A stretch of 64,000 nucleotides of DNA from a virus (taxonomy: Duplodnaviria; Caudoviricetes): IMG/VR virus record IMGVR_UViG_3300027757_000725, positions 1-64,000 of that record; one strand, given 5' to 3'. This document shows positions 1 to 64,000 of this stretch, in pieces. Below the pieces are notes generated by a model. It ran no database searches, had not been told where the DNA came from, and saw only the letters and a list, made by a program, of their open reading frames with translations. Both the position numbers and the translations under genes were made by a program. Within the stretch, counting starts at the first letter, position 1; the number at the start of each line of letters is the position of its first letter.

Positions 1-255
1 TACTTGAAGCGCACAAGCCTCATTTATGTCGCTATGTGTGAAGCACTCTCCGTTTATGGTTATGTAGTATCCACGGCATGAGACGGCAGAGAAGTTGCCT
101 GATTTAAAGTAGACAGTAGCAGACCAGCCTTGCTTGTCATCATGCACGTTAGTTTCAACGTGTGAGAAGGTAGGGAATTTACGGAAGTCAAAAGCAGTCA
201 TGCTATTGAGTGCGAGGTGATAGGCGTTGAGCGGTGGTGTAGTGTATGCTTTCAT
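1..255 (-). CDS. Hypothetical early protein, truncated by the window edge (MKAYTTPPLNAYHLALNS...)
   Basis: Manual translation: open from ATG 255 to position 1; preceded by a sigma70-like promoter. Confidence 0.7.
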   Translation of the reverse strand, partial: MKAYTTPPLNAYHLALNSMTAFDFRKFPTFSHVETNVHDDKQGWSATVYFKSGNFSAVSCRGYYITINGECFTHSDINEACALQV

Positions 256-282
256 AGTGATAGTGTTTCTTTCGTTGGTGAG

Positions 283-311
283 ATTATACGATATTTTTAG
301 TGACCTTGCAA
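283..311 (-). promoter_or_regulatory. Sigma70-type promoter TTGCAA-17-TATAAT
   Basis: Minus strand: -35 at 311-306, -10 at 288-283, 17-nt spacer. Confidence 0.7.
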
Positions 312-506
312 GATGTTTCGACACTTATTTTCAGCGTCTCGTTTTGCTTTCATGACCATCTCACGCTCACGCTTGATCTCGAACTGGCGTGTGCGCTCGG
401 CTTGTGCCTCTGCGTTGCGCGTTGCCTTGGCGAGCATATCGTTAAGCATTGCGTGAACGTCTGAAGGAACGGAGGGGAGTAGTGATGTAGTGTTTCTCTC
501 TTGCAT
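297..506 (-). CDS. Small hypothetical helical early protein (start 506 or 449 rather than 584)
   Basis: ORF track; extended -10 TGgTATAAT at 521-513 lies inside the longer ORF call. Confidence 0.55.
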   Translation of the reverse strand: MQERNTTSLLPSVPSDVHAMLNDMLAKATRNAEAQAERTRQFEIKREREMVMKAKRDAENKCRNILQGH

Positions 507-563
507 GGTTGTATTATACCACCAGAGCGAAAAAAAGAAAGCATAAACATCATTTATTTTCAT

Positions 564-590
564 TGTTCCACGGAAATGTTCCACAGGAAA
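564..590. repeat. Tandem repeat TGTTCCAC(A)GGAAA x2
   Basis: 564-576 and 577-590, seen directly. Confidence 0.8.
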
Positions 591-722
591 GCTGTTAGGG
601 AGGGGTTTTCTGAGAATTTTGGGTTTTCTGTTAGGTCGGAGAATCAGCGGGGGGTGGTCAACACTATGAACAAATTGTTTTTCGTAATATTCCCTTCGTT
701 TACCAAAAAGTGTAAACTAAAC

Positions 723-751
723 TTGATAAAACTGTAGTAACTCAATAAAAT
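723..751 (+). promoter_or_regulatory. Sigma70-type promoter TTGATA-17-TAAAAT, 5 nt before ATG 757
   Basis: Motif and spacing seen directly. Confidence 0.6.
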
Positions 752-756
752 ATAAC

Positions 757-1140
757 ATGAACAAGATTTTCTGTGTAGCCTGTGGGCATAAAAACATATA
801 TGAGATACAAAAACCAAAATTTTGCGCTGGATGCGGCAGTGGGGTTTCGGGGGATATTTCCGTTTCTTCTAAAACTGAAAAAAGTAAGGAAAGAATGGAT
901 GTTGATTTGGGTGATGCTAGTAGTGATTCTACTTCTTTTGATTTAAACAAACTTAAAGGTCAGATTGTTGCAGAGAGTTCTTCTAAGAAAATCACATTGG
1001 GTGATATTATGGGAAGTAGTTCTGGTGGTGATTCTGATGAGTTTTCGCGTGAGGCTAGTAATTTGCCTGATGGTCAAGATTTGTTAAATATGAGTAAAGA
1101 TGATTGTGGAAGCTCTAGATCTACTGATATAGATGGGTGA
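757..1140 (+). CDS. Zinc-ribbon protein
   Basis: CVAC...CAGC at the N-terminus; acidic, Ser-rich tail. Confidence 0.7.
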   Translation: MNKIFCVACGHKNIYEIQKPKFCAGCGSGVSGDISVSSKTEKSKERMDVDLGDASSDSTSFDLNKLKGQIVAESSSKKITLGDIMGSSSGGDSDEFSREASNLPDGQDLLNMSKDDCGSSRSTDIDG

Positions 1141-1816
1141 TCAGAAAGCTTACGAGGATTTGATTCCAGAAATCGAGTCTCTTTTGTCTAGATATAGAGC
1201 TAAGTGGCAGTTGAGTGCTTTAGCTTGGTTGGATTATGATGATGTTTGTCAGATAATAAGGTTACATATTCATAATAAGTGGCATTTGTGGGATCAGAAG
1301 AGGAATTTTGGACCTTGGTGCGGTACATTGATATCTAATCAGATAAAGAATTTGGTTAGGAATCATTATGGTAGTTTTGCCAAGCCTTGTTTGAGGTGTC
1401 CTCATAATGGTGGTGGTGATGAATGTACATTTACCTCTAATGGGGTTCAGAATAATACTTGTTTAGATTTTGCTAAGTGGAGTAAGAAGAAGAAGAAGGC
1501 GTATAATTTGAAATTGCCGTTATCTTTGGATCTTAGTTTAGATTCTGGTCATAATCAGGCTGATAATTGTGTTGATTACAATCATAAGGTAGAGAAGGTT
1601 CATTGTTTAGTTATGGAGAAATTAAGTGGCAAGCATAGGCGTATATATTGGATGTTATATGTAGAGCATAAGAGTGACGAAGAGGTTGCTAATGAGTTTG
1701 GTTTCAAGAAGGATACTAGTAAAAGGAAAACTCCTCGTTACAAGCAGATTAACAATTTGAAGAAAAGGTTTTATAAGATTGCGGCTGAATTACTTAAGGA
1801 TAATGATTTGATATGA
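1133..1816 (+). CDS. Phage sigma70-family sigma factor with a Cys-rich insert (probable late sigma)
   Basis: Region-2-like DYDDVCQIIRLHIHNKW..WD...F..W....ISNQIKN; region-4-like LSGKHRRIYWMLYVEHKSDEEVANEFG. Confidence 0.7.
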   Translation: MGDQKAYEDLIPEIESLLSRYRAKWQLSALAWLDYDDVCQIIRLHIHNKWHLWDQKRNFGPWCGTLISNQIKNLVRNHYGSFAKPCLRCPHNGGGDECTFTSNGVQNNTCLDFAKWSKKKKKAYNLKLPLSLDLSLDSGHNQADNCVDYNHKVEKVHCLVMEKLSGKHRRIYWMLYVEHKSDEEVANEFGFKKDTSKRKTPRYKQINNLKKRFYKIAAELLKDNDLI

Positions 1817-2874
1817 ATGATATTGTACTAGATGAAGATCAGCAGAGATTTGTGTTGGAGTTGTTTAAGACTACTCCTGACTTGAAGATTATAACTCAGA
1901 AGCTGTTTGATGATGATACTCTTGATGGTCGGTCTAAAGAGGGTCGTGCTGTCAGGTCATTTTTGGCTGAAGAGAGAAAGCAGTATAAGACTAGTGTTCA
2001 AGAGAAGGTTGGTCAGATAGATTTAACTAAGTCTCAGAAGGAATTTTTGATGAGTGATAGTATTGAGTTAGGTATGACTGCATTAGAAGCTGCTAGGCTT
2101 GTGTTTAAAGACGGTGGCATAAAGACATTAAGTTCTCAGCATAGAAGTGTGGTAGATTTTTTAAAGAATTTCAGACCAGAGGTTATAAATGAGAATGATA
2201 TGATCACTACTGAGAAGTGGGTGCCACCTAGAACTGTTACAAAAGCTTTAAGGAAGGTTAATGATTGGTGTGGTCAGGATTTGGATGAATCTGAGTTACA
2301 AAGAAAGACGAGGACATTGATTGAGCAATTAATTAATCATTTAAAAAGCCCTAGGTTCAAACATTTTATAAACCAGTATAGTACTTTGGCGGACAGGGAT
2401 TTATTTGAGAGTGAGTTTGTACGTGCTGTATGGGACAAGCCTGATTTGACTAATGATGAGTTAAATTTGTATGTTACGGTATGTACTAACTATGTCAGAC
2501 AAAAGCACATACAACAAAGAATAGATAGGCTAAACCAGCTGCTTGCAGATTCTGCTTCTGAGAGGGATGTTACCATGAGATTGACGGAACTCGTTAAAGC
2601 CACTAGCGACGAGCTGAATCAATGCGAGAAGAGAATTGAGTCATTAACCAAAGATTTGAATGGAAGCCGTCAGCAGCGCTTAAAAGCCAAAGGAGAGGAG
2701 AATGGGAGTATCTTCGCATTGGTTGAAGCTTTTGTTGAAAAGGAAGAGCGTGACAGGATGATAATGATGGCTGAACTACAGAATAAGTTAATTGAAGAAG
2801 AAGCCGATAGACTAGAAAGCATGGATGAGTATAAAGCGCGTGTATTAGGAATATCTAAACGGGAGTTGTTATGA
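1813..2874 (+). CDS. Hypothetical protein with C-terminal coiled coil; possible terminase small subunit
   Basis: Position two genes upstream of the terminase; helical sequence. Function inferred from synteny only. Confidence 0.4.
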   Translation: MNDIVLDEDQQRFVLELFKTTPDLKIITQKLFDDDTLDGRSKEGRAVRSFLAEERKQYKTSVQEKVGQIDLTKSQKEFLMSDSIELGMTALEAARLVFKDGGIKTLSSQHRSVVDFLKNFRPEVINENDMITTEKWVPPRTVTKALRKVNDWCGQDLDESELQRKTRTLIEQLINHLKSPRFKHFINQYSTLADRDLFESEFVRAVWDKPDLTNDELNLYVTVCTNYVRQKHIQQRIDRLNQLLADSASERDVTMRLTELVKATSDELNQCEKRIESLTKDLNGSRQQRLKAKGEENGSIFALVEAFVEKEERDRMIMMAELQNKLIEEEADRLESMDEYKARVLGISKRELL

Positions 2875-3824
2875 GTGATTTTAAATGTGAGGAGTGTGGT
2901 AAGGAGTTTAAGACAAGGAAGAGTTTCCATTGTCATTTAAAGGCTCATTCTTTGACTATTGGTGATTATTATGTTAAGCATTTCAATAAGAAAGATTTGT
3001 TTACTGGTGATTTGTTGTATTTTAAGTCTTATGACTTTTATTTTGATAATGATTTTAATAATTTTGATAATTATGTTAATTGGATGAGGGTTGAACCTAG
3101 GTCTAAAGTTAAAGACTACGTATTTAAAAAAGCGATACATAAATTTAAGCAAAAAAATATAACTCTTTCACCCCCGAACTTGTTTTATGATTTGTCTTTC
3201 ATGGCTAATATATATACATACAGGCAGATATGGGGATCATATGACAATTTCACAAAAGAAGCTAAAATAGAAAACATTTACAAAAAAGATTTACCTGAAG
3301 ACTTCTGGGATGCGGATGTTGATAGTATGACCATATTTGTAGACACTAGGGAGAAAAAACCTCTACAGTTCGACAAAGGAGAAACTAATAAGTTGGATTT
3401 TGGCGATTATACAGCAGCTGGAGAATATTATACAAAAACCTTTGTTGACCGCAAAGCTCAGGATGATTTCCGTCAGACGTTTGGTTCAGGTGTGGACAGA
3501 TTCCGCAGGGAAATGGATCGTTGCGTCGAATTCGGTTCTTACATGTTCGTAGTCGTAGAATCTAGTGTCGATAGACTAGAAGAGGAGAATAAGTTTTCTA
3601 AATTTAAATCTAACTTAGGTTTTGTGTGGCATAACGTCAGACAAATTATGCTAGACTACCCCAAAAACATACAATTTATATTTGCAGAAAACAGAGCTGG
3701 TACAAAAAAAATAATACCACTTATACTTCGCCAAGGAGATAAGTTATGGGGTGTAGATCTACAATACCACATAGACAAGAAAATACACGGATTAGGTCAA
3801 AGAAAAACAGCAATATCAAATTAA
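2871..3824 (+). CDS. C2H2 zinc finger plus ERCC4/XPF-family nuclease
   Basis: CEEC-x12-HLKAH; VDTREK, GDY and VDRKAQDD motifs. Confidence 0.75.
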   Translation: MSDFKCEECGKEFKTRKSFHCHLKAHSLTIGDYYVKHFNKKDLFTGDLLYFKSYDFYFDNDFNNFDNYVNWMRVEPRSKVKDYVFKKAIHKFKQKNITLSPPNLFYDLSFMANIYTYRQIWGSYDNFTKEAKIENIYKKDLPEDFWDADVDSMTIFVDTREKKPLQFDKGETNKLDFGDYTAAGEYYTKTFVDRKAQDDFRQTFGSGVDRFRREMDRCVEFGSYMFVVVESSVDRLEEENKFSKFKSNLGFVWHNVRQIMLDYPKNIQFIFAENRAGTKKIIPLILRQGDKLWGVDLQYHIDKKIHGLGQRKTAISN

Positions 3825-3825
3825 A

Positions 3826-5739
3826 ATGGCTTGGGAAAAAGGAGTACAAGATGTGAGGATGGGATACGCCTCAGAACCACTTAACGAATACCTAAAAAGT
3901 ATAGATGGTTCCATGAAGGAAGAGGACGCGCGATATTATCTATATAAATTTTTAAGAAATAATATTGCATTTACATCAGAATTGTTTTTAGGAGTCAAGC
4001 TATTCCCCTTTCAAGCTATGGCTGTCAAGGGAATGATGGTGTCTGACTATTCTATGTTCGTTTTCTCTCGAGGAATGTCTAAAACATTCTCTACTGCGGT
4101 TTATGTTTTATTAGAGTGTCTATTGAACCCAAACTCAAACATAGGAGTAATTGCAGGAACCTTCAGGCAGTCAAAGATGATATTCCAAAAAATGGAAGAC
4201 ATACTAGGCAAACCAGAAGCTAGGTTAGCAAAAGAGTGTGGCGTTAAGATAACTAAAGGAACTGACCAGTGGACTATGAAAATAGGGGGTAGTAAAGCTG
4301 TAGCATTACCGTTGGCTAACGGAGAAAGATTAAGGGGTTTTCGATTTAATAGGATAGTTCTTGACGAGTTCCTTACTATACCAGAAAAGATTTTTAATGA
4401 GGTTATTATGCCGTTTTTGGGGGTTGTAGAAAATCCTATAGAGCGTGAGGAACTATATAATCTTGAGACACGCATAATCGAAAAAGGTGAGATGGAAGAC
4501 AAGGATAGGTATGTCTGGCCTAATAACAAGTTGATAATTCTTTCATCTCCAAGCTTTAAATTCGAATATATGTATAAACTTTTCAAGAAATATGAATCAC
4601 TGATTATGGAGAAAACTATCTCTCAAGATGGGGTCGAAGATGATGATGATGATGATGAATATGGAGCAGGTTCTGGGGCTTATAGGTTAATAATGCAGTT
4701 GAGTTATGATTGTGCTCCTAAGAGACTTTATGATCAAAACCTGCTTAAACAAGCAAAGGCTACTATGAGTGAAATGCAGTTCAAAAGAGAATTTGGTGCT
4801 CAGTTCGTAGATGAGAGTGATGGTTATTTCAGATTATCAAAAATGGCTGCTTGTACGATACCTGACGGGGAAAGTCCAGCTGTAGAGGTGGTTGGCAACC
4901 CTAGTGATGAATACATACTAGCTTTTGACCCTAACTGGGCTGGTAACACAAGTGCAGACCACTTTGCTATGCATGTTTTTAAGGTGCTACAAGAAGACCA
5001 GAAGATCTGTTTAGTTCACAGTTACGCTGTGGCTGGGGTATCTTTAAGGGAGCATATGACATATTTCTTATATTTGATAACTCACTTCAACATTATTGGT
5101 ATATGCGGAGACTATAACGGAGGAGTGCAGTTTATCAACTCATGTAATGAAAGCCAGTTGTTTAAAGACAAGAACATAGACATAGGTGTCATAGAGATTG
5201 ATATAGAGAAGTCCGAAAACTACCATTCTGATATCCTTGCATTTAAAAATGAATATAATGTTAAAACAAGAAAATACTGTGTTTTAAGAAAGCCTACAGT
5301 CAACTGGATACGTAATGCAAACGAACTACTACAGGCATCTATTGATCACAAAAGAATACTATTTGGTTCTAGGGCGGTTGACTCGCATTTCGACGATCAA
5401 AGAAAAAAGAACTTACCGATTGAATCTCTCAAATGGGACATGAAAATAAATGCATCTTCCAAGGGCGCTAAAATGATTGACTTTATAGATCACCAAAAAA
5501 GTATAATAGAATTGACTAAATCAGAATGTGCTAATATTGAGGTGCTATCAAATCCCCAAGGATCTCAACAATTTAATCTACCACAAAACCTAAGAAGACA
5601 GACTGGTCCTAATAGAGCCCGAAAAGACTCTTATTCTGCATTGTTACTTGGCAACTGGTTTGGAAAGATTTACTTTGATTCTAAGCATGCTAAAGCTGAA
5701 AACAAACCCCAAGGTGGGTTTATCCCATTCACCATTTAA
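3826..5739 (+). CDS. terL: Terminase large subunit
   Basis: LFPFQ, Walker A-like SRGMSKT, LRGFRFNRIVLDEF (Walker B), nuclease-domain LAFDP and KDSYSA; upstream of the portal. Confidence 0.9.
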   Translation: MAWEKGVQDVRMGYASEPLNEYLKSIDGSMKEEDARYYLYKFLRNNIAFTSELFLGVKLFPFQAMAVKGMMVSDYSMFVFSRGMSKTFSTAVYVLLECLLNPNSNIGVIAGTFRQSKMIFQKMEDILGKPEARLAKECGVKITKGTDQWTMKIGGSKAVALPLANGERLRGFRFNRIVLDEFLTIPEKIFNEVIMPFLGVVENPIEREELYNLETRIIEKGEMEDKDRYVWPNNKLIILSSPSFKFEYMYKLFKKYESLIMEKTISQDGVEDDDDDDEYGAGSGAYRLIMQLSYDCAPKRLYDQNLLKQAKATMSEMQFKREFGAQFVDESDGYFRLSKMAACTIPDGESPAVEVVGNPSDEYILAFDPNWAGNTSADHFAMHVFKVLQEDQKICLVHSYAVAGVSLREHMTYFLYLITHFNIIGICGDYNGGVQFINSCNESQLFKDKNIDIGVIEIDIEKSENYHSDILAFKNEYNVKTRKYCVLRKPTVNWIRNANELLQASIDHKRILFGSRAVDSHFDDQRKKNLPIESLKWDMKINASSKGAKMIDFIDHQKSIIELTKSECANIEVLSNPQGSQQFNLPQNLRRQTGPNRARKDSYSALLLGNWFGKIYFDSKHAKAENKPQGGFIPFTI

Positions 5740-5774
5740 AAAAAAATTTCTAATAAGTTTTTTATTAGTTTACA

Positions 5775-5780
5775 GTGTAA
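5775..5780 (+). promoter_or_regulatory. Putative phage late promoter GTGTAA
   Basis: 8 nt before ATG 5789; motif recurs before many structural genes. Confidence 0.65.
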
Positions 5781-5788
5781 TAGAAACT

Positions 5789-6151
5789 ATGCCTCTACCT
5801 AAGCCAAACGACAAAGAGAAAAAAAGCGACTTTATTTCAAGATGTATGTCCTCTGACATAGTAAAAAAGGACTTTGACGATAGTAAGCAGATGTTGGCTG
5901 TTTGTTATAGCCAGTTTGAAGATGCAAAAAAAGAATCTAAAGCTAGTGCCGAGTTTGGTGGAGAAGAAATAATAGTCACAGAATCCAACTACAATTACAA
6001 AAAAGAAGAGAATAAAGCTGTAGACTATGATCATGAGATGACTATTCCAGAAGCAAAAATGAAAGAGCTTCATGATAAAGGAGAAACTTACATAACACAA
6101 ACCGATGGTGATCAAAAAATGATCATAAAGGTTAAATACAGTAAACAGTAA
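5789..6151 (+). CDS. Small head-module protein (MPLPKPNDKEKKSDFISRCM...); probable start 5789
   Basis: The 5648 start overlaps terL; GTGTAA motif precedes 5789. Confidence 0.7.
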   Translation: MPLPKPNDKEKKSDFISRCMSSDIVKKDFDDSKQMLAVCYSQFEDAKKESKASAEFGGEEIIVTESNYNYKKEENKAVDYDHEMTIPEAKMKELHDKGETYITQTDGDQKMIIKVKYSKQ

Positions 6152-6184
6152 AAGTCGACTTTTCAAAGTTAAAAGTTAACTTTT
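6150..6184. promoter_or_regulatory. Two related 14-bp palindromes AAAAGTCGACTTTT and AAAAGTTAACTTTT (operator-like)
   Basis: 6150-6163 and 6171-6184, centres 21 bp apart, just upstream of the portal promoter. Confidence 0.55.
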
Positions 6185-6201
6185 GAATTTTAGGTTTTCT
6201 T

Positions 6202-6210
6202 GTGTATAAT
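6202..6210 (+). promoter_or_regulatory. Putative late promoter GTGTAT (overlaps TATAAT)
   Basis: GTGTAT ends 8 nt before ATG 6216. Confidence 0.65.
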
Positions 6211-6215
6211 AGTGT

Positions 6216-8201
6216 ATGGCGAAAAGGAAATATACTAAAAAATCAGATTACTGGAATAAATTTGAAAATGAGGAATCTCAGGCTACAATGACCTCAGATT
6301 TCCAGCCGAAAATGATGGGGGAATCGATCTACGAAACTCAAGGCTCTTCGAGAAAAAGTTCAAGTTCTGATAGTAGATCTAAGTCGAGAACTAACAGCAT
6401 AGCTACAAGTAAAGTGGCTAATAAGTATGCAAACATAGACTCTGGCTTACTACCGTTCGAATACTCCGAAGATAATGTGGGAGTCACAGACGCTATTACA
6501 CTTTGCCAGAAAGCTTACTTTAATATACCTGTATTTAGGTCGACCATTGATTTAATGTCTCAATATTCGAATACTGAGGTATATTTGGAGGGTGGTTCTC
6601 AGAAGTCTAGAAAGTTCGTGGAAGCTTGGTTTAAAAGAATAAGACTTCACGATATTCAGGACCAGTTTTTCAGAGAATTCTATAGATCTGGCAATGTCTT
6701 TATGCTTAGATTAGATGGAACCTTAGATATCACAAGTGTTACTAAAATGATGGAGGTTTATGGTGCTAGTAAAAAAAATGCCAAAATACCCATAAAATAT
6801 ATAATGCTTAATCCTGCAGATATTGTTGCTAATGGGTCAATTACGTTTTCAGAATACCAATACTTTAAGGTTCTGACTCCGTTTGAGGTTGCTAGATTGA
6901 AAAAACCTACATCAGAGCATGAAAAAGAATTATATAACTCCATGCCAGAAGAAGCTAGGGTTTCTATAAAGAATAGCCCCGCTGTATCTAACTCAACTCC
7001 GATTATACCACTAGAAACTGAAAAACTTCATGTAGTATTTGCTGGCAAACAAGATTATGAGCCCATGGCTATACCTAGCGGCTTTTCTGTTCTAGATGAT
7101 CTAAATAAGAAAATGGAACTTAAAAAAATAGATCAGGCAATTGCTCGCTCTATAGAAAATGTTGTATTACTTGTAACTATGGGCGCAGAGCCTGACAAGG
7201 GCGGTGTAAATCACAAAGCTTTGTCTGCTATGCAGAATATATTTCAAAACCAAAGTGTTGGTAGAGTTCTTGTGTCGGATTATACAACAAAAGCAGAATT
7301 TGTTATCCCCGATCTTAAGAAGGTAATGGGAGCAGAGAAGTATCAAGTTCTAGACCAAGATATAAAAGACGGACTCCAGAACATCTTAATTGGAGACTCC
7401 AAGTATTCTCAGGGAGAACTAAAAATGCAGGTTTTCTTAGAAAAGCTTCAGTTGGCTAGGGATTTATTTTTAAAGGAATTTCTACAGCCAGAAATCAAAA
7501 GGTTATGTAAGGATATTGGAATGAAGAACTTTCCTAAAGCAAAGATGATTGAGGTCGGTCAGAATAAAGATGACGAAACCAAAAAAATAGCGATAAGAAT
7601 GATGGAGCTTGGGGTTATGACTCCAGAGCAAGGTATGGATCTAATAGATACTGGGGATTTTCCAAAATCGAAAGATCTTCAGGCAGCTCAAAAAACATTT
7701 AAGCAAAGTAGGGAAGATGGTCATTACCTGCCTTTAGTAAATTCAATAAACTTGTATCAACAGGATGGTGATATTAATGACAAATCAACAGATTCTAATA
7801 CAGCAGACGAAGGCAGAGATAATGTAGTTAAAAATCCATCTCCAAGTGGAGGTAGACCTGTTGGGGTTTCTAATTCCACTCACTATTCAAAAGCTAATAT
7901 CATCGAGGTTACTAAAATGGTAACAGAGTTTGAAAAAAGAGCAGTAAAAGAATTTTCTAAGAAGTTTGATATAAAGAGATTAAATAAAGACAAAAAAGAT
8001 CTTGTTTCTAGAGTTTGTGATTCGATAGTCGTAGCTAAAGAATCAGAATCTTGGGATTCGGAGCTATCAAATGTATTGGGGGACCTTGAACAAATGAACA
8101 ACTTAGAAATCAATAGTGAAGTGCTAGATTTCGGAGCAAAACATCAATTAGATGATTTAAGTGCAGCTATTTTATATCACTCTACTAAACTAATTGATTG
8201 A
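6216..8201 (+). CDS. Portal protein
   Basis: Between terminase and protease; FFREFYRSGNVF segment and C-terminal GGRP motif typical of portals. Confidence 0.8.
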   Translation: MAKRKYTKKSDYWNKFENEESQATMTSDFQPKMMGESIYETQGSSRKSSSSDSRSKSRTNSIATSKVANKYANIDSGLLPFEYSEDNVGVTDAITLCQKAYFNIPVFRSTIDLMSQYSNTEVYLEGGSQKSRKFVEAWFKRIRLHDIQDQFFREFYRSGNVFMLRLDGTLDITSVTKMMEVYGASKKNAKIPIKYIMLNPADIVANGSITFSEYQYFKVLTPFEVARLKKPTSEHEKELYNSMPEEARVSIKNSPAVSNSTPIIPLETEKLHVVFAGKQDYEPMAIPSGFSVLDDLNKKMELKKIDQAIARSIENVVLLVTMGAEPDKGGVNHKALSAMQNIFQNQSVGRVLVSDYTTKAEFVIPDLKKVMGAEKYQVLDQDIKDGLQNILIGDSKYSQGELKMQVFLEKLQLARDLFLKEFLQPEIKRLCKDIGMKNFPKAKMIEVGQNKDDETKKIAIRMMELGVMTPEQGMDLIDTGDFPKSKDLQAAQKTFKQSREDGHYLPLVNSINLYQQDGDINDKSTDSNTADEGRDNVVKNPSPSGGRPVGVSNSTHYSKANIIEVTKMVTEFEKRAVKEFSKKFDIKRLNKDKKDLVSRVCDSIVVAKESESWDSELSNVLGDLEQMNNLEINSEVLDFGAKHQLDDLSAAILYHSTKLID

Positions 8202-8738
8202 ATGGAGCCAGAGAAACCATATTGCTTTGTCCATGTTCCTAAGACGGGAGGCACTAGTGTTAGAATGCACCTGCCAAATTCAACGGGTCATAAACGGCTT
8301 TCGAGAGTAGCAGAATCAAAACTTAAAGGTAGGTTTACTTTCGCTTTTGTCAGGAACCCATTCGAAAGATTGGTAAGCGCTTATGAATATTTAAAAGGAG
8401 GTGGGAGAACCCTTGGAGAGAAAAGGCTTGGAAATGAAATTCCTGATACGTTTCCTAAATTTGTGTTTAATCTTAAACAATATATAGACAGGTCCGTACA
8501 TTTAAAACCCATGTGTTATTACTTGGATAAGGAAGTTGATTTTATTGGTCGTTATGAAAACATACAAAATGATTTTAATCATGTGTGCGAGGCTATAAAC
8601 TATCCTATAACTACTATGGTTCATATAAATGAAACAGATTATGGAGATTGGAGGGAATATTATTCAATGACTCAATTAGTTAAGATTGTCGAAAGCTATT
8701 ACAAGGATGACCTTGATCGTTTTGAATATAAATTTTAA
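8202..8738 (+). CDS. Carbohydrate sulfotransferase (Sulfotransfer_2-like)
   Basis: 5'-PSB loop FVHVPKTGGTS and 3'-PB motif FVRNPFERLVSAY. Confidence 0.9.
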   Translation: MEPEKPYCFVHVPKTGGTSVRMHLPNSTGHKRLSRVAESKLKGRFTFAFVRNPFERLVSAYEYLKGGGRTLGEKRLGNEIPDTFPKFVFNLKQYIDRSVHLKPMCYYLDKEVDFIGRYENIQNDFNHVCEAINYPITTMVHINETDYGDWREYYSMTQLVKIVESYYKDDLDRFEYKF

Positions 8739-8752
8739 TAATTAGATTTTTA

Positions 8753-8758
8753 GTGTAA
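8753..8758 (+). promoter_or_regulatory. Putative late promoter GTGTAA
   Basis: 9 nt before ATG 8768. Confidence 0.65.
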
Positions 8759-8767
8759 ATTTATTTC

Positions 8768-10306
8768 ATGAACAAAGATGATTTTGAAGTTTGCCGATTT
8801 AATGGTAAAATCAAAGCTTTAGATAAAGATGATTTTTCTAGTTTTGGTATATCTCAAGCTAGTTTAGATGAAAAGGCTAAAAGCCTTATGCCTAACGAGT
8901 TCAATCCAGAAGACAATATTGATGTTATCCCAGTTGTTTTCAATCTAGCTGTAGTTAACGAATTTAATAAAAATGGAGATGGCATTGATACTGAAACAGC
9001 TATGGCTGCAGTAAAAAGATTTGTAAACAAACCCATAAATGTCGAACACCAAAAACAAAAAATAGTTGGTCACATGATTAATGCGTCCTTCTCTGAGGAG
9101 GAGTTTGATTTTAAAGATAATGACATAAATTCTTACGCTGGGAAAACTGAACCATTTTACATTAATGCTGCTGGCTTTATTTATAGTCATGTGTACCCAG
9201 AGCTAGCTGAAGCAATTTTGGAATCAAGCGACAAGGGTGAAGACGCATACCAGAGCATTTCCACAAGTTGGGAGTTAGCTTTTTCTCAATATAAAATAGC
9301 AGAAGGCTCAAATAAACTTTCCGAGTGTCGAGTTCTGTCAGAATCTGACGCAGAAAAGCAAAAAGAATACGTTAAAGGGTTTGGTGGAGAAGGATTAAAT
9401 TCAGAAGGAAACCCTGTAAATAGGTTGATTGTAGGGAAAACTTACCCATTGGGAGCTGCCCTAACAACAAACCCAGCCGCCAGAGTTAAGGGCATATATA
9501 TGAACAAGAAAGAGATGGACGAAGAGATGGAAGACAAGCAAAATAAAGAGTCTCTCACAATTTATCAAAAAGAAAAAATTTCCCTAAACAACGTAAACCC
9601 TGTAAACAAAGAAAAATTCAATATTTTAAATCATATGACAAAAGAAGAATTCGAAAAGCTCATGGATGGCGTTGCAGAAAATGTAGCTTCCGTAGTAAAG
9701 AAAGACGATCAAGCCAACTCTATTGGTGAGATTATGCGTGATGCTCTCAATGCACACGGAGAAAACTGGAAATCTAAAATTCAACTCGAAACCGAGGCTA
9801 AAGAAAAAGCTCGCGCAGACCTTGAATCCCTTCAAGCCTCTTTTAAAGGCGTTAAGGAAGAATTGGACGGAATTAAAAGCGAAATGGAAGCTAAGGCTTC
9901 TGTAGAACTTTTCAATGACCGCATGAACTTCATCGATCAAACTTACTCTCTCCAAGAGAAAGAGCTTGAGCATGTAGTTGCAGAAATGAAGGGTATCGAT
10001 AATACCAGTGAATCTTTCGAAGCTCTTAAAGATAAGCTAGCTGTTGTATTCTCGCACAGAAACAAAGAAGCTATTGCTAAAGCTGAACAAGAGGTTCAGG
10101 AAAGAGTTGAAGAACTTGTAGCCTCAACTCTTGAGTCTGCCAAAAAGGTTGAATCTGAGGTTTCCGAAGCTTCCGTAGAAGATGAAGATCTTCAAACTAC
10201 CGATGAAGAAACATCAACTATTCCAAATAATACCGCAGAGGCTTCTACCGAAACCTCTCTTGTAGAAAAACTAAAAAACAATTTTCAGGTACAAATTACC
10301 AAATAA
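8768..10306 (+). CDS. Prohead protease / scaffold fusion
   Basis: NKNGDG, PINVEH..IVGH, STSWE and GAALTTNPAA protease-like motifs; acidic coiled-coil C-terminal half. Confidence 0.75.
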   Translation: MNKDDFEVCRFNGKIKALDKDDFSSFGISQASLDEKAKSLMPNEFNPEDNIDVIPVVFNLAVVNEFNKNGDGIDTETAMAAVKRFVNKPINVEHQKQKIVGHMINASFSEEEFDFKDNDINSYAGKTEPFYINAAGFIYSHVYPELAEAILESSDKGEDAYQSISTSWELAFSQYKIAEGSNKLSECRVLSESDAEKQKEYVKGFGGEGLNSEGNPVNRLIVGKTYPLGAALTTNPAARVKGIYMNKKEMDEEMEDKQNKESLTIYQKEKISLNNVNPVNKEKFNILNHMTKEEFEKLMDGVAENVASVVKKDDQANSIGEIMRDALNAHGENWKSKIQLETEAKEKARADLESLQASFKGVKEELDGIKSEMEAKASVELFNDRMNFIDQTYSLQEKELEHVVAEMKGIDNTSESFEALKDKLAVVFSHRNKEAIAKAEQEVQERVEELVASTLESAKKVESEVSEASVEDEDLQTTDEETSTIPNNTAEASTETSLVEKLKNNFQVQITK

Positions 10307-10335
10307 TAAAAAAAATCTAACTTATAAATAAAATT

Positions 10336-10923
10336 ATGGCTAACGATATAACTAAACTATTGCCATTCCGTCATTACAGTGAAACCGATGTTATCAACAT
10401 GTTTTCATTCGACGGAGGCGAAGTAGGTGCAGGACTCATTGTTAAGATCACTAAAGCTGACCTTAACCAAGATCTTGTAGAATACGGCGAAGGGGGTTTC
10501 CTTAACGCTATTGGAAATGCTACATCTATGTATGCAAACGTTCCTCACAAAGTTCAGCTCGCTGACTCTGGGGATGTAGGATTGGGAATTCTTCTGCGTG
10601 ATGTACGCGAAGAGGACGAAAACGGAGAAAAAATTCGTTTTTATCCAGAGAAAAAAGCTGAACTTCAGTGTGTAGTCTCTGGTGAGGCTGTGCCTGTAGC
10701 TTCTAAGGGTTCTTTCACATTTACTGAAGGAGCTTTTGAAGGCGGTACTATTCCTGCTCCAATGTCTCAACTTGCTGTCCGCGATGGTGGTAAGCTTGGT
10801 ACAGCTGGCGCTAGTGAAGCTGTTGTAGGACTCGTTCTTGCAACTGGAAGCAGAGAAACCCAAGGAGAAGGTTCTGCCGATCCTTTCGCAGGTGACTACG
10901 CAATCGTAAAAATCGAACTCTAA
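10336..10923 (+). CDS. Capsid decoration/cement protein
   Basis: Small Gly/Ala-rich beta protein directly before the capsid gene; high-expression codon bias. Confidence 0.6.
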   Translation: MANDITKLLPFRHYSETDVINMFSFDGGEVGAGLIVKITKADLNQDLVEYGEGGFLNAIGNATSMYANVPHKVQLADSGDVGLGILLRDVREEDENGEKIRFYPEKKAELQCVVSGEAVPVASKGSFTFTEGAFEGGTIPAPMSQLAVRDGGKLGTAGASEAVVGLVLATGSRETQGEGSADPFAGDYAIVKIEL

Positions 10924-10937
10924 AATAAATCACGAAC

Positions 10938-12092
10938 ATGAAGATTACAATTAAAAGAACAGAAGATCAATTAGCCCTAGTTCGCGCTATGGCTTCATCA
11001 AATCGTGAAGAGTCTTACGAAGCACAGGCAGCTGTAGCTTCTCTTATTGGACCTGTAGTTAACGAGGTTATTAACAACGCCACCACAATTGGCAACCTCT
11101 TTAGTACAATGACATATGAGTGGGACGACAATCCGTCACTCCCTCTAGACCTCTTCCACGACATTACAGACGAAGATTATATTCAAATTTACTCTCAACA
11201 AGTTGCGGGTGGACTTCCTTATAACCAAGTCTTTCCAGCTCACAATGAGCTTAAATTCAATACCTACACTATTGACAGTGCTCTTGCGTTTGACCGCAAG
11301 TATGCTAGAAAAGCTAGGGTTGATGTTGTCAGCAAAACATTCACAAGAATGGCTCAAGAAGTAATGCTTAAGCAAGAGCGCACAGCGTTCAACGTTTTGG
11401 CTTCCGCTCTCATTAAGGGCAACGGAACCACAAACAAGCGCATTATTTCCTCCAACAACCAAGGTCGCATCATTCTTGATGACCTTAACAGATTGATCAC
11501 TAAATCCAAGCGCATTAATAGCTCTTGGGCTGGTGGTACTCCTGTTGGTGGAGCTAACGTTGGCGTAACTGACCTTATGGTTTCACCAGAGATGGTCGAG
11601 AAGCTTCGCTCAATGTCTTACAACCCAATCAATACTGAAGGTGGTGCAAGAACAGCGGGTAGCTCAAACACCTCTACAGAAAGTGCTGTTAGCGCTCCTG
11701 AGAGCCTTCGTGAGACCCTTTACAGCGGAGCTGGACTCCCTAACTTCTACGGCATCAATATCATTGAAGTCCTTGAAATGGGTATCGAGCAACGTTTCAA
11801 TAAGATCGCCCTTGCAATCGACGCTGGCGATGCCTCTACAGTTACATCTGGTGGACAAGGATCAAGTCCTGACGCTGGCTTCAGTTCAACTGACGAGCTT
11901 CTTATTGGTATCGACCGTAGCAAAGAGTCACTAATCCGCCCAGTCGTTCTTGACGAAGGTGCATCTGACGCGTTCAACGTACAAGTTGACGATCAGTTCT
12001 CCGTACGCCAAGAGAAGATTGGTTGGTTTGGTAAGATTGAAGAGGGTCGCCTCTGCATCGACGATAAAGCCCTTGTGGGAATCGTCGCCTAA
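10938..12092 (+). CDS. Major capsid protein (HK97-like)
   Basis: 384 aa, synteny, strong codon bias, followed by a terminator. Confidence 0.8.
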   Translation: MKITIKRTEDQLALVRAMASSNREESYEAQAAVASLIGPVVNEVINNATTIGNLFSTMTYEWDDNPSLPLDLFHDITDEDYIQIYSQQVAGGLPYNQVFPAHNELKFNTYTIDSALAFDRKYARKARVDVVSKTFTRMAQEVMLKQERTAFNVLASALIKGNGTTNKRIISSNNQGRIILDDLNRLITKSKRINSSWAGGTPVGGANVGVTDLMVSPEMVEKLRSMSYNPINTEGGARTAGSSNTSTESAVSAPESLRETLYSGAGLPNFYGINIIEVLEMGIEQRFNKIALAIDAGDASTVTSGGQGSSPDAGFSSTDELLIGIDRSKESLIRPVVLDEGASDAFNVQVDDQFSVRQEKIGWFGKIEEGRLCIDDKALVGIVA

Positions 12093-12109
12093 TCGCTTAA
12101 AACAATTAC

Positions 12110-12146
12110 AAGAACCGTTCCTTTAGAGGGGCGGTTCTTTTTTTTT
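12110..12146 (+). terminator. Rho-independent terminator after the capsid gene
   Basis: AAGAACCGTTCC-TTTAGA-GGGGCGGTTCTT then a T-run. Confidence 0.9.
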
Positions 12147-12177
12147 GATTTTTTTGGTGTAATACATATCATATGTT

Positions 12178-12684
12178 ATGAGCGATAATAAAAAACAAGG
12201 CAAAAAACTTAGCAAAAAAACTAACAAAGAAGCTAGGGAAAAGGAATTAAAAGAACTTTTAGATGTAGAGGGTTCTATTGGTCACGCTATACAAGAAGAT
12301 GACACTGGAAAACAAAAGGAATCATTAGAAGCCTTTGAGATGGTTGACGGAAAGAGTAGAAGTGAAAAACAAAAGCAAATAGATCAAGCTAGAGATTTGG
12401 AAGATCTTCTGGGCATTCAAGAAATGAACCCATACAGAACATTAAATGAAGATATTTTTGCTAGTAAGTTAGAAGATATGTCTGTTTCTGAGATGACTTC
12501 ATTAGCCATGCACGTTGGAGTTACTCCACAGCAGAGCACCAGAGAATTAAAAAGAAATTTGATTGAATCTTTCAATATGTACGCTAGGAAGCACAATGTG
12601 AATGTGCCGAGCCCAATACAACCAATCATAGACGAGAATTCCCCAAACTACAAAAAAACTGTAAGGTTGTTTAACGATATTTAA
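12178..12684 (+). CDS. Hypothetical head/neck-module protein
   Basis: ORF; GTGTAA at 12157 upstream. Confidence 0.6.
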   Translation: MSDNKKQGKKLSKKTNKEAREKELKELLDVEGSIGHAIQEDDTGKQKESLEAFEMVDGKSRSEKQKQIDQARDLEDLLGIQEMNPYRTLNEDIFASKLEDMSVSEMTSLAMHVGVTPQQSTRELKRNLIESFNMYARKHNVNVPSPIQPIIDENSPNYKKTVRLFNDI

Positions 12685-12687
12685 AAT

Positions 12688-13158
12688 ATGAATGACCTTG
12701 GAGAGCTTGCAGAACAAATAATAAATACTGAATTTCCTGAAGACACAGATAGATTCCCGATATCTTATGTGTCTGGTTGGTTAGATGCTAACATAGGCGA
12801 AGTCAACATTCTTCTCAATGAAGATTTTGAAATAGATGTGAGTGGTAATTTTTTACCCTCATTTTGCGCTGAAGAGGAGGCAATCTATACTGAGCTATAT
12901 TCTGTACATTATTACGAGAAGCTCTCTAGGGACGTTCTGAGGGGCATTACGAGCAATTGTGCTGGCTCCTCTGATTGGGTGTTGTTAAAAGAAGGTGATA
13001 CAACAATACAAAAACAAAACAAAAACTCTATAGCCAGAACCTTGAACTCTTTTAAAAATGATTCAATGGACAAGCTTAACGACTTAGTTTCTAAGTATAA
13101 TGTTTATAAATCATCACCTATTCAGGTTTACGGTTCAGACAAAAACAATATAGCATAA
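12688..13158 (+). CDS. Putative head-tail adaptor
   Basis: Size and synteny. Confidence 0.5.
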   Translation: MNDLGELAEQIINTEFPEDTDRFPISYVSGWLDANIGEVNILLNEDFEIDVSGNFLPSFCAEEEAIYTELYSVHYYEKLSRDVLRGITSNCAGSSDWVLLKEGDTTIQKQNKNSIARTLNSFKNDSMDKLNDLVSKYNVYKSSPIQVYGSDKNNIA

Positions 13159-13159
13159 G

Positions 13160-13615
13160 ATGTCTTCTCTATTGTCAGATGATGAAAAGAAGCAAATTCA
13201 ACTTGAGTTGGATAATGTAAGGGATACCTTTTTTAGGGACATATATGTGTATATAAAGAAATATACTGATTCTCCCAATGACTTACCTCAAGACTATAAC
13301 CCCCTTTATAGTGCTCCAAAGCAAACGACTAGACACACTACCACAAGGAATACAATGGAAAAAGTTAAAATACAAGCCATTGTAAAATACGAAAACTTCC
13401 AAGATGATAGAATCGTTGATGCTAAAGCACAAATGAACTTATCCGCTTCAGAGGGTAGGATTAGACTAAAAGTCAAAAAAGAGGGTTACGAAAAATTGAA
13501 AATTTCATCTAGGGTTGAAGTAGACGGAGACCTGTTTACTTTAGAAGGAGATTCAAAACATATAGGTCCATTTGACTCTCAGTATTATCAGGTAAACTTG
13601 AAGAGAGAAAATTAA
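13160..13615 (+). CDS. Putative head closure (stopper) protein
   Basis: Size and synteny; beta-rich C-terminus RVEVDGDLFTL..YYQVNLKR. Confidence 0.5.
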   Translation: MSSLLSDDEKKQIQLELDNVRDTFFRDIYVYIKKYTDSPNDLPQDYNPLYSAPKQTTRHTTTRNTMEKVKIQAIVKYENFQDDRIVDAKAQMNLSASEGRIRLKVKKEGYEKLKISSRVEVDGDLFTLEGDSKHIGPFDSQYYQVNLKREN

Positions 13616-14217
13616 TGGCTAGAAACGTCAAAGTAGTCATAAACAAAAGGGCTGTTTTAAGAGATGTAATGACATCTAGCAAGAGATCTTTAGCTTTGCA
13701 AATAAGAAGATCATTAGCTCCAGAAATTCTAAAAAAACAAAAGCAACTTCAAGGTGACTTCGAATCTCATCCAGTTACAAGAGAGATAGAACAAGGTCCT
13801 TATGCCAACAACATAAGTGGTCTTACAAATGGATATGGAAACTTGTTTTCTTTCATAGGTTTCGAAGCTAACTCTACGCCAACAATAGATATCAAAAGAA
13901 TATTCGATAGGAAAATCACTTATAGCGTAAGAAGTTTAAAGCAAAACGGTTCGTTCAAAGTATCTATGTCTATACCGACTTTAGAAGAGGTTTTTTCTGC
14001 AACACCCATTCCTTGGGCTGGAGGTTTGAGTTGGGCTGAAGGAATAGAAAAAGGTATAAGCAATCTTGGATCTTATGTGTATAGTAGTAATACAAAGACA
14101 TCTTCGAGATCAGGTTCTGGATTGCAGGTTTCAAAAAGCACAGGGTCTAGCTTTGATACAACACCTTATATATCTAAAATCATAGAAGATTTTAAAAACA
14201 ATTTAAGAAAAATTTAA
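13615..14217 (+). CDS. Putative neck / tail-completion protein
   Basis: Basic protein; synteny. Confidence 0.45.
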   Translation: MARNVKVVINKRAVLRDVMTSSKRSLALQIRRSLAPEILKKQKQLQGDFESHPVTREIEQGPYANNISGLTNGYGNLFSFIGFEANSTPTIDIKRIFDRKITYSVRSLKQNGSFKVSMSIPTLEEVFSATPIPWAGGLSWAEGIEKGISNLGSYVYSSNTKTSSRSGSGLQVSKSTGSSFDTTPYISKIIEDFKNNLRKI

Positions 14218-14219
14218 AA

Positions 14220-15098
14220 ATGAAAGCCCAGTTCGATCAGAATCTATTATCTAGCTTTTACCTTTGGTTTGAAAATGCCCTACTAAAAGAGGATATAAAA
14301 GCATATGTCACAGGTCTTGAAAACAGTTTTAAGTATGTGGAATATTCGGATTTACCAAGTGATTTTATAGGTTACCAAGGTCAGTTCAGGCAGTTGGTTG
14401 CGGATCAGTCTGTAGAAAGCCCAAATTCTGGTGTTTATATAAATGGACAATTTATAAATGACGATCCAGACAGTAACGGAGGTGTTTTCTTGGATTATCA
14501 AGAAGGCAGAGTTGTATTACCTTTATCCTCTGGCAAAGACTTGGATATAACAGCAACTTCTACAGTAAAAGAGGTTAACACTTACATAGCTAACGATAGT
14601 GATGTAAGCACAATACTTCAATCTGATTTTCTAGAAAATGGTCAAACCACTCCTTACTTTTTTAACCAATCAGAAAAACTAGACGAAAAAACATTTTTTT
14701 TGCCAGCTTGTTTTATCTCTTTAGCTTCATCTAAAAATGACGAGCATTGTATTGGTGGAATGGAAGAAACTAAAAACAGAGTTCAAGTTATGGTTTTGAC
14801 TAGAGATAATTTTGTAATAGACAGTATAATTTCTAAGTTTAGAGACTCTGCTAGAGACGAGTTTTCACACATACCTTACGAAAACTTTCCTTATGGGTTT
14901 TCTTATTCTATAAAGCAAGCTCCATATGATTACGAGGTTTTCCAAAAAACCTTTGAAGGAGGTGTCACTACTCATTTGGATAAGGTTAGTGTATCTAAAG
15001 TTTACTCTGAAAGAATGAGAGAACTTATTAATAGGGACTTTTCTGTAGCCATGATGGAGTTCGATTTATCAACATATAGATTCCCAAGATTACAATAA
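14220..15098 (+). CDS. Putative tail terminator
   Basis: Directly before the tail tube; LPACFIS segment. Confidence 0.45.
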   Translation: MKAQFDQNLLSSFYLWFENALLKEDIKAYVTGLENSFKYVEYSDLPSDFIGYQGQFRQLVADQSVESPNSGVYINGQFINDDPDSNGGVFLDYQEGRVVLPLSSGKDLDITATSTVKEVNTYIANDSDVSTILQSDFLENGQTTPYFFNQSEKLDEKTFFLPACFISLASSKNDEHCIGGMEETKNRVQVMVLTRDNFVIDSIISKFRDSARDEFSHIPYENFPYGFSYSIKQAPYDYEVFQKTFEGGVTTHLDKVSVSKVYSERMRELINRDFSVAMMEFDLSTYRFPRLQ

Positions 15099-15130
15099 GG
15101 TGTAAAAAATAAAAAACATTCTAATCAATT

Positions 15131-16228
15131 ATGTCAAGAACAAGAATCATTTCACAAAACAAAGCGGTCTTTGCTTCTGCAACTGGCTGGGGAGGCGGAT
15201 TAACCACCGCTTCACAATTAAACAGGGTAGATACTTTCTCTTTTGAAGTCGATCAGGCAGGAGCCAGAGAAGACATTAGGGAGTTCGGTCAACTATCGCG
15301 TATTGGAGTAGAACTTACTTCAGAAGTAACGCCAACAGTTTCTCTAGGCTATTTCCTTGGAGGAGGAGAAAACGAGACGTATCTCGGGCTCACAACTTCT
15401 AACCTAAACGCACAGATTATTTCTGGAATTTTGTCAGAAGACCCAGACGCAAGAGAGCGCAACCTTTATGTTGCTACCGTTAAAGAAGGAGAAGACGCAT
15501 TTAATAGCACTTCTTGGGCTAGCGACGAAGCTGAACACGATACAATTGGATTCGGAAACGTATTCTTAACATCTTACACAGCCAACTTTGCTGTAGGAGA
15601 AATTCCAAGAGTTGATGTCGAGGGAGAAGCTTCTAACGTTGTTTTCTTTACAGGAACTCATAGCGCCTTAGAAAACCCTTCTGTTGACTCCACCTACGCA
15701 AGACAAGCTGGAACTATCACTTTGCCAGCTCCTGATACTGGATCAATGTCATTTGCTGTACTTAGACCGCAAGATGTAAGCGTTACATTCGAGAACGATG
15801 AAATCTCAGTTGGAGACAACATTGGTGTAGATCTTTCTAATATATGTGTTCAGAACGCAAGCGTGGAAATTCCACTAGCAAGGGAAAACGTCGAGTGCCT
15901 CGGAAGAGAACGCGGAACAAAGTACCTTGAGTTTCCAATTGACGTTAATGTCAACATGAGCGCTCTTGTAAGTGACTTCAAACAAGGTTCACTTGAGTAT
16001 GTTCTCACTGGAACTGCTGGAGACGACAGGGTTGACGTTGTTATCAAAGTCGAAGATAAACTCGGATCTCCCGTCCATGTATTTCAGCTTAAAAATGCTG
16101 TTCTGGATAGCCAATCATTCAGCACATCGTTGGACGACAACGAAAGTGTTGATTTAACTTTCTCAGCTCAAATTGCTGGAGCTTCAACCTCTACAGAAGG
16201 TGTCTTCTGGAGCGGAAGAGAAGCTTAA
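15131..16228 (+). CDS. Major tail tube protein
   Basis: Acidic, beta-rich; high-expression codon bias; followed by a terminator; upstream of chaperones and tape measure. Confidence 0.7.
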   Translation: MSRTRIISQNKAVFASATGWGGGLTTASQLNRVDTFSFEVDQAGAREDIREFGQLSRIGVELTSEVTPTVSLGYFLGGGENETYLGLTTSNLNAQIISGILSEDPDARERNLYVATVKEGEDAFNSTSWASDEAEHDTIGFGNVFLTSYTANFAVGEIPRVDVEGEASNVVFFTGTHSALENPSVDSTYARQAGTITLPAPDTGSMSFAVLRPQDVSVTFENDEISVGDNIGVDLSNICVQNASVEIPLARENVECLGRERGTKYLEFPIDVNVNMSALVSDFKQGSLEYVLTGTAGDDRVDVVIKVEDKLGSPVHVFQLKNAVLDSQSFSTSLDDNESVDLTFSAQIAGASTSTEGVFWSGREA

Positions 16229-16246
16229 GTTTTGTATTGTTGTGTT

Positions 16247-16282
16247 AAACAAGCCCTTCCGAAAGGTTGGGCTTGTTTTTTT
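16247..16282 (+). terminator. Rho-independent terminator after the tail tube gene
   Basis: AAACAAGCCC..CC-GAAA-GG..GGGCTTGTTT then a T-run. Confidence 0.9.
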
Positions 16283-16296
16283 GTGTAAAAAAGAGT

Positions 16297-16686
16297 ATGC
16301 AGCAAACAAAAAAAATAGATTCTGAATCTTTCTCCAAAGGCATATTTGAATTATCCTTTGCTATTCGGCAAAAAGAAAGTTCTTTTAAATTACATTTAGG
16401 AAGTGGGTTTTTCGACGGAGAAGATATCAATGACCTGCAATCTACTGGAATATCTTTTTCTGGTGAAAATGGTCAAATTTTTGATTCTTCTGGAAACTTT
16501 TTTGGAGGTTACTATCCGTCTAAGGTCTTTGGCTTAGATGTACATATAAAAAACGAATATAAATATTCTTATTTTTTTAATAGTTTGTTGATTTCAAATG
16601 ATATGGACATTGAGAGCGATTATATAAATGCAATTAAGTTCGAATCAGAGGACGGGGATTCTCTTTCTTTAGGAATCAAAAAATAA
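16297..16686 (+). CDS. Hypothetical tail-module protein (probable start 16297)
   Basis: The TTG 16267 start lies in the terminator; GTGTAA at 16283-16288 is 8 nt before ATG 16297. Confidence 0.6.
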   Translation: MQQTKKIDSESFSKGIFELSFAIRQKESSFKLHLGSGFFDGEDINDLQSTGISFSGENGQIFDSSGNFFGGYYPSKVFGLDVHIKNEYKYSYFFNSLLISNDMDIESDYINAIKFESEDGDSLSLGIKK

Positions 16687-16736
16687 ATTTGATTTTTAAC
16701 TATAAATAAACATAATTATATAAATAAACACATTTT

Positions 16737-17507
16737 ATGAAAGAACTTTATTCATTTGAAATCGAAAGAGATATTGTAGTAGAAACACCTTATACCAAAA
16801 AAACGAAAAACGGAGAAAAGGAGTATACTAAGAAGACTAAGAAAAAAAAGAAAGAAAGGGTTATTGTTTACAAACCAACTGTTTCAGACATTGAGAGGGC
16901 TGAGTTTTTCTATGGTCAAAAATACAACGAGTATATTAATGCTGGTTTCTTAACTAGAGCTATGCTCGAAAGAAAGTTTGCGAGTAATGAGGATACCGTT
17001 GGGCTAGAGAAAGATCTAAAAGATGCTTTGTTGTTAAACATCGAATCTTCTAGAACTATAGAGTTTTACGGAGCTGCGAAAAAACTTGATGAGGAACAAA
17101 AAATCAAATTAGCAGAAGCTGAAGAGAAGATGGCGGAAGCTCAGTCTATCATTATGAAATACGAATCTTCCTTGAGAGATCAATATAGTCAGACTGCAGA
17201 CGTTAAATCAGAAACAAAAATGATAGAATGGTTTATATTTAACTTTTCTTTTTATGAGGACGAGGTAGAAGGAAAGACTGACGTTTTCCCTGTATTTGAA
17301 GGTGCAAGCTTTGATGAGAAAAGGCAATCATTTCTTTATCTTTCTGAAGATAAGGAAGATATTGAAGATGAAAACATACTCTTAATTAAAGATATTTTTG
17401 ATAGCAGTTTTGATAAACTAACTAAGGTTATTAACCTTTGGTATAATAAAATGGGCAACAACCAAAAAGAAATAGATAAGAGTATGAAAGAGGTCTTTTC
17501 TAGTTAG
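16737..17507 (+). CDS. Putative tail assembly chaperone 1
   Basis: Synteny between tube and tape measure. Confidence 0.55.
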   Translation: MKELYSFEIERDIVVETPYTKKTKNGEKEYTKKTKKKKKERVIVYKPTVSDIERAEFFYGQKYNEYINAGFLTRAMLERKFASNEDTVGLEKDLKDALLLNIESSRTIEFYGAAKKLDEEQKIKLAEAEEKMAEAQSIIMKYESSLRDQYSQTADVKSETKMIEWFIFNFSFYEDEVEGKTDVFPVFEGASFDEKRQSFLYLSEDKEDIEDENILLIKDIFDSSFDKLTKVINLWYNKMGNNQKEIDKSMKEVFSS

Positions 17508-18368
17508 ATGGATTATAGTTTAATATTGCTAGATATATTAAGGGGTTATAGTTATATAGACACTCCAGATGGAAAAATCTACCTTAAACATATATCTATA
17601 GAAGAGCAACTATCTTTAACTGAGTTTGAAAAAGAGGATTTCGATAATCTTGTTAAATCTGGCATAAAGCCAGAGTCAACACTTCTAAGCGACGCTATAA
17701 GTTATGGAGGTTGGTCAGAAGAAGAAGAAAAACAAATAAAAGACCTTACTTGGACTGTAGATAAGAGTGAGAAAGCTTCTAACAACATTGCTGATGCAAA
17801 TCAAAAGCAAATGTTTAGAAATACATTCCAGAAAGAAAGAAGTGAATTAAAAATACTCAAAGAAAAGAAACAAAAAATAATTTCCTTTAGTGCCGAAGTC
17901 CTATCTTCTACATCAAGAACAAAAAGGTATGCTGAATTGTGTTTTTTTAGAGATCCTAATTTTACAAAAAAAATAAAAAAGGATATCAAGCAAAGATATA
18001 ATGAACAGCTTTTTAAAAAGATTGGAGTCTTCTTCGATGAAAAATCATTAATAAATGCGGCTTATGAGCCGTCTTTTTTTGAGCCCTTCATATTGCAAAA
18101 CAAAAGTCCTTTCTGTATTTTTGGAAAAAGCCTTGTGGAGTTGTCATATTTGCAATCAAGATTAATGGTTATTGCTAACACTTTGCTTAGTAAGTTTAAA
18201 AATTGTACCAATATACCAGAAGACGTATCCAGTGATGCTGTAGCTCTTTTTAAATATGAAGAATCGGATAATAAACACAACAAGGGGAAAACTACTGAGG
18301 GAGTATCTGATCTGAAGGCAAAAATGAATAAAAAAGGTAAGCTTACCTCAGAAGACCTTTTGTCTTAA
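17508..18368 (+). CDS. Putative tail assembly chaperone 2
   Basis: Directly before the tape measure; in frame with the preceding ORF. Confidence 0.5.
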   Translation: MDYSLILLDILRGYSYIDTPDGKIYLKHISIEEQLSLTEFEKEDFDNLVKSGIKPESTLLSDAISYGGWSEEEEKQIKDLTWTVDKSEKASNNIADANQKQMFRNTFQKERSELKILKEKKQKIISFSAEVLSSTSRTKRYAELCFFRDPNFTKKIKKDIKQRYNEQLFKKIGVFFDEKSLINAAYEPSFFEPFILQNKSPFCIFGKSLVELSYLQSRLMVIANTLLSKFKNCTNIPEDVSSDAVALFKYEESDNKHNKGKTTEGVSDLKAKMNKKGKLTSEDLLS

Positions 18369-18371
18369 AAT

Positions 18372-18377
18372 GTGTAA
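18372..18377 (+). promoter_or_regulatory. Putative late promoter GTGTAA
   Basis: 9 nt before the tape measure ATG 18387. Confidence 0.65.
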
Positions 18378-18386
18378 TAGCTATAA

Positions 18387-21300
18387 ATGGCATCTTCATT
18401 ACAATTAAGCGCAGATTTAAGGCTGAACCCTAACAGCATAAAGCAATCTGCTAATCAGGTAAAACAAGCGTTAGGAAGGATCACAGGTCAAGCCTCTGAG
18501 TTCCAAAAATCTCTCGATGCTTCTACAGCTAGGGTCTTTGCGTTTGGAGCTACCACAGTCGTTTTAAATACCGTCTCTCAAGCTTTTAGAAAACTTGCTG
18601 AGTCTACAATAGAGGTCCAAAAAAGATTGGTAGAAATTAATGCTATATTTCAACAGTCTGAGAGTGTATTGCAGAATTTTAGGGAGTCTATATTTGATGT
18701 AGCTCAAAACACTGGTCAAGCATTTTCGACAGTTGCTGATGCAGCAGCCGAATTAGCAAGACAGGGTCTTTCTGCAGAAGAAACTACGAAAAGACTGCAA
18801 GCTGCATTAATATTAACTAGAATATCTGGTTTGGGAGCAGAGGATTCTGTGAAAACTTTAACAGCAGCTATTAATGGTTTTACTTCAGCCGCATTAACTG
18901 CCAATGAAGTAACAGACAAAATTGTTGCGGTGGATACCGCTTTCGCTGTATCTGCGCAGGACCTAGCTCAAGGATTAGCTCGAGCTGGTTCGACGGCTGA
19001 AGATGCTGGTGTTTCATTTAACGAACTACTTGGTTTGATAACTGCTGTTGAGCAAAGAACAGCAAGGGGTGGAGCAGTTATAGGTAACGCATTTAAATCT
19101 ATATTTACAAGGTTATCTAGAGGAACTACTATTGCTGATCTTCAGTCTTTAGGTGTGGAAATAGACGCTACCCAAACAGGAGTGCAAAAACTACAAGCTT
19201 TATCTAATGCAATAGAAGGAATAGGAGACCCTACTGTAGTAAGCAAAATCAAAGAACTCGCGGGTGGTGTCTTCCAGATCAACGTGGTTAGTGCTGCATT
19301 AAAGGATTTGACAAGCGAGACATCTGTATTTAGGAAAGCTGCTGACGAGGCTGCAACAGCTTCTGGTCAAGCCTTCAAAAGAAATGAAACTTTAAACAAA
19401 TCTTTAGCCGCTCAAATAAATTCTTTAGTGGCGGGATTAACTGATCTAGCTGAAAAAATAGGTTCTCTTACGTTTGCTCCTCTTTTGACTAATTTAATAT
19501 CAGTAGCAAGCAAGATAACAGAGACACTAAGTAGTGCTCTAGGTGGTGAAAACGGGAGTGTTGTAATAAAAGGATTGTTTCAAGGTATAGGTGCTTTCAT
19601 TTCAGGCCCAGGTCTTGTTATAATTACAACCGCTTTTTTGAAAATCGTAAAGCTTATTGGGAAGTTCGCTATAGAGGGATTTAGGTCTATAACCTTGATA
19701 GGTTCAGAAACTGAAAAAATAAAAGGCATAGAAAAGGGTATAGTAAATTTGCTAAGTCAAGATGATGCTCTTAGAAAGTCCATAGCAAGTCAAACCTTAT
19801 CTCAGGCACAAAAAGAACAAGCTGTAATAGATGCTATAAAGAGAGAAAATCAACTACTTACTCAACAAGAGGCTCTTTTAAGAAGGTTGGCTACTTTAGC
19901 TGCGTCTAGGGGTGTTACTGGTTTTGGATCTGGATCTGGGTTCACAGGTGGTAATAAAAAAAGATTTTCTCAAGGATATGTACCAAATTTTGCTCGGAAT
20001 GATTTTAAGTTAGAAGAAGCGGAGGCTAAATCTTTAGGGGCTAGCTCGTCTGTAAAGGCTAGGATGGGCAAAGGTAAGATTGGAGGCAAAAGATTTGTCA
20101 TGAATAACCAAGAAACCGAAATACCAAATTTTGGTAGAAACGGAGACTCAGCTGTTATACCACGTTATTCAAAAGGGTTTGTTCCTAATTTTGTCAACAA
20201 ACAGCCACCACCACTACCAAAATCAAGGTATGGTACAAACAACCAGTGGGTTAGTGTTAATAAAGCAAAAAACGCTACAGATTCAGCTCTTTTTACATCA
20301 GACAATGACGCCCCCTTTTATCCATTTAAAGCTAAAGGAATTAAATCGACTCACGACGAGATTGTTGGGGAAGGCGGCTTGGTTATTAGAAATAGGTATA
20401 AGGAATGGGAAAAAGCCGAAAACTCAAAAAGAATAGAAACTATTGACCTAAACAAGATAGTTGGTGGATCTTTGCCTTCAATTTTGATACCAAGAAAACC
20501 AAGTTCGCCGACCGCTCTATTGAACTCTCAAAAAACAGATATTTTAAAACCTATAAATTATGAGTTTCCTGTTAAAGGTATAAGCGGTAAAAATACAGAA
20601 GCCTTGGAAGCTAAGTTCGAAAAAGATTTCGATCCGCAAAGAATTGAAAAACTAGCTAAAGGTAGAGTACTTAAATTTGCAAGGCAAATAACAGATTCTC
20701 TAGGGTTGCCAAAAGGTGAACCAAAAGATATAAAGAGAACAAAAGAGACGGATGGTTTTACTGGAGCTATTAGGTCTGCTGCGGGAGCTATCTTTGACGC
20801 TTCTGTTACAACCGCATTAAATGTAAAAAGCAAAGATACATCAAAGGACAAAGGGGGGAACTTTGACGTTAGGGGTAAGAACCCAAATCTAAAGGCTCTT
20901 TTCGGGCAAAGTCCAACTCCTTCAAAAGGACCTTTTACTGGGTTAGGTGATTTTAAGTTTACTCCAGATACGGATAGCTTAAGAAAAAAATCTCTGAACG
21001 AATTAAGAGGAAAATATAAAAGCTCTTATGAAGAACTAAAACTTGAGAGAAATCCAGATAAAAAAGGCAAGGCAACAGTAAGAGTACCAAAGAAAACAAC
21101 AAAAGCAAGAAAGAAAGGTTTTGCTTCTGGTTATATCCCCAACTTTGTTGGTAATGGACCTTTAGGTGAAGCTATAAAAAGAGAAAAAGCCGCTGGTTTA
21201 CCAGAATCAAAAATAAGGGTAGATCAAAGCCAAAAACTAGCTAATAGGAGAAACCCTACTGGTTTAGCGGTAACAAACACAAGAGACGAACCAAGAGGTT

Positions 21301-23879
21301 TAAAGGATGTTTTCGCAAGTGGCTATGTTCCTAACTTTGCCAAGTTGGGTGGAGGCTTTGCTGGATTTGATCAAAGGACAGTTTCTGCTCAAAAAATCCA
21401 GAAGTTAGAACAACAGATAGATAGAGCTGCAAAAAGTACAGGAAAATCTGCAAAAAGCGTAGATAAACTTTCAAAAGACACAGACAGAGCAGGTGGTTCT
21501 ATGAGACTATTTGGCGCTGCAATTGCGTCACAAGCGGCTATTGGTATTGCAAATGCTAAAGCTACAGCTTCTGCTAACGCAGCGACCCAAGATAAGGTAG
21601 ACGTTATAAATAGAGAATTAAAATCAAACTTAGAATCAATAGAGGCTTCAGACAATATAGCAAAAGAGAAAAAACTTCTTTCTGAGGCTATTGAGAGAAA
21701 TGCAAAAGAGCAAATTGAACAACTAGAAGCTAGCAAAACTTTTACTCAATCGCTAACAAGTTTTAGTCAGAGTTTAATCTCAGGTGGTTTTGCTGTTGCC
21801 CAAATAAGTGAGTTAATTCCAAGAGACAAATTAAAAAGTCTTGCTGGGACTGCATCACAACGATCCTTTAAAGGCATTAAAGGAGGTCCCATAAAAGGAG
21901 TAGGTTTTAAAGCTGGAGGAGCAAATTTAAAAAAGACGTTCGCTAATGGATCTAAAGTTTTAGGAAGAACTATTGCCAGCAATCTAGCAAGCGGAGCTTT
22001 CTTGCTCAAAGCTGGACTTATCGCGGGTATAGTTTTAGGTGGAAAGGAGCTGATAGTAGCTTTTAATAGGTCTCGTCTTTTAAAGCAAGGAAAAGAGCAA
22101 TCTGCTGGAGCTGCAACTCAAGCGAGAAAATCAGCGGGGAATATCGCTGATAGAACTTTTGAAAATATTGATACTAGTCTTTTAACCGCAGATCAGAGGG
22201 CGGATATAGATTCAGTAATAAGGGAGTTCAGAGAGGAGGGACTAAAGTCGGAAGATGTATTTGATTCAGAAGGATTTATTGTTGGTTCCGAATTAACTGA
22301 TGCAGCTAAAGCTGCTGCGAAGGAGTTAGAAAGAATTAAGAAAGTATACAATAAGGCAAACCAAACTAAGATAGCTGAGATAAACAAGCAGATAGAGGGA
22401 ACTCTACAAAAAATATCAGAGCAAAGACAAAAGGAATTAATAGATGGATTGAATATCTCAGGGGTTAGAGCTAGAATTCTTCAAAACGAAGAAAAACAAC
22501 TAGTTCTACAAGATCAGATATCTAGATCCAGAGAAAATCTAAAAAGAAACCTAGATAATATCGTTTCCTTACTTCCAGAGGGAGAACGAAAAGTCGCTCA
22601 ATTTATAGCAGACATAGCTAAAAGCCAGCAAGACATAAGTGGAGTAGGTGGAGCTCAAGATAACTTGAGACAAAGCGAAAATGATGTTTTCAGTAAAAGA
22701 AAAAGTAAAAGTTCTGCAGGTGGTAGACTGAGAGAATTAAAAGACAAGCAAGCAAAAACCCCAGGATTGGATCTATCAGAAGAAATAGGTAAAGCAGCTG
22801 ACGAACTGGACCAAGCAAATCAAGATTTTGTAGAAGCAATAAAAAAACGAGGTGAAGCTGAAGACAGTTTAAATCAGACTATATTTGATGGAGGAAAAAA
22901 AATTCTTGATGGTTTTGATTCATTTGGACAAGACCTTGTGGAATTAACTGGTGATAAAACAAAAAGTGCTTTAGCTAGCTACAGACAAAGCTTATTGACG
23001 GCTGGAGTCGGTGCGGATATACTGCAAGCAAAAATTCTTAAACTTCAAGAATCCGTAAATACAGATAGGCTTGCAAATATACTAAAAGATGGTGCAGCAA
23101 AAAAAGCAAGAAAAGATGAAGTAAAACAGAATATTCGAGGTTTACCTGATGAAATAAAAAGAAATAAAATACTACAAGAACAATTTCAAAAGCTGAAAAG
23201 CAGGACAGAAAGTTCAGGCTTCAATAGTCAGGATAGTGGAACTAAAAATTCCGTTTTCGATGCATTAAATGTCGTAACAGATCAATTAAAAGCGAGTGCG
23301 CTAAAACTCAAGGAGTCTGGAATAGGTCTGGGTGATGTAAAGATAGATAGCAGAAAAGGGAATGTTACTGGTTCTGATCTAGTAAAAGTAGAGCGGGAAT
23401 ACGAAAAACAATTAGTAAAAAGAACTGAAGGACTAGCAATTCTGAATGGTGCAAAAGTTTCGGATCCTGATGCAATTGGAAATAAACTTAGTCCAGAAGG
23501 TGATCCTTTGAGTGGTAAGGTTCAGAAGGAAGTGGAGAAAATACTTGGTGCTGTCCAAGGGGCTGCTGCTAATTTGGTAGGCTTTCAGCAAAAATATCCA
23601 GAGACATTTGGGAAAATGCTTTCAAGCGCATCTGAGCTCGCAAAAGCTTTAGATCAAACTAAGGGGAGCATTGCTCCTTTCGTAGGGACTACCAAGGTTA
23701 TAAATAAGTTTGTTACAGACGCAAATACAGCAGTGTCTGTGCAACAGCAAAATATAGTAAAATTAGCAACAGCTAACAGCAAATTAAGAGAAACTATACA
23801 AAAATACGATTCAAATATAGAAAGTCTTTCTGGTGTTTTGGATAGTCTTGTTGGTAGAGTTTCAAAATTAGAGGGTTAA
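18387..23879 (+). CDS. Tape measure protein (TP901-like N-terminal core)
   Basis: 1830 aa, Ala/Gly-rich helical; ELARQG..AE, GAVIGNAFKSIFTRL motifs. Confidence 0.9.
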   Translation: MASSLQLSADLRLNPNSIKQSANQVKQALGRITGQASEFQKSLDASTARVFAFGATTVVLNTVSQAFRKLAESTIEVQKRLVEINAIFQQSESVLQNFRESIFDVAQNTGQAFSTVADAAAELARQGLSAEETTKRLQAALILTRISGLGAEDSVKTLTAAINGFTSAALTANEVTDKIVAVDTAFAVSAQDLAQGLARAGSTAEDAGVSFNELLGLITAVEQRTARGGAVIGNAFKSIFTRLSRGTTIADLQSLGVEIDATQTGVQKLQALSNAIEGIGDPTVVSKIKELAGGVFQINVVSAALKDLTSETSVFRKAADEAATASGQAFKRNETLNKSLAAQINSLVAGLTDLAEKIGSLTFAPLLTNLISVASKITETLSSALGGENGSVVIKGLFQGIGAFISGPGLVIITTAFLKIVKLIGKFAIEGFRSITLIGSETEKIKGIEKGIVNLLSQDDALRKSIASQTLSQAQKEQAVIDAIKRENQLLTQQEALLRRLATLAASRGVTGFGSGSGFTGGNKKRFSQGYVPNFARNDFKLEEAEAKSLGASSSVKARMGKGKIGGKRFVMNNQETEIPNFGRNGDSAVIPRYSKGFVPNFVNKQPPPLPKSRYGTNNQWVSVNKAKNATDSALFTSDNDAPFYPFKAKGIKSTHDEIVGEGGLVIRNRYKEWEKAENSKRIETIDLNKIVGGSLPSILIPRKPSSPTALLNSQKTDILKPINYEFPVKGISGKNTEALEAKFEKDFDPQRIEKLAKGRVLKFARQITDSLGLPKGEPKDIKRTKETDGFTGAIRSAAGAIFDASVTTALNVKSKDTSKDKGGNFDVRGKNPNLKALFGQSPTPSKGPFTGLGDFKFTPDTDSLRKKSLNELRGKYKSSYEELKLERNPDKKGKATVRVPKKTTKARKKGFASGYIPNFVGNGPLGEAIKREKAAGLPESKIRVDQSQKLANRRNPTGLAVTNTRDEPRGLKDVFASGYVPNFAKLGGGFAGFDQRTVSAQKIQKLEQQIDRAAKSTGKSAKSVDKLSKDTDRAGGSMRLFGAAIASQAAIGIANAKATASANAATQDKVDVINRELKSNLESIEASDNIAKEKKLLSEAIERNAKEQIEQLEASKTFTQSLTSFSQSLISGGFAVAQISELIPRDKLKSLAGTASQRSFKGIKGGPIKGVGFKAGGANLKKTFANGSKVLGRTIASNLASGAFLLKAGLIAGIVLGGKELIVAFNRSRLLKQGKEQSAGAATQARKSAGNIADRTFENIDTSLLTADQRADIDSVIREFREEGLKSEDVFDSEGFIVGSELTDAAKAAAKELERIKKVYNKANQTKIAEINKQIEGTLQKISEQRQKELIDGLNISGVRARILQNEEKQLVLQDQISRSRENLKRNLDNIVSLLPEGERKVAQFIADIAKSQQDISGVGGAQDNLRQSENDVFSKRKSKSSAGGRLRELKDKQAKTPGLDLSEEIGKAADELDQANQDFVEAIKKRGEAEDSLNQTIFDGGKKILDGFDSFGQDLVELTGDKTKSALASYRQSLLTAGVGADILQAKILKLQESVNTDRLANILKDGAAKKARKDEVKQNIRGLPDEIKRNKILQEQFQKLKSRTESSGFNSQDSGTKNSVFDALNVVTDQLKASALKLKESGIGLGDVKIDSRKGNVTGSDLVKVEREYEKQLVKRTEGLAILNGAKVSDPDAIGNKLSPEGDPLSGKVQKEVEKILGAVQGAAANLVGFQQKYPETFGKMLSSASELAKALDQTKGSIAPFVGTTKVINKFVTDANTAVSVQQQNIVKLATANSKLRETIQKYDSNIESLSGVLDSLVGRVSKLEG

Positions 23880-23882
23880 AAT

Positions 23883-25463
23883 ATGAGTTTAATAATTAAT
23901 AATATAGAGTCGTCTTCTTCTACAATAAATCATAAATATTTAACCGAAAGGGAATCCTTTGGTTTATCTTTTGTAGGAACTTACACTGTAAATATTTCCG
24001 ATATTGAATTTGAAGACGATGATATCGGATTGATTGCAGGTGTAGAAGCATTAAAGAAAGTATTCAGCGAACCAAGCGTAGTAGGAAGAATAGGTGGGGA
24101 TGATTTTACAAATGGAACACTTACATCTTTAACATTCGACCAATCTACTCTTGCTGGCTCTCTTAAAGCTACATTAGTCATAAAGGAAGATAAAAATTTA
24201 TCTGAATACAAACCCTCTGATCCTTATGACCCCCAAGGAGCTGCAGTTGACATTCCGCAACCGCATTTATTAGAATCTTTTTCTGAAACTTACAGTTTCG
24301 ACAGGTCTGGAGGAGAGTATAATTACGATAGGTCTCTTTCAATTAAATACATCAAAGGATCGGATTCGTTTCTAAGCAATATAAAATTATTTCTTTCTGA
24401 TTATTTTTCTAACAATAGACCTGATTTAGGTTATCAAACCGACGGTATATCTGAAAATGCTAGATTCAATCAGGGATTCAAGGGCAATTTATCAGAGGAG
24501 ATAGATCTTATAAACTTATCTGTCTCTCTAACAGAAAGTTTCAATTCAAACACAATACATACAGGTGGGGTTGGTAGGTCCAAAAAATATTCAATTGCGG
24601 TAAACGAAAAAGGATATATAGATAAAACATATGAAATAAATCTTAATTGTTTAAGTTCTAATAATAATTCCGTATTGCAATTGGCTGTAAAACAAGAATT
24701 GGATGACTTAATTACAGAACAGGCAGGTGACTCTCCAATATCCACGGAAAAAGGTTTTTCTGTAGATGGTAGAGCTGCTACATTAACTGCAACATTTAGT
24801 AACAATCCTGAAAGTAACAATGAATCAAAAGTATTTTCTTGTTCAAAAGAATTTTCAGAAAAGGAAACAACTTATTCTTTATCTGTAACATACAAAGCTG
24901 AAGCTGATGCTACATTTACAGAGTGGGAAAATACAAACCAGCTGTACGAAAATGACACTACAACGCCATTACAGTATGTACAGAGGCTGTTCCTTGAAGC
25001 GGAAGATGTTTACGAAAAATCAAAAACCGTTAATTCAACTAAAAACAAACCAGCATCAATAACTGAACAAACGGTTTTCTCTGATAGTGATGCATTTGAC
25101 ACTGAAGACTTAGATGGGGCATTAAAATATCAATTGAGCACCTCGTCAGACAACATCAAAAAAGTAGAATCTGAGGCTATAAGTCAGATAGGTTACGACT
25201 TAATAGGAAAAAAAGAATTTTATATCAGCAATGAAAACAAAAAAATAACCTCAGTAACCTCTTCTTTGGATGTTTCGTTAGTTCAAGGAACGGCTGGTGA
25301 GGCTATGACGTTCATGGAGGATTCAGGAAGAGCAACGGACCTTTTAAGTGGAGCTTCAGGCATTAGCGCGGGTGTAACTGACTTTTATTTGCAAAGCGAT
25401 ACAATTGTCATTAATTTAGATGCTAATACGGCTACAAGAACGCACGAATATAAAGCGATATAA
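23883..25463 (+). CDS. Tail tip / baseplate-type structural protein
   Basis: Directly after the tape measure; acidic, S/T-rich beta protein. Confidence 0.55.
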   Translation: MSLIINNIESSSSTINHKYLTERESFGLSFVGTYTVNISDIEFEDDDIGLIAGVEALKKVFSEPSVVGRIGGDDFTNGTLTSLTFDQSTLAGSLKATLVIKEDKNLSEYKPSDPYDPQGAAVDIPQPHLLESFSETYSFDRSGGEYNYDRSLSIKYIKGSDSFLSNIKLFLSDYFSNNRPDLGYQTDGISENARFNQGFKGNLSEEIDLINLSVSLTESFNSNTIHTGGVGRSKKYSIAVNEKGYIDKTYEINLNCLSSNNNSVLQLAVKQELDDLITEQAGDSPISTEKGFSVDGRAATLTATFSNNPESNNESKVFSCSKEFSEKETTYSLSVTYKAEADATFTEWENTNQLYENDTTTPLQYVQRLFLEAEDVYEKSKTVNSTKNKPASITEQTVFSDSDAFDTEDLDGALKYQLSTSSDNIKKVESEAISQIGYDLIGKKEFYISNENKKITSVTSSLDVSLVQGTAGEAMTFMEDSGRATDLLSGASGISAGVTDFYLQSDTIVINLDANTATRTHEYKAI

Positions 25464-25484
25464 ATAAACAAAAAAATATAAAAA

Positions 25485-27062
25485 ATGGCGATATCTATAA
25501 AATACGGATCATATTTTTTTCCAGATCCTCAACCACAGATTTCTATTAATGAAAATAGTTCTTTGGTGTCTGGTTATCTAGACCATTTTGAAACACAATT
25601 TAACATTAATGGCATCTTAACTGGTTCAGGAATTGCTGAATTAAATGGTTTGAAAAATGATATGCTCGTAGGTTTAGCGTCACAATTTGAAGAGTTTTCG
25701 TTAGGAGAGGGTGATTATCAATATTGTAAAGTTACGTCGATTGGTTTCGAAGAAAGTGACTTAACTACATTTTCACCATACTCTGTACAGATTACAGCTT
25801 TGAGTACTGGAGCTGACACTGGAGGGTTTTTTGGTATTTCAGATCCAGTAGATTCTTGGTCTTTTCAAGAGGAGGATCAAAAAATAATATCAGCCACACA
25901 TACAGTTTCAGCTAAAGCTCAAAAAGTTTCTAGTTTAAACCCTTTGCAAAAAGCCGTAGATTTTGTTAATGACAGGACAGGAATACAAGGCATAAACAGC
26001 TCTGCATTTTTCTCATATAATAGTGGTTTTTTAGTATCAACTACAGAAAGCATAGACGAAAATAATTTCTCTTATGAGGTATCTCAGGAATTTTCCTTTA
26101 AGGATCAGGGTTCTTACGCTTATGAATCAGATGACATAGCTTTAATAAAGACTGATGTATCAATCAACAACAGCAAAGATAATGGCTTTAATGGCTCGGT
26201 AAATGGTACGATGTTTTCAAATCTTGGCGGTACAGGTTTAACAACTGGTGATTTCACAACTGGTCAGGCTAAATCTATATTAGATGAATTTGTTTTAGCT
26301 TCAAAGTCTACAAGTGAAATTTATTCATCATCTAACTTGAGAATTGAATCTTTAAATTACGATGTTGAGCAGGATTCTAATGCTATATCTTTTTCTTTTA
26401 ATTTTTCTGAAGCAGATTCAGAATCAGAGGGCGATATTAAACACGAATATAATGTAACTGCGTCGATTAGCAAAGAAGGCTCGAGCATAATTGAAACTTC
26501 TATTGATGGTCAGGTTTCTTACCAAGGAACATCTCTCCAAGCGGGTACAGGATTATACGAAAATAATCCTGTTTATTTGGCGGTAGACTCCTTTTATGGT
26601 GGTATTGATCAATATGCTTTATCTTACCCCTTCTTTGATAATTTCTACAGTGGAATTACTGGTTACCTTCCAGCAGATAATACAAAATTCCTAAATTCAA
26701 CACCAGCAAGTTTTAGTGAAGAAAAAGATCCAGTCGAAAATGTCATAAGCTACAATTATACTTTTAGCAGTGAAGTAGAAACTGCTGTTGATGGGTCTAC
26801 AACAATTACAAAAAATATTCCAGTGTTAGTTGATTCTGTTTTCGAAACAATGAACGGGTTTTGCATTCAGACGGGTGTAAATACAACAGCTGGTAAAATT
26901 TCTGTTAGTACATCTTCGACAACTGGGAGTTTTGGTGATATTATTAGTTATGCAGAAGGCTTGTTAGACTCTCTGGAACCAGACGCAGTCTTTTGGAAGG
27001 ATTCATCTATAAATAGCGGCGAAAATGACATTTCAATTTCATTAAGTAAATATTATGAGTAA
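25485..27062 (+). CDS. Tail tip / baseplate-type structural protein (similar size and composition to the previous ORF)
   Basis: Synteny and composition. Confidence 0.55.
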   Translation: MAISIKYGSYFFPDPQPQISINENSSLVSGYLDHFETQFNINGILTGSGIAELNGLKNDMLVGLASQFEEFSLGEGDYQYCKVTSIGFEESDLTTFSPYSVQITALSTGADTGGFFGISDPVDSWSFQEEDQKIISATHTVSAKAQKVSSLNPLQKAVDFVNDRTGIQGINSSAFFSYNSGFLVSTTESIDENNFSYEVSQEFSFKDQGSYAYESDDIALIKTDVSINNSKDNGFNGSVNGTMFSNLGGTGLTTGDFTTGQAKSILDEFVLASKSTSEIYSSSNLRIESLNYDVEQDSNAISFSFNFSEADSESEGDIKHEYNVTASISKEGSSIIETSIDGQVSYQGTSLQAGTGLYENNPVYLAVDSFYGGIDQYALSYPFFDNFYSGITGYLPADNTKFLNSTPASFSEEKDPVENVISYNYTFSSEVETAVDGSTTITKNIPVLVDSVFETMNGFCIQTGVNTTAGKISVSTSSTTGSFGDIISYAEGLLDSLEPDAVFWKDSSINSGENDISISLSKYYE

Positions 27063-28437
27063 TCAATCACTTCAATACATTTTGTCAAAATCTCTTAATA
27101 AGGGAGATGTTTCTGGATTTTATTATGATTTTCAAGATTCTGGAATAGAAGATGCAATTGACGCTACAGGAGGTTATATCGATTGGACTGGTTACTTTTC
27201 TAATCAGCACCCATTGTTTGAAGATTACTCTTATCCTGCAATAGCTCCTTATCCTGCGATAGCTCTTTCCGCGACTGGATTCCCTTTTACTCCTCAATTA
27301 GCAAAAGAAAAAGCACTTTCTTTCATTGATAGCAATGGATTGCAACTATCGTCTACAAATTTAAAAATAGAAAAAAATACAACTAATTTTGATGGTTTTT
27401 CTATGATTTTGGGTTTTGAGTTCAGTGGGGAGGTTTCTAATGGAATTTTGTTTGGATCTTTTGAAAAAGAGGAAATACAACTTCCTAATAATTCATACGA
27501 AACAGGATCTAAGGGATTCAACTTAGGGGTGACAGATAGGGGTCATTTATTTGTTCAAGGTTATTCGAAAAAGGGTCAATTTGCAGAGATAATAAATAAA
27601 GAGCTAACAAAGAAAAACTACATTGGAATTGGCATATCGAGAGGAAATATTAACGTTTCTATTTTTGACTTTTTTGAAAATAAGCACTTTGTTAAATCAA
27701 TAAATCTAGGTAAAGAATATATTTCTTGCCCAGAATACTTCTATTTTGGGGGATCAGAGCAGTATTATGCTAGCGAAAACACCCATCAAACAACATTTAA
27801 TGGATACATAAATAGGATCTTAGGTTTAAATGAATATTTAACAACCCAAGATCTTTTCGAGGCAACAAAAGGTATGGTGGGTGATTATACTTTTGTTAGT
27901 GGTGGGTCTGGATCAAATACAGAGCAAAGGGTTACTGGCGAAACAATTACATACAAAACTGGCATAATTGGTTATGAAACTATTGTCACTGGGACAGGCG
28001 AAGTTCTTACAGGTGTTCCTTATATTACAGGTCAATACTCAGTGACTGGTTCAAAAAATGTCGTAGAGGGTCAAAAATACGAATCAAATTTATACACTGG
28101 AAATAAATATATTAGTGAGGTTGGTTACTTAGATCCATCTTTACGAGGATCTTATTCTCCAACTGGAGAAGATGCGAACTCAATATTAGGTTTGAACGAT
28201 ACTGGGTCTTCGGTATCTGAATACAATTTAAATACAGGCACTTTTTATCAGTATACGGGCGTAGAACTTTATGGTGAATCACCTATAACGGGAACATTGG
28301 GCGAAGTTAGCGGAGTAGAATATTCTTACGGTATTAACACAACATATTATAGCATACCAGATTCTTCTGGTGTAACTTTTAATATAAATGCCAATAACCT
28401 TAAGCATGATTACATCTATTACATGGGACAAAGATAA
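27055..28437 (+). CDS. Structural protein with LamG/ConA-like domain and TG-rich C-terminus
   Basis: YYDF...YFYFGG...FNGYINRILGLNEYLT pattern. Confidence 0.55.
   Translation: MSNQSLQYILSKSLNKGDVSGFYYDFQDSGIEDAIDATGGYIDWTGYFSNQHPLFEDYSYPAIAPYPAIALSATGFPFTPQLAKEKALSFIDSNGLQLSSTNLKIEKNTTNFDGFSMILGFEFSGEVSNGILFGSFEKEEIQLPNNSYETGSKGFNLGVTDRGHLFVQGYSKKGQFAEIINKELTKKNYIGIGISRGNINVSIFDFFENKHFVKSINLGKEYISCPEYFYFGGSEQYYASENTHQTTFNGYINRILGLNEYLTTQDLFEATKGMVGDYTFVSGGSGSNTEQRVTGETITYKTGIIGYETIVTGTGEVLTGVPYITGQYSVTGSKNVVEGQKYESNLYTGNKYISEVGYLDPSLRGSYSPTGEDANSILGLNDTGSSVSEYNLNTGTFYQYTGVELYGESPITGTLGEVSGVEYSYGINTTYYSIPDSSGVTFNINANNLKHDYIYYMGQR
27230..27265. repeat. 18-bp in-frame tandem duplication (YPAIA x2)
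   Basis: CTTATCCTGC[A/G]ATAGCTC x2. Confidence 0.85.
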
Positions 28438-29195
28438 TGAATTTTGATTACAGCATATCATCTGGGAGTGATTTTATTTCGGGTTCCGACGAGCTTTTCG
28501 AAAAGAAAAACTTTAAATCTTCTTTTTATGGGGGTTTTCATTCCTTGGAAAGGAGTATTCTTACTGGAAGTTACACTGTGTTACTTTCAAATAATTCTCA
28601 AACTCTTGTCGAAGAGGCTCCTCAGATTCAAAATGTCAACGGTAAAGATATATTTTCTATAGAAAGCGGTGATTTTTACACAACAATAAATACAAACAAT
28701 TCAAATAATATTTATATTAATGAAATAAACCAATCAAAAAACGATATTATAATTTATGACCAAAAAGATTTTGGTTCTGGTTATATTTATCTTCAGGAGT
28801 TTTCTGGCACTGGTACATGGGAATCTAATACTATTCCCAACTTAATATCTGGCATAAACGAAGATCAACCATCCGATATAGATGATTTGTTTGAAAATTG
28901 GTTTGTTTTTATGAATGGTCAAAAAGTTAATAGGAACGACTCATCCTTTATTGATGAAGTAACTGGCAAAGCTTTTGCATACAAAAAGCCATACAAAGAA
29001 TACCAGATCCATGGGAGTTCGGCGGATGTTTATGGAAGTAGTTTCATTAAAGACCAAATTAACCTTTATGTTAATGGAATGGAGCAACAAAAAGAAATTT
29101 TGCTTCAGTTGTACACTGGAGTATCAATGATAAAAACTGGAGAAGATAATGTTGCTAGAGACCTTTATGGTACTTATAATAATGTAATATTTTAA
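28437..29195 (+). CDS. Hypothetical virion protein
   Basis: VFMNGQK and LYVNGMEQ beta motifs; tail-module position. Confidence 0.5.
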   Translation: MNFDYSISSGSDFISGSDELFEKKNFKSSFYGGFHSLERSILTGSYTVLLSNNSQTLVEEAPQIQNVNGKDIFSIESGDFYTTINTNNSNNIYINEINQSKNDIIIYDQKDFGSGYIYLQEFSGTGTWESNTIPNLISGINEDQPSDIDDLFENWFVFMNGQKVNRNDSSFIDEVTGKAFAYKKPYKEYQIHGSSADVYGSSFIKDQINLYVNGMEQQKEILLQLYTGVSMIKTGEDNVARDLYGTYNNVIF

Positions 29196-29199
29196 AATT

Positions 29200-31605
29200 A
29201 TGGAACCAGAAACAATAGTCAGTTTTGATATAAATTTAACTAATGGACCAAGCGGATCAACAGCTTCGGTCAAATCTGCTGTAGGCGGTAAAGATTTTAA
29301 AGGTAATGAAATAGGGGGTCAATTAACATTTACTGATTTAGGAGAATCTTTAGCTCTAACTGAACCTACATTAAATTCATTGATAAGTAATTTCCTTGTA
29401 ACAGAAAAAAAAGTTATAAAAGACAAGGGTTCAAAATTTTTTGAATATTCTCTTCAAGATAAGACATCACTAATCTTGGATAGTCATTTGATTTTAATAA
29501 GAGGAAAAGATGTAGCCCCAAATGGAGCGGCAGAGTATGAAGCTTGGATAGCTAATTGGACAGAATTGCCAGAAAACAGAAAAAGAAAAGGTCAAGCGGC
29601 GGCTAATCCTTCTTTTGGTACGCAACCTGCCGTTAAAGTTAACAATTGTCTTATATTAGGTCAAATATATAATGAAATATCATCAACTGACGACAATGGA
29701 GATCCTTTCACAAAAGTTTTTCAAAATGGTGCTTACAAAACAGAATTTTCTCAAAATCCCCAAGGACCGATTACAGACGAAGTGGACGATGAGGGAGCTG
29801 TAATTCCTCTTGGTGATGTAAAGTGGGAAGATTCAAAGCAAAAATTTGGTTATACAAGTGAGGAGTTGCAGGAGGCTTTGGATTTAATAAATATTGAGAT
29901 ATCAGGCATAGAACCAAATTCAGACTTTTTAAATGAAGAATCTGGTTCTGCCTCTTCCGCTATTTCATCTTTAGCAGCTAAACTAGGTCTTTATGTAAGA
30001 ATAAATGGTTTTGATAATAAGGTGATAGCATTTAGCCCTGCTGAAGCATCTGATTATGTAGTTGAAGATTTGACGCTGTCTACTGATGATTGCATTTTAT
30101 CAGCAACCTATCAAGAAAATAAACTTATACCAACAAAAGCCGTTAGCTATAACTCGCTTATAAAAAGTGAGAGCATAACAGTAATACAGACTAGTTATGG
30201 AGGTGGAGCTGGAAGAACCCTTAAAAAACCTTTTTACCTAGTTAAAGAGGCTTATGGTAAGGGCGATTCTGCTATAGGTAGAATGGCTGGGATGCTTTTT
30301 GTCCTGCACGATAGAAAAGCTTTAAATGATGAGACCATGTTTAATTGGCTAACTTGGCTTTGGCTAAAAAAACCTGCTGGTGATACAGGAATGAATCTTT
30401 TTAAAAATGGTAATCTTATTCCAGCAGGATCAGGGCTTGAACTAGATCCAAAGGACAAAACCGACCAACGAGCTGGTCTTCCAAATAGTATTAAAAACAC
30501 CTTGGACAAAGTTAAGGGGGTAGCGCCTAAGGTTTACAGTATGCTCCAGTCGGACGGAAAGGTAAGAGAAGGAGGTTATGGTAACGCTGTTTTTAGTGGA
30601 TTGATTAATTTTATACTCGAAAGAGCCATGAACGGCATCTATGTTACAGACGGTATGACTGAATATAGAGCATTCAGGACCCAGATAAGCGGAGAGGGCA
30701 TGGATATTGTAAAAAGTCCAGTGGGGACAGATCCGATTATAGGCTCAACTGATTTGAAAGATATTGAAATGTTAGCACCTTTGGCTTCATTTTTTAACGC
30801 TTTAACTTCTGGCGAATATGGGCAAGCTATTCCAAAAACTGTACACGATCTTTACCAATTGACAGGAAGAAATAAAGGTAGGAAAAGTGAATATTATTTT
30901 GTAGGACTTAAACCATACAAGGGTAGTCTTTGGCAGACCCCACAGAAAGTGGTTTTAGATGTTGTAGGTATAGGTAATATAGATTTTGCGAACCTGAACG
31001 GTGAATCTATGGTGGTCAAAAATGAAGATCAGCTTGAAAGTTTTTATACCTTTACTATAAACAAATTCAAAGAAGCTGGAGGTATTGATAAACAACCGTT
31101 TATCTCCATGAATTACGTCAAGAGTAAAAAACCTATTGGCGTGGACGAAGATGAAGACACAGATGTTTTTGGTGCTGGCGGCGGCGGCGGCGGTGGTACT
31201 ACTATTGAAGATATTTCAACCAACAGAGACTACAAATCTTATAGTTTAGATTCTGCAGTTTCTAATGATTTCCACCCTCATTCATTTGTATTAAACGAGG
31301 GCTCCATTGACGAAATGAATGCCTTGAAATCAAATGCTACAATAAATTCGCTTGTAGCAAAAAGTACATATTCTTCTTCTGCTACATATTTAAGCTTATT
31401 CTTACCAGATTTTACTGACCCAACGCTAAATTCAGTAAGTTATGACTTTGGATCAGATGGGGTCAAGACTACTGTTTCTTATTCCACCAAACAATTATTG
31501 CCGATGGATGAGAAGATAATAAAAGATAGGTTTAATGTTGTATCCTTAAGTAGACCAGTTTTTTCTAGAGATTCTGCTTCTAGAAAAAACGCACTTAGAA
31601 TTTAA
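29200..31605 (+). CDS. Putative tail hub / central tip protein
   Basis: Last gene of the tail operon, 801 aa, poly-Gly linker. Confidence 0.5.
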   Translation: MEPETIVSFDINLTNGPSGSTASVKSAVGGKDFKGNEIGGQLTFTDLGESLALTEPTLNSLISNFLVTEKKVIKDKGSKFFEYSLQDKTSLILDSHLILIRGKDVAPNGAAEYEAWIANWTELPENRKRKGQAAANPSFGTQPAVKVNNCLILGQIYNEISSTDDNGDPFTKVFQNGAYKTEFSQNPQGPITDEVDDEGAVIPLGDVKWEDSKQKFGYTSEELQEALDLINIEISGIEPNSDFLNEESGSASSAISSLAAKLGLYVRINGFDNKVIAFSPAEASDYVVEDLTLSTDDCILSATYQENKLIPTKAVSYNSLIKSESITVIQTSYGGGAGRTLKKPFYLVKEAYGKGDSAIGRMAGMLFVLHDRKALNDETMFNWLTWLWLKKPAGDTGMNLFKNGNLIPAGSGLELDPKDKTDQRAGLPNSIKNTLDKVKGVAPKVYSMLQSDGKVREGGYGNAVFSGLINFILERAMNGIYVTDGMTEYRAFRTQISGEGMDIVKSPVGTDPIIGSTDLKDIEMLAPLASFFNALTSGEYGQAIPKTVHDLYQLTGRNKGRKSEYYFVGLKPYKGSLWQTPQKVVLDVVGIGNIDFANLNGESMVVKNEDQLESFYTFTINKFKEAGGIDKQPFISMNYVKSKKPIGVDEDEDTDVFGAGGGGGGGTTIEDISTNRDYKSYSLDSAVSNDFHPHSFVLNEGSIDEMNALKSNATINSLVAKSTYSSSATYLSLFLPDFTDPTLNSVSYDFGSDGVKTTVSYSTKQLLPMDEKIIKDRFNVVSLSRPVFSRDSASRKNALRI

Positions 31606-32385
31606 CTACAACAGATCGTCTGATTTTTTTATTAAGCTCAAAAGTTTTCTACATTCTTTCGCGGGAATGTCGGAAAACTCCTCCCAAGACTTAATATCTT
31701 CATTCCTGTAGGACTCGGAAGCCCATAACTTCCTCATAAGCCCTTTGAATGAATCAAAGGTATCAGAACCTGTTTTCTCTCCAAGAGCCTTCTGGAGAGT
31801 CGTTTGGGGCGTTAGAGCTATATTTTCAGAACCTTGAGCGTCGTATTGAACAGATGGTCCAGTCTGAGTTTTGTCTGATTTATCAATTTCGTCAGCGCCG
31901 ACGATATTAATATTAAGAAAGTTTCTGACGCAACGTACAAAAGCCCTATTGCAAGCGATAGTTTCTAAAAACTTAGCACAAAAGTTATCTGTGTTCTGTA
32001 GAGTGGCGTTAGCCACATCCTCGTAATGCACCACATTGTTATCTCCTTCATAGTTTGGAAGCCAAGCAATACGACACTTAGCGGTGACATAACCAGATTC
32101 AGTGTTAGTATCAAAAGAGACGGTTTCAAAACCTCTCAGCCGAGCTAGATCTTTAATACCGCCAAGCATTATCAACAGCTGGTTATCTTTGAGTCCGTCT
32201 ACGTCTTTTGGTACATCCTTTTTTCTAGCATCAAACCAACCTTTATTTGGATAAAGAAACTCATCCTTAACCATAGATCTCCAATCAATAGAACCGTCTT
32301 CGTTAAAAGTGTAATCAATGTTTTCAAGTAAACCATGCTTGTTTCTCTTATAAATGTCTGGACCGTAAATCTTATCGTTGCTCAT
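31606..32385 (-). CDS. Probable Rad52/Sak-like ssDNA-annealing protein
   Basis: LGGIKDLA..RG..VTAKCRI..ETIACNRAFVRCVRNFLNI pattern; co-oriented with the SSB. Confidence 0.45.
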   Translation of the reverse strand: MSNDKIYGPDIYKRNKHGLLENIDYTFNEDGSIDWRSMVKDEFLYPNKGWFDARKKDVPKDVDGLKDNQLLIMLGGIKDLARLRGFETVSFDTNTESGYVTAKCRIAWLPNYEGDNNVVHYEDVANATLQNTDNFCAKFLETIACNRAFVRCVRNFLNINIVGADEIDKSDKTQTGPSVQYDAQGSENIALTPQTTLQKALGEKTGSDTFDSFKGLMRKLWASESYRNEDIKSWEEFSDIPAKECRKLLSLIKKSDDLL

Positions 32386-33508
32386 GTTCGTGATAATAAC
32401 ACATTAACCAATCCAAGTCAAGGAACAAATCGTCTTTATTTTTACTTTCCTCATAATATGAATTATATATTTTGTTTTTAGAGAAAATCTTTCTTGAGGA
32501 AAAAGTCTTCAATTTACTCCAATTTACATCTTCTATATCTTTTTTGTTTTCCTCTATGATTTCTTCTTTCGAAAAGTCATGTATTTTATAATCAAAAAAC
32601 TTAAATCTTTGTTTTTGTAGTTTGTCTTTAGCCGAGCACAATAGTACCAGTTTTATTCCCATGTTCGATACTTTTTCTAAGAAATTCGATTCAAAATCAT
32701 CAGAAATGTAATTTATACATTTAATTTTGTTTTTTATTAAGAGGTGATCTGGTATAGGGTCTGAGGTTGTTATCTCCACAGATTTGTTTTCAATCAAAGA
32801 AGCAAGTTTATCGGCATCATAAAACTTATCCATTCTTACATTTATATTGTTAAATGGTATATTGTAAGAAAAATCGCAATTCGGAACAAACTCTAAAACA
32901 CTCATATTGTATGAGCCGCCGAATGACAATGACTTAAAGTTGCTTTTCTTTTTTAATTTAAGTAATTCAAATACTGAGTCGGCTATCTCTTCTGGTTTTA
33001 TTTCTTTTATCCTATTCGAATTATTTCTTTTAGACAGAATAGGTTTTTCTTTGGAAAAGTTCGGGGAAATCAATTTTAAGTTCTCCTTGTCAGACCAGTA
33101 GGGTTTTGTACAGTTTTGATAAGAGTTGCCTGATATTGTTAATGTCTTTTTGTTATAACAGGAAGCTATGTGTGAAGATAGGTTGTTCAAACCAATATGA
33201 AGAATCGATTTGCTAATAATATAAGCTCTGTTTTTATAAGAAATTTTATTTAAAAATAAATCTGATGATCTTAATTTTTTTGATTTCTCTCCTCCTAATT
33301 GCAATATTTTTACGCCTTGATCCAGCAATTCTTGTTTTATTATGTGTAGTGTTATATCCCAGTGAGGATAATTTTCTGAAAAATTATCAGAATCTATATC
33401 TATTGATATAAATTTATCACAATTTATTGGATAAAAATGTTTGTTTAAGGTTGGTTTGCCTATTTTTACACCGCAACATTTAGCGTATTGTTCTAATATG
33501 TGACTCAT
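32372..33508 (-). CDS. GT9-like (heptosyltransferase-fold) glycosyltransferase
   Basis: YPHW..ILQLGG..AYIISKSILHIGLNNLSSHIA, a variant of the GT9 GxDSxxxHxA motif. Confidence 0.65.
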   Translation of the reverse strand: MSHILEQYAKCCGVKIGKPTLNKHFYPINCDKFISIDIDSDNFSENYPHWDITLHIIKQELLDQGVKILQLGGEKSKKLRSSDLFLNKISYKNRAYIISKSILHIGLNNLSSHIASCYNKKTLTISGNSYQNCTKPYWSDKENLKLISPNFSKEKPILSKRNNSNRIKEIKPEEIADSVFELLKLKKKSNFKSLSFGGSYNMSVLEFVPNCDFSYNIPFNNINVRMDKFYDADKLASLIENKSVEITTSDPIPDHLLIKNKIKCINYISDDFESNFLEKVSNMGIKLVLLCSAKDKLQKQRFKFFDYKIHDFSKEEIIEENKKDIEDVNWSKLKTFSSRKIFSKNKIYNSYYEESKNKDDLFLDLDWLMCYYHEHEQR

Positions 33509-33510
33509 TT

Positions 33511-35235
33511 TTAAAAGAATTGTATTTTTTCTTTTCCATTATGGCAATAATATCCTTCTCTGCCGTCTTCCAAGTTTGGCATAAATGCTATGTCGAAATA
33601 TCCAATATGTTTTCCTTGACCCTCAAGAAAAGACGGATTATCAAAACCATTGTGATAAGGTAAGATTTTATGTACATTTGCATTGTCTTCTACCAACTGC
33701 TTTAGTTTAGGGTTTATAGCTAAATATATTTTTTTATCTATGTAGTTTTTTTGTATGTTTTTTAATAAGCTATTTATCATTAATGTGCCAGATTCTGTTG
33801 CTGGGGACACCACAAGTATTCTGTTTTCTGCGCCTTCATCGTCCAACATATCTGAAAAATGCTTTTCTTCAACTTGCTCTTCGTCTTCCTTCTTATCTTC
33901 TTGTATTTTTTCAATTCTTTTAGATTTTTTAGAATGAATATCTAGTATCGTTTTTTTAAGTTTGAATACCGTTTCTTCTACAGAGAACTCTTTTCTTATG
34001 TTTTCTTGACCCTTTCTTATTAGTTCATTCTTCTCGGTTTGAGTCATTTTAAATACGTTGTCCAGTTCTTCGCATATGCTTTCAGGATCTGTTGACGCTT
34101 TGATAAATTGTGTAGAAGGCTCCCTATACTCATGCCAAGACAAGGGGATTCCTCCTTGGTGATTGTGACAAGAATCTTCTCCACATGAATAGTTTGTGAC
34201 TAGGGTAATTAATCCAGCGGCTTTAGCTTCTTGTATAGGTAACTCTTGACCACCACTTGTAAATGGGTGGCAGTAAACATCCATTATGTTGTAGATTTCA
34301 TTTAGTTGTTCTTCGCTTACACCCTTAGCGCTAGTTTTTGTTTTAACGGATTTTTCTGAAACACAATTTGGGCAATTTAAGTCTTCGCCTTGGTAGGGTG
34401 AAAGATAGTATGAACTGCATTCGTGACATAAATAAGTAGACAATACATCCTCTTTATTGATTTGTTTTTCATCCAAGTAACGGGGTATGTCCCAGCCGCT
34501 TTTGTTTTCTGACCAATCAGTGTGCAGCAAAAGCTTTGCTTTGATTTCTGGGTTTTTTTGCTTAAACAGTTTGAATCCTTCCAAGAGGTTGGGTACGGAT
34601 TTCCTGAGTTGGTTTTTGAAAACAAACCCAATGATAAATTCATCGTTTATTCTGTGAGAATTTCTTACTTCTTTTCTGTTTTTCAGTGGTCTAAAGTTTT
34701 GGTAACTAACAGCTCCGTGTATAGTTTCTGTATTTTTACAACCAAGGTCTTTCATTTCTCTTTCCGCAAAAGAAGCCCAAACAAGCATCTTGTCGCATTT
34801 TGAATACATGTCTTTTGCTGTATGCAAAATTGGAGAACTGTCTAGCGTTGTCCACAGGATAGTTTTGGTTTTTTTCCACCATTCTTTGTTTTCAAATTCT
34901 CTAAAAGCCCATATATCTTCTATTCCAAGGTAAATGTCTGGCTTTACTTTTTCAATTATTGAGTCTATTGTATAATACCCGTATTGAGCTACTCTTTTTT
35001 TTGCTGGGTCATTATGTATTTTGTTCAATATGACACTATCTGACGGATAAGTACCGTAACTTTCCCAAGGTGTTTGCAAATCTAAACCAAAAGAAACTCC
35101 ATTTGCGGCTTCCACAACCTCCATTTCTGGATCTTCATGGAGAGCCATGAGAATATTTCTCATGTTCTTTCCAAAGCCAGTTACTAATCTAGAATAATTA
35201 GAGTGTATTAAAACTTTTATTTTAGAACGGGACAT
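33511..35235 (-). CDS. GT4-family glycosyltransferase with zinc-ribbon insertion and GT9-like C-terminal extension
   Basis: TGFG, NQLRKSV, YNIMDVYCHPFTSGGQELPIQEAKAAG; CHEC...CPNC insert. Confidence 0.8.
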   Translation of the reverse strand: MSRSKIKVLIHSNYSRLVTGFGKNMRNILMALHEDPEMEVVEAANGVSFGLDLQTPWESYGTYPSDSVILNKIHNDPAKKRVAQYGYYTIDSIIEKVKPDIYLGIEDIWAFREFENKEWWKKTKTILWTTLDSSPILHTAKDMYSKCDKMLVWASFAEREMKDLGCKNTETIHGAVSYQNFRPLKNRKEVRNSHRINDEFIIGFVFKNQLRKSVPNLLEGFKLFKQKNPEIKAKLLLHTDWSENKSGWDIPRYLDEKQINKEDVLSTYLCHECSSYYLSPYQGEDLNCPNCVSEKSVKTKTSAKGVSEEQLNEIYNIMDVYCHPFTSGGQELPIQEAKAAGLITLVTNYSCGEDSCHNHQGGIPLSWHEYREPSTQFIKASTDPESICEELDNVFKMTQTEKNELIRKGQENIRKEFSVEETVFKLKKTILDIHSKKSKRIEKIQEDKKEDEEQVEEKHFSDMLDDEGAENRILVVSPATESGTLMINSLLKNIQKNYIDKKIYLAINPKLKQLVEDNANVHKILPYHNGFDNPSFLEGQGKHIGYFDIAFMPNLEDGREGYYCHNGKEKIQFF

Positions 35236-35821
35236 CGTCTGAAAAAGAATCTTTTGATTTGTTTTCCTGCTCTGGTTTTTTGTATTCTTTTTGTGGAGAT
35301 TTATATTCTTTTTGTGGAGAATTTTTATTATATTCGTTCGTATTTGCCTCCAAGCATTTACGTATATATGATTTTAAAAGTTCTTCTATAACAACTGATT
35401 CTCCAGCTTCAATAGGTAGTTTGAATGTTTGAGCTGAATTTCTGATTACAGATAAACCCCAAGCTGGGGTTTCGTGCCACTCATCTCCTTCTTGCCCCAC
35501 AATTTTTCTCTTTTTATCCCAAGGGGTTAATTTTATAATGGTGGTTTCTTCTTTGTTTCTATGAAATGCTACAAAAGGCTTTCTTGATCTAAAGCTAGAT
35601 ATGAACTCTCCAGCCTCCACAAAAGACAACTTGATGGTTGCTGACTTATCTTGGTTTTTTGCATTTTCCTTGAAGGACCCATTTTTTCTTTTGTCATCCC
35701 AGCTGTGTTGTTGTATCATGGAAACAAAAAGTACATTTCTGCCTTCTTTGTCTTTAACTGAATCAAAACTAAAGGCTGAACCAGTATTTTTAGAATTTGG
35801 TTTGTATAATGTATGTTTCAT
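35222..35821 (-). CDS. Whirly/PC4-like single-stranded DNA-binding protein (probable start 35821)
   Basis: KSATIKLSFVEAGEFI and FKLPIEAGESVVI segments; SSB-type acidic tail FSDDVPF. Confidence 0.65.
   Translation of the reverse strand: MKHTLYKPNSKNTGSAFSFDSVKDKEGRNVLFVSMIQQHSWDDKRKNGSFKENAKNQDKSATIKLSFVEAGEFISSFRSRKPFVAFHRNKEETTIIKLTPWDKKRKIVGQEGDEWHETPAWGLSVIRNSAQTFKLPIEAGESVVIEELLKSYIRKCLEANTNEYNKNSPQKEYKSPQKEYKKPEQENKSKDSFSDDVPF
35283..35320. repeat. 21-bp-period tandem repeat encoding SPQKEYK x2
   Basis: TATTCTTTTTGTGGAGA at 35283 and 35304. Confidence 0.85.
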
Positions 35822-35851
35822 ATTTATCTGTGTAACTCTTATAGATAACAT

Positions 35852-35880
35852 ATTGTATGATGGAATTAACAAAAATTCAA
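35852..35880 (-). promoter_or_regulatory. Sigma70-type promoter TTGAAT-17-TACAAT for the SSB/GT operon
   Basis: Motif and spacing on the minus strand. Confidence 0.6.
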
Positions 35881-38835
35881 ATCAATCAAGTAGAATTTCC
35901 TGTTTTTTTGAGTAGTAGTGGCGATTTTTCTATTTCGCAAGGTAAAAATGTGGACATTGAACTTGTGGAGTCGATTACTGGTGATTTTGAGATCACGGGA
36001 AGCCTGAGCCTAAATGGAGATATTGTCGACGGGTCTTCATTGGGTATTAATGACAACTATTACTTATTTGAAGATTTTGATAATGATTTATTAAACTCTT
36101 CTGGAAACGTTTTTCTTGATACCAAACATTCTTTGCCATCGAAAAATACAAATAACAATCTGCTTTGTAACGTTTCGAGCGTTTCTTTTAGGGAAAACTC
36201 GAGCAATAACACTATAATTGGGTTAAATTCATTTTACAACTTAAATATTAATGACTCTGTATTGTTTTTTGCTAAAGAGAATGGTTCGGAAGCATCTAGA
36301 TTGCACAGCAACTCAATAGTTATTGATTGTGATAACGGCAATTACTTTGATGGAGATTCTTTTTTCTTATCCAAAACAACTTTAAATAATGCAGTGTTTA
36401 AATCTGCTAATATTGGTGATTTAAGCTGCTCTTCTTTTGTGGTTAGCGGTTATTTTGAAGCTGATAGTCTAGTGTCAGAGTCCGCTTCTTTCCAGAATGG
36501 CGCTTGGGGAGGCTTAATTGAATTAAATGGCAACTCTAAAATCAGTAATGATTTTACAGATTCTAGTATAGTAACAGAAAAATGGGTTAACGAGCAAAAC
36601 TTTGCGTCTTCATCCAATCATTCTTTATCTGGAGTTGACGACTTAACATCTTCTGGTTATATTTTGATAGAGGGTTCTGAGTCACCTGTATCAAAAGTTG
36701 GAAATTTATTTTTTGACACTGGTGATATTAACGTTCCGTCAACAAGAATTAATCAATCACAAAACAAGGAAACTTTTATTGAGGGTCTGTTTTCTGGTAA
36801 TACGATCGTTTACATAGAAGATGGTTTTTTTGTTTCTGGGTTTGGGGGGGAAGAAATTAGATCAGGCGATTTTAATGTAGCGACTGAAAGTTGGGTTACG
36901 GGTCAAGGTTTTTTGACTGGACTTTTTGAGTTAAACAATAGAAATTTAATATTAAGTTCTTTAGAATTACAATCAGATATTAAATCTGAATCTTTATTCG
37001 TAAGCGGATATTATAACAACTTAAATACAGGGAGTAATAGTTTAGTAACAAATGATGTAGATATCGAAACAAACCAAGAGGTCAGCTTCGAAAATCTAGA
37101 GGTTAGCGGGTCCTTATACGTCACTAAAAACATAAATATAGGCAGTTTAAGTGATCTGGATTTTGGAGGGGGATTTTATGTAAAAGATTTAACATCTTCA
37201 AGTGCGAGCAATATAAACCTATCAAACTCGGCGCAGTTAACTGGATCTGATTTAGCTACAGAATCTTGGTTTGATACTTATCCATCAGAACTATCATCCA
37301 ACAAGGAGATTGTAGACCTAACATCAACTGGAAATGTCGGTCTTTTTGACAGCTCTATCATAGAAACTTTAACGCTTCCTTATTTAGCTGGTCCAAACCC
37401 AGATAATTATCCTTCTATAAATATAAATTCTAATTCTGTTTATTTTAATAATGTTGCAATCCCTACAAACACCCAAGTTTTAGCGCCTGATCAAAACTTT
37501 CCAAAAATAAAATCTACTGGATATAGTCCACATAATTTTATAAAAATACAAAAATCTTCTAGTCTTAATATAGGTAGTGGCAATCTTTGGAATACTTCTA
37601 TAGACTCAGGTCAGGCTCTGACAAAGATATCTAATAAGGGCTATATAACAATACCCAAAACGAATGTTGAGAGTTTGCATCAGCCTAGCGGTTTTAGGTT
37701 GGAAAAAATATCTGTTGATAATTTCAAAGTTAGCCCAGACCCAACAGCTGTAAAGCTCAATATTATATCTGGGACAAAACAAACAGATGATTATGATCCT
37801 TCTTATTTGAGGGTTTCTGATCTTAATGAAAAGTTATCAAATTGGGCTTTTGATTCACCGTTTACAGAAGTTATCCATAGAGATAAGTACATGCAAATAT
37901 GGTTAGATATATTAAATAGAGATAACCCTTATTTGAGTTGGACTTTTTTCAATAGGGTATTGCCAACAGCAAAAAATGTAAACTTATTTTGGAAACTATT
38001 TACTTATTGGTATGGTTGGGTGAATGGTCTTCAAAATACCAAACCAAATGTAAAACCTTATGTCGAGAACTTTCTGAACCTTGTTTATAATTCAAAAACA
38101 AAGGCTAATGCAGCTGGTCAATCTGGGCAAGATTGCATTGTTGGAGTTTGGCAAGATTATATACAAAATCAGGGTTTATTAGCTAATGAGGATACTAATG
38201 TAGTAGATTGGGATGATAGTGATTTAGAAGTTTACAGTAATCTTTTTTATTCCGTGTATCAAAAAACAATGTGGGACGATTTGTTGAATTACAAAAACCA
38301 ATATGCAGCTTACGATACTCCAACTTATGATAATTTTGGTTTATCTGATATATTAAAAGGTAAATTTGAAGGCGAAGAAATATATTATATGAGCTTCCCT
38401 TCTGCTTGGATTCCTCAGTCGGATTCTGATGTTAATATAGACTCTTCTAAAGAAAACAAATTCAAACATAATTTGGTTCTTTCTAAAATAGATGATTTCT
38501 CAGATTACAGGTATGATTCAAGAAAAACCGTAAGACCTTATTTTAGAACCTTCAACCCCAATGAAACATTCAACCCTCTAAATAGATATGAAACAATAAA
38601 CACTGATTGCTGGTCCGACTTTTATACTGTAGATTCATTATTGTATAAATCATCTAAAATGTTTATGAGTAAATTTCCTAACGTTTTGGATAACGGATCT
38701 AGTTGGCAAGATCAAATACCTGATTCGCACCAATATGATGGAGGCGGATGGAAAAATGGTTCTGTTCATAATAGAGTCTTTCCAGATTTAGATTTAATTC
38801 CAAGTAACTTGTCAGAAATGACTTACAGTTCATAA
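35857..38835 (+). CDS. Fibre / receptor-binding-like protein 1
   Basis: N-terminal KIxxNQ shared with the next two ORFs; ATESW repeats; beta-repeat shaft. Confidence 0.6.
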   Translation: MMELTKIQINQVEFPVFLSSSGDFSISQGKNVDIELVESITGDFEITGSLSLNGDIVDGSSLGINDNYYLFEDFDNDLLNSSGNVFLDTKHSLPSKNTNNNLLCNVSSVSFRENSSNNTIIGLNSFYNLNINDSVLFFAKENGSEASRLHSNSIVIDCDNGNYFDGDSFFLSKTTLNNAVFKSANIGDLSCSSFVVSGYFEADSLVSESASFQNGAWGGLIELNGNSKISNDFTDSSIVTEKWVNEQNFASSSNHSLSGVDDLTSSGYILIEGSESPVSKVGNLFFDTGDINVPSTRINQSQNKETFIEGLFSGNTIVYIEDGFFVSGFGGEEIRSGDFNVATESWVTGQGFLTGLFELNNRNLILSSLELQSDIKSESLFVSGYYNNLNTGSNSLVTNDVDIETNQEVSFENLEVSGSLYVTKNINIGSLSDLDFGGGFYVKDLTSSSASNINLSNSAQLTGSDLATESWFDTYPSELSSNKEIVDLTSTGNVGLFDSSIIETLTLPYLAGPNPDNYPSININSNSVYFNNVAIPTNTQVLAPDQNFPKIKSTGYSPHNFIKIQKSSSLNIGSGNLWNTSIDSGQALTKISNKGYITIPKTNVESLHQPSGFRLEKISVDNFKVSPDPTAVKLNIISGTKQTDDYDPSYLRVSDLNEKLSNWAFDSPFTEVIHRDKYMQIWLDILNRDNPYLSWTFFNRVLPTAKNVNLFWKLFTYWYGWVNGLQNTKPNVKPYVENFLNLVYNSKTKANAAGQSGQDCIVGVWQDYIQNQGLLANEDTNVVDWDDSDLEVYSNLFYSVYQKTMWDDLLNYKNQYAAYDTPTYDNFGLSDILKGKFEGEEIYYMSFPSAWIPQSDSDVNIDSSKENKFKHNLVLSKIDDFSDYRYDSRKTVRPYFRTFNPNETFNPLNRYETINTDCWSDFYTVDSLLYKSSKMFMSKFPNVLDNGSSWQDQIPDSHQYDGGGWKNGSVHNRVFPDLDLIPSNLSEMTYSS

Positions 38836-38841
38836 TATATA

Positions 38842-41091
38842 ATGGCTTACAATAAAATAAAAATAAATCAAATAGATATGCCAGAGGTTATATCTAACGA
38901 CCTAACTGTATCAGAAACAAGTTCTGGTTATCATTTCGGTCTTGGTTTTCCCATAAATCATGACATAAATATAAGTGGATCACTTACAGTCAACGGTGTT
39001 GAAATATATGGAAATAAATCGTATTATGATCCATATGTTAACTCTGTATTATGTGGTTATGAAAATATTATATCTGGCGGAAATAATTCTGTAATAAGAG
39101 GTAATGAAAATTTAATATCTGGCGAAAAAAATATTATTTTAAACGGGGATAACAATTCTTTCTATTATTCTGATTTCAACGCTGTTATTGCTGGGTCTAA
39201 TGTAACTTTTTCAAATTCAAAAGGAAGTGTTGTTATAGCATCTAACAATGAAGAGATTAAAGAAGTAAAAGAGAGTAGTTCTCTATACCTTTACCACGAA
39301 AACATATATGTTTACGGAGATACTCATTTTGAAAAAAGTGTTTCTTTTAATGAAAAGACAGAACTATCAAAGCTAGTTGTTTCAAATTCTTTAGTTGCTA
39401 GTTCAATAAAATCATCAAACTCGTCTATTTTTTATGATAAATCAAAATTCACTTCAAACTCTCAAATTAATGGAGAAACTTTTTTTGGTGAATATACTCT
39501 AAGGGATCTTACAAGAAAGAATCAATCTAATAAATTTAGTGAAGTAAAAATAAGTGGCGAAAACGTAGCTACAAAGCAGTGGATTGAAGATAAAAACTTT
39601 ACGACTGGACTCATTGTAATGCGTTTTGACGAGGTTGATGTGTCTGGAGATTTTGTTTTGGATCATGGAAACTTAATTGAATACAATTCTGTTTTAAACG
39701 TCACGGGAGACGTTATAGCTTATGGTAGTACTGGAGAAGAAACTTTTTTGCTTAATGATTCGACACTAACAGCAAATAATTTTTCTTGTGTATCTGGATA
39801 TGTTTTAGATAAAGACTCAAGCGAATATATTAATATTGCTTCTGCTGACTGGTTATCTGGTCAAGGTTACTCTAGTTCAGATGAGGGTATATCAGCTGGC
39901 TTTTATACAGAAGGTAATATAAATATATCTAAAGATTTGTATTTAACTGGTCAATTAAATGTTAATTCTGGGTTTGATTTGCATGGAAATTATACAAATA
40001 GCGGCGCAAGCTTTATTGGTGGCAATTTAAATGTATCTGGAGATTCTTATATTAAAAATATTTATATAACTGGTAGCTTAAGTGGACAAAGCTTATATAA
40101 TGAAAGTTCATTATATAATATAAGTGGCGTTTCATTAACTGGTGAGTCTATGGATTTAAAAGATTCTACGTTCATGGTTACTGGAAGTGAGGTTATAAGA
40201 GAATCTTATTTGTTAGAAAACTATCTTTTATATTCAGGCATTTCAAACTTTAAAAATTGCAAGTTTAATGGGGTAAGTTTAATTTCTGGGGTTTTAAACT
40301 TTTATGGTAATACCAAGGTCAGCGATTTTTATCTTAATGGTCACTGCGAGTTTAGTTCAGATCAAGTAGAATTAAATAATATATCTGGAGATTTTCATGT
40401 TGAAGATGTTCTTGGAGAATTGAATTTCAATGTAGAACAATGTAATCTCGCAGATTTGCAAGGGGTTGTAGACGTAACCATTAAAGAAAGTTTTGTGGAT
40501 ACTGGAATTAATTCATACTACAAGCAGAATGATATCATAGATATTAATCTATATTTAACTGGAAAAAACGAAATAAAAAAAGTTTGGGAAAGGTCTAGCT
40601 CATACTCACCATATAATCAAACATTTAACTATTTAGAAGATTCTGGAGATTGGTGGAAGTCAATGTATCACGGATTGACTGGCTATGAAACTGAAAAGTT
40701 TGAAAACAAGATAAAAGAAATTAGCCCGTCTTTGTACAAATACGATGAAGCTTGTCTCGAAGGTTGGATCGAGTGGTTGGCAATAAATGAACCATTAAAA
40801 AATAATGATGTTACTGGCTATATGACTACAGAAAGCCAAGTAAAATGTGCTATAGATCAGGAGCTTGAGAGTTTGTCTTTAATTGGCTTGGAATTAGAAA
40901 ATCTTGTTTTACTTGAGTCAAATCAAGATGTTCAAGAACAGGCTGACTGGCTTGTTTCTGGTTGCGATATAGAACTTAAAAATAAGCAAGTTGTTGAATA
41001 TAGAGTGGATTGGTTTAACAACCCATCAGCCAATAATATCAATAATAATTTTGGAGGAAGAAATTACTATCCAAGAATAAGAATAAAATAA
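38842..41091 (+). CDS. Fibre / receptor-binding-like protein 2
   Basis: Paralogous N-terminus; VATKQWIEDKNFTTGLI. Confidence 0.6.
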   Translation: MAYNKIKINQIDMPEVISNDLTVSETSSGYHFGLGFPINHDINISGSLTVNGVEIYGNKSYYDPYVNSVLCGYENIISGGNNSVIRGNENLISGEKNIILNGDNNSFYYSDFNAVIAGSNVTFSNSKGSVVIASNNEEIKEVKESSSLYLYHENIYVYGDTHFEKSVSFNEKTELSKLVVSNSLVASSIKSSNSSIFYDKSKFTSNSQINGETFFGEYTLRDLTRKNQSNKFSEVKISGENVATKQWIEDKNFTTGLIVMRFDEVDVSGDFVLDHGNLIEYNSVLNVTGDVIAYGSTGEETFLLNDSTLTANNFSCVSGYVLDKDSSEYINIASADWLSGQGYSSSDEGISAGFYTEGNINISKDLYLTGQLNVNSGFDLHGNYTNSGASFIGGNLNVSGDSYIKNIYITGSLSGQSLYNESSLYNISGVSLTGESMDLKDSTFMVTGSEVIRESYLLENYLLYSGISNFKNCKFNGVSLISGVLNFYGNTKVSDFYLNGHCEFSSDQVELNNISGDFHVEDVLGELNFNVEQCNLADLQGVVDVTIKESFVDTGINSYYKQNDIIDINLYLTGKNEIKKVWERSSSYSPYNQTFNYLEDSGDWWKSMYHGLTGYETEKFENKIKEISPSLYKYDEACLEGWIEWLAINEPLKNNDVTGYMTTESQVKCAIDQELESLSLIGLELENLVLLESNQDVQEQADWLVSGCDIELKNKQVVEYRVDWFNNPSANNINNNFGGRNYYPRIRIK

Positions 41092-41092
41092 C

Positions 41093-43870
41093 ATGAGTTA
41101 TCAAAAAATAAAATCAAATCAATTTGAAAACATAATTTTAGGTTCTAACAGCCAAAATTTATTATTATCTAATAATAACAATTCCGAATTAGATATAAGT
41201 TTAAATCGTTTTTTATCGGGAGACATTTCTGTCAGCGGCTCCATATCTGTAAATGACAAAGAGGTTGTAGTTGAAAAACAACAAACCGACAATTCCTCTT
41301 ACTTTGTTTTCCAAGGGGAAAAAAATATTATTAATGGAGAGAACGTTTTTATACAAGGCTATTCAAATAATGTAAATTCAAATTCTGTATTTTTATTTGG
41401 AAGTGAATCAATGACAATGGAAAAAGGTGCTGACAATATCTTTTCTGTAGGTTCAATGAGTGCAAATGCCACAAGTAATAACATAATATCTGTCTCTAAT
41501 CTTCTTGGCAGTAAGAGTATTGTAGACAAATCTTTTGTTTCTTTGTTTTCATTTAGTAATAATTTCTTCAATGGAGAATCGTATTTTGATAATATAAACG
41601 GGGATACAGTTTTTGCTGACGAAACTTTGTCTTGTTCTGATTTGAAATTGCAAAAAGCGAATGTTAGTGGGGCTTTTATATCTGATTACAGGAGCGAATT
41701 TAACGGTAAAGTAGATTTTGATTCTGATTTAAGAATAATGGGTAATAGTTCTTTTTATGACTTATATAAGGGTGAGAGTCAAGTAGCGGATGAACTTTGG
41801 GTTGAATCTAAAAATTATACAACTGGATTAATAACGGGGGATTCAGAATTATCTGATGGGTTTTCATCTTTGGATTTCAATGTATCTGGTGATGCCATCA
41901 TGAGTGGTCAATCGTTAGTGCTGTTAAACGAAGATTTTTTTGTTGATGGAGATTTTATTATAGACCAAAACTTGGATGTAGGGGATAGGTTTTTTAAAAA
42001 AATAACCATAACTGGAGATATAGCAAAAACTTCTAACTCAGATATTTTAAATAGAGCTTCTATTTTTAATTTAAATTATATTATTACAGGTGATTCTTAT
42101 GTTCAGGTTTTTGGAGAAAGTTATATAACGGGAGAAATTACTGGGCAAGATTCCAGTATACAAAATATATTGCACTACTCTGGGGATATGTTTTCAGATA
42201 ATTTATCTTGCAAGGAGGGTTCTTTTCACAGTAATGATTTAAAGGTAGGAGGTGACTCTCATTTTACAGGTTCGGTTAATTTTTTGGATCAGACGAATAC
42301 TGGTTTCGATGTTGTTGGCGCGGTTAACCTGAGTAGTCTTGATGCAAGCATACTTAATGTGAATGCTGAAGATCTAAACTTTACCAATTTTATTAAGTTG
42401 GGTGGGTCGAACTTAGCTACAGAAAGTTGGATTCAAAATAATTTAATGACTGGTTTTGATCAAAACAGATTAAATGGTGGCTTCAATTCTAGTGATTCTT
42501 ACTTCAATAAAATTGATTGTTTTAGTGGAGTCAATATTGAAGGTTATGGTCTTGATGTCGAAAACCTATATATAGATACTGGAGCTGGTTCAGGAGAATA
42601 CAGGACAAGAATAAAATCAAATAAGAGGGTCGATATAAACAATTCATATGGGAATATATCTTACGGTAATGGAAGCTTTTCTGATCTTATTGGTTATTGT
42701 GATAATTTGCAAATTGAAAATGCTGATCAGATTAATTTAAGTTTTATTAATGGAGCTTCAGAAAAAAACTGGGTTTTTGGGACTAACATTATATTAGACA
42801 TAGATGATTCACAATTAAGTGGCATATTAGTTGATAGTGGTGTTATGAATCAACTTTTTGAAAATCAAAATTTAGGCGAGATTGCTCAATTTGCAAATAG
42901 GGAAGTTATACAGAGAAAAACTCGTAACACAATGATACCAAAGCAAAATAATAAAAGCATTAACGTCGAGATATCTTTGAAAAACGATCTTTCTTCTAAT
43001 ACTTCTAAGTATATAAATTCCTCTTCAGTTGGTCTTTCTAAAGGATGTTTGAGGTTTTCCAACATACAAAACAAATATAGAGCATCAGAAGAAAAGAATG
43101 TTGACTTTGCCACTTCTTTGAGGGATAACCTAGTAAAATGGTATGAGTTTGGTTACGATACAAACAAATATAGTATTGTCGATGGCGATATAACAGGTTC
43201 AAGCAGCTTCCAAAAAGTTACTTTCGAAAGTATTAATGGTCATTGGGATGATAATAAAATTGCATTTTGGGAAAGTGATACGTCATCTTCTTCGGAATAC
43301 TTTTCCCTAAGAGACTCTACATCATCAGAACAAGATGTTTTTAATAACAACAGTACTGTTGCCGCTTCTTATATAAGAAGAAATGCAAACTTATCTAATT
43401 CTGGTCTTTCTCAGCTTATTGCTCCATCAAATGGAGGAACCCCTTCTTATGAGGAGGGTTGTTATTTTATTTACGAAAGTGGTAGTTGGCATTTCCAGCC
43501 TAGATTTTGGGGCGTAGATAATACAATATCATCTACTAGCACATTAGATATTGGTTGGGAATTTGAACAATTTCCAGAGTTTGTGACTGTAGTTGGAACG
43601 TCGCAATTTTATGCAAACCAAGACATAGGGCAAGGATTTAAAAATTATTATACTTATAAGACATATCTGAATGGGGGTTTAGTTCATGAAGAGGTTGATA
43701 CAACCGACACAAACTATAATCAAGTTATGTTTATAAATGAACACAATAACCCAAGACAAGCCATGGCTGTGCAAAATGCTGTGATATCATCAAGACCTTG
43801 GGGTCAGTCGGAGATAGATGCTTACTCTAACTCTGGTCAAAGCATTCCTTATTGGAATATTTACCAATAA
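41093..43870 (+). CDS. Fibre / receptor-binding-like protein 3 with C-terminal LamG-like domain
   Basis: VADELWVESKNYTTGLI; LRDNLVKWYEF...YLNGGLV...RPWGQSEIDAY. Confidence 0.65.
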   Translation: MSYQKIKSNQFENIILGSNSQNLLLSNNNNSELDISLNRFLSGDISVSGSISVNDKEVVVEKQQTDNSSYFVFQGEKNIINGENVFIQGYSNNVNSNSVFLFGSESMTMEKGADNIFSVGSMSANATSNNIISVSNLLGSKSIVDKSFVSLFSFSNNFFNGESYFDNINGDTVFADETLSCSDLKLQKANVSGAFISDYRSEFNGKVDFDSDLRIMGNSSFYDLYKGESQVADELWVESKNYTTGLITGDSELSDGFSSLDFNVSGDAIMSGQSLVLLNEDFFVDGDFIIDQNLDVGDRFFKKITITGDIAKTSNSDILNRASIFNLNYIITGDSYVQVFGESYITGEITGQDSSIQNILHYSGDMFSDNLSCKEGSFHSNDLKVGGDSHFTGSVNFLDQTNTGFDVVGAVNLSSLDASILNVNAEDLNFTNFIKLGGSNLATESWIQNNLMTGFDQNRLNGGFNSSDSYFNKIDCFSGVNIEGYGLDVENLYIDTGAGSGEYRTRIKSNKRVDINNSYGNISYGNGSFSDLIGYCDNLQIENADQINLSFINGASEKNWVFGTNIILDIDDSQLSGILVDSGVMNQLFENQNLGEIAQFANREVIQRKTRNTMIPKQNNKSINVEISLKNDLSSNTSKYINSSSVGLSKGCLRFSNIQNKYRASEEKNVDFATSLRDNLVKWYEFGYDTNKYSIVDGDITGSSSFQKVTFESINGHWDDNKIAFWESDTSSSSEYFSLRDSTSSEQDVFNNNSTVAASYIRRNANLSNSGLSQLIAPSNGGTPSYEEGCYFIYESGSWHFQPRFWGVDNTISSTSTLDIGWEFEQFPEFVTVVGTSQFYANQDIGQGFKNYYTYKTYLNGGLVHEEVDTTDTNYNQVMFINEHNNPRQAMAVQNAVISSRPWGQSEIDAYSNSGQSIPYWNIYQ

Positions 43871-43874
43871 GAAA

Positions 43875-44258
43875 TTAATCTATGTCTATTCTGACGTTGG
43901 AGTTCTCAAAGGTTTTCTTTTGATCTCTGAGGTGCTTTTTACCCGTTTTCTTTTTGTAATCTTTAAAAAGCTTCTTCTTAACAGGATCTTCTCCGTCTGA
44001 TGATTTAGAAGCTCTTTCTTCAGAAAGTTCTGCAGAATAGTCCATCATATCGCCCACTGTACCCTTCATATTACCTGTTTTTTCTATGAATCCAGCCCTG
44101 TTGTCTGCATCTAGCTTACTATCAATTGATGCGTTAGGCTTGGTAAAGACTCTTTCCCATTTTAATCCGTCCTCTTCATAAATATGTTCGTCATTCATTT
44201 TTTGAATAACTTCTTTAGAGACTCCAGTTTTAGGATTTTTGTATAAGTAAATAGGCAT
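43875..44258 (-). CDS. FmdB-like small regulatory protein (Cys-less)
   Basis: MPIYLYKNPKTG..KEVIQKM N-terminus. Confidence 0.55.
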   Translation of the reverse strand: MPIYLYKNPKTGVSKEVIQKMNDEHIYEEDGLKWERVFTKPNASIDSKLDADNRAGFIEKTGNMKGTVGDMMDYSAELSEERASKSSDGEDPVKKKLFKDYKKKTGKKHLRDQKKTFENSNVRIDID

Positions 44259-44259
44259 A

Positions 44260-45345
44260 TTAAAATATTTTGTTTAGGATTTTATTGGCTGTGTTTGAAT
44301 ATAAAAACTCATCCTGAAGTTTTAGTCCTTCTTTATTTTCTGTTTTCGATAATTTCAAAGCTCTGTCAATACCATCATTTACACTATTTATATCAATTTT
44401 GGAATATTGACCCTGATTAAATGGAAGACCTTCTTTAAAAAACATATTATCATAGCATGGTTGTTTTCCCGTAGGGTTTACAATTACAGAGTTTTTCTCA
44501 TTTGCCCAGTCTTTGTGAGATGAACAGTTAGTAACAATTGACCACTTACCCAAGGAGGTTGCATTAAATGCGGGAAGATTCCAGCCTTCTCCATTAGAGA
44601 GTCCAGATAAATCAATATCTACAGCATTCATTAATTCATTAACCTCTTCATTTGTTTTTAATCTTGGCAGAAAATTAACATTGGACCAAGACTTTCCTCC
44701 AAGAGATTCTTGTATTAATGAATTGAGTTGTTTTTCTTCAAAAAATGGATTGTGAACTAGACATGTAAGCTGATATTTTGGATTATCCCCAAACCTTCTT
44801 ACCCAAAGGTTTATTAATGCTGCTGTGTTTTTTCTTTTTTCAAATTTTCCTATAAGACCAAAATGAGTTATATCTTCGTCCATATATTTTTTACCTGTTC
44901 TATGAAAGTCTGAATCAAAACCCAATGGTATGTAAGATACATTTTCGCAACCTTTATCAGCGAAAAACTTGGCAGATTCAGATGATGAAAAGAAAACATG
45001 CTCTTGAGATTTAACTATATTAATTTCTTCTTCTGTGGGTGAATCAACCTCGTAGAAAGTATAAAGGTATTGTTTGTCGCCAATTTTTCTTTCCGAACCA
45101 TTTATGTGCCAAACTTTTAAAGTTGGTGTGTTTTTGTTAAGGTTTTTAAGAGCATTCCTTTGTGAATTTTTTAACCATTCTACAAAATCATCATCTACAT
45201 TATTAAATGCGGATAATTCAATAGAATTTCCTGTAGGGAATAGGTTTACTTTTACGCCTTGCTTATAAAGCTCCCTTAATATATTTAGTGATACGTTACC
45301 AAAACTCAAAGAGTTTAATGGACCGTCAAAGTTTAATTCTTTCAT
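44260..45345 (-). CDS. GT4-family glycosyltransferase
   Basis: IPLGFD, GKFEKRKN, EGWNLPAFNATSLGK. Confidence 0.85.
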   Translation of the reverse strand: MKELNFDGPLNSLSFGNVSLNILRELYKQGVKVNLFPTGNSIELSAFNNVDDDFVEWLKNSQRNALKNLNKNTPTLKVWHINGSERKIGDKQYLYTFYEVDSPTEEEINIVKSQEHVFFSSSESAKFFADKGCENVSYIPLGFDSDFHRTGKKYMDEDITHFGLIGKFEKRKNTAALINLWVRRFGDNPKYQLTCLVHNPFFEEKQLNSLIQESLGGKSWSNVNFLPRLKTNEEVNELMNAVDIDLSGLSNGEGWNLPAFNATSLGKWSIVTNCSSHKDWANEKNSVIVNPTGKQPCYDNMFFKEGLPFNQGQYSKIDINSVNDGIDRALKLSKTENKEGLKLQDEFLYSNTANKILNKIF

Positions 45346-45916
45346 TGCTTACTTTTTTTCTAAAATTTTCTATTGTTCTGTTGTGTATATTTATACATCC
45401 TTGGTGTGAAAGATTAGTTTTCTCTGCAACTTTGTTCCAAGGTTTTAGTTTGTTTGATTCACCACCAAAATATCTTTCATTGAATATCAGCCTGACCCTT
45501 TCGTCTTCGTGATCTGATATCATATTTAGTATTCTGTTTAATGTCTCTTCGTAGATACATGTCTCTTCAGGAGTATTATCAGGAGTCTCAATGAAAAAAT
45601 CAACATAATCGTAATTAATTGAAGAGTTTTTTTTGTTTTTTGTCTTTTCAGTTAAGCAAATATACTTAGCTTTGTTGGCTATGTGTGTGGAAAACTTTGC
45701 TCTTGATTCATCATAGTCTAGTGCGGCTTCATATATATTATAATCTTTTTCATCTAAAATTTGCCCCATTTGCGTATAAGATAGGCTTTTAGATCCAAAC
45801 TTTCTGACCATATTTACATATATACCAGAATGTCTGCTTATCAATTCAATTAAAGCCACCTCGTCTCCGAATTCCTTAACCTTTTCTGTTAATTGAGTAT
45901 CGCTAAAAGTGTTCAT
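45326..45916 (-). CDS. Phage sigma70-family sigma factor (second copy)
   Basis: ALIELISRHSG, IYEAALDYDESRAKFSTHI (region 2); HTH KPWNKVAEKTNLSHQGCINIH. Confidence 0.8.
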   Translation of the reverse strand: MNTFSDTQLTEKVKEFGDEVALIELISRHSGIYVNMVRKFGSKSLSYTQMGQILDEKDYNIYEAALDYDESRAKFSTHIANKAKYICLTEKTKNKKNSSINYDYVDFFIETPDNTPEETCIYEETLNRILNMISDHEDERVRLIFNERYFGGESNKLKPWNKVAEKTNLSHQGCINIHNRTIENFRKKVSNERIKL

Positions 45917-45924
45917 TATTTAAT

Positions 45925-45953
45925 AAAATACCAGAGACAGGCAGTAAAGTCAA
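45925..45953 (-). promoter_or_regulatory. Sigma70-type promoter TTGACT-17-TATTTT, 8 nt before the sigma gene ATG
   Basis: Minus-strand motif with TGn extension. Confidence 0.6.
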
Positions 45954-45967
45954 TCTTTATTTTTTTG

Positions 45968-45996
45968 TTGACATGCCCGTATAAAGTTATTATAAT
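45968..45996 (+). promoter_or_regulatory. Perfect consensus sigma70 promoter TTGACA-17-TATAAT
   Basis: TTGACA 45968-45973, TATAAT 45991-45996. Confidence 0.85.
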
Positions 45997-46001
45997 AATT
46001 C

Positions 46002-46110
46002 ATAACGAAACGGTTCCGCCTCACAAGAGTTTCGCCCTTGAAGGTTTCGCTTTAGTGAAGGTTACGTATTATTAATACTCTCTACGTTCGTATTAATAAT
46101 GGTTTTTTTT
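46002..46110 (+). ncRNA. Candidate structured small RNA (~105 nt)
   Basis: Bounded by the consensus promoter and a hairpin plus T8; several internal stems; no ATG-initiated ORF. Confidence 0.5.
46068..46110 (+). terminator. Hairpin ATTATTAATAC/GTATTAATAAT followed by GG and T8
   Basis: Perfect 11-bp inverted repeat (AT-rich, so weak). Confidence 0.55.
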
Positions 46111-46278
46111 AGAAAAAAACATTAATTTGGGGAAGTTTTATTTCGATATTTTTTATGCGTTTTATTCTTGATTTATTAGAATAATTCCGTATGCTCAGTG
46201 TAAATTAAGTCAGCGAACACCCTTGAGAGCATTTTTAGCTATATTCGCTTTATTAACCTACAAATTAAATATTAAAAC

Positions 46279-47256
46279 ATGAGCATATTCGAAGAGCAAG
46301 TATCAAGAAAACCTAATAATTACCCGTGGGCTGAAGAATTTATTGAAGTTATGCATAATGGCTTCTGGACTGACAAAGAATTCAGTTTTTCTTCTGATGT
46401 TCAAGACTTCCATATAACAATGGACGATCAACAAAGGGAAATAATTATAAGAACTCTTTCTGCTATTGGTCAAATCGAAGTTGCTGTTAAAAAATTCTGG
46501 GCTAAACTGGGAGATAATTTACCACACCCATCTCTTACTGACCTTGGTTATGTGATGGCTAACACGGAGGTTATTCATAACAATGCTTATGAAAGACTGC
46601 TTAAGGTTCTTGGTTTGGAAGATGTTTTCGAAGAAAACTTAAAGTTGGATTTTATTGAGGGTCGTGTTAATTATTTGCGTAAATATACACATAGGTTCTA
46701 CAAGGATTCTAAGAAGCAGTATTTGTATGCGCTTATTTTGTTTACGTTGTTCGTGGAGAATGTTTCTTTAATGAGCCAGTTTTACGTTATTAATTGGTTC
46801 TCCAGAAACAAAAACGTACTCAAGGATACAGAACAGCAGGTAAGATATACAAGAAACGAAGAAAACATTCATGCTCAAGTAGGAATTAAGATCATTAATA
46901 CCATAAGAGAAGAGCATCCAGAGCTTTTCGACGAGGAGCTTGAAGAGCGTATTATGCAAGAGGCTGAACAAGCTTATGTTGCAGAAGCTAAAATTATTGA
47001 TTGGATGGTTAACGGAATTAATGAAGAAGGATTAAGCGCTCCACTACTAAAAGAGTTTATTAAATCTAGGATTAATGATTCACTTGAACAAATTTCATTT
47101 AAGAAGGCTTTTGATGTTGACAATAATGTGATTAAAGATACAATGTGGTTTGAAGAGGAGTTAATGGGAAACAATTCCACAGACTTTTTCCACTCTCGTC
47201 CTGTAGAGTATTCAAAGAAATCACAAACATTCGATCTAGAAAGCGTATTTGCATGA
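46279..47256 (+). CDS. nrdB: Ribonucleotide reductase beta subunit, class Id-like
   Basis: E67, K71, E97-x2-H100, Y104, ENVSL and EENIH ferritin-like ligands. Confidence 0.95.
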   Translation: MSIFEEQVSRKPNNYPWAEEFIEVMHNGFWTDKEFSFSSDVQDFHITMDDQQREIIIRTLSAIGQIEVAVKKFWAKLGDNLPHPSLTDLGYVMANTEVIHNNAYERLLKVLGLEDVFEENLKLDFIEGRVNYLRKYTHRFYKDSKKQYLYALILFTLFVENVSLMSQFYVINWFSRNKNVLKDTEQQVRYTRNEENIHAQVGIKIINTIREEHPELFDEELEERIMQEAEQAYVAEAKIIDWMVNGINEEGLSAPLLKEFIKSRINDSLEQISFKKAFDVDNNVIKDTMWFEEELMGNNSTDFFHSRPVEYSKKSQTFDLESVFA

Positions 47257-48923
47257 AAAAATATTATTGGAACAACAAAACATCACAACAAATTTTAAAC
47301 AGAGGTTATCTTGACGGCGAAAGCTTAATTAGTCGGGTATTGAGCGTCGGGGAATCATTTCAGAAAGACTTCCAGTCTAGAGCTCCCGCCGAACACAAAG
47401 GTAAGTTTTCCGACCTGTGTGAAAAGTTTGAGCATTACATGTCTCTTGGATTCTTTTCTTTATCTAGCCCTGTTTGGGCTAATTATGGAAGAGATAGGGG
47501 TTTGCCTGTTTCTTGTAATGGCGTTTTTGTGCCTGATACAATGGAGGGAATTTTGACAAAGCAGTCCGAAGTCGGTATGCAAACTAAGCATGGTGCTGGA
47601 ACTTCTGGTTATTTTGGTGATCTCAGAGGCAGGGGTAAGTCAATTAGCACAGGAGGAAGCTCATCTGGCTCGGTTCACTTCATGGAGTTGTTTGACAAGG
47701 TGACTTCAGTGGTATCTCAGAGTAGTGTGCGAAGAGGTTCTTTCGCTGCCTATCTCCCTGTCGATCACCCAGATATCGAAGAGTTTCTCCGTATTAGATC
47801 TGATGGACATCCTATTCAGGATTTATCGTTTGCTGTCACCATTACAGACGAATGGATGGAGGATATGAAAGGCGGAGACATTGATAAGCGAAAGATCTGG
47901 GCTAAGATTGTTCAGAAGAAGTTTGAATCAGGCTACCCCTATTTATTTTTCCAAGATACCGCGAACAAGAACGCTCCTCAAGTCTATAAAGATAAAAACA
48001 TGAAGATTTATGCTTCTAATCTTTGTAACGAAATTGCGCTACCTTCCTCACCAGAAGAGTCGTTTGTCTGTTGTTTATCTTCTCTTAATTTGGAGAGGTG
48101 GGATGAGATTGTTAAGACCGATGCTATTGAAACAATGGTTTACTTTCTTGATTCGGTAATGGAGGAGTATATCAATAAGACTGAGGATATTCCTTATATG
48201 GAATTTGACCACAACTTTGCAAAACGCCATAGGGCTTTGGGAATGGGTGTTCTTGGTTGGCATTCTTATTTGCAAGACAATATGGTTTCTTTTGAAAGCA
48301 TGGAAGCAAAGATGAAAAATGCTGAAATTTTTAGAACAATCAGAGAAAGAGCGGACAAAGCCACCGAAGAACTAGCCAAGGTCTTTGGAGAACCAGAAGT
48401 ATTGAAAGGTTATGGTCGCAGAAATACAACAACAATGGCTGTTGCTCCTACAACTACAAGTTCACTTATACTAGGTCAAGTATCTCAAGGGATTGAGCCT
48501 ACTGTCAATTATTATACAAAGAATTCTGCAAAAGGAAAATTTACAATTAGAAGTCCTCACCTAGAGAGATTACTTGAATCTAAAGGTAAAAATACGGAAG
48601 CTGTATGGAAATCTATTCTTGTTAAGGACGGTTCAGTTCAACACTTGGGCTTTCTCGACGAACACGAAAAAGATGTATTTAAAACATTTTCAGAAGTATC
48701 CCAGAAAGAGATTGTAATACAAGCCTCCCAACGCCAGAAATATATTGATCAAGGACAGTCGTTGAACTTAATGGTTCACCCTAAAGCTTCTCCAAAGGAA
48801 GTTAGTGATCTTATGATTTTAGGTTGGGAGATGGGTCTTAAAGGGTTTTATTATCAAAGAAGCACAAATCCAAGTCAGGCTCTCGCTCAATCCATCATGG
48901 AATGTCAGTCCTGCGAGGGTTGA
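47253..48923 (+). CDS. nrdA: Ribonucleotide reductase alpha subunit (short, no ATP cone)
   Basis: LPVSC, RRGS, SNLCNE, APTTTSS, DQGQSLN, YY and C-terminal CQSCEG. Confidence 0.95.
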   Translation: MKKYYWNNKTSQQILNRGYLDGESLISRVLSVGESFQKDFQSRAPAEHKGKFSDLCEKFEHYMSLGFFSLSSPVWANYGRDRGLPVSCNGVFVPDTMEGILTKQSEVGMQTKHGAGTSGYFGDLRGRGKSISTGGSSSGSVHFMELFDKVTSVVSQSSVRRGSFAAYLPVDHPDIEEFLRIRSDGHPIQDLSFAVTITDEWMEDMKGGDIDKRKIWAKIVQKKFESGYPYLFFQDTANKNAPQVYKDKNMKIYASNLCNEIALPSSPEESFVCCLSSLNLERWDEIVKTDAIETMVYFLDSVMEEYINKTEDIPYMEFDHNFAKRHRALGMGVLGWHSYLQDNMVSFESMEAKMKNAEIFRTIRERADKATEELAKVFGEPEVLKGYGRRNTTTMAVAPTTTSSLILGQVSQGIEPTVNYYTKNSAKGKFTIRSPHLERLLESKGKNTEAVWKSILVKDGSVQHLGFLDEHEKDVFKTFSEVSQKEIVIQASQRQKYIDQGQSLNLMVHPKASPKEVSDLMILGWEMGLKGFYYQRSTNPSQALAQSIMECQSCEG

Positions 48924-49007
48924 TTCCCTAAACAAATCAATCAGTGTATAAGAATTTTGCAATCCAATTGGATGCATATTATAAAAATAACTAACTAAAA
49001 AGTAGAT

Positions 49008-49445
49008 ATGACAACATTAATAAAAAAACAGTGGCCTAAAAACCGACCTCATATATTTGAGGGTGATATATTCAACAGAATGTTTGACTTCATTGACGAT
49101 GGATCTATTCACAATGCGTGGAGTTCTGATCCTTGCAATGTTTATACAACAAAAGAAGGTAAAACCATCCTTGAATTTGCTCTTGTCGGAGCAGATAAAG
49201 AAGATATTAGCATTACTATTTCTGGTCAAAGCTTGAAAATAGAAGCTTCTCCAAAAAGTTTGAGAGAAGAAGATAACGAGTTTTACCAAAAGAAAATTGC
49301 TCAGAGAACACTCAAGAAGATATATACTCTTCATGAAAGAGTTGACAAAGAAGGAATAACTTCTTTTTATAAAAACGGTTTGTTAAAAATAACAATTCCA
49401 GTTGAAAAAGAAGAAGTTAGAGATATAGTAGTTCACATAGAATAA
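49008..49445 (+). CDS. Hsp20 / alpha-crystallin small heat-shock protein
   Basis: LVGADKEDISI...KKIAQR...YKNGLLKITIP. Confidence 0.9.
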   Translation: MTTLIKKQWPKNRPHIFEGDIFNRMFDFIDDGSIHNAWSSDPCNVYTTKEGKTILEFALVGADKEDISITISGQSLKIEASPKSLREEDNEFYQKKIAQRTLKKIYTLHERVDKEGITSFYKNGLLKITIPVEKEEVRDIVVHIE

Positions 49446-49463
49446 CTTTTCTTGAGAAAATTT

Positions 49464-49498
49464 AACCTCTCTAAGTTTTATTCTTAGAGGGGTTTTTT
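49464..49498 (+). terminator. Rho-independent terminator after hsp20
   Basis: AACCTCTCTAAG-loop-CTTAGAGGGGTT then Ts. Confidence 0.85.
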
Positions 49499-49538
49499 AT
49501 TATGTATTTATATCTTTGAATATTAATTAATATACAAC

Positions 49539-50225
49539 ATGTCGCTGCTAGATCAGTTTACAGATTACAAAAAAAACAACACAAAAACAAAATGCTTAAT
49601 TTTGAGTTGTGGTCCATCTTTAAATGGAATAACAAAAGAAAAAGTCAAAGAACTATCTAAAGATCACGTTATAGTAACAATAAAACAATCTTATATAGAG
49701 TTTGGCGACTATAGTGATTTCCAATTTTTTAACTGCAACAATATAATTAAATACGAAAGAAATAAGGCAAAGTTTATTTATTGCTCTCCATCTATGTCAT
49801 CCAATCTTAAAAATCAAAACATAGATATGTACTTTCCAATGTCAGAGTATAACCTTAAAAAAAGACTCTGCCATTTTGAAAATTTAGAAGAATATTTTTC
49901 AATGAATAACATTGGTAAATTTTTTGGGGCTGGTATTATGTTTGAAATAGTACTTCCTTTTGTTTATAATCTTGGAGTGAATGAGATACTAACAGTAGGA
50001 TGGGATTATCACAAAAAAGATGGTAAATACAGTCATTTTTATAAAAATTCTGATAGTAATTCTTTTTTAAATCCAGCTAATCCTCTATTTCTGGGAGAAA
50101 ATGAAGAGTCAATCAACAACAGCAGCAGAGTAAATTCATTTTTTTTATTAAATGGAGTTAATTTATCTTGTGTTGAAAGCAAAGAATGTTTTTTGCATGA
50201 ATCTATAACTAGAGTTTCTTTATGA
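49539..50225 (+). CDS. Maf/DUF115-like (sialyltransferase-fold) sugar transferase
   Basis: CLILSCGPSL and YNLGVNEILTVGWDY...HFY motifs. Confidence 0.65.
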   Translation: MSLLDQFTDYKKNNTKTKCLILSCGPSLNGITKEKVKELSKDHVIVTIKQSYIEFGDYSDFQFFNCNNIIKYERNKAKFIYCSPSMSSNLKNQNIDMYFPMSEYNLKKRLCHFENLEEYFSMNNIGKFFGAGIMFEIVLPFVYNLGVNEILTVGWDYHKKDGKYSHFYKNSDSNSFLNPANPLFLGENEESINNSSRVNSFFLLNGVNLSCVESKECFLHESITRVSL

Positions 50226-50977
50226 GTGATAATAAATTTAATATACAAGACACAATCAAACGTCTGTTTCATAAAAACCTAATTGGAATCAAACAATCAT
50301 TTGAAGATGAAGGTGGTCTCCTAGAAGATATAAGGGAAATCAGAAAAGTAACTCAGGTAAATGAATTAAAACTAAGTGTCAAAATAGGTGGCTGCGAGGC
50401 AAAATCTGACATATATCAATGTAAACTAATGGGTGTCGACGGAATTGTTGCTCCTATGATTGAAACAGAATTTGCATTACAAAAATTCACAGAAGCCGTA
50501 TCAAACATTGCCAATATTAAATTTTATATAAACATTGAGAGTAAGACTGGCTATGAAAACATAGATAAAATATTAGATTCTCCATCATCAAAAATGTTGT
50601 CAGGCGTAGTGGTTGGAAGATCCGATCTAGTTAAATCATACGGACATGATAAATCATTTGTTAATTCAGATTTTATCTTTGATAAAACTCATGAGATAAT
50701 GAAAAAAGCAAAGTCTTACGGACTGGAAACCCTAATGGGAGGTAACCTATCACCTGACAGTTTTGATTTTATTTCTAAGCTTAAAAAAGAAGAATTGATT
50801 GATTACGTAGAAACAAGAAATACAATTATTAAGGTTGATAACATTTCTGAATTAAAGGATGACATAATTTCAGCGCTTGAATTTGAATCTATTTTGTTGG
50901 ATTTCAAATACAGAAAATACAAAGAAATTTCAGAAGAGTATTATTCCCGTTCTGAGACTCTAAAACAAAGACTGTAA
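50222..50977 (+). CDS. HpcH/HpaI aldolase / citrate lyase family protein
   Basis: DGIVAPMIET, INIES..G.ENI..I, VVVGRSDLVKSYG. Confidence 0.8.
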   Translation: MSDNKFNIQDTIKRLFHKNLIGIKQSFEDEGGLLEDIREIRKVTQVNELKLSVKIGGCEAKSDIYQCKLMGVDGIVAPMIETEFALQKFTEAVSNIANIKFYINIESKTGYENIDKILDSPSSKMLSGVVVGRSDLVKSYGHDKSFVNSDFIFDKTHEIMKKAKSYGLETLMGGNLSPDSFDFISKLKKEELIDYVETRNTIIKVDNISELKDDIISALEFESILLDFKYRKYKEISEEYYSRSETLKQRL

Positions 50978-50991
50978 ATTAAACAATTGCC

Positions 50992-51651
50992 ATGAGTAGA
51001 AAAAAAATAACTGCAGTAATACCCATCAGGAAAGGTTCCCAAAGAGTTCCTTACAAAAATTTTAAAAACTTTCACAAAGGTAAGTCTTTATTGCAGATCA
51101 AAATAGAATTTTTAAAAGAAATAGATTTAATCGACAATATTACTGTTAATACAGATTCAGATGTAGCAATCGATATAGCAAAAAACCTCGGCGTTTCATA
51201 TTTTCTCAGAGATGATTATTATGCAAGTTCAGAATGCTCTCAATCAGAATTTTTTAGTAACCTAGCGGAGACAACAGATACAGACATTATAATTCATGCG
51301 CCTTGTACTTCTCCTATGATTAAAAAACAAACAATTATAGATGCTATTAATAGATTCAATATTTCAAAAAATGATTCTTGTAATTCTGTAGGCTTGGTAA
51401 AAGAGTATTTATGGAGAGATGGTAAACCTCTAAACTATAATATAGAAAAAGGTCAAGTTCCAAATAGTCAAAATTTACCTGACATTAAAAAACTTACTTT
51501 TGGGTTTGGTATTATTGGGAAAGAAACTATGCTTGATAGGCAGAACGTTGTCGGTGAAAACCCCCTTCTGTATATATTAGATGAAGACGAGCAAATTGAT
51601 ATTGATACTAAAATTGATTTTGAGTTTGCTAAATTTTTATATAAAAAGTAA
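50992..51651 (+). CDS. Acylneuraminate/ulosonate cytidylyltransferase (NeuA-like)
   Basis: IPIRKGSQRVPYKN, VNTDS, TSP, IDIDT..DF. Confidence 0.9.
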   Translation: MSRKKITAVIPIRKGSQRVPYKNFKNFHKGKSLLQIKIEFLKEIDLIDNITVNTDSDVAIDIAKNLGVSYFLRDDYYASSECSQSEFFSNLAETTDTDIIIHAPCTSPMIKKQTIIDAINRFNISKNDSCNSVGLVKEYLWRDGKPLNYNIEKGQVPNSQNLPDIKKLTFGFGIIGKETMLDRQNVVGENPLLYILDEDEQIDIDTKIDFEFAKFLYKK

Positions 51652-52046
51652 TGACCTTAAAAGAATATACAAAGCTGCAAGAGATTGAAAACAATAATCA
51701 GATAGCTATAGATTTTGATGGAGTAATACACAAAAATTCCAAAGGTTTTTTCGACGGTACTGTATATGATAATCCCATTGAAGGTTCTCTTGATGCAATC
51801 AAAGAGATAAGCAAAAGGTTTGATATAATTATATTTACAGCCAAGGCTTCCAAAGACAGACCTTTAATCAATGGAAAGACGGGTAAAGAGCATGTTGTTG
51901 ATTGGCTAAAGGAAAATGGTTTTTATAAATATATTAAAGATGTAGTTGTAGAAAAACCTAGAGCTGTTTTGTATATAGATGACAAAGCTTTTAGATTTGA
52001 AAATTGGGTTAAAACCAATGATTTTGTTTCTAGTATAAATACTTGA
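51651..52046 (+). CDS. Small HAD-superfamily phosphatase
   Basis: IAIDFDGVI, IFTA, KP..LYIDDKA. Confidence 0.85.
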   Translation: MTLKEYTKLQEIENNNQIAIDFDGVIHKNSKGFFDGTVYDNPIEGSLDAIKEISKRFDIIIFTAKASKDRPLINGKTGKEHVVDWLKENGFYKYIKDVVVEKPRAVLYIDDKAFRFENWVKTNDFVSSINT

Positions 52047-52083
52047 AAAACACATCATACATTCTTATATTATAAGTAGTACA

Positions 52084-52908
52084 ATGGAAACAATAGTATC
52101 AGTATTTTGCATTTGGAGGGACAGCGAAGAAAATATATTAAGAACCCTAAAACAGTTAGAAGACTTAGAAAAATTAAGCACTTTTTCTTTTTCTTACTTT
52201 TTTTATGAGAATGATTCTAAAGATAAAACTAGAGAAATTTTAGAGAACTGGATGAAAAAAAGGTCAGGTGTTTTTTTATCTGAAGATTTAAATGAAGTAA
52301 AATTTGGCAGCACAACAGATCCACAAAGAATGAAACTTCTTTGTGAATGTAGGAACAAGTGCAAAAATTTAGCGGGAGAAAATAATTCTAATATCTCATT
52401 AATTATAGATTCAGACATAAAGTTTGATACTGATAATTTTCTCATGCAAATTTCGGATTTAAACAAACTTGATTCTGCAGTAATGATTACAGCAAATGTT
52501 AGGCAAAACATAAAAGACTTAGTTTTTAATGAGTCAGAAGACTCTTATTATGATGTTTATGCATTCAGAGATGAGCACGGCACTAATGGTATGTATTTCT
52601 CCGACTGTCCATCTTATAAAAGTTCAGATCAAAAATCTTGGAGTGAAGGTCGTCCAATCATTACAATGTCTTCATTCGGCGGTTTTGCTGTTTTAAAATC
52701 AGAAGTTTTTAATAAAGTACGTTGGTACTCTGACATACATTGCGATCACGTTAACATGTGTTTTGATATATCTAAACATGGCAGAATATATTGCGAACCC
52801 AAAAGCAAGGTGTATGTAGAAATTGATTTGTCTAATCTAAACCTAGATTCGTGTAAACAAATAGGTATACAACAAAGACAAAAATATGAACAGTTTTTTA
52901 AAACCTAA
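52084..52908 (+). CDS. GT-A glycosyltransferase (CAP59/Anp1-like)
   Basis: YENDSKD, IIDSDI (DxD), YYDVYAFRD, SSFGG, CDH. Confidence 0.7.
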   Translation: METIVSVFCIWRDSEENILRTLKQLEDLEKLSTFSFSYFFYENDSKDKTREILENWMKKRSGVFLSEDLNEVKFGSTTDPQRMKLLCECRNKCKNLAGENNSNISLIIDSDIKFDTDNFLMQISDLNKLDSAVMITANVRQNIKDLVFNESEDSYYDVYAFRDEHGTNGMYFSDCPSYKSSDQKSWSEGRPIITMSSFGGFAVLKSEVFNKVRWYSDIHCDHVNMCFDISKHGRIYCEPKSKVYVEIDLSNLNLDSCKQIGIQQRQKYEQFFKT

Positions 52909-53539
52909 GTTGGTTATAGTCACTTCAGTAATAGATCCAGTATTGTCAAATCTTCGCAGTAGCAATAGAAGCCTTTTTAAAAAAGAGAAGCGCTTTGAGC
53001 AAACAAAAGTTACCTTGGGTAGTTTATCGGCAATTAAAAACAAAAAAATTTTATTTATAGAAGCCACTGATATAGATGAGTACATGGAAGAATATATATT
53101 AGATCATGTAGATTACTATGTAAACACAAAAAATGTAGACTGGGTCACAGGCGGTGTTAACTCTCCGTGGAAATGTATTGGCGAAGCTAGAATGATAGAA
53201 CACGGGTTAAAGTTTCATAGTTTAACTGAATATAATTCTGTTTTCAAAATAAGCGGAAGATATTATATTAGTAAGGACTTTCAAGCCGAGAGGCAAAACG
53301 TACAAAATTCGGTATTTTCACACCAAAATAAAGGAGCACATTGGAATTCAACTTTTTTTTATAAAATTTGTGAAGAACATTTTGAGGTTTACCAACAATG
53401 CCTTGCTCATTGTTCTAATGCGAGAGGTGTAATGGAAAGGCGTTTTTTCAATTTTTTTAGAGACACTGATTGTATATATGTCCCAAAATTTGGTGTTTGC
53501 GGTTGGGCAGGACCAACAGGAGGATTTTACTGTTGGTAA
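52886..53539 (+). CDS. Hypothetical protein, likely glycosyltransferase-related
   Basis: VTSVI..RFEQT..GEA..FKISGRY pattern; inside the sugar cluster. Confidence 0.45.
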   Translation: MNSFLKPKLVIVTSVIDPVLSNLRSSNRSLFKKEKRFEQTKVTLGSLSAIKNKKILFIEATDIDEYMEEYILDHVDYYVNTKNVDWVTGGVNSPWKCIGEARMIEHGLKFHSLTEYNSVFKISGRYYISKDFQAERQNVQNSVFSHQNKGAHWNSTFFYKICEEHFEVYQQCLAHCSNARGVMERRFFNFFRDTDCIYVPKFGVCGWAGPTGGFYCW

Positions 53540-53600
53540 AGTATTTTTTGATTTTTGTTACTTTAATACTTATGATATAAATAAATAAGCCACTCATTAA

Positions 53601-54629
53601 ATGAAGAAAGTAATAATCACAGGAGTAACAGGTCAAGATGGAAGTCACATGGCGGACTATTTGCTGGCGAACACCGACATCGAGATCATTGCGGGTGTAC
53701 GACGACTTTCTGTAAAGAACCACGAAAATATTGAGCACCTAGAAGAGAACCCAAGATTCAAACTAATTGATCTTGATGTTACAGATCAGCATAATGTAAA
53801 CAGGGTAATCTTGCAAGAAAAACCAGATTACTTTATCAACTTCGCCGCCAATTCATTTGTTGGTACTAGCTGGAAAATGCCAGTCAACCACATGGAAACA
53901 AACTGCATGGCGGTTTTATATCAACTTTGTGCTATTGCTGAACATGCTCCTAATTGCCGTTACTACAATGCTGGAAGCTCGGAAGAGTTTGGTGACGTTG
54001 TTACTTCTCCGCAGGATGAGACGCATCCACTGCGCCCCAGAAGCCCTTACGGAGCATCTAAGGCTGCAGCTAGACACTTAGTAAAAGTGTGGCGTGAAAG
54101 TTACAATTTATACGCCATTCAGGGATGGTTATTTAATCACGAAGGCGTTCGTCGTGGAGAAGAGTTTCTTACCCGCAAAGTAACAAAAGGAGTCGCAGAT
54201 ATTTTTTGTAAAGACAGTATCGGAGATAAATTCAAACCCCTTCAACTTGGAAACCTTGAAGCAAAGCGAGACTGGTCTGATGCGGAGGACTTTATTGATG
54301 GTATTTGGAAAATGTTAAATAAAGAAGAACCAAAAGAATACGTTCTAGCTTCTGGCAAAACACATACCATTCGAGAATTTGTAGAAGCAGCTTTTGCTTG
54401 CGCTGGCTATGGAGCAGAGGAGTGTCATTGGGAAGGCGAGTCAGTCCATGAAGAATATCTTCATGGCGACAAAATACTCGTTCAAGTAAATTCAGAATTT
54501 TACAGACCTGCAGAGGTTGAACTTTTACTCGGTGACCCTACCTTGGCAGAAAGAGAGCTTGGCTGGGAAAGGAAAACAGATTTCTACGGCTTAGTCAAAA
54601 AGATGGTTGACAACGATATCAATTTATGA
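53601..54629 (+). CDS. gmd: GDP-mannose 4,6-dehydratase
   Basis: ITGVTGQDGS, SSEEFG, PRSPYGASK, LFNHE, GNLEAKRDW, RPAEVELLLGD. Confidence 0.95.
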   Translation: MKKVIITGVTGQDGSHMADYLLANTDIEIIAGVRRLSVKNHENIEHLEENPRFKLIDLDVTDQHNVNRVILQEKPDYFINFAANSFVGTSWKMPVNHMETNCMAVLYQLCAIAEHAPNCRYYNAGSSEEFGDVVTSPQDETHPLRPRSPYGASKAAARHLVKVWRESYNLYAIQGWLFNHEGVRRGEEFLTRKVTKGVADIFCKDSIGDKFKPLQLGNLEAKRDWSDAEDFIDGIWKMLNKEEPKEYVLASGKTHTIREFVEAAFACAGYGAEECHWEGESVHEEYLHGDKILVQVNSEFYRPAEVELLLGDPTLAERELGWERKTDFYGLVKKMVDNDINL

Positions 54630-54635
54630 TATTGT
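54607..54635 (+). promoter_or_regulatory. Sigma70-type promoter TTGACA-17-TATTGT, 6 nt before ATG 54642
   Basis: Motif and spacing; heads the replication operon. Confidence 0.7.
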
Positions 54636-54641
54636 TATTAC

Positions 54642-55097
54642 ATGCCCAGAGGTAAAAAGAAGTGTGGAAACTGCGGTGAGTTTGTTGGCTCCAGAGTTCA
54701 GGAGTGCTCTTGTGGTTTTGTGTTCGGTAAGCCTAAGCCTAAAAAGAAGGCGAAGCCCTTCTTTAAAGAGAGAAAGGACTTTGTAAAAAGAATGCTTGGA
54801 GGTGAAAAGTCCGACTCCATGCAGCTAGACATGATGACATCTACCAAAGTTTTTGAATTGTTCGACAATGACATAAACTTTTTGTCAAAAGTAAAACCTC
54901 CTTTTAAACTAAAGGGTAGCATTCGTTATTTTCTTACAGAAGATGGTAAAAAATATCTAAACAAGAAAAAACTAGAGTTTGACTTCGTGCCAGATTTTTC
55001 TGAGAAAATTGTTGACTATAATGACAAAGTAGGTGATGATATACTTAAATCAGATACAAAACCCAAAACAATTAGAAACTTTTTAAACAATGAGTAA
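54642..55097 (+). CDS. Zinc-ribbon protein
   Basis: CGNC...CSC at the N-terminus. Confidence 0.6.
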   Translation: MPRGKKKCGNCGEFVGSRVQECSCGFVFGKPKPKKKAKPFFKERKDFVKRMLGGEKSDSMQLDMMTSTKVFELFDNDINFLSKVKPPFKLKGSIRYFLTEDGKKYLNKKKLEFDFVPDFSEKIVDYNDKVGDDILKSDTKPKTIRNFLNNE

Positions 55098-56202
55098 TAC
55101 AGAAACACAAGAGTTCACAAAGAGCTTCTTAAAAACACACAAAGAATTCCACTACAATCTAGACCAACAAGCTGAAGATTATGTGGTGTCTAGCGGGTCT
55201 ATGATTTTAGACTCTTATCTTGACGGTGGATTTTCAGCAGGAGTACACCGTTTCGTTGGAGCTAACGAAGGTGGGAAAACCAACGAAGCCCTTCATGTTA
55301 TGCTTAACATGATGAAAACAGTAGATAATTCGAAGGGAATTTATATCAAAGCAGAGGGTCGTCTATCTAAATCAATCAAAGAGAGGTCGGGTCTTACTTT
55401 TGTAACAGATGCTGATGAGTGGGTTGCTGGCACATGCCTTGTTTTTGAGTGCAACGTATTTGATGTTGTTTTCGACTTTTTAAGGGGTCTTCTTAAAAAC
55501 AATCCAAACAGGGAAAGGTTTGGCATAGTAATTGATAGTATGGACGGATTACTTCCTCAATCAGAACTTGAGAAAAGAACGAGCGATGCTGCTAAGGTAG
55601 CCGCAGGTGCATTGATGACTTCCGACTTTTTGAAGAGGGTTAGCCTCGGAATGTCTAAGTTTGGACACTTGCTTATTCTAATCTCCCAGATAAGAGCGAA
55701 GGTTGATATTAACCCTTATGCGAAGGGAGACCCAAATAATCAAACTAATTCAAGTGGAGGCAATGCAGCCTTGCACTACCCCGATTGGATTTTGGAGTTT
55801 CAAAAACAATTTAAATCAGATAAAATTCTAGAAAAACCCAAGGAACAAATAGGACCAAATAACAAACCTTATGGTCACATGGCTAAAGTTTTAATTTGCA
55901 AATCAACAAATGAGAACACAGGAAACGTAGTAAAGTATCCGATTAGATATGGTCGTATTAATGGCAAGTCTGTTTGGGTAGAAAGAGAAATTGTAGACCT
56001 TCTTCTTATGTGGGATTACATGGATAAAAAAGGATCATGGTTTACTTGCGACGAAGAGGTTATAGATTTTTTGAAGAAGGACGGTATTGAATGCCAATCT
56101 AAATTTCAAGGTATAGCTTCAATACAAGAATACCTAGAAGAAAACTCAGATGTTGCCGAAAGCCTGAAAAACTTTGTAAAAGAAAAAATTCTTTCACAGT
56201 GA
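55090..56202 (+). CDS. recA: RecA/UvsX-like recombinase
   Basis: GANEGGKT, IVIDS, ISQIR, SGGNAALHY, KKGSWF. Confidence 0.85.
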   Translation: MSNTETQEFTKSFLKTHKEFHYNLDQQAEDYVVSSGSMILDSYLDGGFSAGVHRFVGANEGGKTNEALHVMLNMMKTVDNSKGIYIKAEGRLSKSIKERSGLTFVTDADEWVAGTCLVFECNVFDVVFDFLRGLLKNNPNRERFGIVIDSMDGLLPQSELEKRTSDAAKVAAGALMTSDFLKRVSLGMSKFGHLLILISQIRAKVDINPYAKGDPNNQTNSSGGNAALHYPDWILEFQKQFKSDKILEKPKEQIGPNNKPYGHMAKVLICKSTNENTGNVVKYPIRYGRINGKSVWVEREIVDLLLMWDYMDKKGSWFTCDEEVIDFLKKDGIECQSKFQGIASIQEYLEENSDVAESLKNFVKEKILSQ

Positions 56203-56606
56203 TATTTACATCAATAAATGGAAGAACTCAAAAAATGAGGAACCCAACCAAGTATTTAATTAAGTGGGATAAAAAATGCAGAAGCAAAATACAAAAAAGA
56301 GTAAAAGATTTATTATTTGATCATTGGAGTGGGGATGTTGTTTTCGAAGAATTTCCTGTATTAGGATCTAGAATGACCATTGACTTTTTTAACGCAAATA
56401 AAAGATTGGCAATAGAGGTTGATGGAGGTCAACACTATAAATACAATAAATTTTTTCACTCAAACAACAGACTCAATTTTCTAGAACAACTAAAACGAGA
56501 TGAAAAAAAAGAAAACTTTTGCGAAATGAATAAAATAACTTTAGTTAGAATAATAGAATCTGACGAGTTAAATTGCGAACTATTAAAAAAACTTAAAATA
56601 ATATGA
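56199..56606 (+). CDS. DUF559/Vsr-like endonuclease
   Basis: EEFPV..IDFF..LAIEVDGGQH..RD..K..FC. Confidence 0.8.
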   Translation: MIFTSINGRTQKMRNPTKYLIKWDKKCRSKIQKRVKDLLFDHWSGDVVFEEFPVLGSRMTIDFFNANKRLAIEVDGGQHYKYNKFFHSNNRLNFLEQLKRDEKKENFCEMNKITLVRIIESDELNCELLKKLKII

Positions 56607-56839
56607 TTAACCCTCAAAAAACTGCAGAAGGGCTACCAACAAGCTTAGTGACTAGACTTTATGATTGCACTGGATCATGTTCAGACGGAACTAAGGGTTT
56701 TCTTTTATTTTTTATAAACGAAGATGGAAACCCATCAATACATACCCAAACAAGCAATGGTTGTGTTGATATGGCTCTTCATAAATTAATTGAAGTATAC
56801 ATATCTCAACCGACACAAAAAACAAAAACAGACCAATGA
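56603..56839 (+). CDS. Small hypothetical protein
   Basis: ORF coupled by ATGA-type overlaps. Confidence 0.6.
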   Translation: MINPQKTAEGLPTSLVTRLYDCTGSCSDGTKGFLLFFINEDGNPSIHTQTSNGCVDMALHKLIEVYISQPTQKTKTDQ

Positions 56840-57147
56840 AAAAAATAGTATTTATAATTTATTTAATAACATCTTCAAGTTTATTCGCATCAGATGATAT
56901 GTATAAAAAAATAGGCAAAGTTGTTAGTTCGACTGTCGATTCTCATGGCTATAAACATGAGACAAGAATAGCTTCGGTTTATGTTGACAAATACGGCAAA
57001 AAGAGGTATAACTACCAAAGCTTCAAAACTGACAGGATAACAATACCCAAAAAACAGAGATGGAGATACAACAAATGTTCGGACAAAGCTCGAATAATTA
57101 GCTACTACCATAAAGGTAAGAGATACTATACATACTATAACAAATAA
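56836..57147 (+). CDS. Small basic protein with a predicted signal peptide
   Basis: MKK + hydrophobic stretch + LFA-S cleavage-like site. Confidence 0.55.
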   Translation: MKKIVFIIYLITSSSLFASDDMYKKIGKVVSSTVDSHGYKHETRIASVYVDKYGKKRYNYQSFKTDRITIPKKQRWRYNKCSDKARIISYYHKGKRYYTYYNK

Positions 57148-58697
57148 TGATTTTTTCATACGAAATAGAAAAGAAGGTTTTAAGTGGTTTACTTCAACAT
57201 CCAAACAAGTGGGGTGAAATATCCTGTTTCCTGTGTGACAGGGATTTTTACAGCGAAGATTCAAAGGTTAATATATCAATATTTAAGCTGATAAGAAACG
57301 CTTTAGATAATGCTGAAGTTATTGACGAGACAATTCTCATACAAAGACTGGATCAACTAAAAGTATCTTTTCCAGACAGCATTGACGTTTCAGAATACAT
57401 TTTCTCTTTAGCTTTCTTTAAGGTTTCTGAAGACATATTCTTATCTTCAATTAGAGAGCTTAAAAAATTTACAGCTAGGAGAGAAATTTATGAATCATGC
57501 AAAGACGTTGCTTCTTTTGTTAAGAAAGCTGACCCAAGCTTGAAGTATAGCGAGATAGTCGATCGTGCTGATAAATTATATAACGACAGCATTCAAAATT
57601 TTGAGATATCAGACTCTGGACCAGTAAACTTATTCGAGATCATGGAAGATGTGATTGAAGAAAGGGGCAACAATCCAGTGGAAGAGTTTGGTTTAATGGG
57701 TCCTCATCAGAGGGTTAATGACCTTTATGGTTCCTTACTTCTTGCTGGTAACATTTCTGTTATAGTAGCTCGTTCTGGTGTCGGAAAAACTCAATTTGTT
57801 ATGGACTACACGACAAGAGTTTCTGCAGAGACTGGAGTCCCAGTTCTTCATTTTGATAATGGGGAAATGAGTGAGGAGGAACTTATATTTAGGCAATGTT
57901 CTGCTATGACAGGTATACCTATGTGGTTACTCCAAACAGGAAAGTGGAGGACATCTAGCTATAAGGATTTTTCTCCAGAGCAAGTAGTCGCAAAAGTTAG
58001 GTCAGCTTGGGATAAAATAAAAAACATGGAATTTTATTACGAGAATGTCGCTGGCATGTCTCCAGAAGAAATGTGTTCATTCTTAAAAAGATTTTATTAT
58101 TCTAAAATAGGCAGAGGCAACCCACTTATTTTTAGCTTTGATTATATTAAAAGTGATTATGGTAATCTAGGTAAAGCAGATGGTTGGCAACAAGTCGGTA
58201 AAATGGTGGATCAATTCAAGCAGACAATCCATAAAGAATTAAAATTCGATGGAAAGTCAGTCGTTTCAATGATGACATCAGTCCAATCTAACAGGCTGGG
58301 GATAACAAACAATAGACAACCAGAAAACATTGTCGACGATGAAAGCGTTGTTTCTCTATCCGATAACATAACACAATTTTGTTCTCATCTCTTCTTATTA
58401 CGCAAGAAAGTAGCAGAAGAAATTCACGAAGAAGGAGAGAGATTTGGCACCCACAAGTTGGTAAATTTAAAATCAAGACACTTGGGCAAGAATGCACTTA
58501 GGGCTATAAATCCAGTTCAAATGCCTGATGGTTCAAACAAGAATAATTTTATTAACCTTAATATAGAAAACTTTAGAATTGAAGAAAGAGGTGATTTGCA
58601 AGACTTGGTTGACTCAATTAACCATCGAGATGTTAGGGTTGAACAAAGCGGTGAAATAAATGACTCCAGCGATATACCAGCAATTCTCTCAACATGA
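57147..58697 (+). CDS. dnaB: Replicative DnaB-like helicase
   Basis: EKKVLSGLL N-domain, ARSGVGKT, GEMS, FDYIK, QSNR. Confidence 0.9.
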   Translation: MIFSYEIEKKVLSGLLQHPNKWGEISCFLCDRDFYSEDSKVNISIFKLIRNALDNAEVIDETILIQRLDQLKVSFPDSIDVSEYIFSLAFFKVSEDIFLSSIRELKKFTARREIYESCKDVASFVKKADPSLKYSEIVDRADKLYNDSIQNFEISDSGPVNLFEIMEDVIEERGNNPVEEFGLMGPHQRVNDLYGSLLLAGNISVIVARSGVGKTQFVMDYTTRVSAETGVPVLHFDNGEMSEEELIFRQCSAMTGIPMWLLQTGKWRTSSYKDFSPEQVVAKVRSAWDKIKNMEFYYENVAGMSPEEMCSFLKRFYYSKIGRGNPLIFSFDYIKSDYGNLGKADGWQQVGKMVDQFKQTIHKELKFDGKSVVSMMTSVQSNRLGITNNRQPENIVDDESVVSLSDNITQFCSHLFLLRKKVAEEIHEEGERFGTHKLVNLKSRHLGKNALRAINPVQMPDGSNKNNFINLNIENFRIEERGDLQDLVDSINHRDVRVEQSGEINDSSDIPAILST

Positions 58698-59743
58698 TTG
58701 AATATAAGAAAATTTTAGAAGAGCTTGGATATCGCTTAAAAGATCATGGATTATACTGGCGTACAAATGCTGTGTATAGATCTGGTAATAATGGTTCAGC
58801 TTTACAGATTTACAAAGACACTGGTGTATGGAAGGATTATGTCGAAGATAGCTTATTTTTACCTTTCGAAGCTCTAGTTGAAAAAACATTAGGTACAAAG
58901 GATGGATCAGTAATTAAATCTTATTTAAATAATAATGACCCATCAGAAACATACAAACCAGCATCAAGAAAATTATTGAAAGAAGAAAAAACATATTCGC
59001 AAGACTCTTTGTCTAGGCTACTACCTCATTACGATTTTTACCTTGACAAAGGCATATCTAAATCCACTATAGAGGAATTTAAATGCGGTCTAGCAATGTC
59101 GAACAAAATGTATCAACGTTTAGTTTTTCCAATACTTAGAGAAGATGGGAAGATACACGGCTTTTCTGGAAGAAAGGTTACAGAAGATGAGAAGCCAAAG
59201 TGGCTTCATTCTGGGAGGTGTTCAGATTGGTTTTATCCATATCACACAACATCAGGCACAAAAAAAGCCATAGAAGAATCTAATTCTGTTCATATTGTAG
59301 AGTCAATTGGTGATTGTATATCTTTATATGACAACGGAGTAAAAAATGTTTTGGTATCCTTTGGCTTAAACGTTTCACCTAAGTTTATATCTAGACTGAG
59401 TAGCCTTAGGGTTGATAAGATATTTGTTTCGTTTAACAATGATTTCAACTCAGAAAAGAATAGGGGTTTTGAGGGCGCAATTAAATCTGTATTTAAGTTG
59501 ATTCAAAGCTTAGATTTCAAGAAAATATATTTCTCCCCGCCTTCGACTAATGACTTTGGAGACATGACAGAAAAAGATATTAAAACTTACATGACTCATT
59601 GTAAAAATATGGAGCACAAATCTTCTTCTTCTGATATCTTATCTATAGCTACAGAAATGGAAGCTAAAGGCGTAAACAAGTCTTTTACTGCAAGTTTAAA
59701 AAAATACAAAAAAACATACGATTTTAATTATGGAAACATCTAA
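58694..59743 (+). CDS. dnaG: DnaG-like Toprim primase
   Basis: RLVFPI..GKIHGFSGR, PKW, IVESIGD, FNND, NDFGDM. Confidence 0.85.
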   Translation: MIEYKKILEELGYRLKDHGLYWRTNAVYRSGNNGSALQIYKDTGVWKDYVEDSLFLPFEALVEKTLGTKDGSVIKSYLNNNDPSETYKPASRKLLKEEKTYSQDSLSRLLPHYDFYLDKGISKSTIEEFKCGLAMSNKMYQRLVFPILREDGKIHGFSGRKVTEDEKPKWLHSGRCSDWFYPYHTTSGTKKAIEESNSVHIVESIGDCISLYDNGVKNVLVSFGLNVSPKFISRLSSLRVDKIFVSFNNDFNSEKNRGFEGAIKSVFKLIQSLDFKKIYFSPPSTNDFGDMTEKDIKTYMTHCKNMEHKSSSSDILSIATEMEAKGVNKSFTASLKKYKKTYDFNYGNI

Positions 59744-60773
59744 CAAACCATTATCAGCCTCAAGAATAAAAACGTTACAAACTTGTTCTTGGCAGTATTG
59801 GAGCAAATATCATCTACGCTTGCCTGATAAATCTAACCACGGATCTTTACGTGGTACTATATGTCACGCAGTCTTTGAGTTGCTCGGAGATCCCAAGCAT
59901 AGGCATCACTATACAAAAATTGTCAAGAAGCAAAACATACAGGCATCTCCAGCTATTGACAGGATGGTTTTAGCTTATGCTAAAAAATACGAAATTGATG
60001 ATTTTGAAAACCTAGACCTTGTAAACGAAATGATACTTGAAGGTTTAAATTACGATTTTTTTGGCGATAAAGATGGGAAACCTACCAAAAGTATCTCGGA
60101 AGAAAAGTTTGATATATGTGTAGAAGAGGACGAAAAATCTTATAGGATTCTTGGCTTTATTGATAAATTGTATTTGTTTAAAAGAAAGAAGACGGCTCTT
60201 ATAAGAGACTTCAAAACTTCAAAAGCTATTTTCTCAGGCAAAGAGTATGATGATAATATACAGGACTTAATGTATTGTTTGGCTATTAAACACCTTTACC
60301 CTGAATATATAAAAAGAAAAATGGAGTTTCTTTTTCTTAAATTTGATTGTAATAACGAGGGTTTGTTACAGATGGAAGAGATTGATACAGATGAGCTTGA
60401 AGGCTTCGAGTACTTTCTAACAGAAGTTCAAAAAACGATAAACAACTTTAACGAAGAGACGGCAAAAAGTAATCTTGCAAAAGATATGGGCTTTCCCAAA
60501 AAAGAAGATGGATTTGCTGGAAAGATTGTTTGCGGTTTTGCTGATTATGCTGGTAAACTAAAAAAAGATGGAACCCCAATGTGGCATTGTCCTTTTAAGT
60601 TTGCTTTTGATTATTACCACCTTCTTGATGAGGATGGAAACTACTTATCTTCTGCTTACGACAAAGAAACTCTTGAAGAACGTTTAGAAGATGGGTTTGG
60701 GTCTAAGATTAAAAAACTCAGGTATAAAGGTTGCCCAGCTTTTAGGGTTGACAACGTCAGCAACTTATTATAA
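59730..60773 (+). CDS. PD-(D/E)xK (RecB/AddB/Cas4-like) exonuclease
   Basis: LSASRI..C, GTICH, GFIDKL, IRDFKTSK, Q..MY. Confidence 0.85.
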   Translation: METSNKPLSASRIKTLQTCSWQYWSKYHLRLPDKSNHGSLRGTICHAVFELLGDPKHRHHYTKIVKKQNIQASPAIDRMVLAYAKKYEIDDFENLDLVNEMILEGLNYDFFGDKDGKPTKSISEEKFDICVEEDEKSYRILGFIDKLYLFKRKKTALIRDFKTSKAIFSGKEYDDNIQDLMYCLAIKHLYPEYIKRKMEFLFLKFDCNNEGLLQMEEIDTDELEGFEYFLTEVQKTINNFNEETAKSNLAKDMGFPKKEDGFAGKIVCGFADYAGKLKKDGTPMWHCPFKFAFDYYHLLDEDGNYLSSAYDKETLEERLEDGFGSKIKKLRYKGCPAFRVDNVSNLL

Positions 60774-60776
60774 GAT
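60748..60776 (+). promoter_or_regulatory. Sigma70-type promoter TTGACA-17-TAAGAT
   Basis: 8 nt before ATG 60785. Confidence 0.7.
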
Positions 60777-60784
60777 GGTGAATC

Positions 60785-61483
60785 ATGATACCATTATTTA
60801 AAACTCATTACAGTATAGGTAAGTCAATACTTACGGCTGAATCTATTTTGAACATAGCTAAAGATAATAACTTAAAAGAAGTTGTTGTTGTTGAGGATTC
60901 TTTCTATGGATTTAGATCTTTAAACAAGACATTTAAAGAAGAAAATATAAAATTCATTTTTGGGATTAGACTGCCCGTTGTTCAGAATCATAACGATTCT
61001 GAATCCAGACCAAGTAAGCTTATATTTTTTGCTAAAAACAACAACGGTGTCAAAAAAATAAAAAAGCTCTATACAGACGCTTTTACAAGCGATTATAAAT
61101 CAGTGTCTATTTCAGATTATGATATTGATTTTTTTAAAGACGTTAAAGTTTCTGTTCCTTTTTATGATTCTTACATTTATGAAAACCTATTTCATTTTGG
61201 TATGTCTTCTATAGATTTGTCTTCAATAGATCATTCATTTTTCGTAGAAGATAACGACCACCCGTTTGACTTTCAAATAAAAAGAGCTATAGAAGGCTTA
61301 AGTGAGAATACCTTAAAGGTTAAGAGTATTTACTATGAGAAAAAAGAGGATTTCCATGCCTTTCAGATGTACAAGTCAGTTTGTTCTCGCAAGCAAGGTA
61401 GACCACCCACTTTTAGTAATCCAAATATAAATCACTTTTGTTCAGAAGAGTTTTGTTGGGAGTCTTACTTAGAAAGAAATTAA
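60785..61483 (+). CDS. Stand-alone, degenerate PHP domain of DNA Pol III alpha
   Basis: FKTHYSIGKSI, FIFGIRL, LIFFAKNNNG match the DnaE N-terminal pattern. Confidence 0.75.
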   Translation: MIPLFKTHYSIGKSILTAESILNIAKDNNLKEVVVVEDSFYGFRSLNKTFKEENIKFIFGIRLPVVQNHNDSESRPSKLIFFAKNNNGVKKIKKLYTDAFTSDYKSVSISDYDIDFFKDVKVSVPFYDSYIYENLFHFGMSSIDLSSIDHSFFVEDNDHPFDFQIKRAIEGLSENTLKVKSIYYEKKEDFHAFQMYKSVCSRKQGRPPTFSNPNINHFCSEEFCWESYLERN

Positions 61484-61484
61484 A

Positions 61485-62129
61485 ATGAAGAAAGTAGCTT
61501 TTGTTGGTCACTGCCATTGCTTTGGTTTTGCTTACTATTTTAGTAAGCTATTTCCAGATGTTGAGGTTGCTTGCATCTTACCTAAAATTTACAGAAAAGA
61601 TAAATGGTATAGCTTTGTGCCAAAATCTTTGCTAATAGAAAATTTAATAATAGAAGATTTTCATGAAGCAACTCGCTATTTAAAAGATTGTGACCATGTA
61701 TTTACTGCGAATATAGGAGAGCCAGAATGTTCTCTTTACACAACTGATATAATTAGAGATTACTTAAATAAAAATGCAAAACTAATAATAATTACTGGCA
61801 TTATGTGGAATAAATCTGACACAATTAGGAAACTACGTCTTTTGGAACACTCTGCTAAATTTAAAAATAGAAATATTCACATGTCAGAACAAATCGATTT
61901 TGATTCTTTTTTTGGTTTGTGGAACATTGTTAATAAATTTCCAAGAAGTAAGATTATGCAGGACTATGACGAAAGTTTAAACCCAACCTCAAGTTGGTGT
62001 ACGCCCTTGTTTTATTTAGAATCATTGAGAGAGTTTTGTCAAGTCTACAACAAGCCGTTTTTTGACCAAGAGACTTATAATTCCTTGGTTGACAATATCT
62101 TTCCATACAACCATAAGTGTTTAAATTAG
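61485..62129 (+). CDS. Possible WcbI-like polysaccharide-modification protein
   Basis: N-terminal KVAFVGHCH resembles the WcbI GNCQ motif; weak. Confidence 0.35.
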   Translation: MKKVAFVGHCHCFGFAYYFSKLFPDVEVACILPKIYRKDKWYSFVPKSLLIENLIIEDFHEATRYLKDCDHVFTANIGEPECSLYTTDIIRDYLNKNAKLIIITGIMWNKSDTIRKLRLLEHSAKFKNRNIHMSEQIDFDSFFGLWNIVNKFPRSKIMQDYDESLNPTSSWCTPLFYLESLREFCQVYNKPFFDQETYNSLVDNIFPYNHKCLN

Positions 62130-62205
62130 TAAAAAACCGTGGTTAATTTTTATACATAATGTCTCTTGACTTAATGTATTTTCTTGCTATTATTTGGTTA
62201 GCAAG

Positions 62206-62820
62206 ATGCTTAAATACAATCAAAAATATATAGTATTCGATACTGAAACAGAAGGTCTAAACTTACACTCTTCCAAGCCTTGGCAGGTCGCTTGGATAGT
62301 ATGTCAAGGTGAAAGGGTAATCGAAACACACAACAGGTTTGTTGATTTTCCAGATTTAGATGTTCCAGATATAGTAAAAAAACTAACAGGTTTTTCTTGG
62401 TCGACTTATAATGAAAAAAAGGAACCGCTGGAAGATGTTTGGTCTGATTTTAAAAGCTACCTTTATGATCCTCAATATAAGATAGTTGGTCAGAACTTAT
62501 TAGGTTTTGATGTCTACATGGTCTCTGAAATGCAAAGAATACTGGGTGAAAAACCAGATTACTCTTATATGGAAAGAATTTATGACACTCGTCCTTTAGG
62601 TAAGGCTTATAGAGAAAACATAGACAAACCTAAAGGAGACATGCTTAGTTGGCAATATAAAATGATGCATGATAGAAGCTTAAAAGCCAAAGTTTCACAA
62701 CTACAATTACTCAAGTTTTTCGACATCGATTTTGATGAAGCGAAGCTTCATGACGCTCTTTATGATATACAAATGTGCTACAAGGTTTTTTCTTCAATAA
62801 AGAAAGGAATGAATTTATGA
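62206..62820 (+). CDS. DEDDh 3'-5' exonuclease (DnaQ-like)
   Basis: FDTETEG, GQNLLGFD, HDALYD; promoter TTGACT-16-TATTAT at 62166-62193 favours ATG 62206. Confidence 0.9.
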   Translation: MLKYNQKYIVFDTETEGLNLHSSKPWQVAWIVCQGERVIETHNRFVDFPDLDVPDIVKKLTGFSWSTYNEKKEPLEDVWSDFKSYLYDPQYKIVGQNLLGFDVYMVSEMQRILGEKPDYSYMERIYDTRPLGKAYRENIDKPKGDMLSWQYKMMHDRSLKAKVSQLQLLKFFDIDFDEAKLHDALYDIQMCYKVFSSIKKGMNL

Positions 62821-64000
62821 TTTTTGATGATTTTTCTGATTATGACGACTGTGAGCCAGCTGGGGTTGAACTCCCGCACACTCCAGTAGATAGCAAGGTT
62901 TTAGCTGGTTTGGGATTAAGTGATGACAGCTCAAACAAAGAAATAATGTTCGAACTTGCTCGCAAAGGTCTTCGTGATAAAGGTATTAGTAAATTCGATA
63001 ATAAAAAGGTTTACTACGATAGAACTAAAAAGGAGTTAGAGACCCTTGATGAATTAGGATTTACAGACTACATACTTTTAAATTGGGACATCTTAAATTA
63101 TTGCCATGATAATGACATACCAGTTGGTGCTGGTAGGGGTAGTGCTGCTGGTTCCTTAGTTTTATTCTTATTGGGTGTAACCAACATCGACCCAATACCT
63201 CATGATTTATTTTTTGAAAGATTTGTTTCCAAAAGTAGAGCAAAGAAAGTTTTTGACAAGCGTGGCAAAGAATTTCTAGTGGGTAGTTTGCTTCCAGATG
63301 TTGACTCAGATATATCTTACGAAAAAAGACAACAGGTAATTAACTATATCGAAAAAGTTCACAAAGGTAAAACGGCAAAAATATTAACATTCAATACATT
63401 CAGTTCTAAGCTCTGTATAAGAGAATGCGTAAAATATTTTAATAACGCCAAAGAAGAGGAGGCTGGTAGAATCAGCGACATGATTCCGAAGATGCACGGC
63501 AAAGTTTCACTCCTTAAGGATGCCAGAGAGGAGAACCAAAAGTTTATGGAGTGGTCTGTTGACCACCGAGAAACTTTCGAAAACGCTTTAAAGATTCAAG
63601 GTTTAAATAAAAACTCTGGAGTTCATCCGTCTGGTATTGCCATATGTTCTCAAAGCATAGGCGATGTTGTTCCCCTACAGAAAACAAAAGACGGAGATTT
63701 AGTTACAGCTTATGACATGAACGATGTAGCGGACCTGATGGTAAAGTTTGATATTTTAGGACTAAGAACTTTGACAATTGCTCATAAAGCTTGCGAAAAA
63801 ATAGGTATAAATTTTGAAGACGTAGATGAGAATGATAGCTCAATTTATGAAACACTTCAAAATTTCAATTATCCAGTTGGTCTTTTTCAAATTTCTGCAG
63901 AAACTAACTTCAGGGTTTGTCAGCAAGTCAAGCCCTGCAACTTAGACGAATTATCTGATGTTGTAGCTCTTGCAAGACCAGGGGCCTTACAATTCACTGA
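62817..64000 (+). CDS. dnaE: DNA polymerase III alpha catalytic core lacking PHP; truncated by the window end
   Basis: Manual translation from ATG 62817: GFTDYIL, GAGRGSAAGS, FERF, PDVDSD, HPSG, KFDILGL, GLFQ, ALARPG. Confidence 0.95.
   Translation, partial: MIFDDFSDYDDCEPAGVELPHTPVDSKVLAGLGLSDDSSNKEIMFELARKGLRDKGISKFDNKKVYYDRTKKELETLDELGFTDYILLNWDILNYCHDNDIPVGAGRGSAAGSLVLFLLGVTNIDPIPHDLFFERFVSKSRAKKVFDKRGKEFLVGSLLPDVDSDISYEKRQQVINYIEKVHKGKTAKILTFNTFSSKLCIRECVKYFNNAKEEEAGRISDMIPKMHGKVSLLKDAREENQKFMEWSVDHRETFENALKIQGLNKNSGVHPSGIAICSQSIGDVVPLQKTKDGDLVTAYDMNDVADLMVKFDILGLRTLTIAHKACEKIGINFEDVDENDSSIYETLQNFNYPVGLFQISAETNFRVCQQVKPCNLDELSDVVALARPGALQFT

Follow-up and report, generated by a model that had tools for sequence, protein, structure and literature searches.

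Soluble glycan enzymes in three evolutionary tiers in an uncultured marine tailed phage, with its own distal tail proteins as a possible acceptor

The window analysed here, a stretch of 64,000 nt (IMGVR_UViG_3300027757_000725, positions 1-64,000), comes from an uncultured marine tailed phage (Caudoviricetes) of a siphovirus-like clade whose portal and terminase are SPbeta-like. Among its approximately 57 ORFs there are 11 glycan genes, which is far more than phages usually carry. An earlier note on this DNA had listed about 12 carbohydrate-related genes spread over the window, and 11 of these 12 calls were upheld by Pfam, PHROG, structure and profile searches. The same note regarded them as one genome-wide system. 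The genes are real, but judging from related loci the toolkit is not one co-inherited unit and falls into three tiers which differ in evolutionary behaviour. Tier 1, the clade core, comprises a four-gene block, Gmd and a GT4-like gene that follows a sigma-like gene; tier 2, located between Hsp20 and Gmd, is a glycan island of hypervariable content that holds in this phage an ulosonate cassette and two GT-A-like genes; tier 3 consists of singleton insertions, including a sulfotransferase. None of the glycan enzymes of the window has a transmembrane segment, all of them being soluble, and no polytopic membrane protein was found in a complete 139-kb relative, so that flippase, polymerase and ligase are all missing from what the phage itself encodes. 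What is directly observed is the family or fold to which each enzyme belongs, the core/island/singleton structure and the lack of membrane glycan machinery.

The clade-core GT4-like glycosyltransferase (361 aa; 44260-45345, minus strand) matches phrog_2170 (7e-21) and the PDB GT1 chain 5i45 (5.6e-4), while PF00534 (7.7e-4) stays below the cut-off. It shares 47-64% identity with its relatives and 36-38% with the distant subclade and is, together with Gmd, kept in all informative relatives. The leftward operon is headed by a sigma-factor-like regulator (45326-45916, minus strand; phrog_36, phrog_248) with a helix-turn-helix-like C-terminus which resembles sigma region 4 (by eye only), and a sigma-70-like site (TTGACT-17-TATTTT) is located upstream of this gene (45916). 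Downstream of the GT4-like gene a conserved 127-aa protein is encoded (43875-44258, minus strand; 45-63% identity in relatives) that weakly matches phrog_385, a 'transcriptional regulator'. In one relative, the complete one, dNMP-kinase-like and dUTPase/DCD-like genes are found upstream in the GT operon. Transcription of the conserved GT-B genes, which lie behind SSB-like and sigma-like genes, runs against that of the structural genes, and the GTGTAW motif that precedes the portal, tape-measure and fibre genes is missing before the GT-B genes, an arrangement which speaks against the virion as their target.

The four-gene block (SSB-like, GT4 with Zn-ribbon, GT9-like and a 259-aa protein) occurs in 79 of 79 related loci; by group, the counts are 43 of 43 for the near loci and 35-36 of 36 for the distant ones. 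Its first gene encodes the SSB-like protein (35222-35821, minus strand), recognized by the C-terminal tip motif D-x-D-V-P-F, which is kept in 12 of 13 homologues and aligns with the tail DDDLPF of the phage ul36 SSB; no OB-fold match was detectable in the body of the protein. As judged from sequence, its true start is probably 35821 and not 35872, and the homologues in relatives start at MK(F/H)TLYKPN. The following GT4 glycosyltransferase (574 aa; 33511-35235, minus strand; PF00534 2e-7, above the cut-off; phrog_2170 2e-20), with at least 591 relatives in IMG/VR, contains a four-Cys Zn-ribbon insert with conserved C270, C273, C288 and C291. For the GT9-like GT-B protein (378 aa; 32372-33508, minus strand), which was assigned by Foldseek and hhalign, there is no Pfam match. 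The best Foldseek matches of its AF2 model are WaaC, WaaF, 3tov and other GT9 chains (E 5.6e-5), and in hhalign it matches E. coli WaaF 193-310 (E 5e-4), its N-terminal part resembling the C-terminal nucleotide-sugar domain of heptosyltransferases. Residues 471-528 of the GT4 match WaaF 2-59 (hhalign, E 7.8e-5), so this C-terminal piece resembles the start of the GT9 N-domain. The hhalign probabilities of these GT9/heptosyltransferase similarities are 31-62%, that is, weak. A GT9-like enzyme is apparently split over two adjacent genes and partly fused to the GT4. The 378-aa protein and the 574-aa C-terminus find their best structural and profile matches in WaaC and WaaF, the GT9 heptosyltransferases of the LPS core, and the autotransporter heptosyltransferases TibC and Aah illustrate that beta-helical adhesins can be O-glycosylated in the cytoplasm by enzymes of the GT9 fold. 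The window proteins differ from all four in their weak similarity, in the apparent split over two genes and in the fusion to a GT4. The GT9-like protein shares only 29-36% identity with its relatives, in comparison to 55-62% for its neighbours in the block. The last gene encodes a conserved 259-aa protein (31606-32385, minus strand), which 78 of the 79 related loci contain and for which Pfam, PHROG and PDB gave no match. A Sak/Rad52 reading of this protein, suggested by an Atlas lead (0.89), was rejected, as hhalign against the phage ul36 Sak did not support it.

Three large genes (992, 749 and 925 aa; 35857-43870, plus strand) sit between the two leftward glycosyltransferase blocks and were assigned as putative fibre genes by size, position and one beta-roll domain, a match to LbR_Ice_bind (PF21300) in 38842-41091. 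Relatives have a single short fibre-like gene at the same place. A fibre gene borders the four-gene block in the window's subclade, and large ORFs still converge on the block in the distant loci; the 39 ORFs sampled there on both sides of it include seven Phage-tail_3, two BppL_N, one Phage_tail_L and two beta-roll matches. By these assignments, the block always abuts predicted distal tail genes across the related loci. [S/T]-G is enriched in the fibres (p = 4e-3 to 4e-8) and in baseplate proteins too. This enrichment is real but probably explained by the N-x-V-[S/T]-G turn of the beta-roll, and thus is not taken as a sequon signal. Neither a mucin-like Ser/Thr tract nor, on the capsid candidate, a Ser/Thr-rich C-terminal extension was found; this lack of an acceptor tract is a further point against the virion.

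Gmd (GDP-mannose 4,6-dehydratase; 53601-54629, plus strand; PF16363 9e-101) shows 56-79% identity in most relatives and 45-52% in the distant subclade, and in the relatives it always lies just 5' of Zn-ribbon and RecA-like genes. The island next to it contains, on the plus strand, a short DUF115 protein with a sialyltransferase fold (49539-50225; PF01973 below the cut-off). Foldseek matches of its AF2 model (pLDDT 90.8) are Cst-I, Cst-II, GT29, MptE and Maf; its family of 89 proteins is mostly unnamed and metagenomic, and viral look-alikes include Mimiviridae GT29. It is a candidate CMP-ulosonate transferase. It is accompanied by an HpcH/HpaI-type class II aldolase (50222-50977; PF03328 6.7e-10, above the cut-off), a candidate for the ulosonate-forming step whose sugar role is read from context only, a CMP-sugar cytidylyltransferase of the KdsB/NeuA type (50992-51651; PF02348 3e-14, above the cut-off) and a small HAD-type phosphatase (51651-52046; phrog_1238 3.7e-16) with a visible motif I (DFDGV, for DxDGV). 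The ulosonate genes are tightly packed into an overlapping cassette. It is followed by a CAP59-like GT-A glycosyltransferase (52084-52908; PF11735 1.3e-7, above the cut-off), of which a 46% homologue adjoins a DUF115 homologue in the related locus L127, and by a virus-specific GT-A-like protein of 217 aa (52886-53539). The latter is a lead from structural neighbours only, Atlas clusters bearing GT2 and GT8 (TM 0.68-0.71), the nearest of which are virus-only and include Nucleocytoviricota.

In 12 relatives the island measures 3-6.8 kb, and its content is unrelated between phages. These islands are rich in FkbM methyltransferases, GT2, GT1, SDR epimerases, NeuB, and pyruvyl-, sulfo- and O-methyl-transferases, which are terminal decorations typical of exposed glycans. 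A Pfam search of the window found no second enzyme downstream of Gmd in the pathway; three of 64 island ORFs of the relatives belong to the SDR epimerase/dehydratase class and could supply the post-Gmd step. The complex anionic glycan with sulfate, ulosonate and deoxyhexose that had been proposed is a fair inference for this genome, because Gmd and the enzymes of a CMP-ulosonate branch and of sulfation are all present, but, judging from the related loci, ulosonate branch and sulfation are strain-specific extras and not features of the clade. In giant viruses, sugar-nucleotide enzymes and glycosyltransferases likewise occur in clade-specific variable clusters around a conserved core, as seen with the chlorovirus Gmd and the Megavirinae glycan clusters. 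A further likeness lies in the Nucleocytoviricota relatives of the DUF115 fold and of the 217-aa GT-A-like protein. However, giant viruses have eukaryotic hosts and glycans shown on capsid or fibrils, whereas the present system belongs to a phage of bacteria.

The compact Sulfotransfer_2 sulfotransferase (178 aa; 8202-8738, plus strand; PF03567 3.8e-13, above the cut-off; phrog_3347 7e-22) has both PAPS motifs visible (PKTGGTS, RNPFERLVS). Its location in the head operon holds, as it lies directly 3' of the portal-like gene and before the next head gene, but it is a singleton: it is missing from 62 of 62 related loci, where the flanking head genes are 15-27 bp apart, and only five of 50,697 phage records contain homologues. 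Being unique to this genome it does not make sulfation a clade property, and this uniqueness also counts against the virion. The second singleton is an orphan ORF (61485-62129, plus strand) without a Pfam or PHROG match, whose sole match among 5.8 billion proteins is itself and which is missing in relatives, where PHP and exonuclease genes adjoin. For these reasons its former identity as a possible WcbI-like gene was dropped.

We infer the catalytic steps, the feeding of the tiers into one product and the acceptor as follows. Gmd would convert host GDP-mannose to GDP-4-keto-6-deoxymannose, the entry to 6-deoxyhexoses, and the three GT-B enzymes (GT4-like, GT4 with Zn-ribbon, split GT9-like) would build a basal glycan. 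Aldolase, HAD phosphatase and cytidylyltransferase would yield a CMP-activated 3-deoxy-2-ulosonate for transfer by the short sialyltransferase-fold protein, the two GT-A-like enzymes would attach further sugars, and the sulfotransferase, co-transcribed with the portal gene, would sulfate the product with host PAPS. Distal tail, baseplate or fibre proteins of the phage itself would be glycosylated in the cytoplasm before assembly. We favour this reading tentatively, at somewhat short of an even chance; the virion proposed earlier is a reasonable guess to that degree. Direct glycosylation of proteins in the cytoplasm needs no flippase, polymerase or ligase, and none is encoded. Mycobacteriophage glycans on capsid and tail-tube subunits are a precedent (as quoted in PMC12619734), and according to citing papers these phages also use phage-encoded soluble glycosyltransferases and show that cytoplasmic glycosylation of phage structural proteins is possible (Freeman et al. 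2023). As described there, these glycans are placed on C-terminal extensions, whereas no such extension is seen on the capsid candidate here.

It is very improbable that the GT4/GT9-like pair with its Zn-ribbon modifies phage DNA as in T-even and hypermodified phages. DNA glycosylation by GT-B enzymes is known from many phages (PMC13326640; Pyle et al. 2024, through a citing paper), and the window shares with T4-type DNA glucosylation and arabinosyl-5hoC systems (PMC13326640) the position of GT-B genes near nucleotide-metabolism and DNA-binding genes. The Zn-ribbon insert and the dNMP-kinase-like and dUTPase/DCD-like genes of the complete relative fit as well, and so does the GT pair's linkage, seen in 78 of 79 loci, with the SSB-like gene. 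However, CCGG occurs 0 times in the window against 38.5 expected and GGCC 4 times against 53, and one relative has CCGG once (172 expected), no GTAC (180 expected) and lacks many 6-mers. Restriction sites containing every base are thus strongly purged, which speaks against global protection of any base. Four related IMG/VR phage records and the contig of the complete relative, which encodes a normal ThyX, were searched for a ThyA-like hydroxylase or hydroxymethylase without a match; a Tet/JBP search, run without a positive control, was empty. Because of the purging and the lack of a ThyA-like enzyme on relatives, DNA seems an unlikely acceptor, and we know of no methyl, pyruvyl, sulfo or ulosonate decorations on DNA. 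Less improbable, though still unlikely, is the absence of a single product: four-gene block, Gmd island and sulfotransferase would then be separate morons or auxiliary genes aggregated in hot spots, each with an acceptor of its own or with no acceptor shared between them. The three tiers do evolve differently, sulfotransferase and 61485 ORF are singleton insertions, the enzyme following Gmd is missing from the window, and glycan and fibre genes both accumulate in plastic regions of phage genomes. Against this, Gmd is core and always beside the island, L127 again has DUF115 and CAP59-like homologues side by side, and the ulosonate genes are tightly packed.

Remodelling of the host envelope is doubtful but the more serious alternative. 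Here the soluble enzymes would act at the inner membrane face on lipid A-core, LOS or undecaprenyl-linked intermediates, and host MsbA or Wzx would export the altered glycan; superinfection exclusion, less loss of progeny on debris, or altered grazer recognition could result. Classically, enzymes of the GT9, GT4 and Cst types are peripheral and act on lipid A-core, LPS or LOS, a route for which the phage need not supply a flippase. Among solved structures the nearest relatives are indeed LPS/LOS enzymes (WaaC, WaaF, Cst-I/Cst-II), a KdsB/NeuA-type cytidylyltransferase and Gmd are present, the lack of transmembrane segments fits such soluble or peripheral classes, and operon context and sigma-70-like promoter suggest early or middle expression. 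On the other hand, neither an integrase nor a lysogeny gene turned up in the window, merely masking a receptor would not obviously call for hypervariable capping-type decorations and virus-only enzyme families, and the sole hint to a host is one contig binned into a Flavobacteriaceae MAG. To our knowledge, it has not been shown by experiment that a virulent phage remodels the LPS of its host with a gene set of this kind. Host remodelling is the standard reading of the similar 'LPS / cell-wall synthesis and modification' islands of P-SSM2, S-SCSM1 and S-SCSM2R. These large marine phages carry numerous soluble glycosyltransferases, NDP-sugar dehydratases/epimerases and Kds-type genes in plastic regions, and the acceptor is usually guessed to be the host surface (PMC12801897). 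The window phage differs from these cyanophages in its lineage, siphovirus-like with SPbeta-like portal and terminase, in the invariant four-gene block tied to an SSB-like gene, in an ulosonate cassette based on an aldolase instead of KdsA or NeuB, and in the sulfotransferase inside the head operon. The sequence itself does not separate virion proteins from host lipid-linked or LPS-type acceptors. If the distal tail, baseplate or fibre proteins are the acceptor, as we tentatively favour, related phages would present different surface 'serotypes'.

The carbohydrate-related genes of this phage fall into three tiers, a clade core, a hypervariable island and singleton insertions, and this architecture is well established. 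The earlier note had described a genome-wide glycan toolkit of about 12 genes; comparison with relatives shows the toolkit to be real and unusually rich, and to consist of these three tiers rather than of one system. Eleven of the 12 gene calls are borne out. Family matches are clear for the sulfotransferase, the 574-aa GT4, the HpcH aldolase, the cytidylyltransferase, the CAP59-like GT-A and Gmd, and more sensitive methods support the 361-aa GT4-like protein, the small HAD phosphatase, the 378-aa GT9-like protein, the DUF115 protein and the 217-aa GT-like ORF. The twelfth, called WcbI-like, is an orphan ORF of 214 aa (61485-62129) without a family match. In a set of 5.8 billion proteins it has no homologue but itself; the same sequence is found on 11 contigs, the longest of 119,448 bp.

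The sulfotransferase matches PF03567 (Sulfotransfer_2) with 50.6 bits (cut-off 22), and its translation contains HVPKTGGTSV and RNPFERLVSAY, the 5'-PSB (PKxGxT) and 3'-PB (RxPxxRxxS) motifs of PAPS binding. The DUF115 protein reaches only 25.1 bits against PF01973 (DUF115/MptE-like), below the cut-off of 34.6, and about a third of its homologues carry a precomputed PF01973 label. Its model (pLDDT 90.8) has the sialyltransferase-type fold common to Cst-I/II, GT29 and Maf: the match to Cst-I has an E-value of 7.9e-4 and a TM-score of 0.47, and Cst-II, GT29 and Maf (5mu5) are among the other matches. An H-F-Y at residues 166-168 is conserved at the sequence level. Structurally, the 217-aa GT-like ORF has its neighbours among GT2 and GT8 clusters and among virus-only families.

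These genes lie within part of a large tailed phage genome. The terminase (3826-5739), a portal-like gene (6216-8201, profile match to SPbeta YonE, E 7.7e-4), a highly conserved capsid candidate (10938-12092) and a tape measure of 1830 aa are followed by tail and fibre genes, and the replication and nucleotide module comprises class I RNR, Hsp20, RecA-like, DnaB, primase, nuclease, PHP, exonuclease and Pol III alpha genes. The terminase is closest to those of SPbeta-like Staphylococcus phages and of Bacillus phages (22-24% identity), and a complete relative encodes YopX proteins; together with the YonE match, this makes the head module look distantly SPbeta-like. Pfam and PHROG scans gave no match for most head and tail proteins, PDB profile searches with the capsid candidate, a 512-aa head protein, the 259-aa protein of the block described below and the DUF115 protein were empty or insignificant, and a search for related loci with a 460-aa tail protein found none.

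In 50,697 phage records, searched at the nucleotide and protein level, neither the structural region nor the capsid candidate, the 259-aa protein or the SSB-like protein had a match, and from these searches the phage appears to have no close cultured relative and to belong to an uncultured clade. This clade is large, with 184 terminase relatives in IMG/VR, and we call it marine on the basis of Tara Oceans source labels among the homologues, not of sample metadata. The first contig (CAZDRR010000001.1, here G005:C1) of a MAG labelled Candidatus Saccharibacteria is a complete, collinear relative, 138,977 bp long, whose ends overlap by 55 bp, and a shorter one, the 30-kb fragment CAKZOO010000042.1, sits in a Flavobacteriaceae MAG. 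Both placements are probably binning artefacts, the latter being at best a weak hint at the host. The window and the complete relative differ in their RNR at the same genomic position: the former encodes a class I enzyme (NrdB and NrdA, 46279-48923), the latter a single RNR with a B12-dependent class II insertion domain (45179-47182 of G005:C1).

The clade core includes a leftward block of four genes (35821 to 31606) encoding an SSB-like protein, the 574-aa GT4, the GT9-like protein and the 259-aa protein. Among loci sampled from at least 591 IMG/VR matches, the block is intact in all 43 near and in 35-36 of 36 distant ones. The first protein ends, after a low-complexity Q/P/K linker, in D-x-D-V-P-F, which is kept in 12 of 13 homologues and is characteristic of the tip of SSB tails in bacteria and phages. 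We infer the name SSB-like from this C-terminal tip only, as the body of the protein gave no OB-fold match and no similarity to T7 gp2.5 or the ul36 SSB. The real start of this ORF (35222-35872) is probably 35821 and not 35872, since the relatives begin at MK(F/H)TLYKPN; with the later start the gene would no longer overlap the divergent fibre gene, which begins at 35857. For the 259-aa protein an Atlas lead pointed to a Sak/Rad52 annealing protein, but hhalign against the ul36 Sak gave no support for this.

The two glycosyltransferase genes of the block (32372-35235, minus strand) keep their arrangement in all 79 related loci. The 574-aa GT4 (33511-35235) contains a Zn-ribbon insert with four conserved cysteines (C270, C273, C288, C291), and its residues 471-528, within the last 100 or so, align to residues 2-59 of WaaF, while residues 43-147 near the start of the next gene product (378 aa, 32372-33508) align to residues 193-310 in the C-domain of WaaF. 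Because these matches, each weak alone, are complementary, a GT9-like enzyme appears to be split over the two genes. The CAZy GT9 signature PF01075 belongs to a single-chain GT-B, and no Pfam GT9 match was found here. With the GT9-like model, whose pLDDT is only 68.6, WaaC, WaaF and 3tov occupy Foldseek ranks 1-4, 21 and 30 (probability 1.0, about 196 columns).

In the complete relative, dNMP-kinase-like and dUTPase/DCD-like genes precede the block operon, and in distant loci large ORFs convergent with the block are still found next to it. Of 39 ORFs taken from either side of the distant blocks, seven match Phage-tail_3, two BppL_N, one Phage_tail_L and two the beta-roll. The block thus has its conserved place where distal tail genes meet replication or nucleotide genes. 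A second group of leftward genes (45916 to 43875: sigma-like, GT4-like and a 127-aa protein) is also conserved. Between the two groups lies one short fibre-like gene in the subclade of the window, and three large putative fibre genes (35857-43870) in the window itself. Gmd is likewise always present in the relatives, directly ahead of the Zn-ribbon and RecA-like genes.

The second tier is the stretch from Hsp20 to Gmd, which measures 3-6.8 kb and has a different gene content in each of 12 relatives. The 64 island ORFs from ten relatives are mostly FkbM methyltransferases, GT2, GT1 and SDR epimerases/dehydratases, with single examples of NeuB, a pyruvyl transferase, a cytidylyltransferase, a sulfotransferase and a rhamnosyl O-methyltransferase. 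The complete relative has GT1, GT2, UDP-GlcNAc 2-epimerase and a Polysacc_synt_2 dehydratase, and the version in the window is the ulosonate cassette (DUF115, HpcH aldolase, cytidylyltransferase and HAD phosphatase, 49539-52046) plus two GT-A-like genes. The DUF115, cytidylyltransferase and CAP59-like proteins have only distant homologues, in a few relatives. Immediately ahead of the cassette, after Hsp20, lies a strong intrinsic-terminator-like hairpin (49464-49494, 12 pairs and a T-run), and the 44 bp upstream of 49539 contain no convincing promoter.

The third tier consists of singletons. The sulfotransferase occurs in none of the 62 related loci in which both of its neighbours are present, the two neighbours being 15-27 bp apart there, and homologues of its family occur in only five of the 50,697 phage records. 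The ORF at 61485 is also an insertion, as the flanking PHP and exonuclease genes abut in most relatives. By this comparison, sulfation and the ulosonate genes are accessories at the level of the strain and not features of the clade. The anionic, deoxyhexose-containing product proposed in the earlier note is a reasonable expectation for this genome, and for this genome only. A literature search on nonulosonic acids in phages found nothing useful.

That the glycan is attached to the phage DNA is very improbable. Restriction palindromes that between them contain every base are heavily purged: CCGG occurs 0 times in the window (38.5 expected) and GGCC 4 times (53 expected), while in G005:C1 CCGG is found once (172 expected), GTAC 0 times (180 expected), and nine 6-mer palindromes, ATCGAT, GGATCC and TCTAGA among them, are absent. 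Such purging would be unexpected if a base were globally hypermodified and therefore argues against DNA as acceptor. The purged sites differ between the window and G005:C1, suggesting different host restriction repertoires. In known glycosylated DNAs a ThyA homologue supplies the hydroxyl acceptor (PMC13326640). A ThyA-like hydroxymethylase/hydroxylase (PF00303) was not found in the records of four related phages, of which one is 94% complete, in a search whose controls worked; the sole PF00303 match in the MAG with the complete relative is on another contig, none being on the phage contig, and this relative has an ordinary ThyX. A search for TET enzymes (PF12851), run without a positive control, was empty. 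These phages thus differ from T4-like DNA glycosylation in two features, the hydroxyl-supplying enzyme and weak selection against restriction sites. The methyl, pyruvyl, sulfo and ulosonate decorations, moreover, point to an exposed glycan, and DNA is unlikely as acceptor.

We favour, tentatively, the virion, and specifically distal tail and fibre proteins, because the block keeps its place beside tail-tip genes, the island is hypervariable, and there are virus-only enzyme families and precedents in giant viruses and mycobacteriophages. Outside these two groups virion glycosylation is not known to have been demonstrated. None of the glycan enzymes in the window has a TM segment, no window ORF of at least 100 aa except the tape measure is TM-rich, and the complete relative has no protein with more than three TM-like segments and no polytopic membrane protein. 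The phage therefore seems to lack machinery of its own for export or polymerisation, in contrast to a self-contained Wzx/Wzy or ABC polysaccharide locus with its initiating phosphoglycosyltransferase, flippase or transporter, and polymerase or ligase, all of them polytopic membrane proteins. This agrees with a direct glycosylation of virion proteins in the cytoplasm, and just as well with an action on lipid A-core/LOS that the host exports; the nearest solved enzymes, WaaC, WaaF and Cst-II, act on lipid A-core/LOS. LPS-type remodelling of the host envelope is possible but somewhat less probable, and the two acceptors cannot be separated from sequence. That the tiers are unrelated modules without a single product we regard as unlikely. 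The GT operons are oriented away from the structural genes. GTGTA(A/T) lies 10-30 nt before the portal gene, the genes at 8768, 12178 and 15131, the tape-measure gene and the first fibre gene (sites at 5775, 6202-6217, 8753, 12157, 15100, 18372 and 35830) and before no glycan operon; as an enriched late-promoter motif it was rejected, with 49 occurrences in the window against 53 expected, and gives weak context only; the timing of expression would be compatible with either acceptor. A sigma-70 promoter scan was not above shuffles.

Unlike the mycobacteriophage proteins with Ser/Thr-rich C-terminal acceptor extensions on capsid or tail tube, the capsid candidate (10938-12092) has no such extension. 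There are no mucin-like tracts, and no head or tube candidate has a 20-aa stretch with more than 11 Ser/Thr. A real and specific enrichment of [S/T]-G exists in only five window proteins (27055-29195 and 35857-43870) and four large proteins of the relative (among them G005:C1 30977-33099, 39906-41459 and 68917-71463), with p from 4e-3 to 2e-10. By position or by homology to those of the window these are mostly baseplate or fibre proteins, the exception being an 848-aa protein of the relative. Of the glycines, 40% come after Ser/Thr, against 11-22% for other residues, and in the enriched proteins 32-72% of glycines are preceded by Ser/Thr (17-24% expected), whereas T4 gp34-37 lie at the expected 17-20%. 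As the context is phi-[S/T]-G-[D/S/E] and one fibre matches the grass antifreeze beta-roll family PF21300, a structural repeat, probably a beta-roll turn motif, is the simpler explanation, and we set [S/T]-G aside as a glycosylation sequon.

Several GTs and NDP-sugar enzymes in a variable region of a large marine phage also characterize the LPS/cell-wall modification islands of cyanophage type (PMC12801897), and similar gene sets have long been known in marine cyanophages (PMC12801897). For the question of what the many GT and sugar-nucleotide genes in large aquatic phages act on, this clade offers a clean comparative system, with a small invariant GT module in hundreds of contigs, a core Gmd and an island that changes between close relatives. 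The most far-reaching interpretation, put forward as possible though far from secure, is that an abundant, uncultured lineage of marine siphophages, with at least 591 IMG/VR loci, adds a glycan to its own distal tail or fibre apparatus through the invariant GT4/split-GT9 pair and the core Gmd, and diversifies this glycan by the hypervariable island, here with a non-canonical aldolase-derived ulosonate and sulfate. If the acceptor is the host envelope, these genes would represent a takeover function widespread among virulent marine phages. If it is the virion, surface glycans would be a variable trait affecting adsorption, defence evasion and the fate of particles in the sea, and with self-glycosylation phage virion "serotypes" would evolve as bacterial O-antigens do.

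Follow-up and report, generated by a model that had tools for sequence, protein, structure and literature searches.

A conserved promoter, repeat and hairpin element upstream of nrdB in uncultured marine phages, a candidate small RNA gene

Short transcription units in the gap between divergent early genes are known from several phages, namely those for lambda OOP, P22 Sar, P1 c4 and P4 CI, whose RNAs expose a conserved-loop hairpin followed by a U-tract and either are antisense to their own phage or find matching target sites in it. The element described here, which lies between a sigma-like gene and nrdB, shares this position and this hairpin and U-tract, but it has no sequence or Rfam relation to these RNAs and no such target was found: in the window and five related phage contigs the complement of its loop occurs only in the element itself, and in a Flavobacteriales MAG, into which an 8-kb contig with one copy of the element was binned, the complement gave 29 matches versus 66 for the control and hence no enrichment. 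The RNAs CsrB and RsmZ (GGA motifs) and CrcZ (A-rich motifs) likewise carry repeated motifs in variable number ahead of a terminator, but none of these RNAs has a counterpart of the element's additional hairpin with its invariant loop. A CsrB/Rsm-type sponge was rejected, as the units in the window read GGU rather than GGA and CsrA (PF02599) was absent from the MAG, itself uncertain as the host, and from three phage contigs, in searches that detected their controls. ToxI type III antitoxin arrays and phage pseudo-ToxI arrays also have a promoter, variable tandem RNA repeats and a terminator, and the phage copies act as decoys. ToxI repeats are uniform and approximately 35-45 nt long, whereas the units of the element are irregular, at 12-28 nt, and the next gene is nrdB, with no toxin gene following; this candidate was also set aside.

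Among DNA elements, T4 oriF and oriG resemble the element in having a promoter and an easily unwound region together with recombination-type replication genes and no initiator, but to our knowledge T4 origins have no conserved-loop hairpin, repeat array or terminator. Rolling-circle origins of the pMV158 family and of the geminivirus type combine replicon-specific repeats with a hairpin loop shared among replicons, as the element does, and at pMV158 the nick site TACTACG/AC is located within a hairpin loop, with 2-3 direct repeats nearby (PMC1851628). In contrast, the element is found on 50-120-kb tailed-phage contigs, between a promoter and a terminator, and a search of five related contigs yielded no HUH nickase gene. 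A pMV158-type origin was rejected, with 5-6 of the 9 nick bases shared by the loop and Rep_2 (PF01719) not found in five related contigs.

Resemblances to an NrdR box, ParB/parS, boxA, an ECF -35 and a 16S mimic, all weak or at chance level by eye, were dropped. The Infernal search of Rfam that the earlier note on this DNA had proposed returned no family, riboswitches and leaders included: the best matches to Rfam 15 in the window had E-values of 1.4-2.5, far below gathering, and seven related loci gave nothing at E <= 0.1. No tRNA or tmRNA was detected by a scan of the window, and a literature search retrieved no description of such an element.

The locus and its promoters

The sigma-like gene and nrdB are separated by 362 nt, the longest gap in the window, by which we mean the whole 64-kb stretch of viral DNA that was analyzed (Table 1). 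The earlier note had placed the element divergent from a sigma gene and upstream of nrdB; the position was confirmed, and the neighbor is plausibly a sigma factor, given weak but consistent profile matches to TIGR02937 (E = 1.2e-3) and, among PDB profiles, to FliA, SigF, WhiG and RpoH. The window phage has RecA-like, DnaB-like, DnaG-like and Pol III genes, while no recognizable replication initiator gene was found among the phage genes, as in T4-type systems. Genes in the window have no Shine-Dalgarno sequences when read by eye. Cultured phages matched the window at the DNA level in nrdB only and gave no match for the sigma-like protein; the TerL is 22-24% identical to those of cultured phages, with no close cultured phage.

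Table 1. Coordinates of the element and its neighbors in the window
Feature	Position	Strand	Remarks
Sigma-like gene, 196 aa	45326..45916	-	Conserved neighbor, context only
Promoter of sigma-like gene, TTGACT-17-TATTTT, TG upstream of -10	45925..45953	-	Leftward
Consensus sigma-70-type promoter, TTGACA-17-TATAAT	45968..45996	+	Rightward; -35 at 45968-45973, 17-nt spacer, -10 at 45991-45996; kept in 56/59 distinct homologues
Predicted small RNA, ~107 nt	46003..46110	+	Start predicted 7 nt past -10, end predicted at T8
5' inverted copy of repeat unit (CGAAACGG)	46006..46013	+	Absent in L156
Array of four direct repeat units, core GGNUNCG	46012..46066	+	Last unit abuts the hairpin
Individual GGNUNCG units	46012-46018, 46028-46034, 46043-46049, 46060-46066	+	Second unit is an AG variant
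Long AT hairpin	46067..46101	+	Arms 46068-46077 and 46091-46100; U-G pair 46067/46101
Presumed termination tract	46103..46119	+	T8 at 46103-46110, AG, A7 at 46113-46119
AGTGTAAA motif ahead of nrdB	46197..46204	+	Context only, outside predicted RNA
nrdB (ribonucleotide reductase small chain; PF00268)	46279..47256	+	Conserved neighbor, context only
nrdA	47253-48923		3' of nrdB; conserved neighbor, context only

The perfect consensus promoter that the earlier note had reported is indeed present and scores 12/12, with no second perfect match anywhere in the 64 kb, where 0.10 would be expected by chance; one perfect match was found in 10 of 100 window shuffles. In Bacteroidota, TTGACA/TATAAT, the classical sigma-70 promoter, is not the expected type. 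It would therefore not be expected if the host is of Flavobacterium type. We infer strong expression of the predicted RNA from this promoter only. On the other strand, the ATG of the sigma-like gene follows 8 nt after the end of its promoter's -10 (45916-45930, minus strand), and the mRNA of that gene is therefore probably leaderless. The divergent -35 pair, GTCAA/TTGAC, is retained in relatives. Many relatives have a separate promoter, TTGACC-17-TAAAAT or TTGACC-17-TAACAT, between the terminator and nrdB; a promoter scan of the window found no good sigma-70 promoter from T8 to nrdB.

The AGTGTAAA motif stands upstream of nrdB in every related clade, with GTGTAA retained in all of them. The window has six occurrences of AGTGTAWA, no more than chance would give, yet four of these (709-716, 8752-8759, 46197-46204 and 48943-48950) fall within its few short intergenic gaps, immediately 5' of rightward genes; AGTGTAWA/GTGTAA may serve this phage as a specific promoter or leader motif, perhaps one read by its sigma-like factor. 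Two classical terminators with a G+C hairpin and a T-run were seen elsewhere in the window (12093-12177 and 49446-49538), one following a 384-aa gene that probably marks the major capsid region, the other following an Hsp20-like gene; as predicted sites, they show that canonical intrinsic terminators are in use in the window phage. A 229-nt gap separates a DUF559-like gene from the helicase block (56607-56835); it has no ORF of at least 90 aa and is not AT-rich in composition, and a small gene or a further non-coding element may lie there.

Anatomy and conservation of the element

The roughly 105 nt free of ORFs that the earlier note described downstream of the promoter correspond to the predicted RNA, near which we found only a 60-aa TTG frame running across the promoter and a 4-codon ATG frame from 46100, and no real ORF. 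GTTTCGC occurs twice, as had been noted (46029 and 46044), and both this word and the GGNUNCG unit pattern occur in the window about as often as expected by chance. Relatives carry ACGUAACC at the place of the 5' inverted copy, and the last direct unit abuts the hairpin. Likewise present are the 11-bp hairpin and T8 of the earlier description, the hairpin having ten Watson-Crick pairs and one U-G pair, an AT-only stem, a folding energy of -8.2 kcal/mol and a 13-nt loop (46078-46090) with the conserved core UACGUU. In most copies the long hairpin is followed by a small G+C hairpin and a U-run; in the window's clade, T8 lies directly 3' of the AT hairpin and replaces that small terminator hairpin. 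A terminator scan of the window did not call the site at 46067-46110, because its stem has no G-C pairs.

Homologous copies were collected from IMG/VR and from JGI/TARA metagenome contigs using the two flanking proteins and loop pattern searches, and a covariance model search added two further sub-families. In total, 59 distinct copies were obtained, on uncultured marine viral or metagenome contigs. Gene order is constant in nearly all of them, with Zn-ribbon, glycosyltransferase and sigma-like genes leftward and the element and nrdB rightward. Because a promoter of the form TTGAC(N)-16 to 18-(-10) stands at a fixed distance in 56 of the 59, the conserved block appears to begin at approximately +1. 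A T-run lies 3' of the hairpin in 47 of the 59, approximately 20% of copies being without a U-run and the L001 group having an A-run there. The predicted RNA measures 85-155 nt in the copies (median 113, versus 107 in the window) and contains two to six GGNUNCG units spaced 11-28 nt apart, some of them inverted (L110, L157, L070 and L042). Since indels in the block are not multiples of three and the repeat number varies, the block is taken to be non-coding. The covariance model had no match in 150 other Flavobacteriales genomes, which argues that the element belongs to phages.

Five sub-families can be distinguished. Sub-family A (the window, L102, L156, L154, L001 and L003) has AAGGUUNCG-type units, and sub-family B (L026, L091 and others) has GGAUACGUAUCC units together with small ACAGURCUGU palindromes, which are perfect and loop-less. 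Sub-family C (L052, L109 and others) has two CGUAU-NGG-AUACG hairpins; sub-family D (L033, L061 and others) is similar to C, with a 23-nt loop containing two inverted unit copies; and in sub-family E (L051) an 18-bp AT stem carries UUCG in place of the big loop. In sub-families B-D, AGGA or UGGA is found in the loops of small hairpins approximately 17 nt apart. Across the sub-families, the core of the unit, the direct contact of the last unit with the hairpin, and the hairpin with its nearly invariant loop core UACGUU are constant.

A sister clade (L007, positions 2610-2860, and L008), with a 95% identical NrdB, has a different, leftward unit of approximately 190 nt in the same gap. On the minus strand, this unit contains TATAAT, direct repeats containing TATCG, a 19-bp long-range hairpin and U9, and in L008 it ends in a G+C hairpin and a U-run. 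Because this clade has a leftward unit of its own, the gap behaves as a slot for small transcription units.

Pairing within the element and the hairpin in unrelated phages

Covariation was assessed in 57 distinct rows aligned to the covariance model. Over the long and terminator hairpins, 94.2% of cells are paired, compared with 81.0% in shuffles (0 of 500 as high) and 36-44% in controls with slid partners; 11 of 15 pairs have changed on both sides, and the covariation score is 0.271 versus 0.066. For the long hairpin alone, pairing reaches 95.8% of cells, with changes on both sides in 8 of 12 pairs, and since the alignment is fitted to the model and the inner stem is partly set by the search pattern, the informative part of all these values is the outer stem pairs and the terminator stem. 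Changes in the outer stem include UU/AA, UA/UA, CU/AG and AA/UU, with G-C pairs in L019, and those in the terminator stem before the U-run include GGC/GCC, GCC/GGC, GUG/CAC and GAGC/GCUC. Counts of G-U versus A-C (8 versus 12, with 8 of the A-C cases at the loop-closing pair) favor neither strand. An intrinsic terminator functions as RNA only, and on one strand only. As read from the alignment, a stem that covaries and is followed by a U-run on just one of the strands is what characterizes an intrinsic terminator, and we regard the covariation of the terminator as the strongest argument for a selected RNA with a defined, predicted 3' end.

Covariation in related phages, which the earlier note had named as a check, was thus found for two helices, the long hairpin and the terminator, and not for the 5' junction that the note had also proposed. 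That multi-way junction (TAAC/GTTA, CGAAAC/GTTTCG, CC/GG and TTCGC/GTGAA) can be drawn, but it is unsupported and is not the minimum-energy fold. Relative to shuffles, the folding energy has z = -1.37 for the whole RNA and z = -0.44 for the 5' domain, and RNAalifold predicted the terminal hairpin only, and no 5' structure, in nine members of the window's clade. The proposed alternative pairing of CGAAAC with GTTTCG is not conserved either: the close relative L156, which has no 5' inverted copy, is without the CGAAAC segment, and the close relative L154 has a single GGTTTCG. Because these relatives break the proposed pairs, a switch is unsupported. A pairing of the loop with the 5' region of nrdB (CGAAC ... 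GAGAG) is present in the window and absent from L102, and was dropped.

Complementarity between the loop and the 5' units was found in sub-families C and D, with predicted duplexes of -10 to -26 kcal/mol. Of 53 elements tested, 16 have a duplex that reaches p <= 0.05 compared with shuffles, and almost all of these belong to C or D; in L034 and L028 a matched double change joins the loop AUCCGUU to the unit AACGGAU. Such complementarity is absent from the window's clade (duplex p = 0.98). In sub-family D, the enlarged 23-nt loop (approximately 2857-2953 in L033, L050, L057, L061, L063, L066, L070 and L042) forms duplexes with the units of -18 to -26 kcal/mol, stabler than the AT hairpin, which raises the possibility of a pseudoknot or of an alternative conformation.

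The conserved loop was also found in unrelated phages, carried there by a different AT stem and following a promoter and another short repeat array (L087; L097/L123). In L087, L089 and L150, the hairpin stands twice in tandem after six AAAAGC repeats, ahead of genes for a DinG-like helicase and an Mre11-like nuclease. In L087, a perfect TTGACA-18-TATAAT (2417-2446, plus strand) and a 10/12 promoter (2727-2754, minus strand) converge on the tandem hairpins, such that one transcript would carry the loops and the other their complements, possibly as a cis-antisense pair ahead of the DinG-like helicase gene. L097, L120 and L123 carry the hairpin in a GC-rich prophage, close to an integrase; a TTGACA-17-TAATTA site and three AAAAGATCT-like repeats precede it, and an operon encoding a helicase loader, a helicase and a primase follows. 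In the L097 prophage, genes for an AgrB-like protein (PF04647, E = 1.3e-17) and for a protein with an RF-1 domain were also seen, at 10851-11384. The same loop hairpin occurs in L112, and in L019-L021 it stands upstream of nrdB without units. The stems are almost exclusively A-U even in GC-rich DNA (L097, L120, L123 and L112). That one loop recurs beside repeats that differ between lineages suggests a widely conserved partner for the loop.

Competing explanations and what the element would mean

The comparison indicates that the element is a real conserved non-coding unit comprising a promoter, a repeat array, a hairpin and a terminator. The earlier note had offered either a phage sRNA or an attenuator of the RNR; the first half of this proposal holds up, in that promoter, block and terminator behave as a unit in 59 copies with two covarying helices, and the second half does not. 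As expected of an independent small RNA gene, the element has its own predicted promoter at a conserved position and its own predicted intrinsic terminator on the same strand, although with its AT-only stem the window is the weakest case of the latter. On balance, we therefore lean towards a discrete early small RNA gene of 85-155 nt acting in trans. Host RNA polymerase would transcribe this stand-alone gene early in infection, starting at approximately 46003, some 7 nt past the consensus -10; the transcript would pass through the GGNUNCG array and the AT hairpin, displaying the nearly invariant 13-nt loop, and would end in the U-tract (46103-46110), for a total length of approximately 107 nt. 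We infer the transcript, its ends, its early timing, its action in trans and its partner. The exposed loop would be a conserved contact surface and the variable array would provide several binding sites, such that the RNA could dock or titrate a host or phage nucleic-acid-binding factor as a decoy or sponge; as a second option, the loop would base-pair with a host RNA. The decoy mechanism specifically is put forward only tentatively. Pairing of the loop with the units in two sub-families would be natural for an RNA. On the other side, AT stems in GC-rich DNA suit easily melted DNA equally well, bidirectional units and loop-less palindromes are typical of DNA-binding sites, and the 5' domain of the window's clade has neither significant structure nor loop complementarity.

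The stems, units and palindromes just named belong to the main rival, a replication element acting at the DNA level, which we consider rather unlikely. The units would be iterons and the AT inverted repeat an unwinding or extrudable hairpin, the invariant loop being recognized or nicked as single-stranded DNA while the promoter activates or primes the origin, much as at T4 oriF/oriG or in T7. Units in both orientations and in variable number and spacing, perfect palindromes in some sub-families and A-T-rich stems even in GC-rich replicons would all suit an origin, as would the presence of lineage-specific repeats (GGNTNCG, AAAAGC and AAAAGATCT) beside the same hairpin loop in unrelated phages. 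The element also heads a block of nucleotide and replication genes in a phage with no recognizable initiator, as in T4-type systems, and the commoner loop variant has ACTACG, as in the pMV158 nick site (TACTACG/AC; PMC1851628), although the window's own loop shares only CTACG with it. However, the covarying terminator hairpin and U-run on one strand only, together with a conserved block that starts at the promoter's +1, argue against an origin, and the matched changes in loop and unit fit strand pairing better than protein sites. Cumulative GC skew has no inflection at the element and gives no origin signal, and neither Rep_2 nor GPA (PF05840) nickases were found in the five related contigs (35-89% complete) or among the scanned genes of the L097 prophage.

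Less probable still, and in our view quite unlikely, is a cis-acting leader of the nrdBA/replication operon, that is, an early promoter with an antitermination hairpin of the nut/put or LoaP type, or an attenuator. Lambda nut, HK022 put and pR'-tR' present a promoter, a hairpin and a terminator and then a gene block, an arrangement which the element and its long rightward block resemble; moreover, the copies without a U-run would read through, the window has no good sigma-70 promoter for nrdB after T8, and hairpin-only copies head early operons in L087 and L097/L123. Against this, many relatives do have such a separate promoter past the terminator, no riboswitch or leader family was matched in Rfam, and the sister clade with its near-identical nrdB has a leftward, different element in the gap instead. 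Nothing competes with the terminator for pairing, RNAalifold having found no conserved, mutually exclusive terminator and antiterminator pairings in the nine clade members, and a switchable RNR attenuator, as proposed earlier, is therefore unlikely. A chance arrangement, in which a fortuitous promoter happens to lie beside an AT-rich palindrome in a long, functionless gap, is scarcely credible: although perfect promoters arise in window shuffles, the repeat words are at chance frequency and the fold is no better than in shuffles, the comparative data refute it, with 59 distinct homologues keeping promoter, units, hairpin and terminator while the flanking spacers diverge, and with strong covariation.

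Returning to a small RNA gene acting in trans, a broader and improbable version of it would be a modular class of phage RNAs, in which a portable invariant-loop hairpin is combined with lineage-specific decoy arrays (GGNUNCG, AAAAGC and AAAAGATCU). The loop would then dock a factor conserved across very different hosts, from those of AT-rich marine phages to that of the GC-rich prophage, and, if true, this would describe an early phage-encoded RNA sponge for host takeover or counter-defense in hosts without CsrA-type systems.

Very little has been charted of the small RNAs that lytic phages in the environment produce, and the present element is conserved in a large clade of uncultured marine phages that recur in many coastal and open-ocean metagenomes; the covariance model and alignments are a concrete object to test. 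Should the element prove to be an origin, it would show where replication begins in an uncultured phage group; should it act as an early decoy or regulator, it would direct attention to a host factor whose control is needed by many phages.

What the first reader, a model, noticed from the sequence alone, without database searches (positions are those of the whole stretch)
49539..52046. Phage-encoded four-step CMP-ulosonate pathway using an HpcH aldolase instead of NeuB/KdsA
Seen: four tightly packed genes encode a Maf/DUF115-like transferase, an HpcH/HpaI class II aldolase, a NeuA-like cytidylyltransferase and a HAD phosphatase. Known: sialic acid, Kdn and Kdo pathways run condensation, dephosphorylation, CMP activation and transfer, and normally use a PEP-dependent NeuB or KdsA synthase; neither is seen in this window. 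Inference: the phage makes a 2-keto-3-deoxy sugar acid by aldol condensation, activates it with CTP and attaches it to a glycan or protein. This would be a self-contained sialylation-like route with an atypical synthase.
Basis: partly seen in the sequence, partly recalled or inferred. Interest (0 to 1): 0.85.

Follow-up and report, generated by a model that had tools for sequence, protein, structure and literature searches.

The report
NeuB-free CMP-ulosonate cassette in phage
An uncultured marine phage carries a compact four-gene cassette that most likely builds, dephosphorylates, CMP-activates and transfers a Kdo/sialic-acid-like sugar acid, using a divergent aldolase-fold enzyme in place of the usual NeuB/KdsA synthase; the same module recurs in marine bacteria and other phages.

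Summary
Four coupled ORFs (49539-52046, + strand) encode a Maf/MptE-like transferase, a divergent HpcH/HpaI-superfamily enzyme (ALD), a NeuA/PseF-like cytidylyltransferase (CMPt) and a minimal 131-aa HAD phosphatase.

The reading is supported by comparative genomics, not by biochemistry.
- All four gene families sit together in at least 9 other phage and marine-bacterial loci.
- ALD is fused to the HAD in three proteins. It is fused to a dehydroquinate-synthase-like enzyme in two others. This points to a phosphorylated 3-deoxy-2-ulosonate as its product.
- The ALD-adjacent CMPt forms its own orthogroup.
- In about 100 other loci, ALD sits beside a YerE-like ThDP enzyme that needs an alpha-keto-acid donor.
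- No NeuB or KdsA was found in the window, or in three related contigs of 65-80 kb.

Caveats:
- The catalytic Arg of HpaI could not be aligned. An invariant Lys lies near that position.
- The fold is as close to pyruvate kinase as to the aldolases, so the donor (pyruvate, PEP or oxaloacetate) is open.
- The sugar's chain length and the acceptor are unknown.
- The rest of the genome could not be read.

This scan had already noted the same module on other DNA (e1-4702860, e1-5747535). I found no paper describing it. I class it as a new variant of a known kind.

The parts
49464..49494 (+). Terminator-like hairpin (12-bp stem, T-run) after hsp20. It marks the start of a separate transcription unit.
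49539..50225 (+). Maf/MptE-like protein, 228 aa. It is the proposed CMP-ulosonate-dependent transferase. Invariant motifs are GxGPS, GWD, H166 and E187.
   Evidence: PF01973 at E 1.7e-5, below the gathering score. Family alignment A2. Profile against CstII GT42, E 0.006. AF2 pLDDT 91. Maf 5mu5 Z 12.2, MjHPPK Z 10.8, Cst-I Z 9.7, GT29 Z 8-9.
50222..50977 (+). ALD: divergent HpcH/HpaI-superfamily TIM-barrel enzyme, 251 aa. It is the proposed ulosonate(-phosphate) synthase. E106 and D135 are the metal ligands. K54 is invariant near the place of the aldolase Arg.
   Evidence: PF03328 at 39.1 bits, above the gathering score. A1 invariants. PDB profile and hhalign to HpaI, YfaU and GarL. AF2 pLDDT 92.5. 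Z about 18.5 to SbnG, pyruvate kinase and HpaI, tied. Family of 395 50%-identity clusters at E<=1e-30.
50992..51651 (+). CMPt: NeuA/PseF-like cytidylyltransferase, 219 aa. It belongs to an orthogroup that is always next to ALD.
   Evidence: PF02348 at 53.8 bits; PseF 69.9 bits and KdsB models, all below their cut-offs. NeuA structures at 3e-9 and 4e-7, with the N-terminal IPxRxGSxxxPxKN-like and C-terminal DIDTxxD-like motifs visible in the alignment. Orthogroup analysis.
51651..52046 (+). Minimal capless HAD phosphatase, 131 aa ('hadB' subtype). It is the proposed ulosonate-omega-phosphate phosphatase.
   Evidence: phrog_1238 at 3.7e-16. GmhB at 0.0019. HAD motifs. Profile against 2obb, 1xpj, 9iqw and GmhB. 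Fused to ALD in L114, L115 and P0157.
52084..52908 (+). GT-A glycosyltransferase (CAP59-like), in the same operon. A homolog lies just upstream of the cassette in L001.
   Evidence: PF11735 at 32 bits, above the gathering score. 65% identical in L001.
52886..53539 (+). 217-aa protein of a virus-only family with a GT-A-like predicted fold. Probably a further glycosyltransferase.
   Evidence: No Pfam or PHROG hit.
53601..54629 (+). GDP-mannose 4,6-dehydratase. It is conserved next to the cassette in L001 and is frequent near ALD in viral loci.
   Evidence: PF16363 at 338 bits; TIGR01472 at 308 bits, below its cut-off of 415..

Best explanation
The cassette is a NeuB/KdsA-independent route to a CMP-activated 3-deoxy-2-ulosonic acid. 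All four steps are inferred; none is shown biochemically.

Step 1. ALD is a Mg2+/Mn2+-dependent enzyme of the pyruvate-kinase/HpcH TIM-barrel superfamily. It adds a pyruvate-derived enolate to a host aldose phosphate. The product is a 2-keto-3-deoxy-aldonate omega-phosphate, of the DAHP, Kdo8P or Kdn9P type.

Step 2. The 131-aa HAD removes the terminal phosphate.

Step 3. The NeuA/PseF-like enzyme couples the free ulosonate to CMP, using CTP.

Step 4. The Maf/sialyltransferase-fold protein transfers the ulosonate to a glycan or protein. The neighbouring GT-A enzymes and the GDP-mannose dehydratase build the rest of the glycan.

The target could be the virion or the host surface; this is unknown.
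For: Gene identities.

Operon-like packing downstream of a terminator.

Co-occurrence. L001 (91% ALD identity) keeps all four genes plus the GT and GMD in synteny. The four families also sit together in L094 and L096 (phage-type MptE) and in L003, L085, L086, L089, L090, L092 and L093. In those seven, the MptE-like gene scores 47.5 bits, above the gathering score. The L094 contig carries a TerL homolog of the window's terminase.

Fusions. ALD-HAD proteins of 377-379 aa occur in L114, L115 and P0157. ALD-DHQS-like proteins of 590-592 aa occur as P0171 and in L135. Both fusion partners act on phosphate esters, and the canonical DHQS substrate is a 3-deoxy-2-ulosonate 7-phosphate.

Independent context. 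In 102 of 142 ALD loci a YerE-like ThDP enzyme lies within 4 genes, together with CDP-hexose genes. Such enzymes take aldolase-made alpha-keto acids as donors. In M. marinum, deleting the aldolase/citrate-lyase-family gene mmar_2331 abolishes caryophyllose (PMC9306805).

Context switches. The ALD tree shows at least 3 switches between CMP and ThDP contexts, so the same kind of product feeds both.

Dedicated CMPt. ALD-adjacent CMPts are 36-60% identical to the phage enzyme. Other CMPts in the same loci are 20-25% identical.

Synthase bookkeeping. No NeuB or KdsA was found in the window or in G001, G002 and G004. The 158-kb contig G003 has 2 NeuB, 1 ALD and 3 CMPt.

Metal ligands E106 and D135 are invariant and align to GarL E153 and D179.

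Maf enzymes are reported to use CMP-Neu5Ac and CMP-Kdo as donors (abstracts of 10.1101/2020.06.03.131540 and PMC11339370).
Against: There is no biochemical evidence for any step.

The N-terminal half of ALD, including the position of HpaI R70 / GarL R75, does not align to characterised aldolases. An invariant Lys54 lies about there instead.

The fold is equally close to pyruvate kinase, the SbnG citrate synthase and HpaI. The donor and even the reaction type are therefore not fixed.

The phage MptE-like protein scores below Pfam's cut-off, and its fold is shared with a pyrophosphokinase (MjHPPK, Z 10.8).

CMPt is below the cut-off of every NCBIfam equivalog.

Many ALD-CMPt loci in Pelagibacteraceae show no had131 gene nearby.

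One related contig (G005) has a KdsA-type gene about 2.5 kb outside the fetched locus L096, roughly 10 kb from ALD.
Confidence: 0.62

Rival explanations
1. The pathway logic is the same, but ALD is not a pyruvate aldolase. It would be a PEP-dependent (or oxaloacetate-decarboxylating) synthase of the pyruvate-kinase superfamily, which makes the condensation irreversible as in KdsA, NeuB and DAHP synthase.
For: The fold ties with pyruvate kinase (Z 18.6, 16-18% identity). The GRSDL motif has an invariant Arg before the metal-binding Asp; from my memory of the pyruvate kinase sequence, unchecked here, this resembles its R-G-D-L motif, whereas the aldolases have G-P-x-D-L. The aldolase Arg is not alignable. 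There are many invariant Lys and Arg residues. From my own knowledge, class II aldol equilibria favour cleavage.
Against: The only significant sequence matches are to HpcH-type pyruvate aldolases. In the sister ThDP-type clusters, the literature proposes a pyruvate aldolase (PMC9306805).
Confidence: 0.15
2. The four genes are not one pathway. CMPt would activate a host-made ulosonate, or one made by a NeuB/KdsA encoded elsewhere in the phage genome (Kdo, or a nonulosonate). ALD and HAD would make a keto acid for another purpose, such as a branch or substituent donor.
For: The rest of the genome is unread, and earlier scan notes list more glycan genes beyond the window. ALD mostly serves ThDP-type pathways elsewhere. 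G005 has a KdsA-type gene near its module.
Against: The window has no ThDP enzyme. The ALD-adjacent CMPt is a distinct orthogroup found only next to ALD. Three contigs of 65-80 kb carry ALD, CMPt and MptE without NeuB or KdsA. In G003 the number of CMPt genes equals NeuB plus ALD.
Confidence: 0.1
3. The first gene is not the transferase. It would be an MptE-type pyrophosphokinase or another nucleotide-binding enzyme. The CMP-sugar would then be transferred by the adjacent GT-A proteins (52084-53539).
For: The Pfam match is to the MptE-like family and is sub-threshold. MjHPPK is the second-best fold match (Z 10.8). Two GT-A-like genes follow the cassette.
Against: The best fold match is Maf (Z 12.2), and six of the top eight matches are CMP-sugar-dependent transferases. 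The family profile matches CstII end to end. MptE-like genes directly follow CMPt in seven other loci. From my own knowledge, known ulosonate transferases are not of the CAP59/GT-A type.
Confidence: 0.15

Closest known systems
Kdo pathway (KdsA - KdsC - KdsB - Kdo transferase), and the Kdn-9-P / Neu5Ac-9-P routes (synthase - HAD phosphatase - CMP synthetase - sialyltransferase)
   Same: The proposed logic is the same four steps: condensation of a C3 keto-acid unit with an aldose phosphate, HAD dephosphorylation, CMP activation by a PF02348 enzyme, and transfer.
   Different: The synthase is not homologous to KdsA or NeuB. It is an HpcH/pyruvate-kinase-superfamily enzyme. The HAD is a 131-aa minimal form, not KdsC. 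The transferase is Maf/GT42-like. CMPt does not reach the cut-off of any PseF or KdsB equivalog.
HpcH/HpaI class II pyruvate aldolases (HpaI, GarL, YfaU/RhmA)
   Same: They share a TIM barrel, the Glu/Asp metal site, and a Pfam match above threshold. The products of these enzymes are 4-hydroxy-2-keto acids.
   Different: Only about 100 residues are alignable. Identity to the structures is 12-16%. The catalytic Arg is not conserved in an alignable way. ALD has family-specific invariant motifs (KQSxEDEG, KIGGCEA). The family is biosynthetic and glycan-linked rather than catabolic.
Acyl-branched sugar pathways (yersiniose, erwiniose, caryophyllose: aldolase plus YerE-type ThDP enzyme; PMC9306805)
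   Same: Most cellular and giant-virus homologs of ALD sit in exactly this context. An aldolase supplies a hydroxylated alpha-keto acid for glycan building.
   Different: The phage cassette has no ThDP enzyme and no CDP-hexose genes. The keto acid is proposed to be CMP-activated as a glycosyl donor instead of being decarboxylated onto a 4-keto sugar. Whether mmar_2331 belongs to this exact subfamily was not tested.
Maf flagellin nonulosonic-acid transferases and GT42 sialyltransferases (CstI/CstII)
   Same: They share the fold and the GxGPS-type nucleotide-binding motif. Their donors are CMP-ulosonates.
   Different: The phage protein is only the 228-aa core; Maf is about 630 aa with flanking domains. 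No flagellin context was seen here. The CstII catalytic residues could not be mapped.

Membership tests
HpcH/HpaI aldolase/citrate lyase family (PF03328) | Match to the family HMM above the curated cut-off | tested here: met
   39.1 bits against 25, residues 67-170 only.
HpcH/HpaI aldolase/citrate lyase family (PF03328) | Pyruvate-kinase-like TIM-barrel fold | tested here: met
   AF2 pLDDT 92.5. Z 18.5 to AbHpaI (rmsd 2.5, 188 aligned). This ties with SbnG (18.7) and pyruvate kinases (18.6).
HpcH/HpaI aldolase/citrate lyase family (PF03328) | Divalent-metal ligands Glu and Asp (GarL E153/D179; HpaI E149/D175 by my recollection of the numbering) | tested here: met
   E106 (NIES) and D135 (GRSDL) are invariant in 21 sequences. 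They align to the vqvES and GpxDL motifs.
HpcH/HpaI aldolase/citrate lyase family (PF03328) | Catalytic Arg that polarises the pyruvate carbonyl (HpaI R70 / GarL R75, numbering from memory) | tested here: inconclusive
   The N-terminal half is not aligned by HMMER or hhalign. By spacing, an invariant Lys54 ends strand 3 about where the Arg would lie. No residue-level superposition was available.
HpcH/HpaI aldolase/citrate lyase family (PF03328) | Pyruvate-dependent aldol addition or cleavage | not testable with these tools
   Needs an enzyme assay.
CMP-ulosonate synthetases (PF02348: NeuA, KdsB, PseF, LegF) | Family HMM above the cut-off, and the conserved N-terminal nucleotide-binding and C-terminal Asp motifs | tested here: met
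   53.8 bits against 22.6. In the alignment to PpNeuA, the segment from 'ipirkgsqrvpykn' to 'ididtkidf' is matched.
PseF / KdsB equivalogs (NCBIfam TIGR03584, PRK05450 and others) | Score above the equivalog cut-off | tested here: not met
   PseF 69.9 bits against 205.7. KdsB models score at most 36 bits against cut-offs of at least 193. It is therefore a separate subfamily; see the orthogroup.
HAD phosphatase superfamily | The four catalytic motifs (DxDx[TV], S/T, K, DD) | tested here: met
   D21, D23 and G24, then T, KP, and D110/D111 are conserved across 37 family members. The profile hits 2obb, 1xpj and 9iqw (E 5e-12 to 3e-10) and GmhB (0.002). No Pfam HAD model matched.
Maf / MptE-like (PF01973) | Family HMM above the cut-off | tested here: not met
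   The phage protein scores 25.1 bits against 34.6. The homolog in L089 scores 47.5 bits, above the cut-off. Four of the 19 close homologs listed carry a precomputed PF01973 hit.
Maf / MptE-like (PF01973) | Maf/sialyltransferase-type Rossmann-like fold with a GxGPS motif | tested here: met
   5mu5 Z 12.2, Cst-I Z 9.7, GT29 Z 8-9. G25, P26 and S27 are invariant.
GT42 sialyltransferases (CstI/CstII) | Catalytic His base and CMP-phosphate-binding Tyr residues | tested here: inconclusive
   The full-length profile match is only E 0.006. Invariant H166 and E187 exist, but they do not map reliably onto CstII H188.
NeuB / KdsA synthases (PF03102, PF00793) | Presence of such a gene with the cassette | tested here: not met
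   None was found among about 40 window ORFs by Pfam or by six-frame tblastn. None was found in G001, G002 or G004. The rest of this genome was not readable.

The most novel reading that the evidence does not exclude
A previously unrecognised synthase family of the HpcH/pyruvate-kinase superfamily condenses a pyruvyl unit with an aldose phosphate to give a 3-deoxy-2-ulosonate phosphate. This may be a C7 DAH-type acid rather than Kdo or a nonulosonate. Microbes and viruses, from marine phages to giant viruses, then use the product in one of two ways. It is either a CMP-activated glycosyl donor or a ThDP-transferred acyl branch. The phage uses the CMP branch to put a new acidic sugar on its virion or on the host surface.
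Probability: 0.4. Interest if true: 0.8.

Novelty: new variant of a known kind. Interest (0 to 1): 0.68.

Why it matters
From my own knowledge, every characterised route to CMP-ulosonic acids (Kdo, Kdn, Neu5Ac, Pse, Leg and relatives) starts with a PEP-dependent NeuB- or KdsA-type synthase. Genome surveys for 'sialic-acid-like' sugars therefore search for those genes.

A non-homologous synthase would mean that such surveys miss a class of acidic surface sugars in abundant marine lineages (SAR86, Flavobacteriales, Pelagibacteraceae) and in their phages. It would also add a new enzyme for the chemo-enzymatic synthesis of ulosonic acids.

The module gives a defined, four-protein system that can be reconstituted in vitro. 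It also links two glycan-diversifying chemistries (CMP donors and ThDP acyl branches) through one shared building block. For phage biology, it is a candidate virion- or host-surface-modifying system.

Tried and rejected
Searches that led nowhere:
- Whole-genome search for NeuB/KdsA: no genome is held for this window.
The 119-kb contig carrying the identical ALD, and the long contigs of close relatives, could not be fetched.
- GenBank phages: no DNA match to the region and no protein match to ALD. The RecA-like gene is at most 26% identical to any listed phage. No cultured relative is available for comparison.
- PHROGs gave nothing for ORFs 1-3.
- Fused forms longer than 440 aa by word search: none. 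The exhaustive profile search did find a 592-aa ALD-DHQS fusion.
- Literature: no paper combines HpcH with cytidylyltransferase and phage. None of the 20 listed papers in the search of HpcH against ulosonic, nonulosonic, Kdo, sialic or Maf mentions HpcH. SugarBase (2026) reports new CMP-ulosonates but no aldolase.
- Foldseek alone gave only weak matches for the MptE-like model (best E 1.8e-3). VIA-align resolved it.

Readings considered and dropped:
- PEP mutase or a phosphonate pathway: there is no PEP_mutase match, and the fold is pyruvate-kinase/HpcH-like.
- A catabolic ulosonate lyase: the context is biosynthetic throughout.
- A T4-like cyanophage or pelagimyophage identity for the window: not supported.

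Mapping the catalytic Arg by residue-level structural superposition was not possible, because model coordinates are not exposed.
Full report
WHAT IS THERE

The window is part of an uncultured phage genome. It carries a large terminase at 3826-5739 (phrog_2). It also carries a ribonucleotide reductase at 46279-48923 and an Hsp20 at 49008-49445. A RecA/UvsX-like recombinase, an HNH endonuclease and a DnaB-like helicase lie downstream. No GenBank phage is close to it.

A strong terminator-like hairpin lies at 49464-49494. After it, nine same-strand genes are packed with overlaps or gaps under 65 nt.

The first four are the finding.

- ORF1 (49539-50225) matches PF01973 MptE-like below threshold.
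  - A 24-sequence family profile (A2) finds the GT42 sialyltransferase CstII as its best solved relative, over almost the full length (E 0.006).
  - The confident AF2 model (pLDDT 91) is closest to the Maf glycosyltransferase 5mu5 (Z 12.2). Next come the archaeal MptE pyrophosphokinase (10.8), Cst-I (9.7) and GT29 sialyltransferases (8-9).
- ORF2 (ALD, 50222-50977) matches PF03328 above threshold.
- ORF3 (CMPt, 50992-51651) is a PF02348 cytidylyltransferase.
  - It is closest to the PseF model and to NeuA structures. It falls below every NCBIfam equivalog cut-off.
- ORF4 (51651-52046) has no Pfam hit but carries all four HAD motifs.
  - Its family profile hits small capless HAD structures, one of them titled 'capsule biosynthesis protein', and also GmhB.

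Downstream lie a CAP59-like GT-A, a virus-only GT-A-like protein and a GDP-mannose 4,6-dehydratase.

THE ALDOLASE-LIKE ENZYME

ALD belongs to a compact, strongly conserved family. It has 395 clusters at 50% identity with E<=1e-30, among 1.84 billion representatives. It occurs in 438 of about 185,000 species genomes.

Its invariant residues include E106 and D135. HMMER and hhalign place these on the Glu and Asp metal ligands of HpaI, YfaU and GarL.

The N-terminal half does not align to any characterised aldolase. By spacing, an invariant Lys54 ends strand 3 about where the catalytic Arg would be.

The AF2 model (pLDDT 92.5) is equally similar to HpaI, to the SbnG citrate synthase and to pyruvate kinases (Z about 18.5).

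ALD is thus a divergent member of the enolate-stabilising pyruvate-kinase/HpcH superfamily. Membership of the Pfam family is met. Identity with the classical pyruvate aldolase mechanism is not established.

COMPARATIVE GENOMICS

I fetched 80 genomic loci and 70 viral loci around ALD homologs. I clustered about 2,200 neighbouring ORFs and annotated representatives.

A core module recurs: ALD, then often an LdpA/DUF561-like Fe-S protein, then a had131-type HAD. The HAD family is present in 38 loci. The module is coupled to one of two consumers.

(a) ThDP context. In 102 of 142 ALD loci a YerE-like ThDP enzyme lies within four genes, with CDP-hexose genes (RfbF-like, 4,6-dehydratase, E1-like DegT). 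These loci come from bacteria, one archaeal MAG, phages and giant-virus MAGs.
  - This is the layout of acyl-branched sugar pathways, where an aldolase supplies a hydroxylated alpha-keto-acid donor.
  - In M. marinum, deletion of the aldolase/citrate-lyase-family gene mmar_2331 abolishes caryophyllose (PMC9306805).

(b) CMP context. In 23 loci the partner is a PF02348 CMP transferase.
  - The four phage gene families sit together in L001 (syntenic, ALD 91% identical), L094, L096, L003, L085, L086, L089, L090, L092 and L093.
  - L094's contig carries a terminase related to the window's.

The ALD tree needs at least three switches between the two contexts. The phage ALD lies in a CMP-linked clade with SAR86 and Flavobacteriales sequences.

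ALD-adjacent CMPts are 36-60% identical to the phage enzyme. Other CMPts in the same loci are only 20-25% identical.

EVIDENCE FOR A PHOSPHORYLATED PRODUCT

ALD is fused to the HAD in L114, L115 and P0157 (377-379 aa; the L114 HAD part is 56% identical to the phage HAD). ALD is fused to a dehydroquinate-synthase-like enzyme in P0171 and L135 (590-592 aa).

In ThDP-type loci, either a HAD or an SDR plus DHQS-like pair follows ALD.

From textbook knowledge, the canonical DHQS substrate is 3-deoxy-D-arabino-heptulosonate 7-phosphate, and DHQS eliminates its phosphate. Both partners therefore point to an ALD product that is a 3-deoxy-2-ulosonate omega-phosphate. This in turn points to an aldose phosphate as the acceptor substrate. 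This step is inference.

IS ANOTHER SYNTHASE PRESENT?

No NeuB or KdsA was found in about 40 Pfam-scanned window ORFs. A six-frame tblastn with viral NeuB and KdsA queries also found none.

Three related viral contigs of 65-80 kb carry ALD, CMPt and an MptE-like gene but have neither synthase.

A 158-kb contig has two NeuB genes, one ALD and three CMPts. That is one synthase per activating enzyme.

One contig (G005) has a KdsA-type gene about 2.5 kb outside the fetched locus L096, roughly 10 kb from ALD.

The remainder of this phage genome could not be read. Earlier scan notes say it continues for at least 32 kb with more glycan genes.

MOST LIKELY MECHANISM AND ALTERNATIVES

ALD condenses a pyruvyl enolate with a host aldose phosphate. 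The HAD removes the terminal phosphate. CMPt makes the CMP-ulosonate. The Maf/GT42-fold protein transfers it. The flanking GT-A enzymes and GMD build the rest of the glycan. I put this at about 0.6-0.65.

What is open:
- The donor could be pyruvate, PEP or oxaloacetate.
- The chain length could be C6 to C9. The NeuA/PseF-like CMPt hints at a longer sugar, and the DHQS link hints at C7.
- The acceptor could be on the virion or on the host surface.

Rivals:
- A PEP-dependent synthase variant (0.15).
- Unlinked functions, with CMPt acting on a conventional ulosonate (0.1).
- The MptE-like protein is not the transferase (0.15; this one is compatible with the core claim).

COMPARISON WITH WHAT IS KNOWN, AND NOVELTY

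The logic is that of the Kdo and Kdn-9-P/Neu5Ac-9-P pathways. However, the synthase is not homologous to theirs, the HAD is a minimal form, and CMPt is a separate subfamily.

Full-text searches found no paper linking an HpcH-type enzyme to CMP-ulosonate synthesis.

This scan had already flagged the same module on other DNA (e1-4702860, followed up; e1-5747535) and the ThDP-type version in phages (e1-5668718, e1-5668732). These are AI notes, not independent evidence.

- the ALD-HAD and ALD-DHQS fusions;
- the dedicated CMPt orthogroup;
- the Maf-fold assignment;
- the NeuB/CMPt bookkeeping;
- a natural cassette swap between near-isogenic loci. L089 and L090 share flanking genes at 81-92% identity, yet Fe-S + hadA + CMPt is replaced by CMPt + hadB, the phage's type.

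VERDICT

It is a new variant of a known kind. Interest is 0.68.

Noticed in passing
L089:8705-10836 vs L090:8720-9779: Two near-isogenic loci share flanking genes at 81-92% identity. One has Fe-S(LdpA/DUF561-like) + hadA + CMPt, and the other has CMPt + hadB. The two CMPts are only 61% identical. This suggests that the Fe-S protein alters the sugar acid and that CMPt co-varies with it. The phage has the Fe-S-less type.
   Followed up: partly
P0171; L135:7962-9734: Fusion proteins of 590-592 aa join the ALD domain to a dehydroquinate-synthase-like domain. In many ThDP-type loci, an SDR plus DHQS-like pair replaces the HAD after ALD.
   Followed up: partly
L098:7265-7969 and cluster c17 (for example L094:7163-7900, L096:10198-10938): A second, more canonical HpcH_HpaI paralog (57 bits) often lies next to ALD. 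It sits either between the ThDP enzyme and ALD or before a second KdsB-like CMPt. Its role is unknown.
   Followed up: no
L112-L145 (GVMAG contigs): Giant-virus MAG contigs carry ALD with ThDP-enzyme and DHQS-like neighbours. Branched-sugar-type modules therefore seem to occur in Nucleocytoviricota too. ALD homologs also occur in Rickettsiales and Wolbachia MAGs (L022, L042, L045, L047).
   Followed up: no
L120 (contig G003, 158 kb): One viral contig holds two NeuB genes, one ALD and three CMP transferases in one island. This implies three different CMP-ulosonates in one phage.
   Followed up: partly
window:52886-53539: This 217-aa protein belongs to a family seen almost only in viruses (Uroviricota and Nucleocytoviricota). 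Its predicted fold is GT-A-like. It has no Pfam or PHROG match.
   Followed up: partly
window:31606-35872 and 43875-45916 (minus strand): Two further GT-B (Glycos_transf_1) genes lie at 33511-35235 and 44260-45345 among unknown ORFs. The phage carries many glycan genes besides the cassette.
   Followed up: no
window:55090-56606: The RecA/UvsX-like gene is followed, with a 4-nt overlap, by an HNH endonuclease gene. The same pair follows the sugar genes in L001, L105 and L110.
   Followed up: no
window:1133-1816: An ORF with a Sigma-70 region 2 match (24.9 bits) lies upstream of the terminase. It may be a phage-encoded sigma factor.
   Followed up: no
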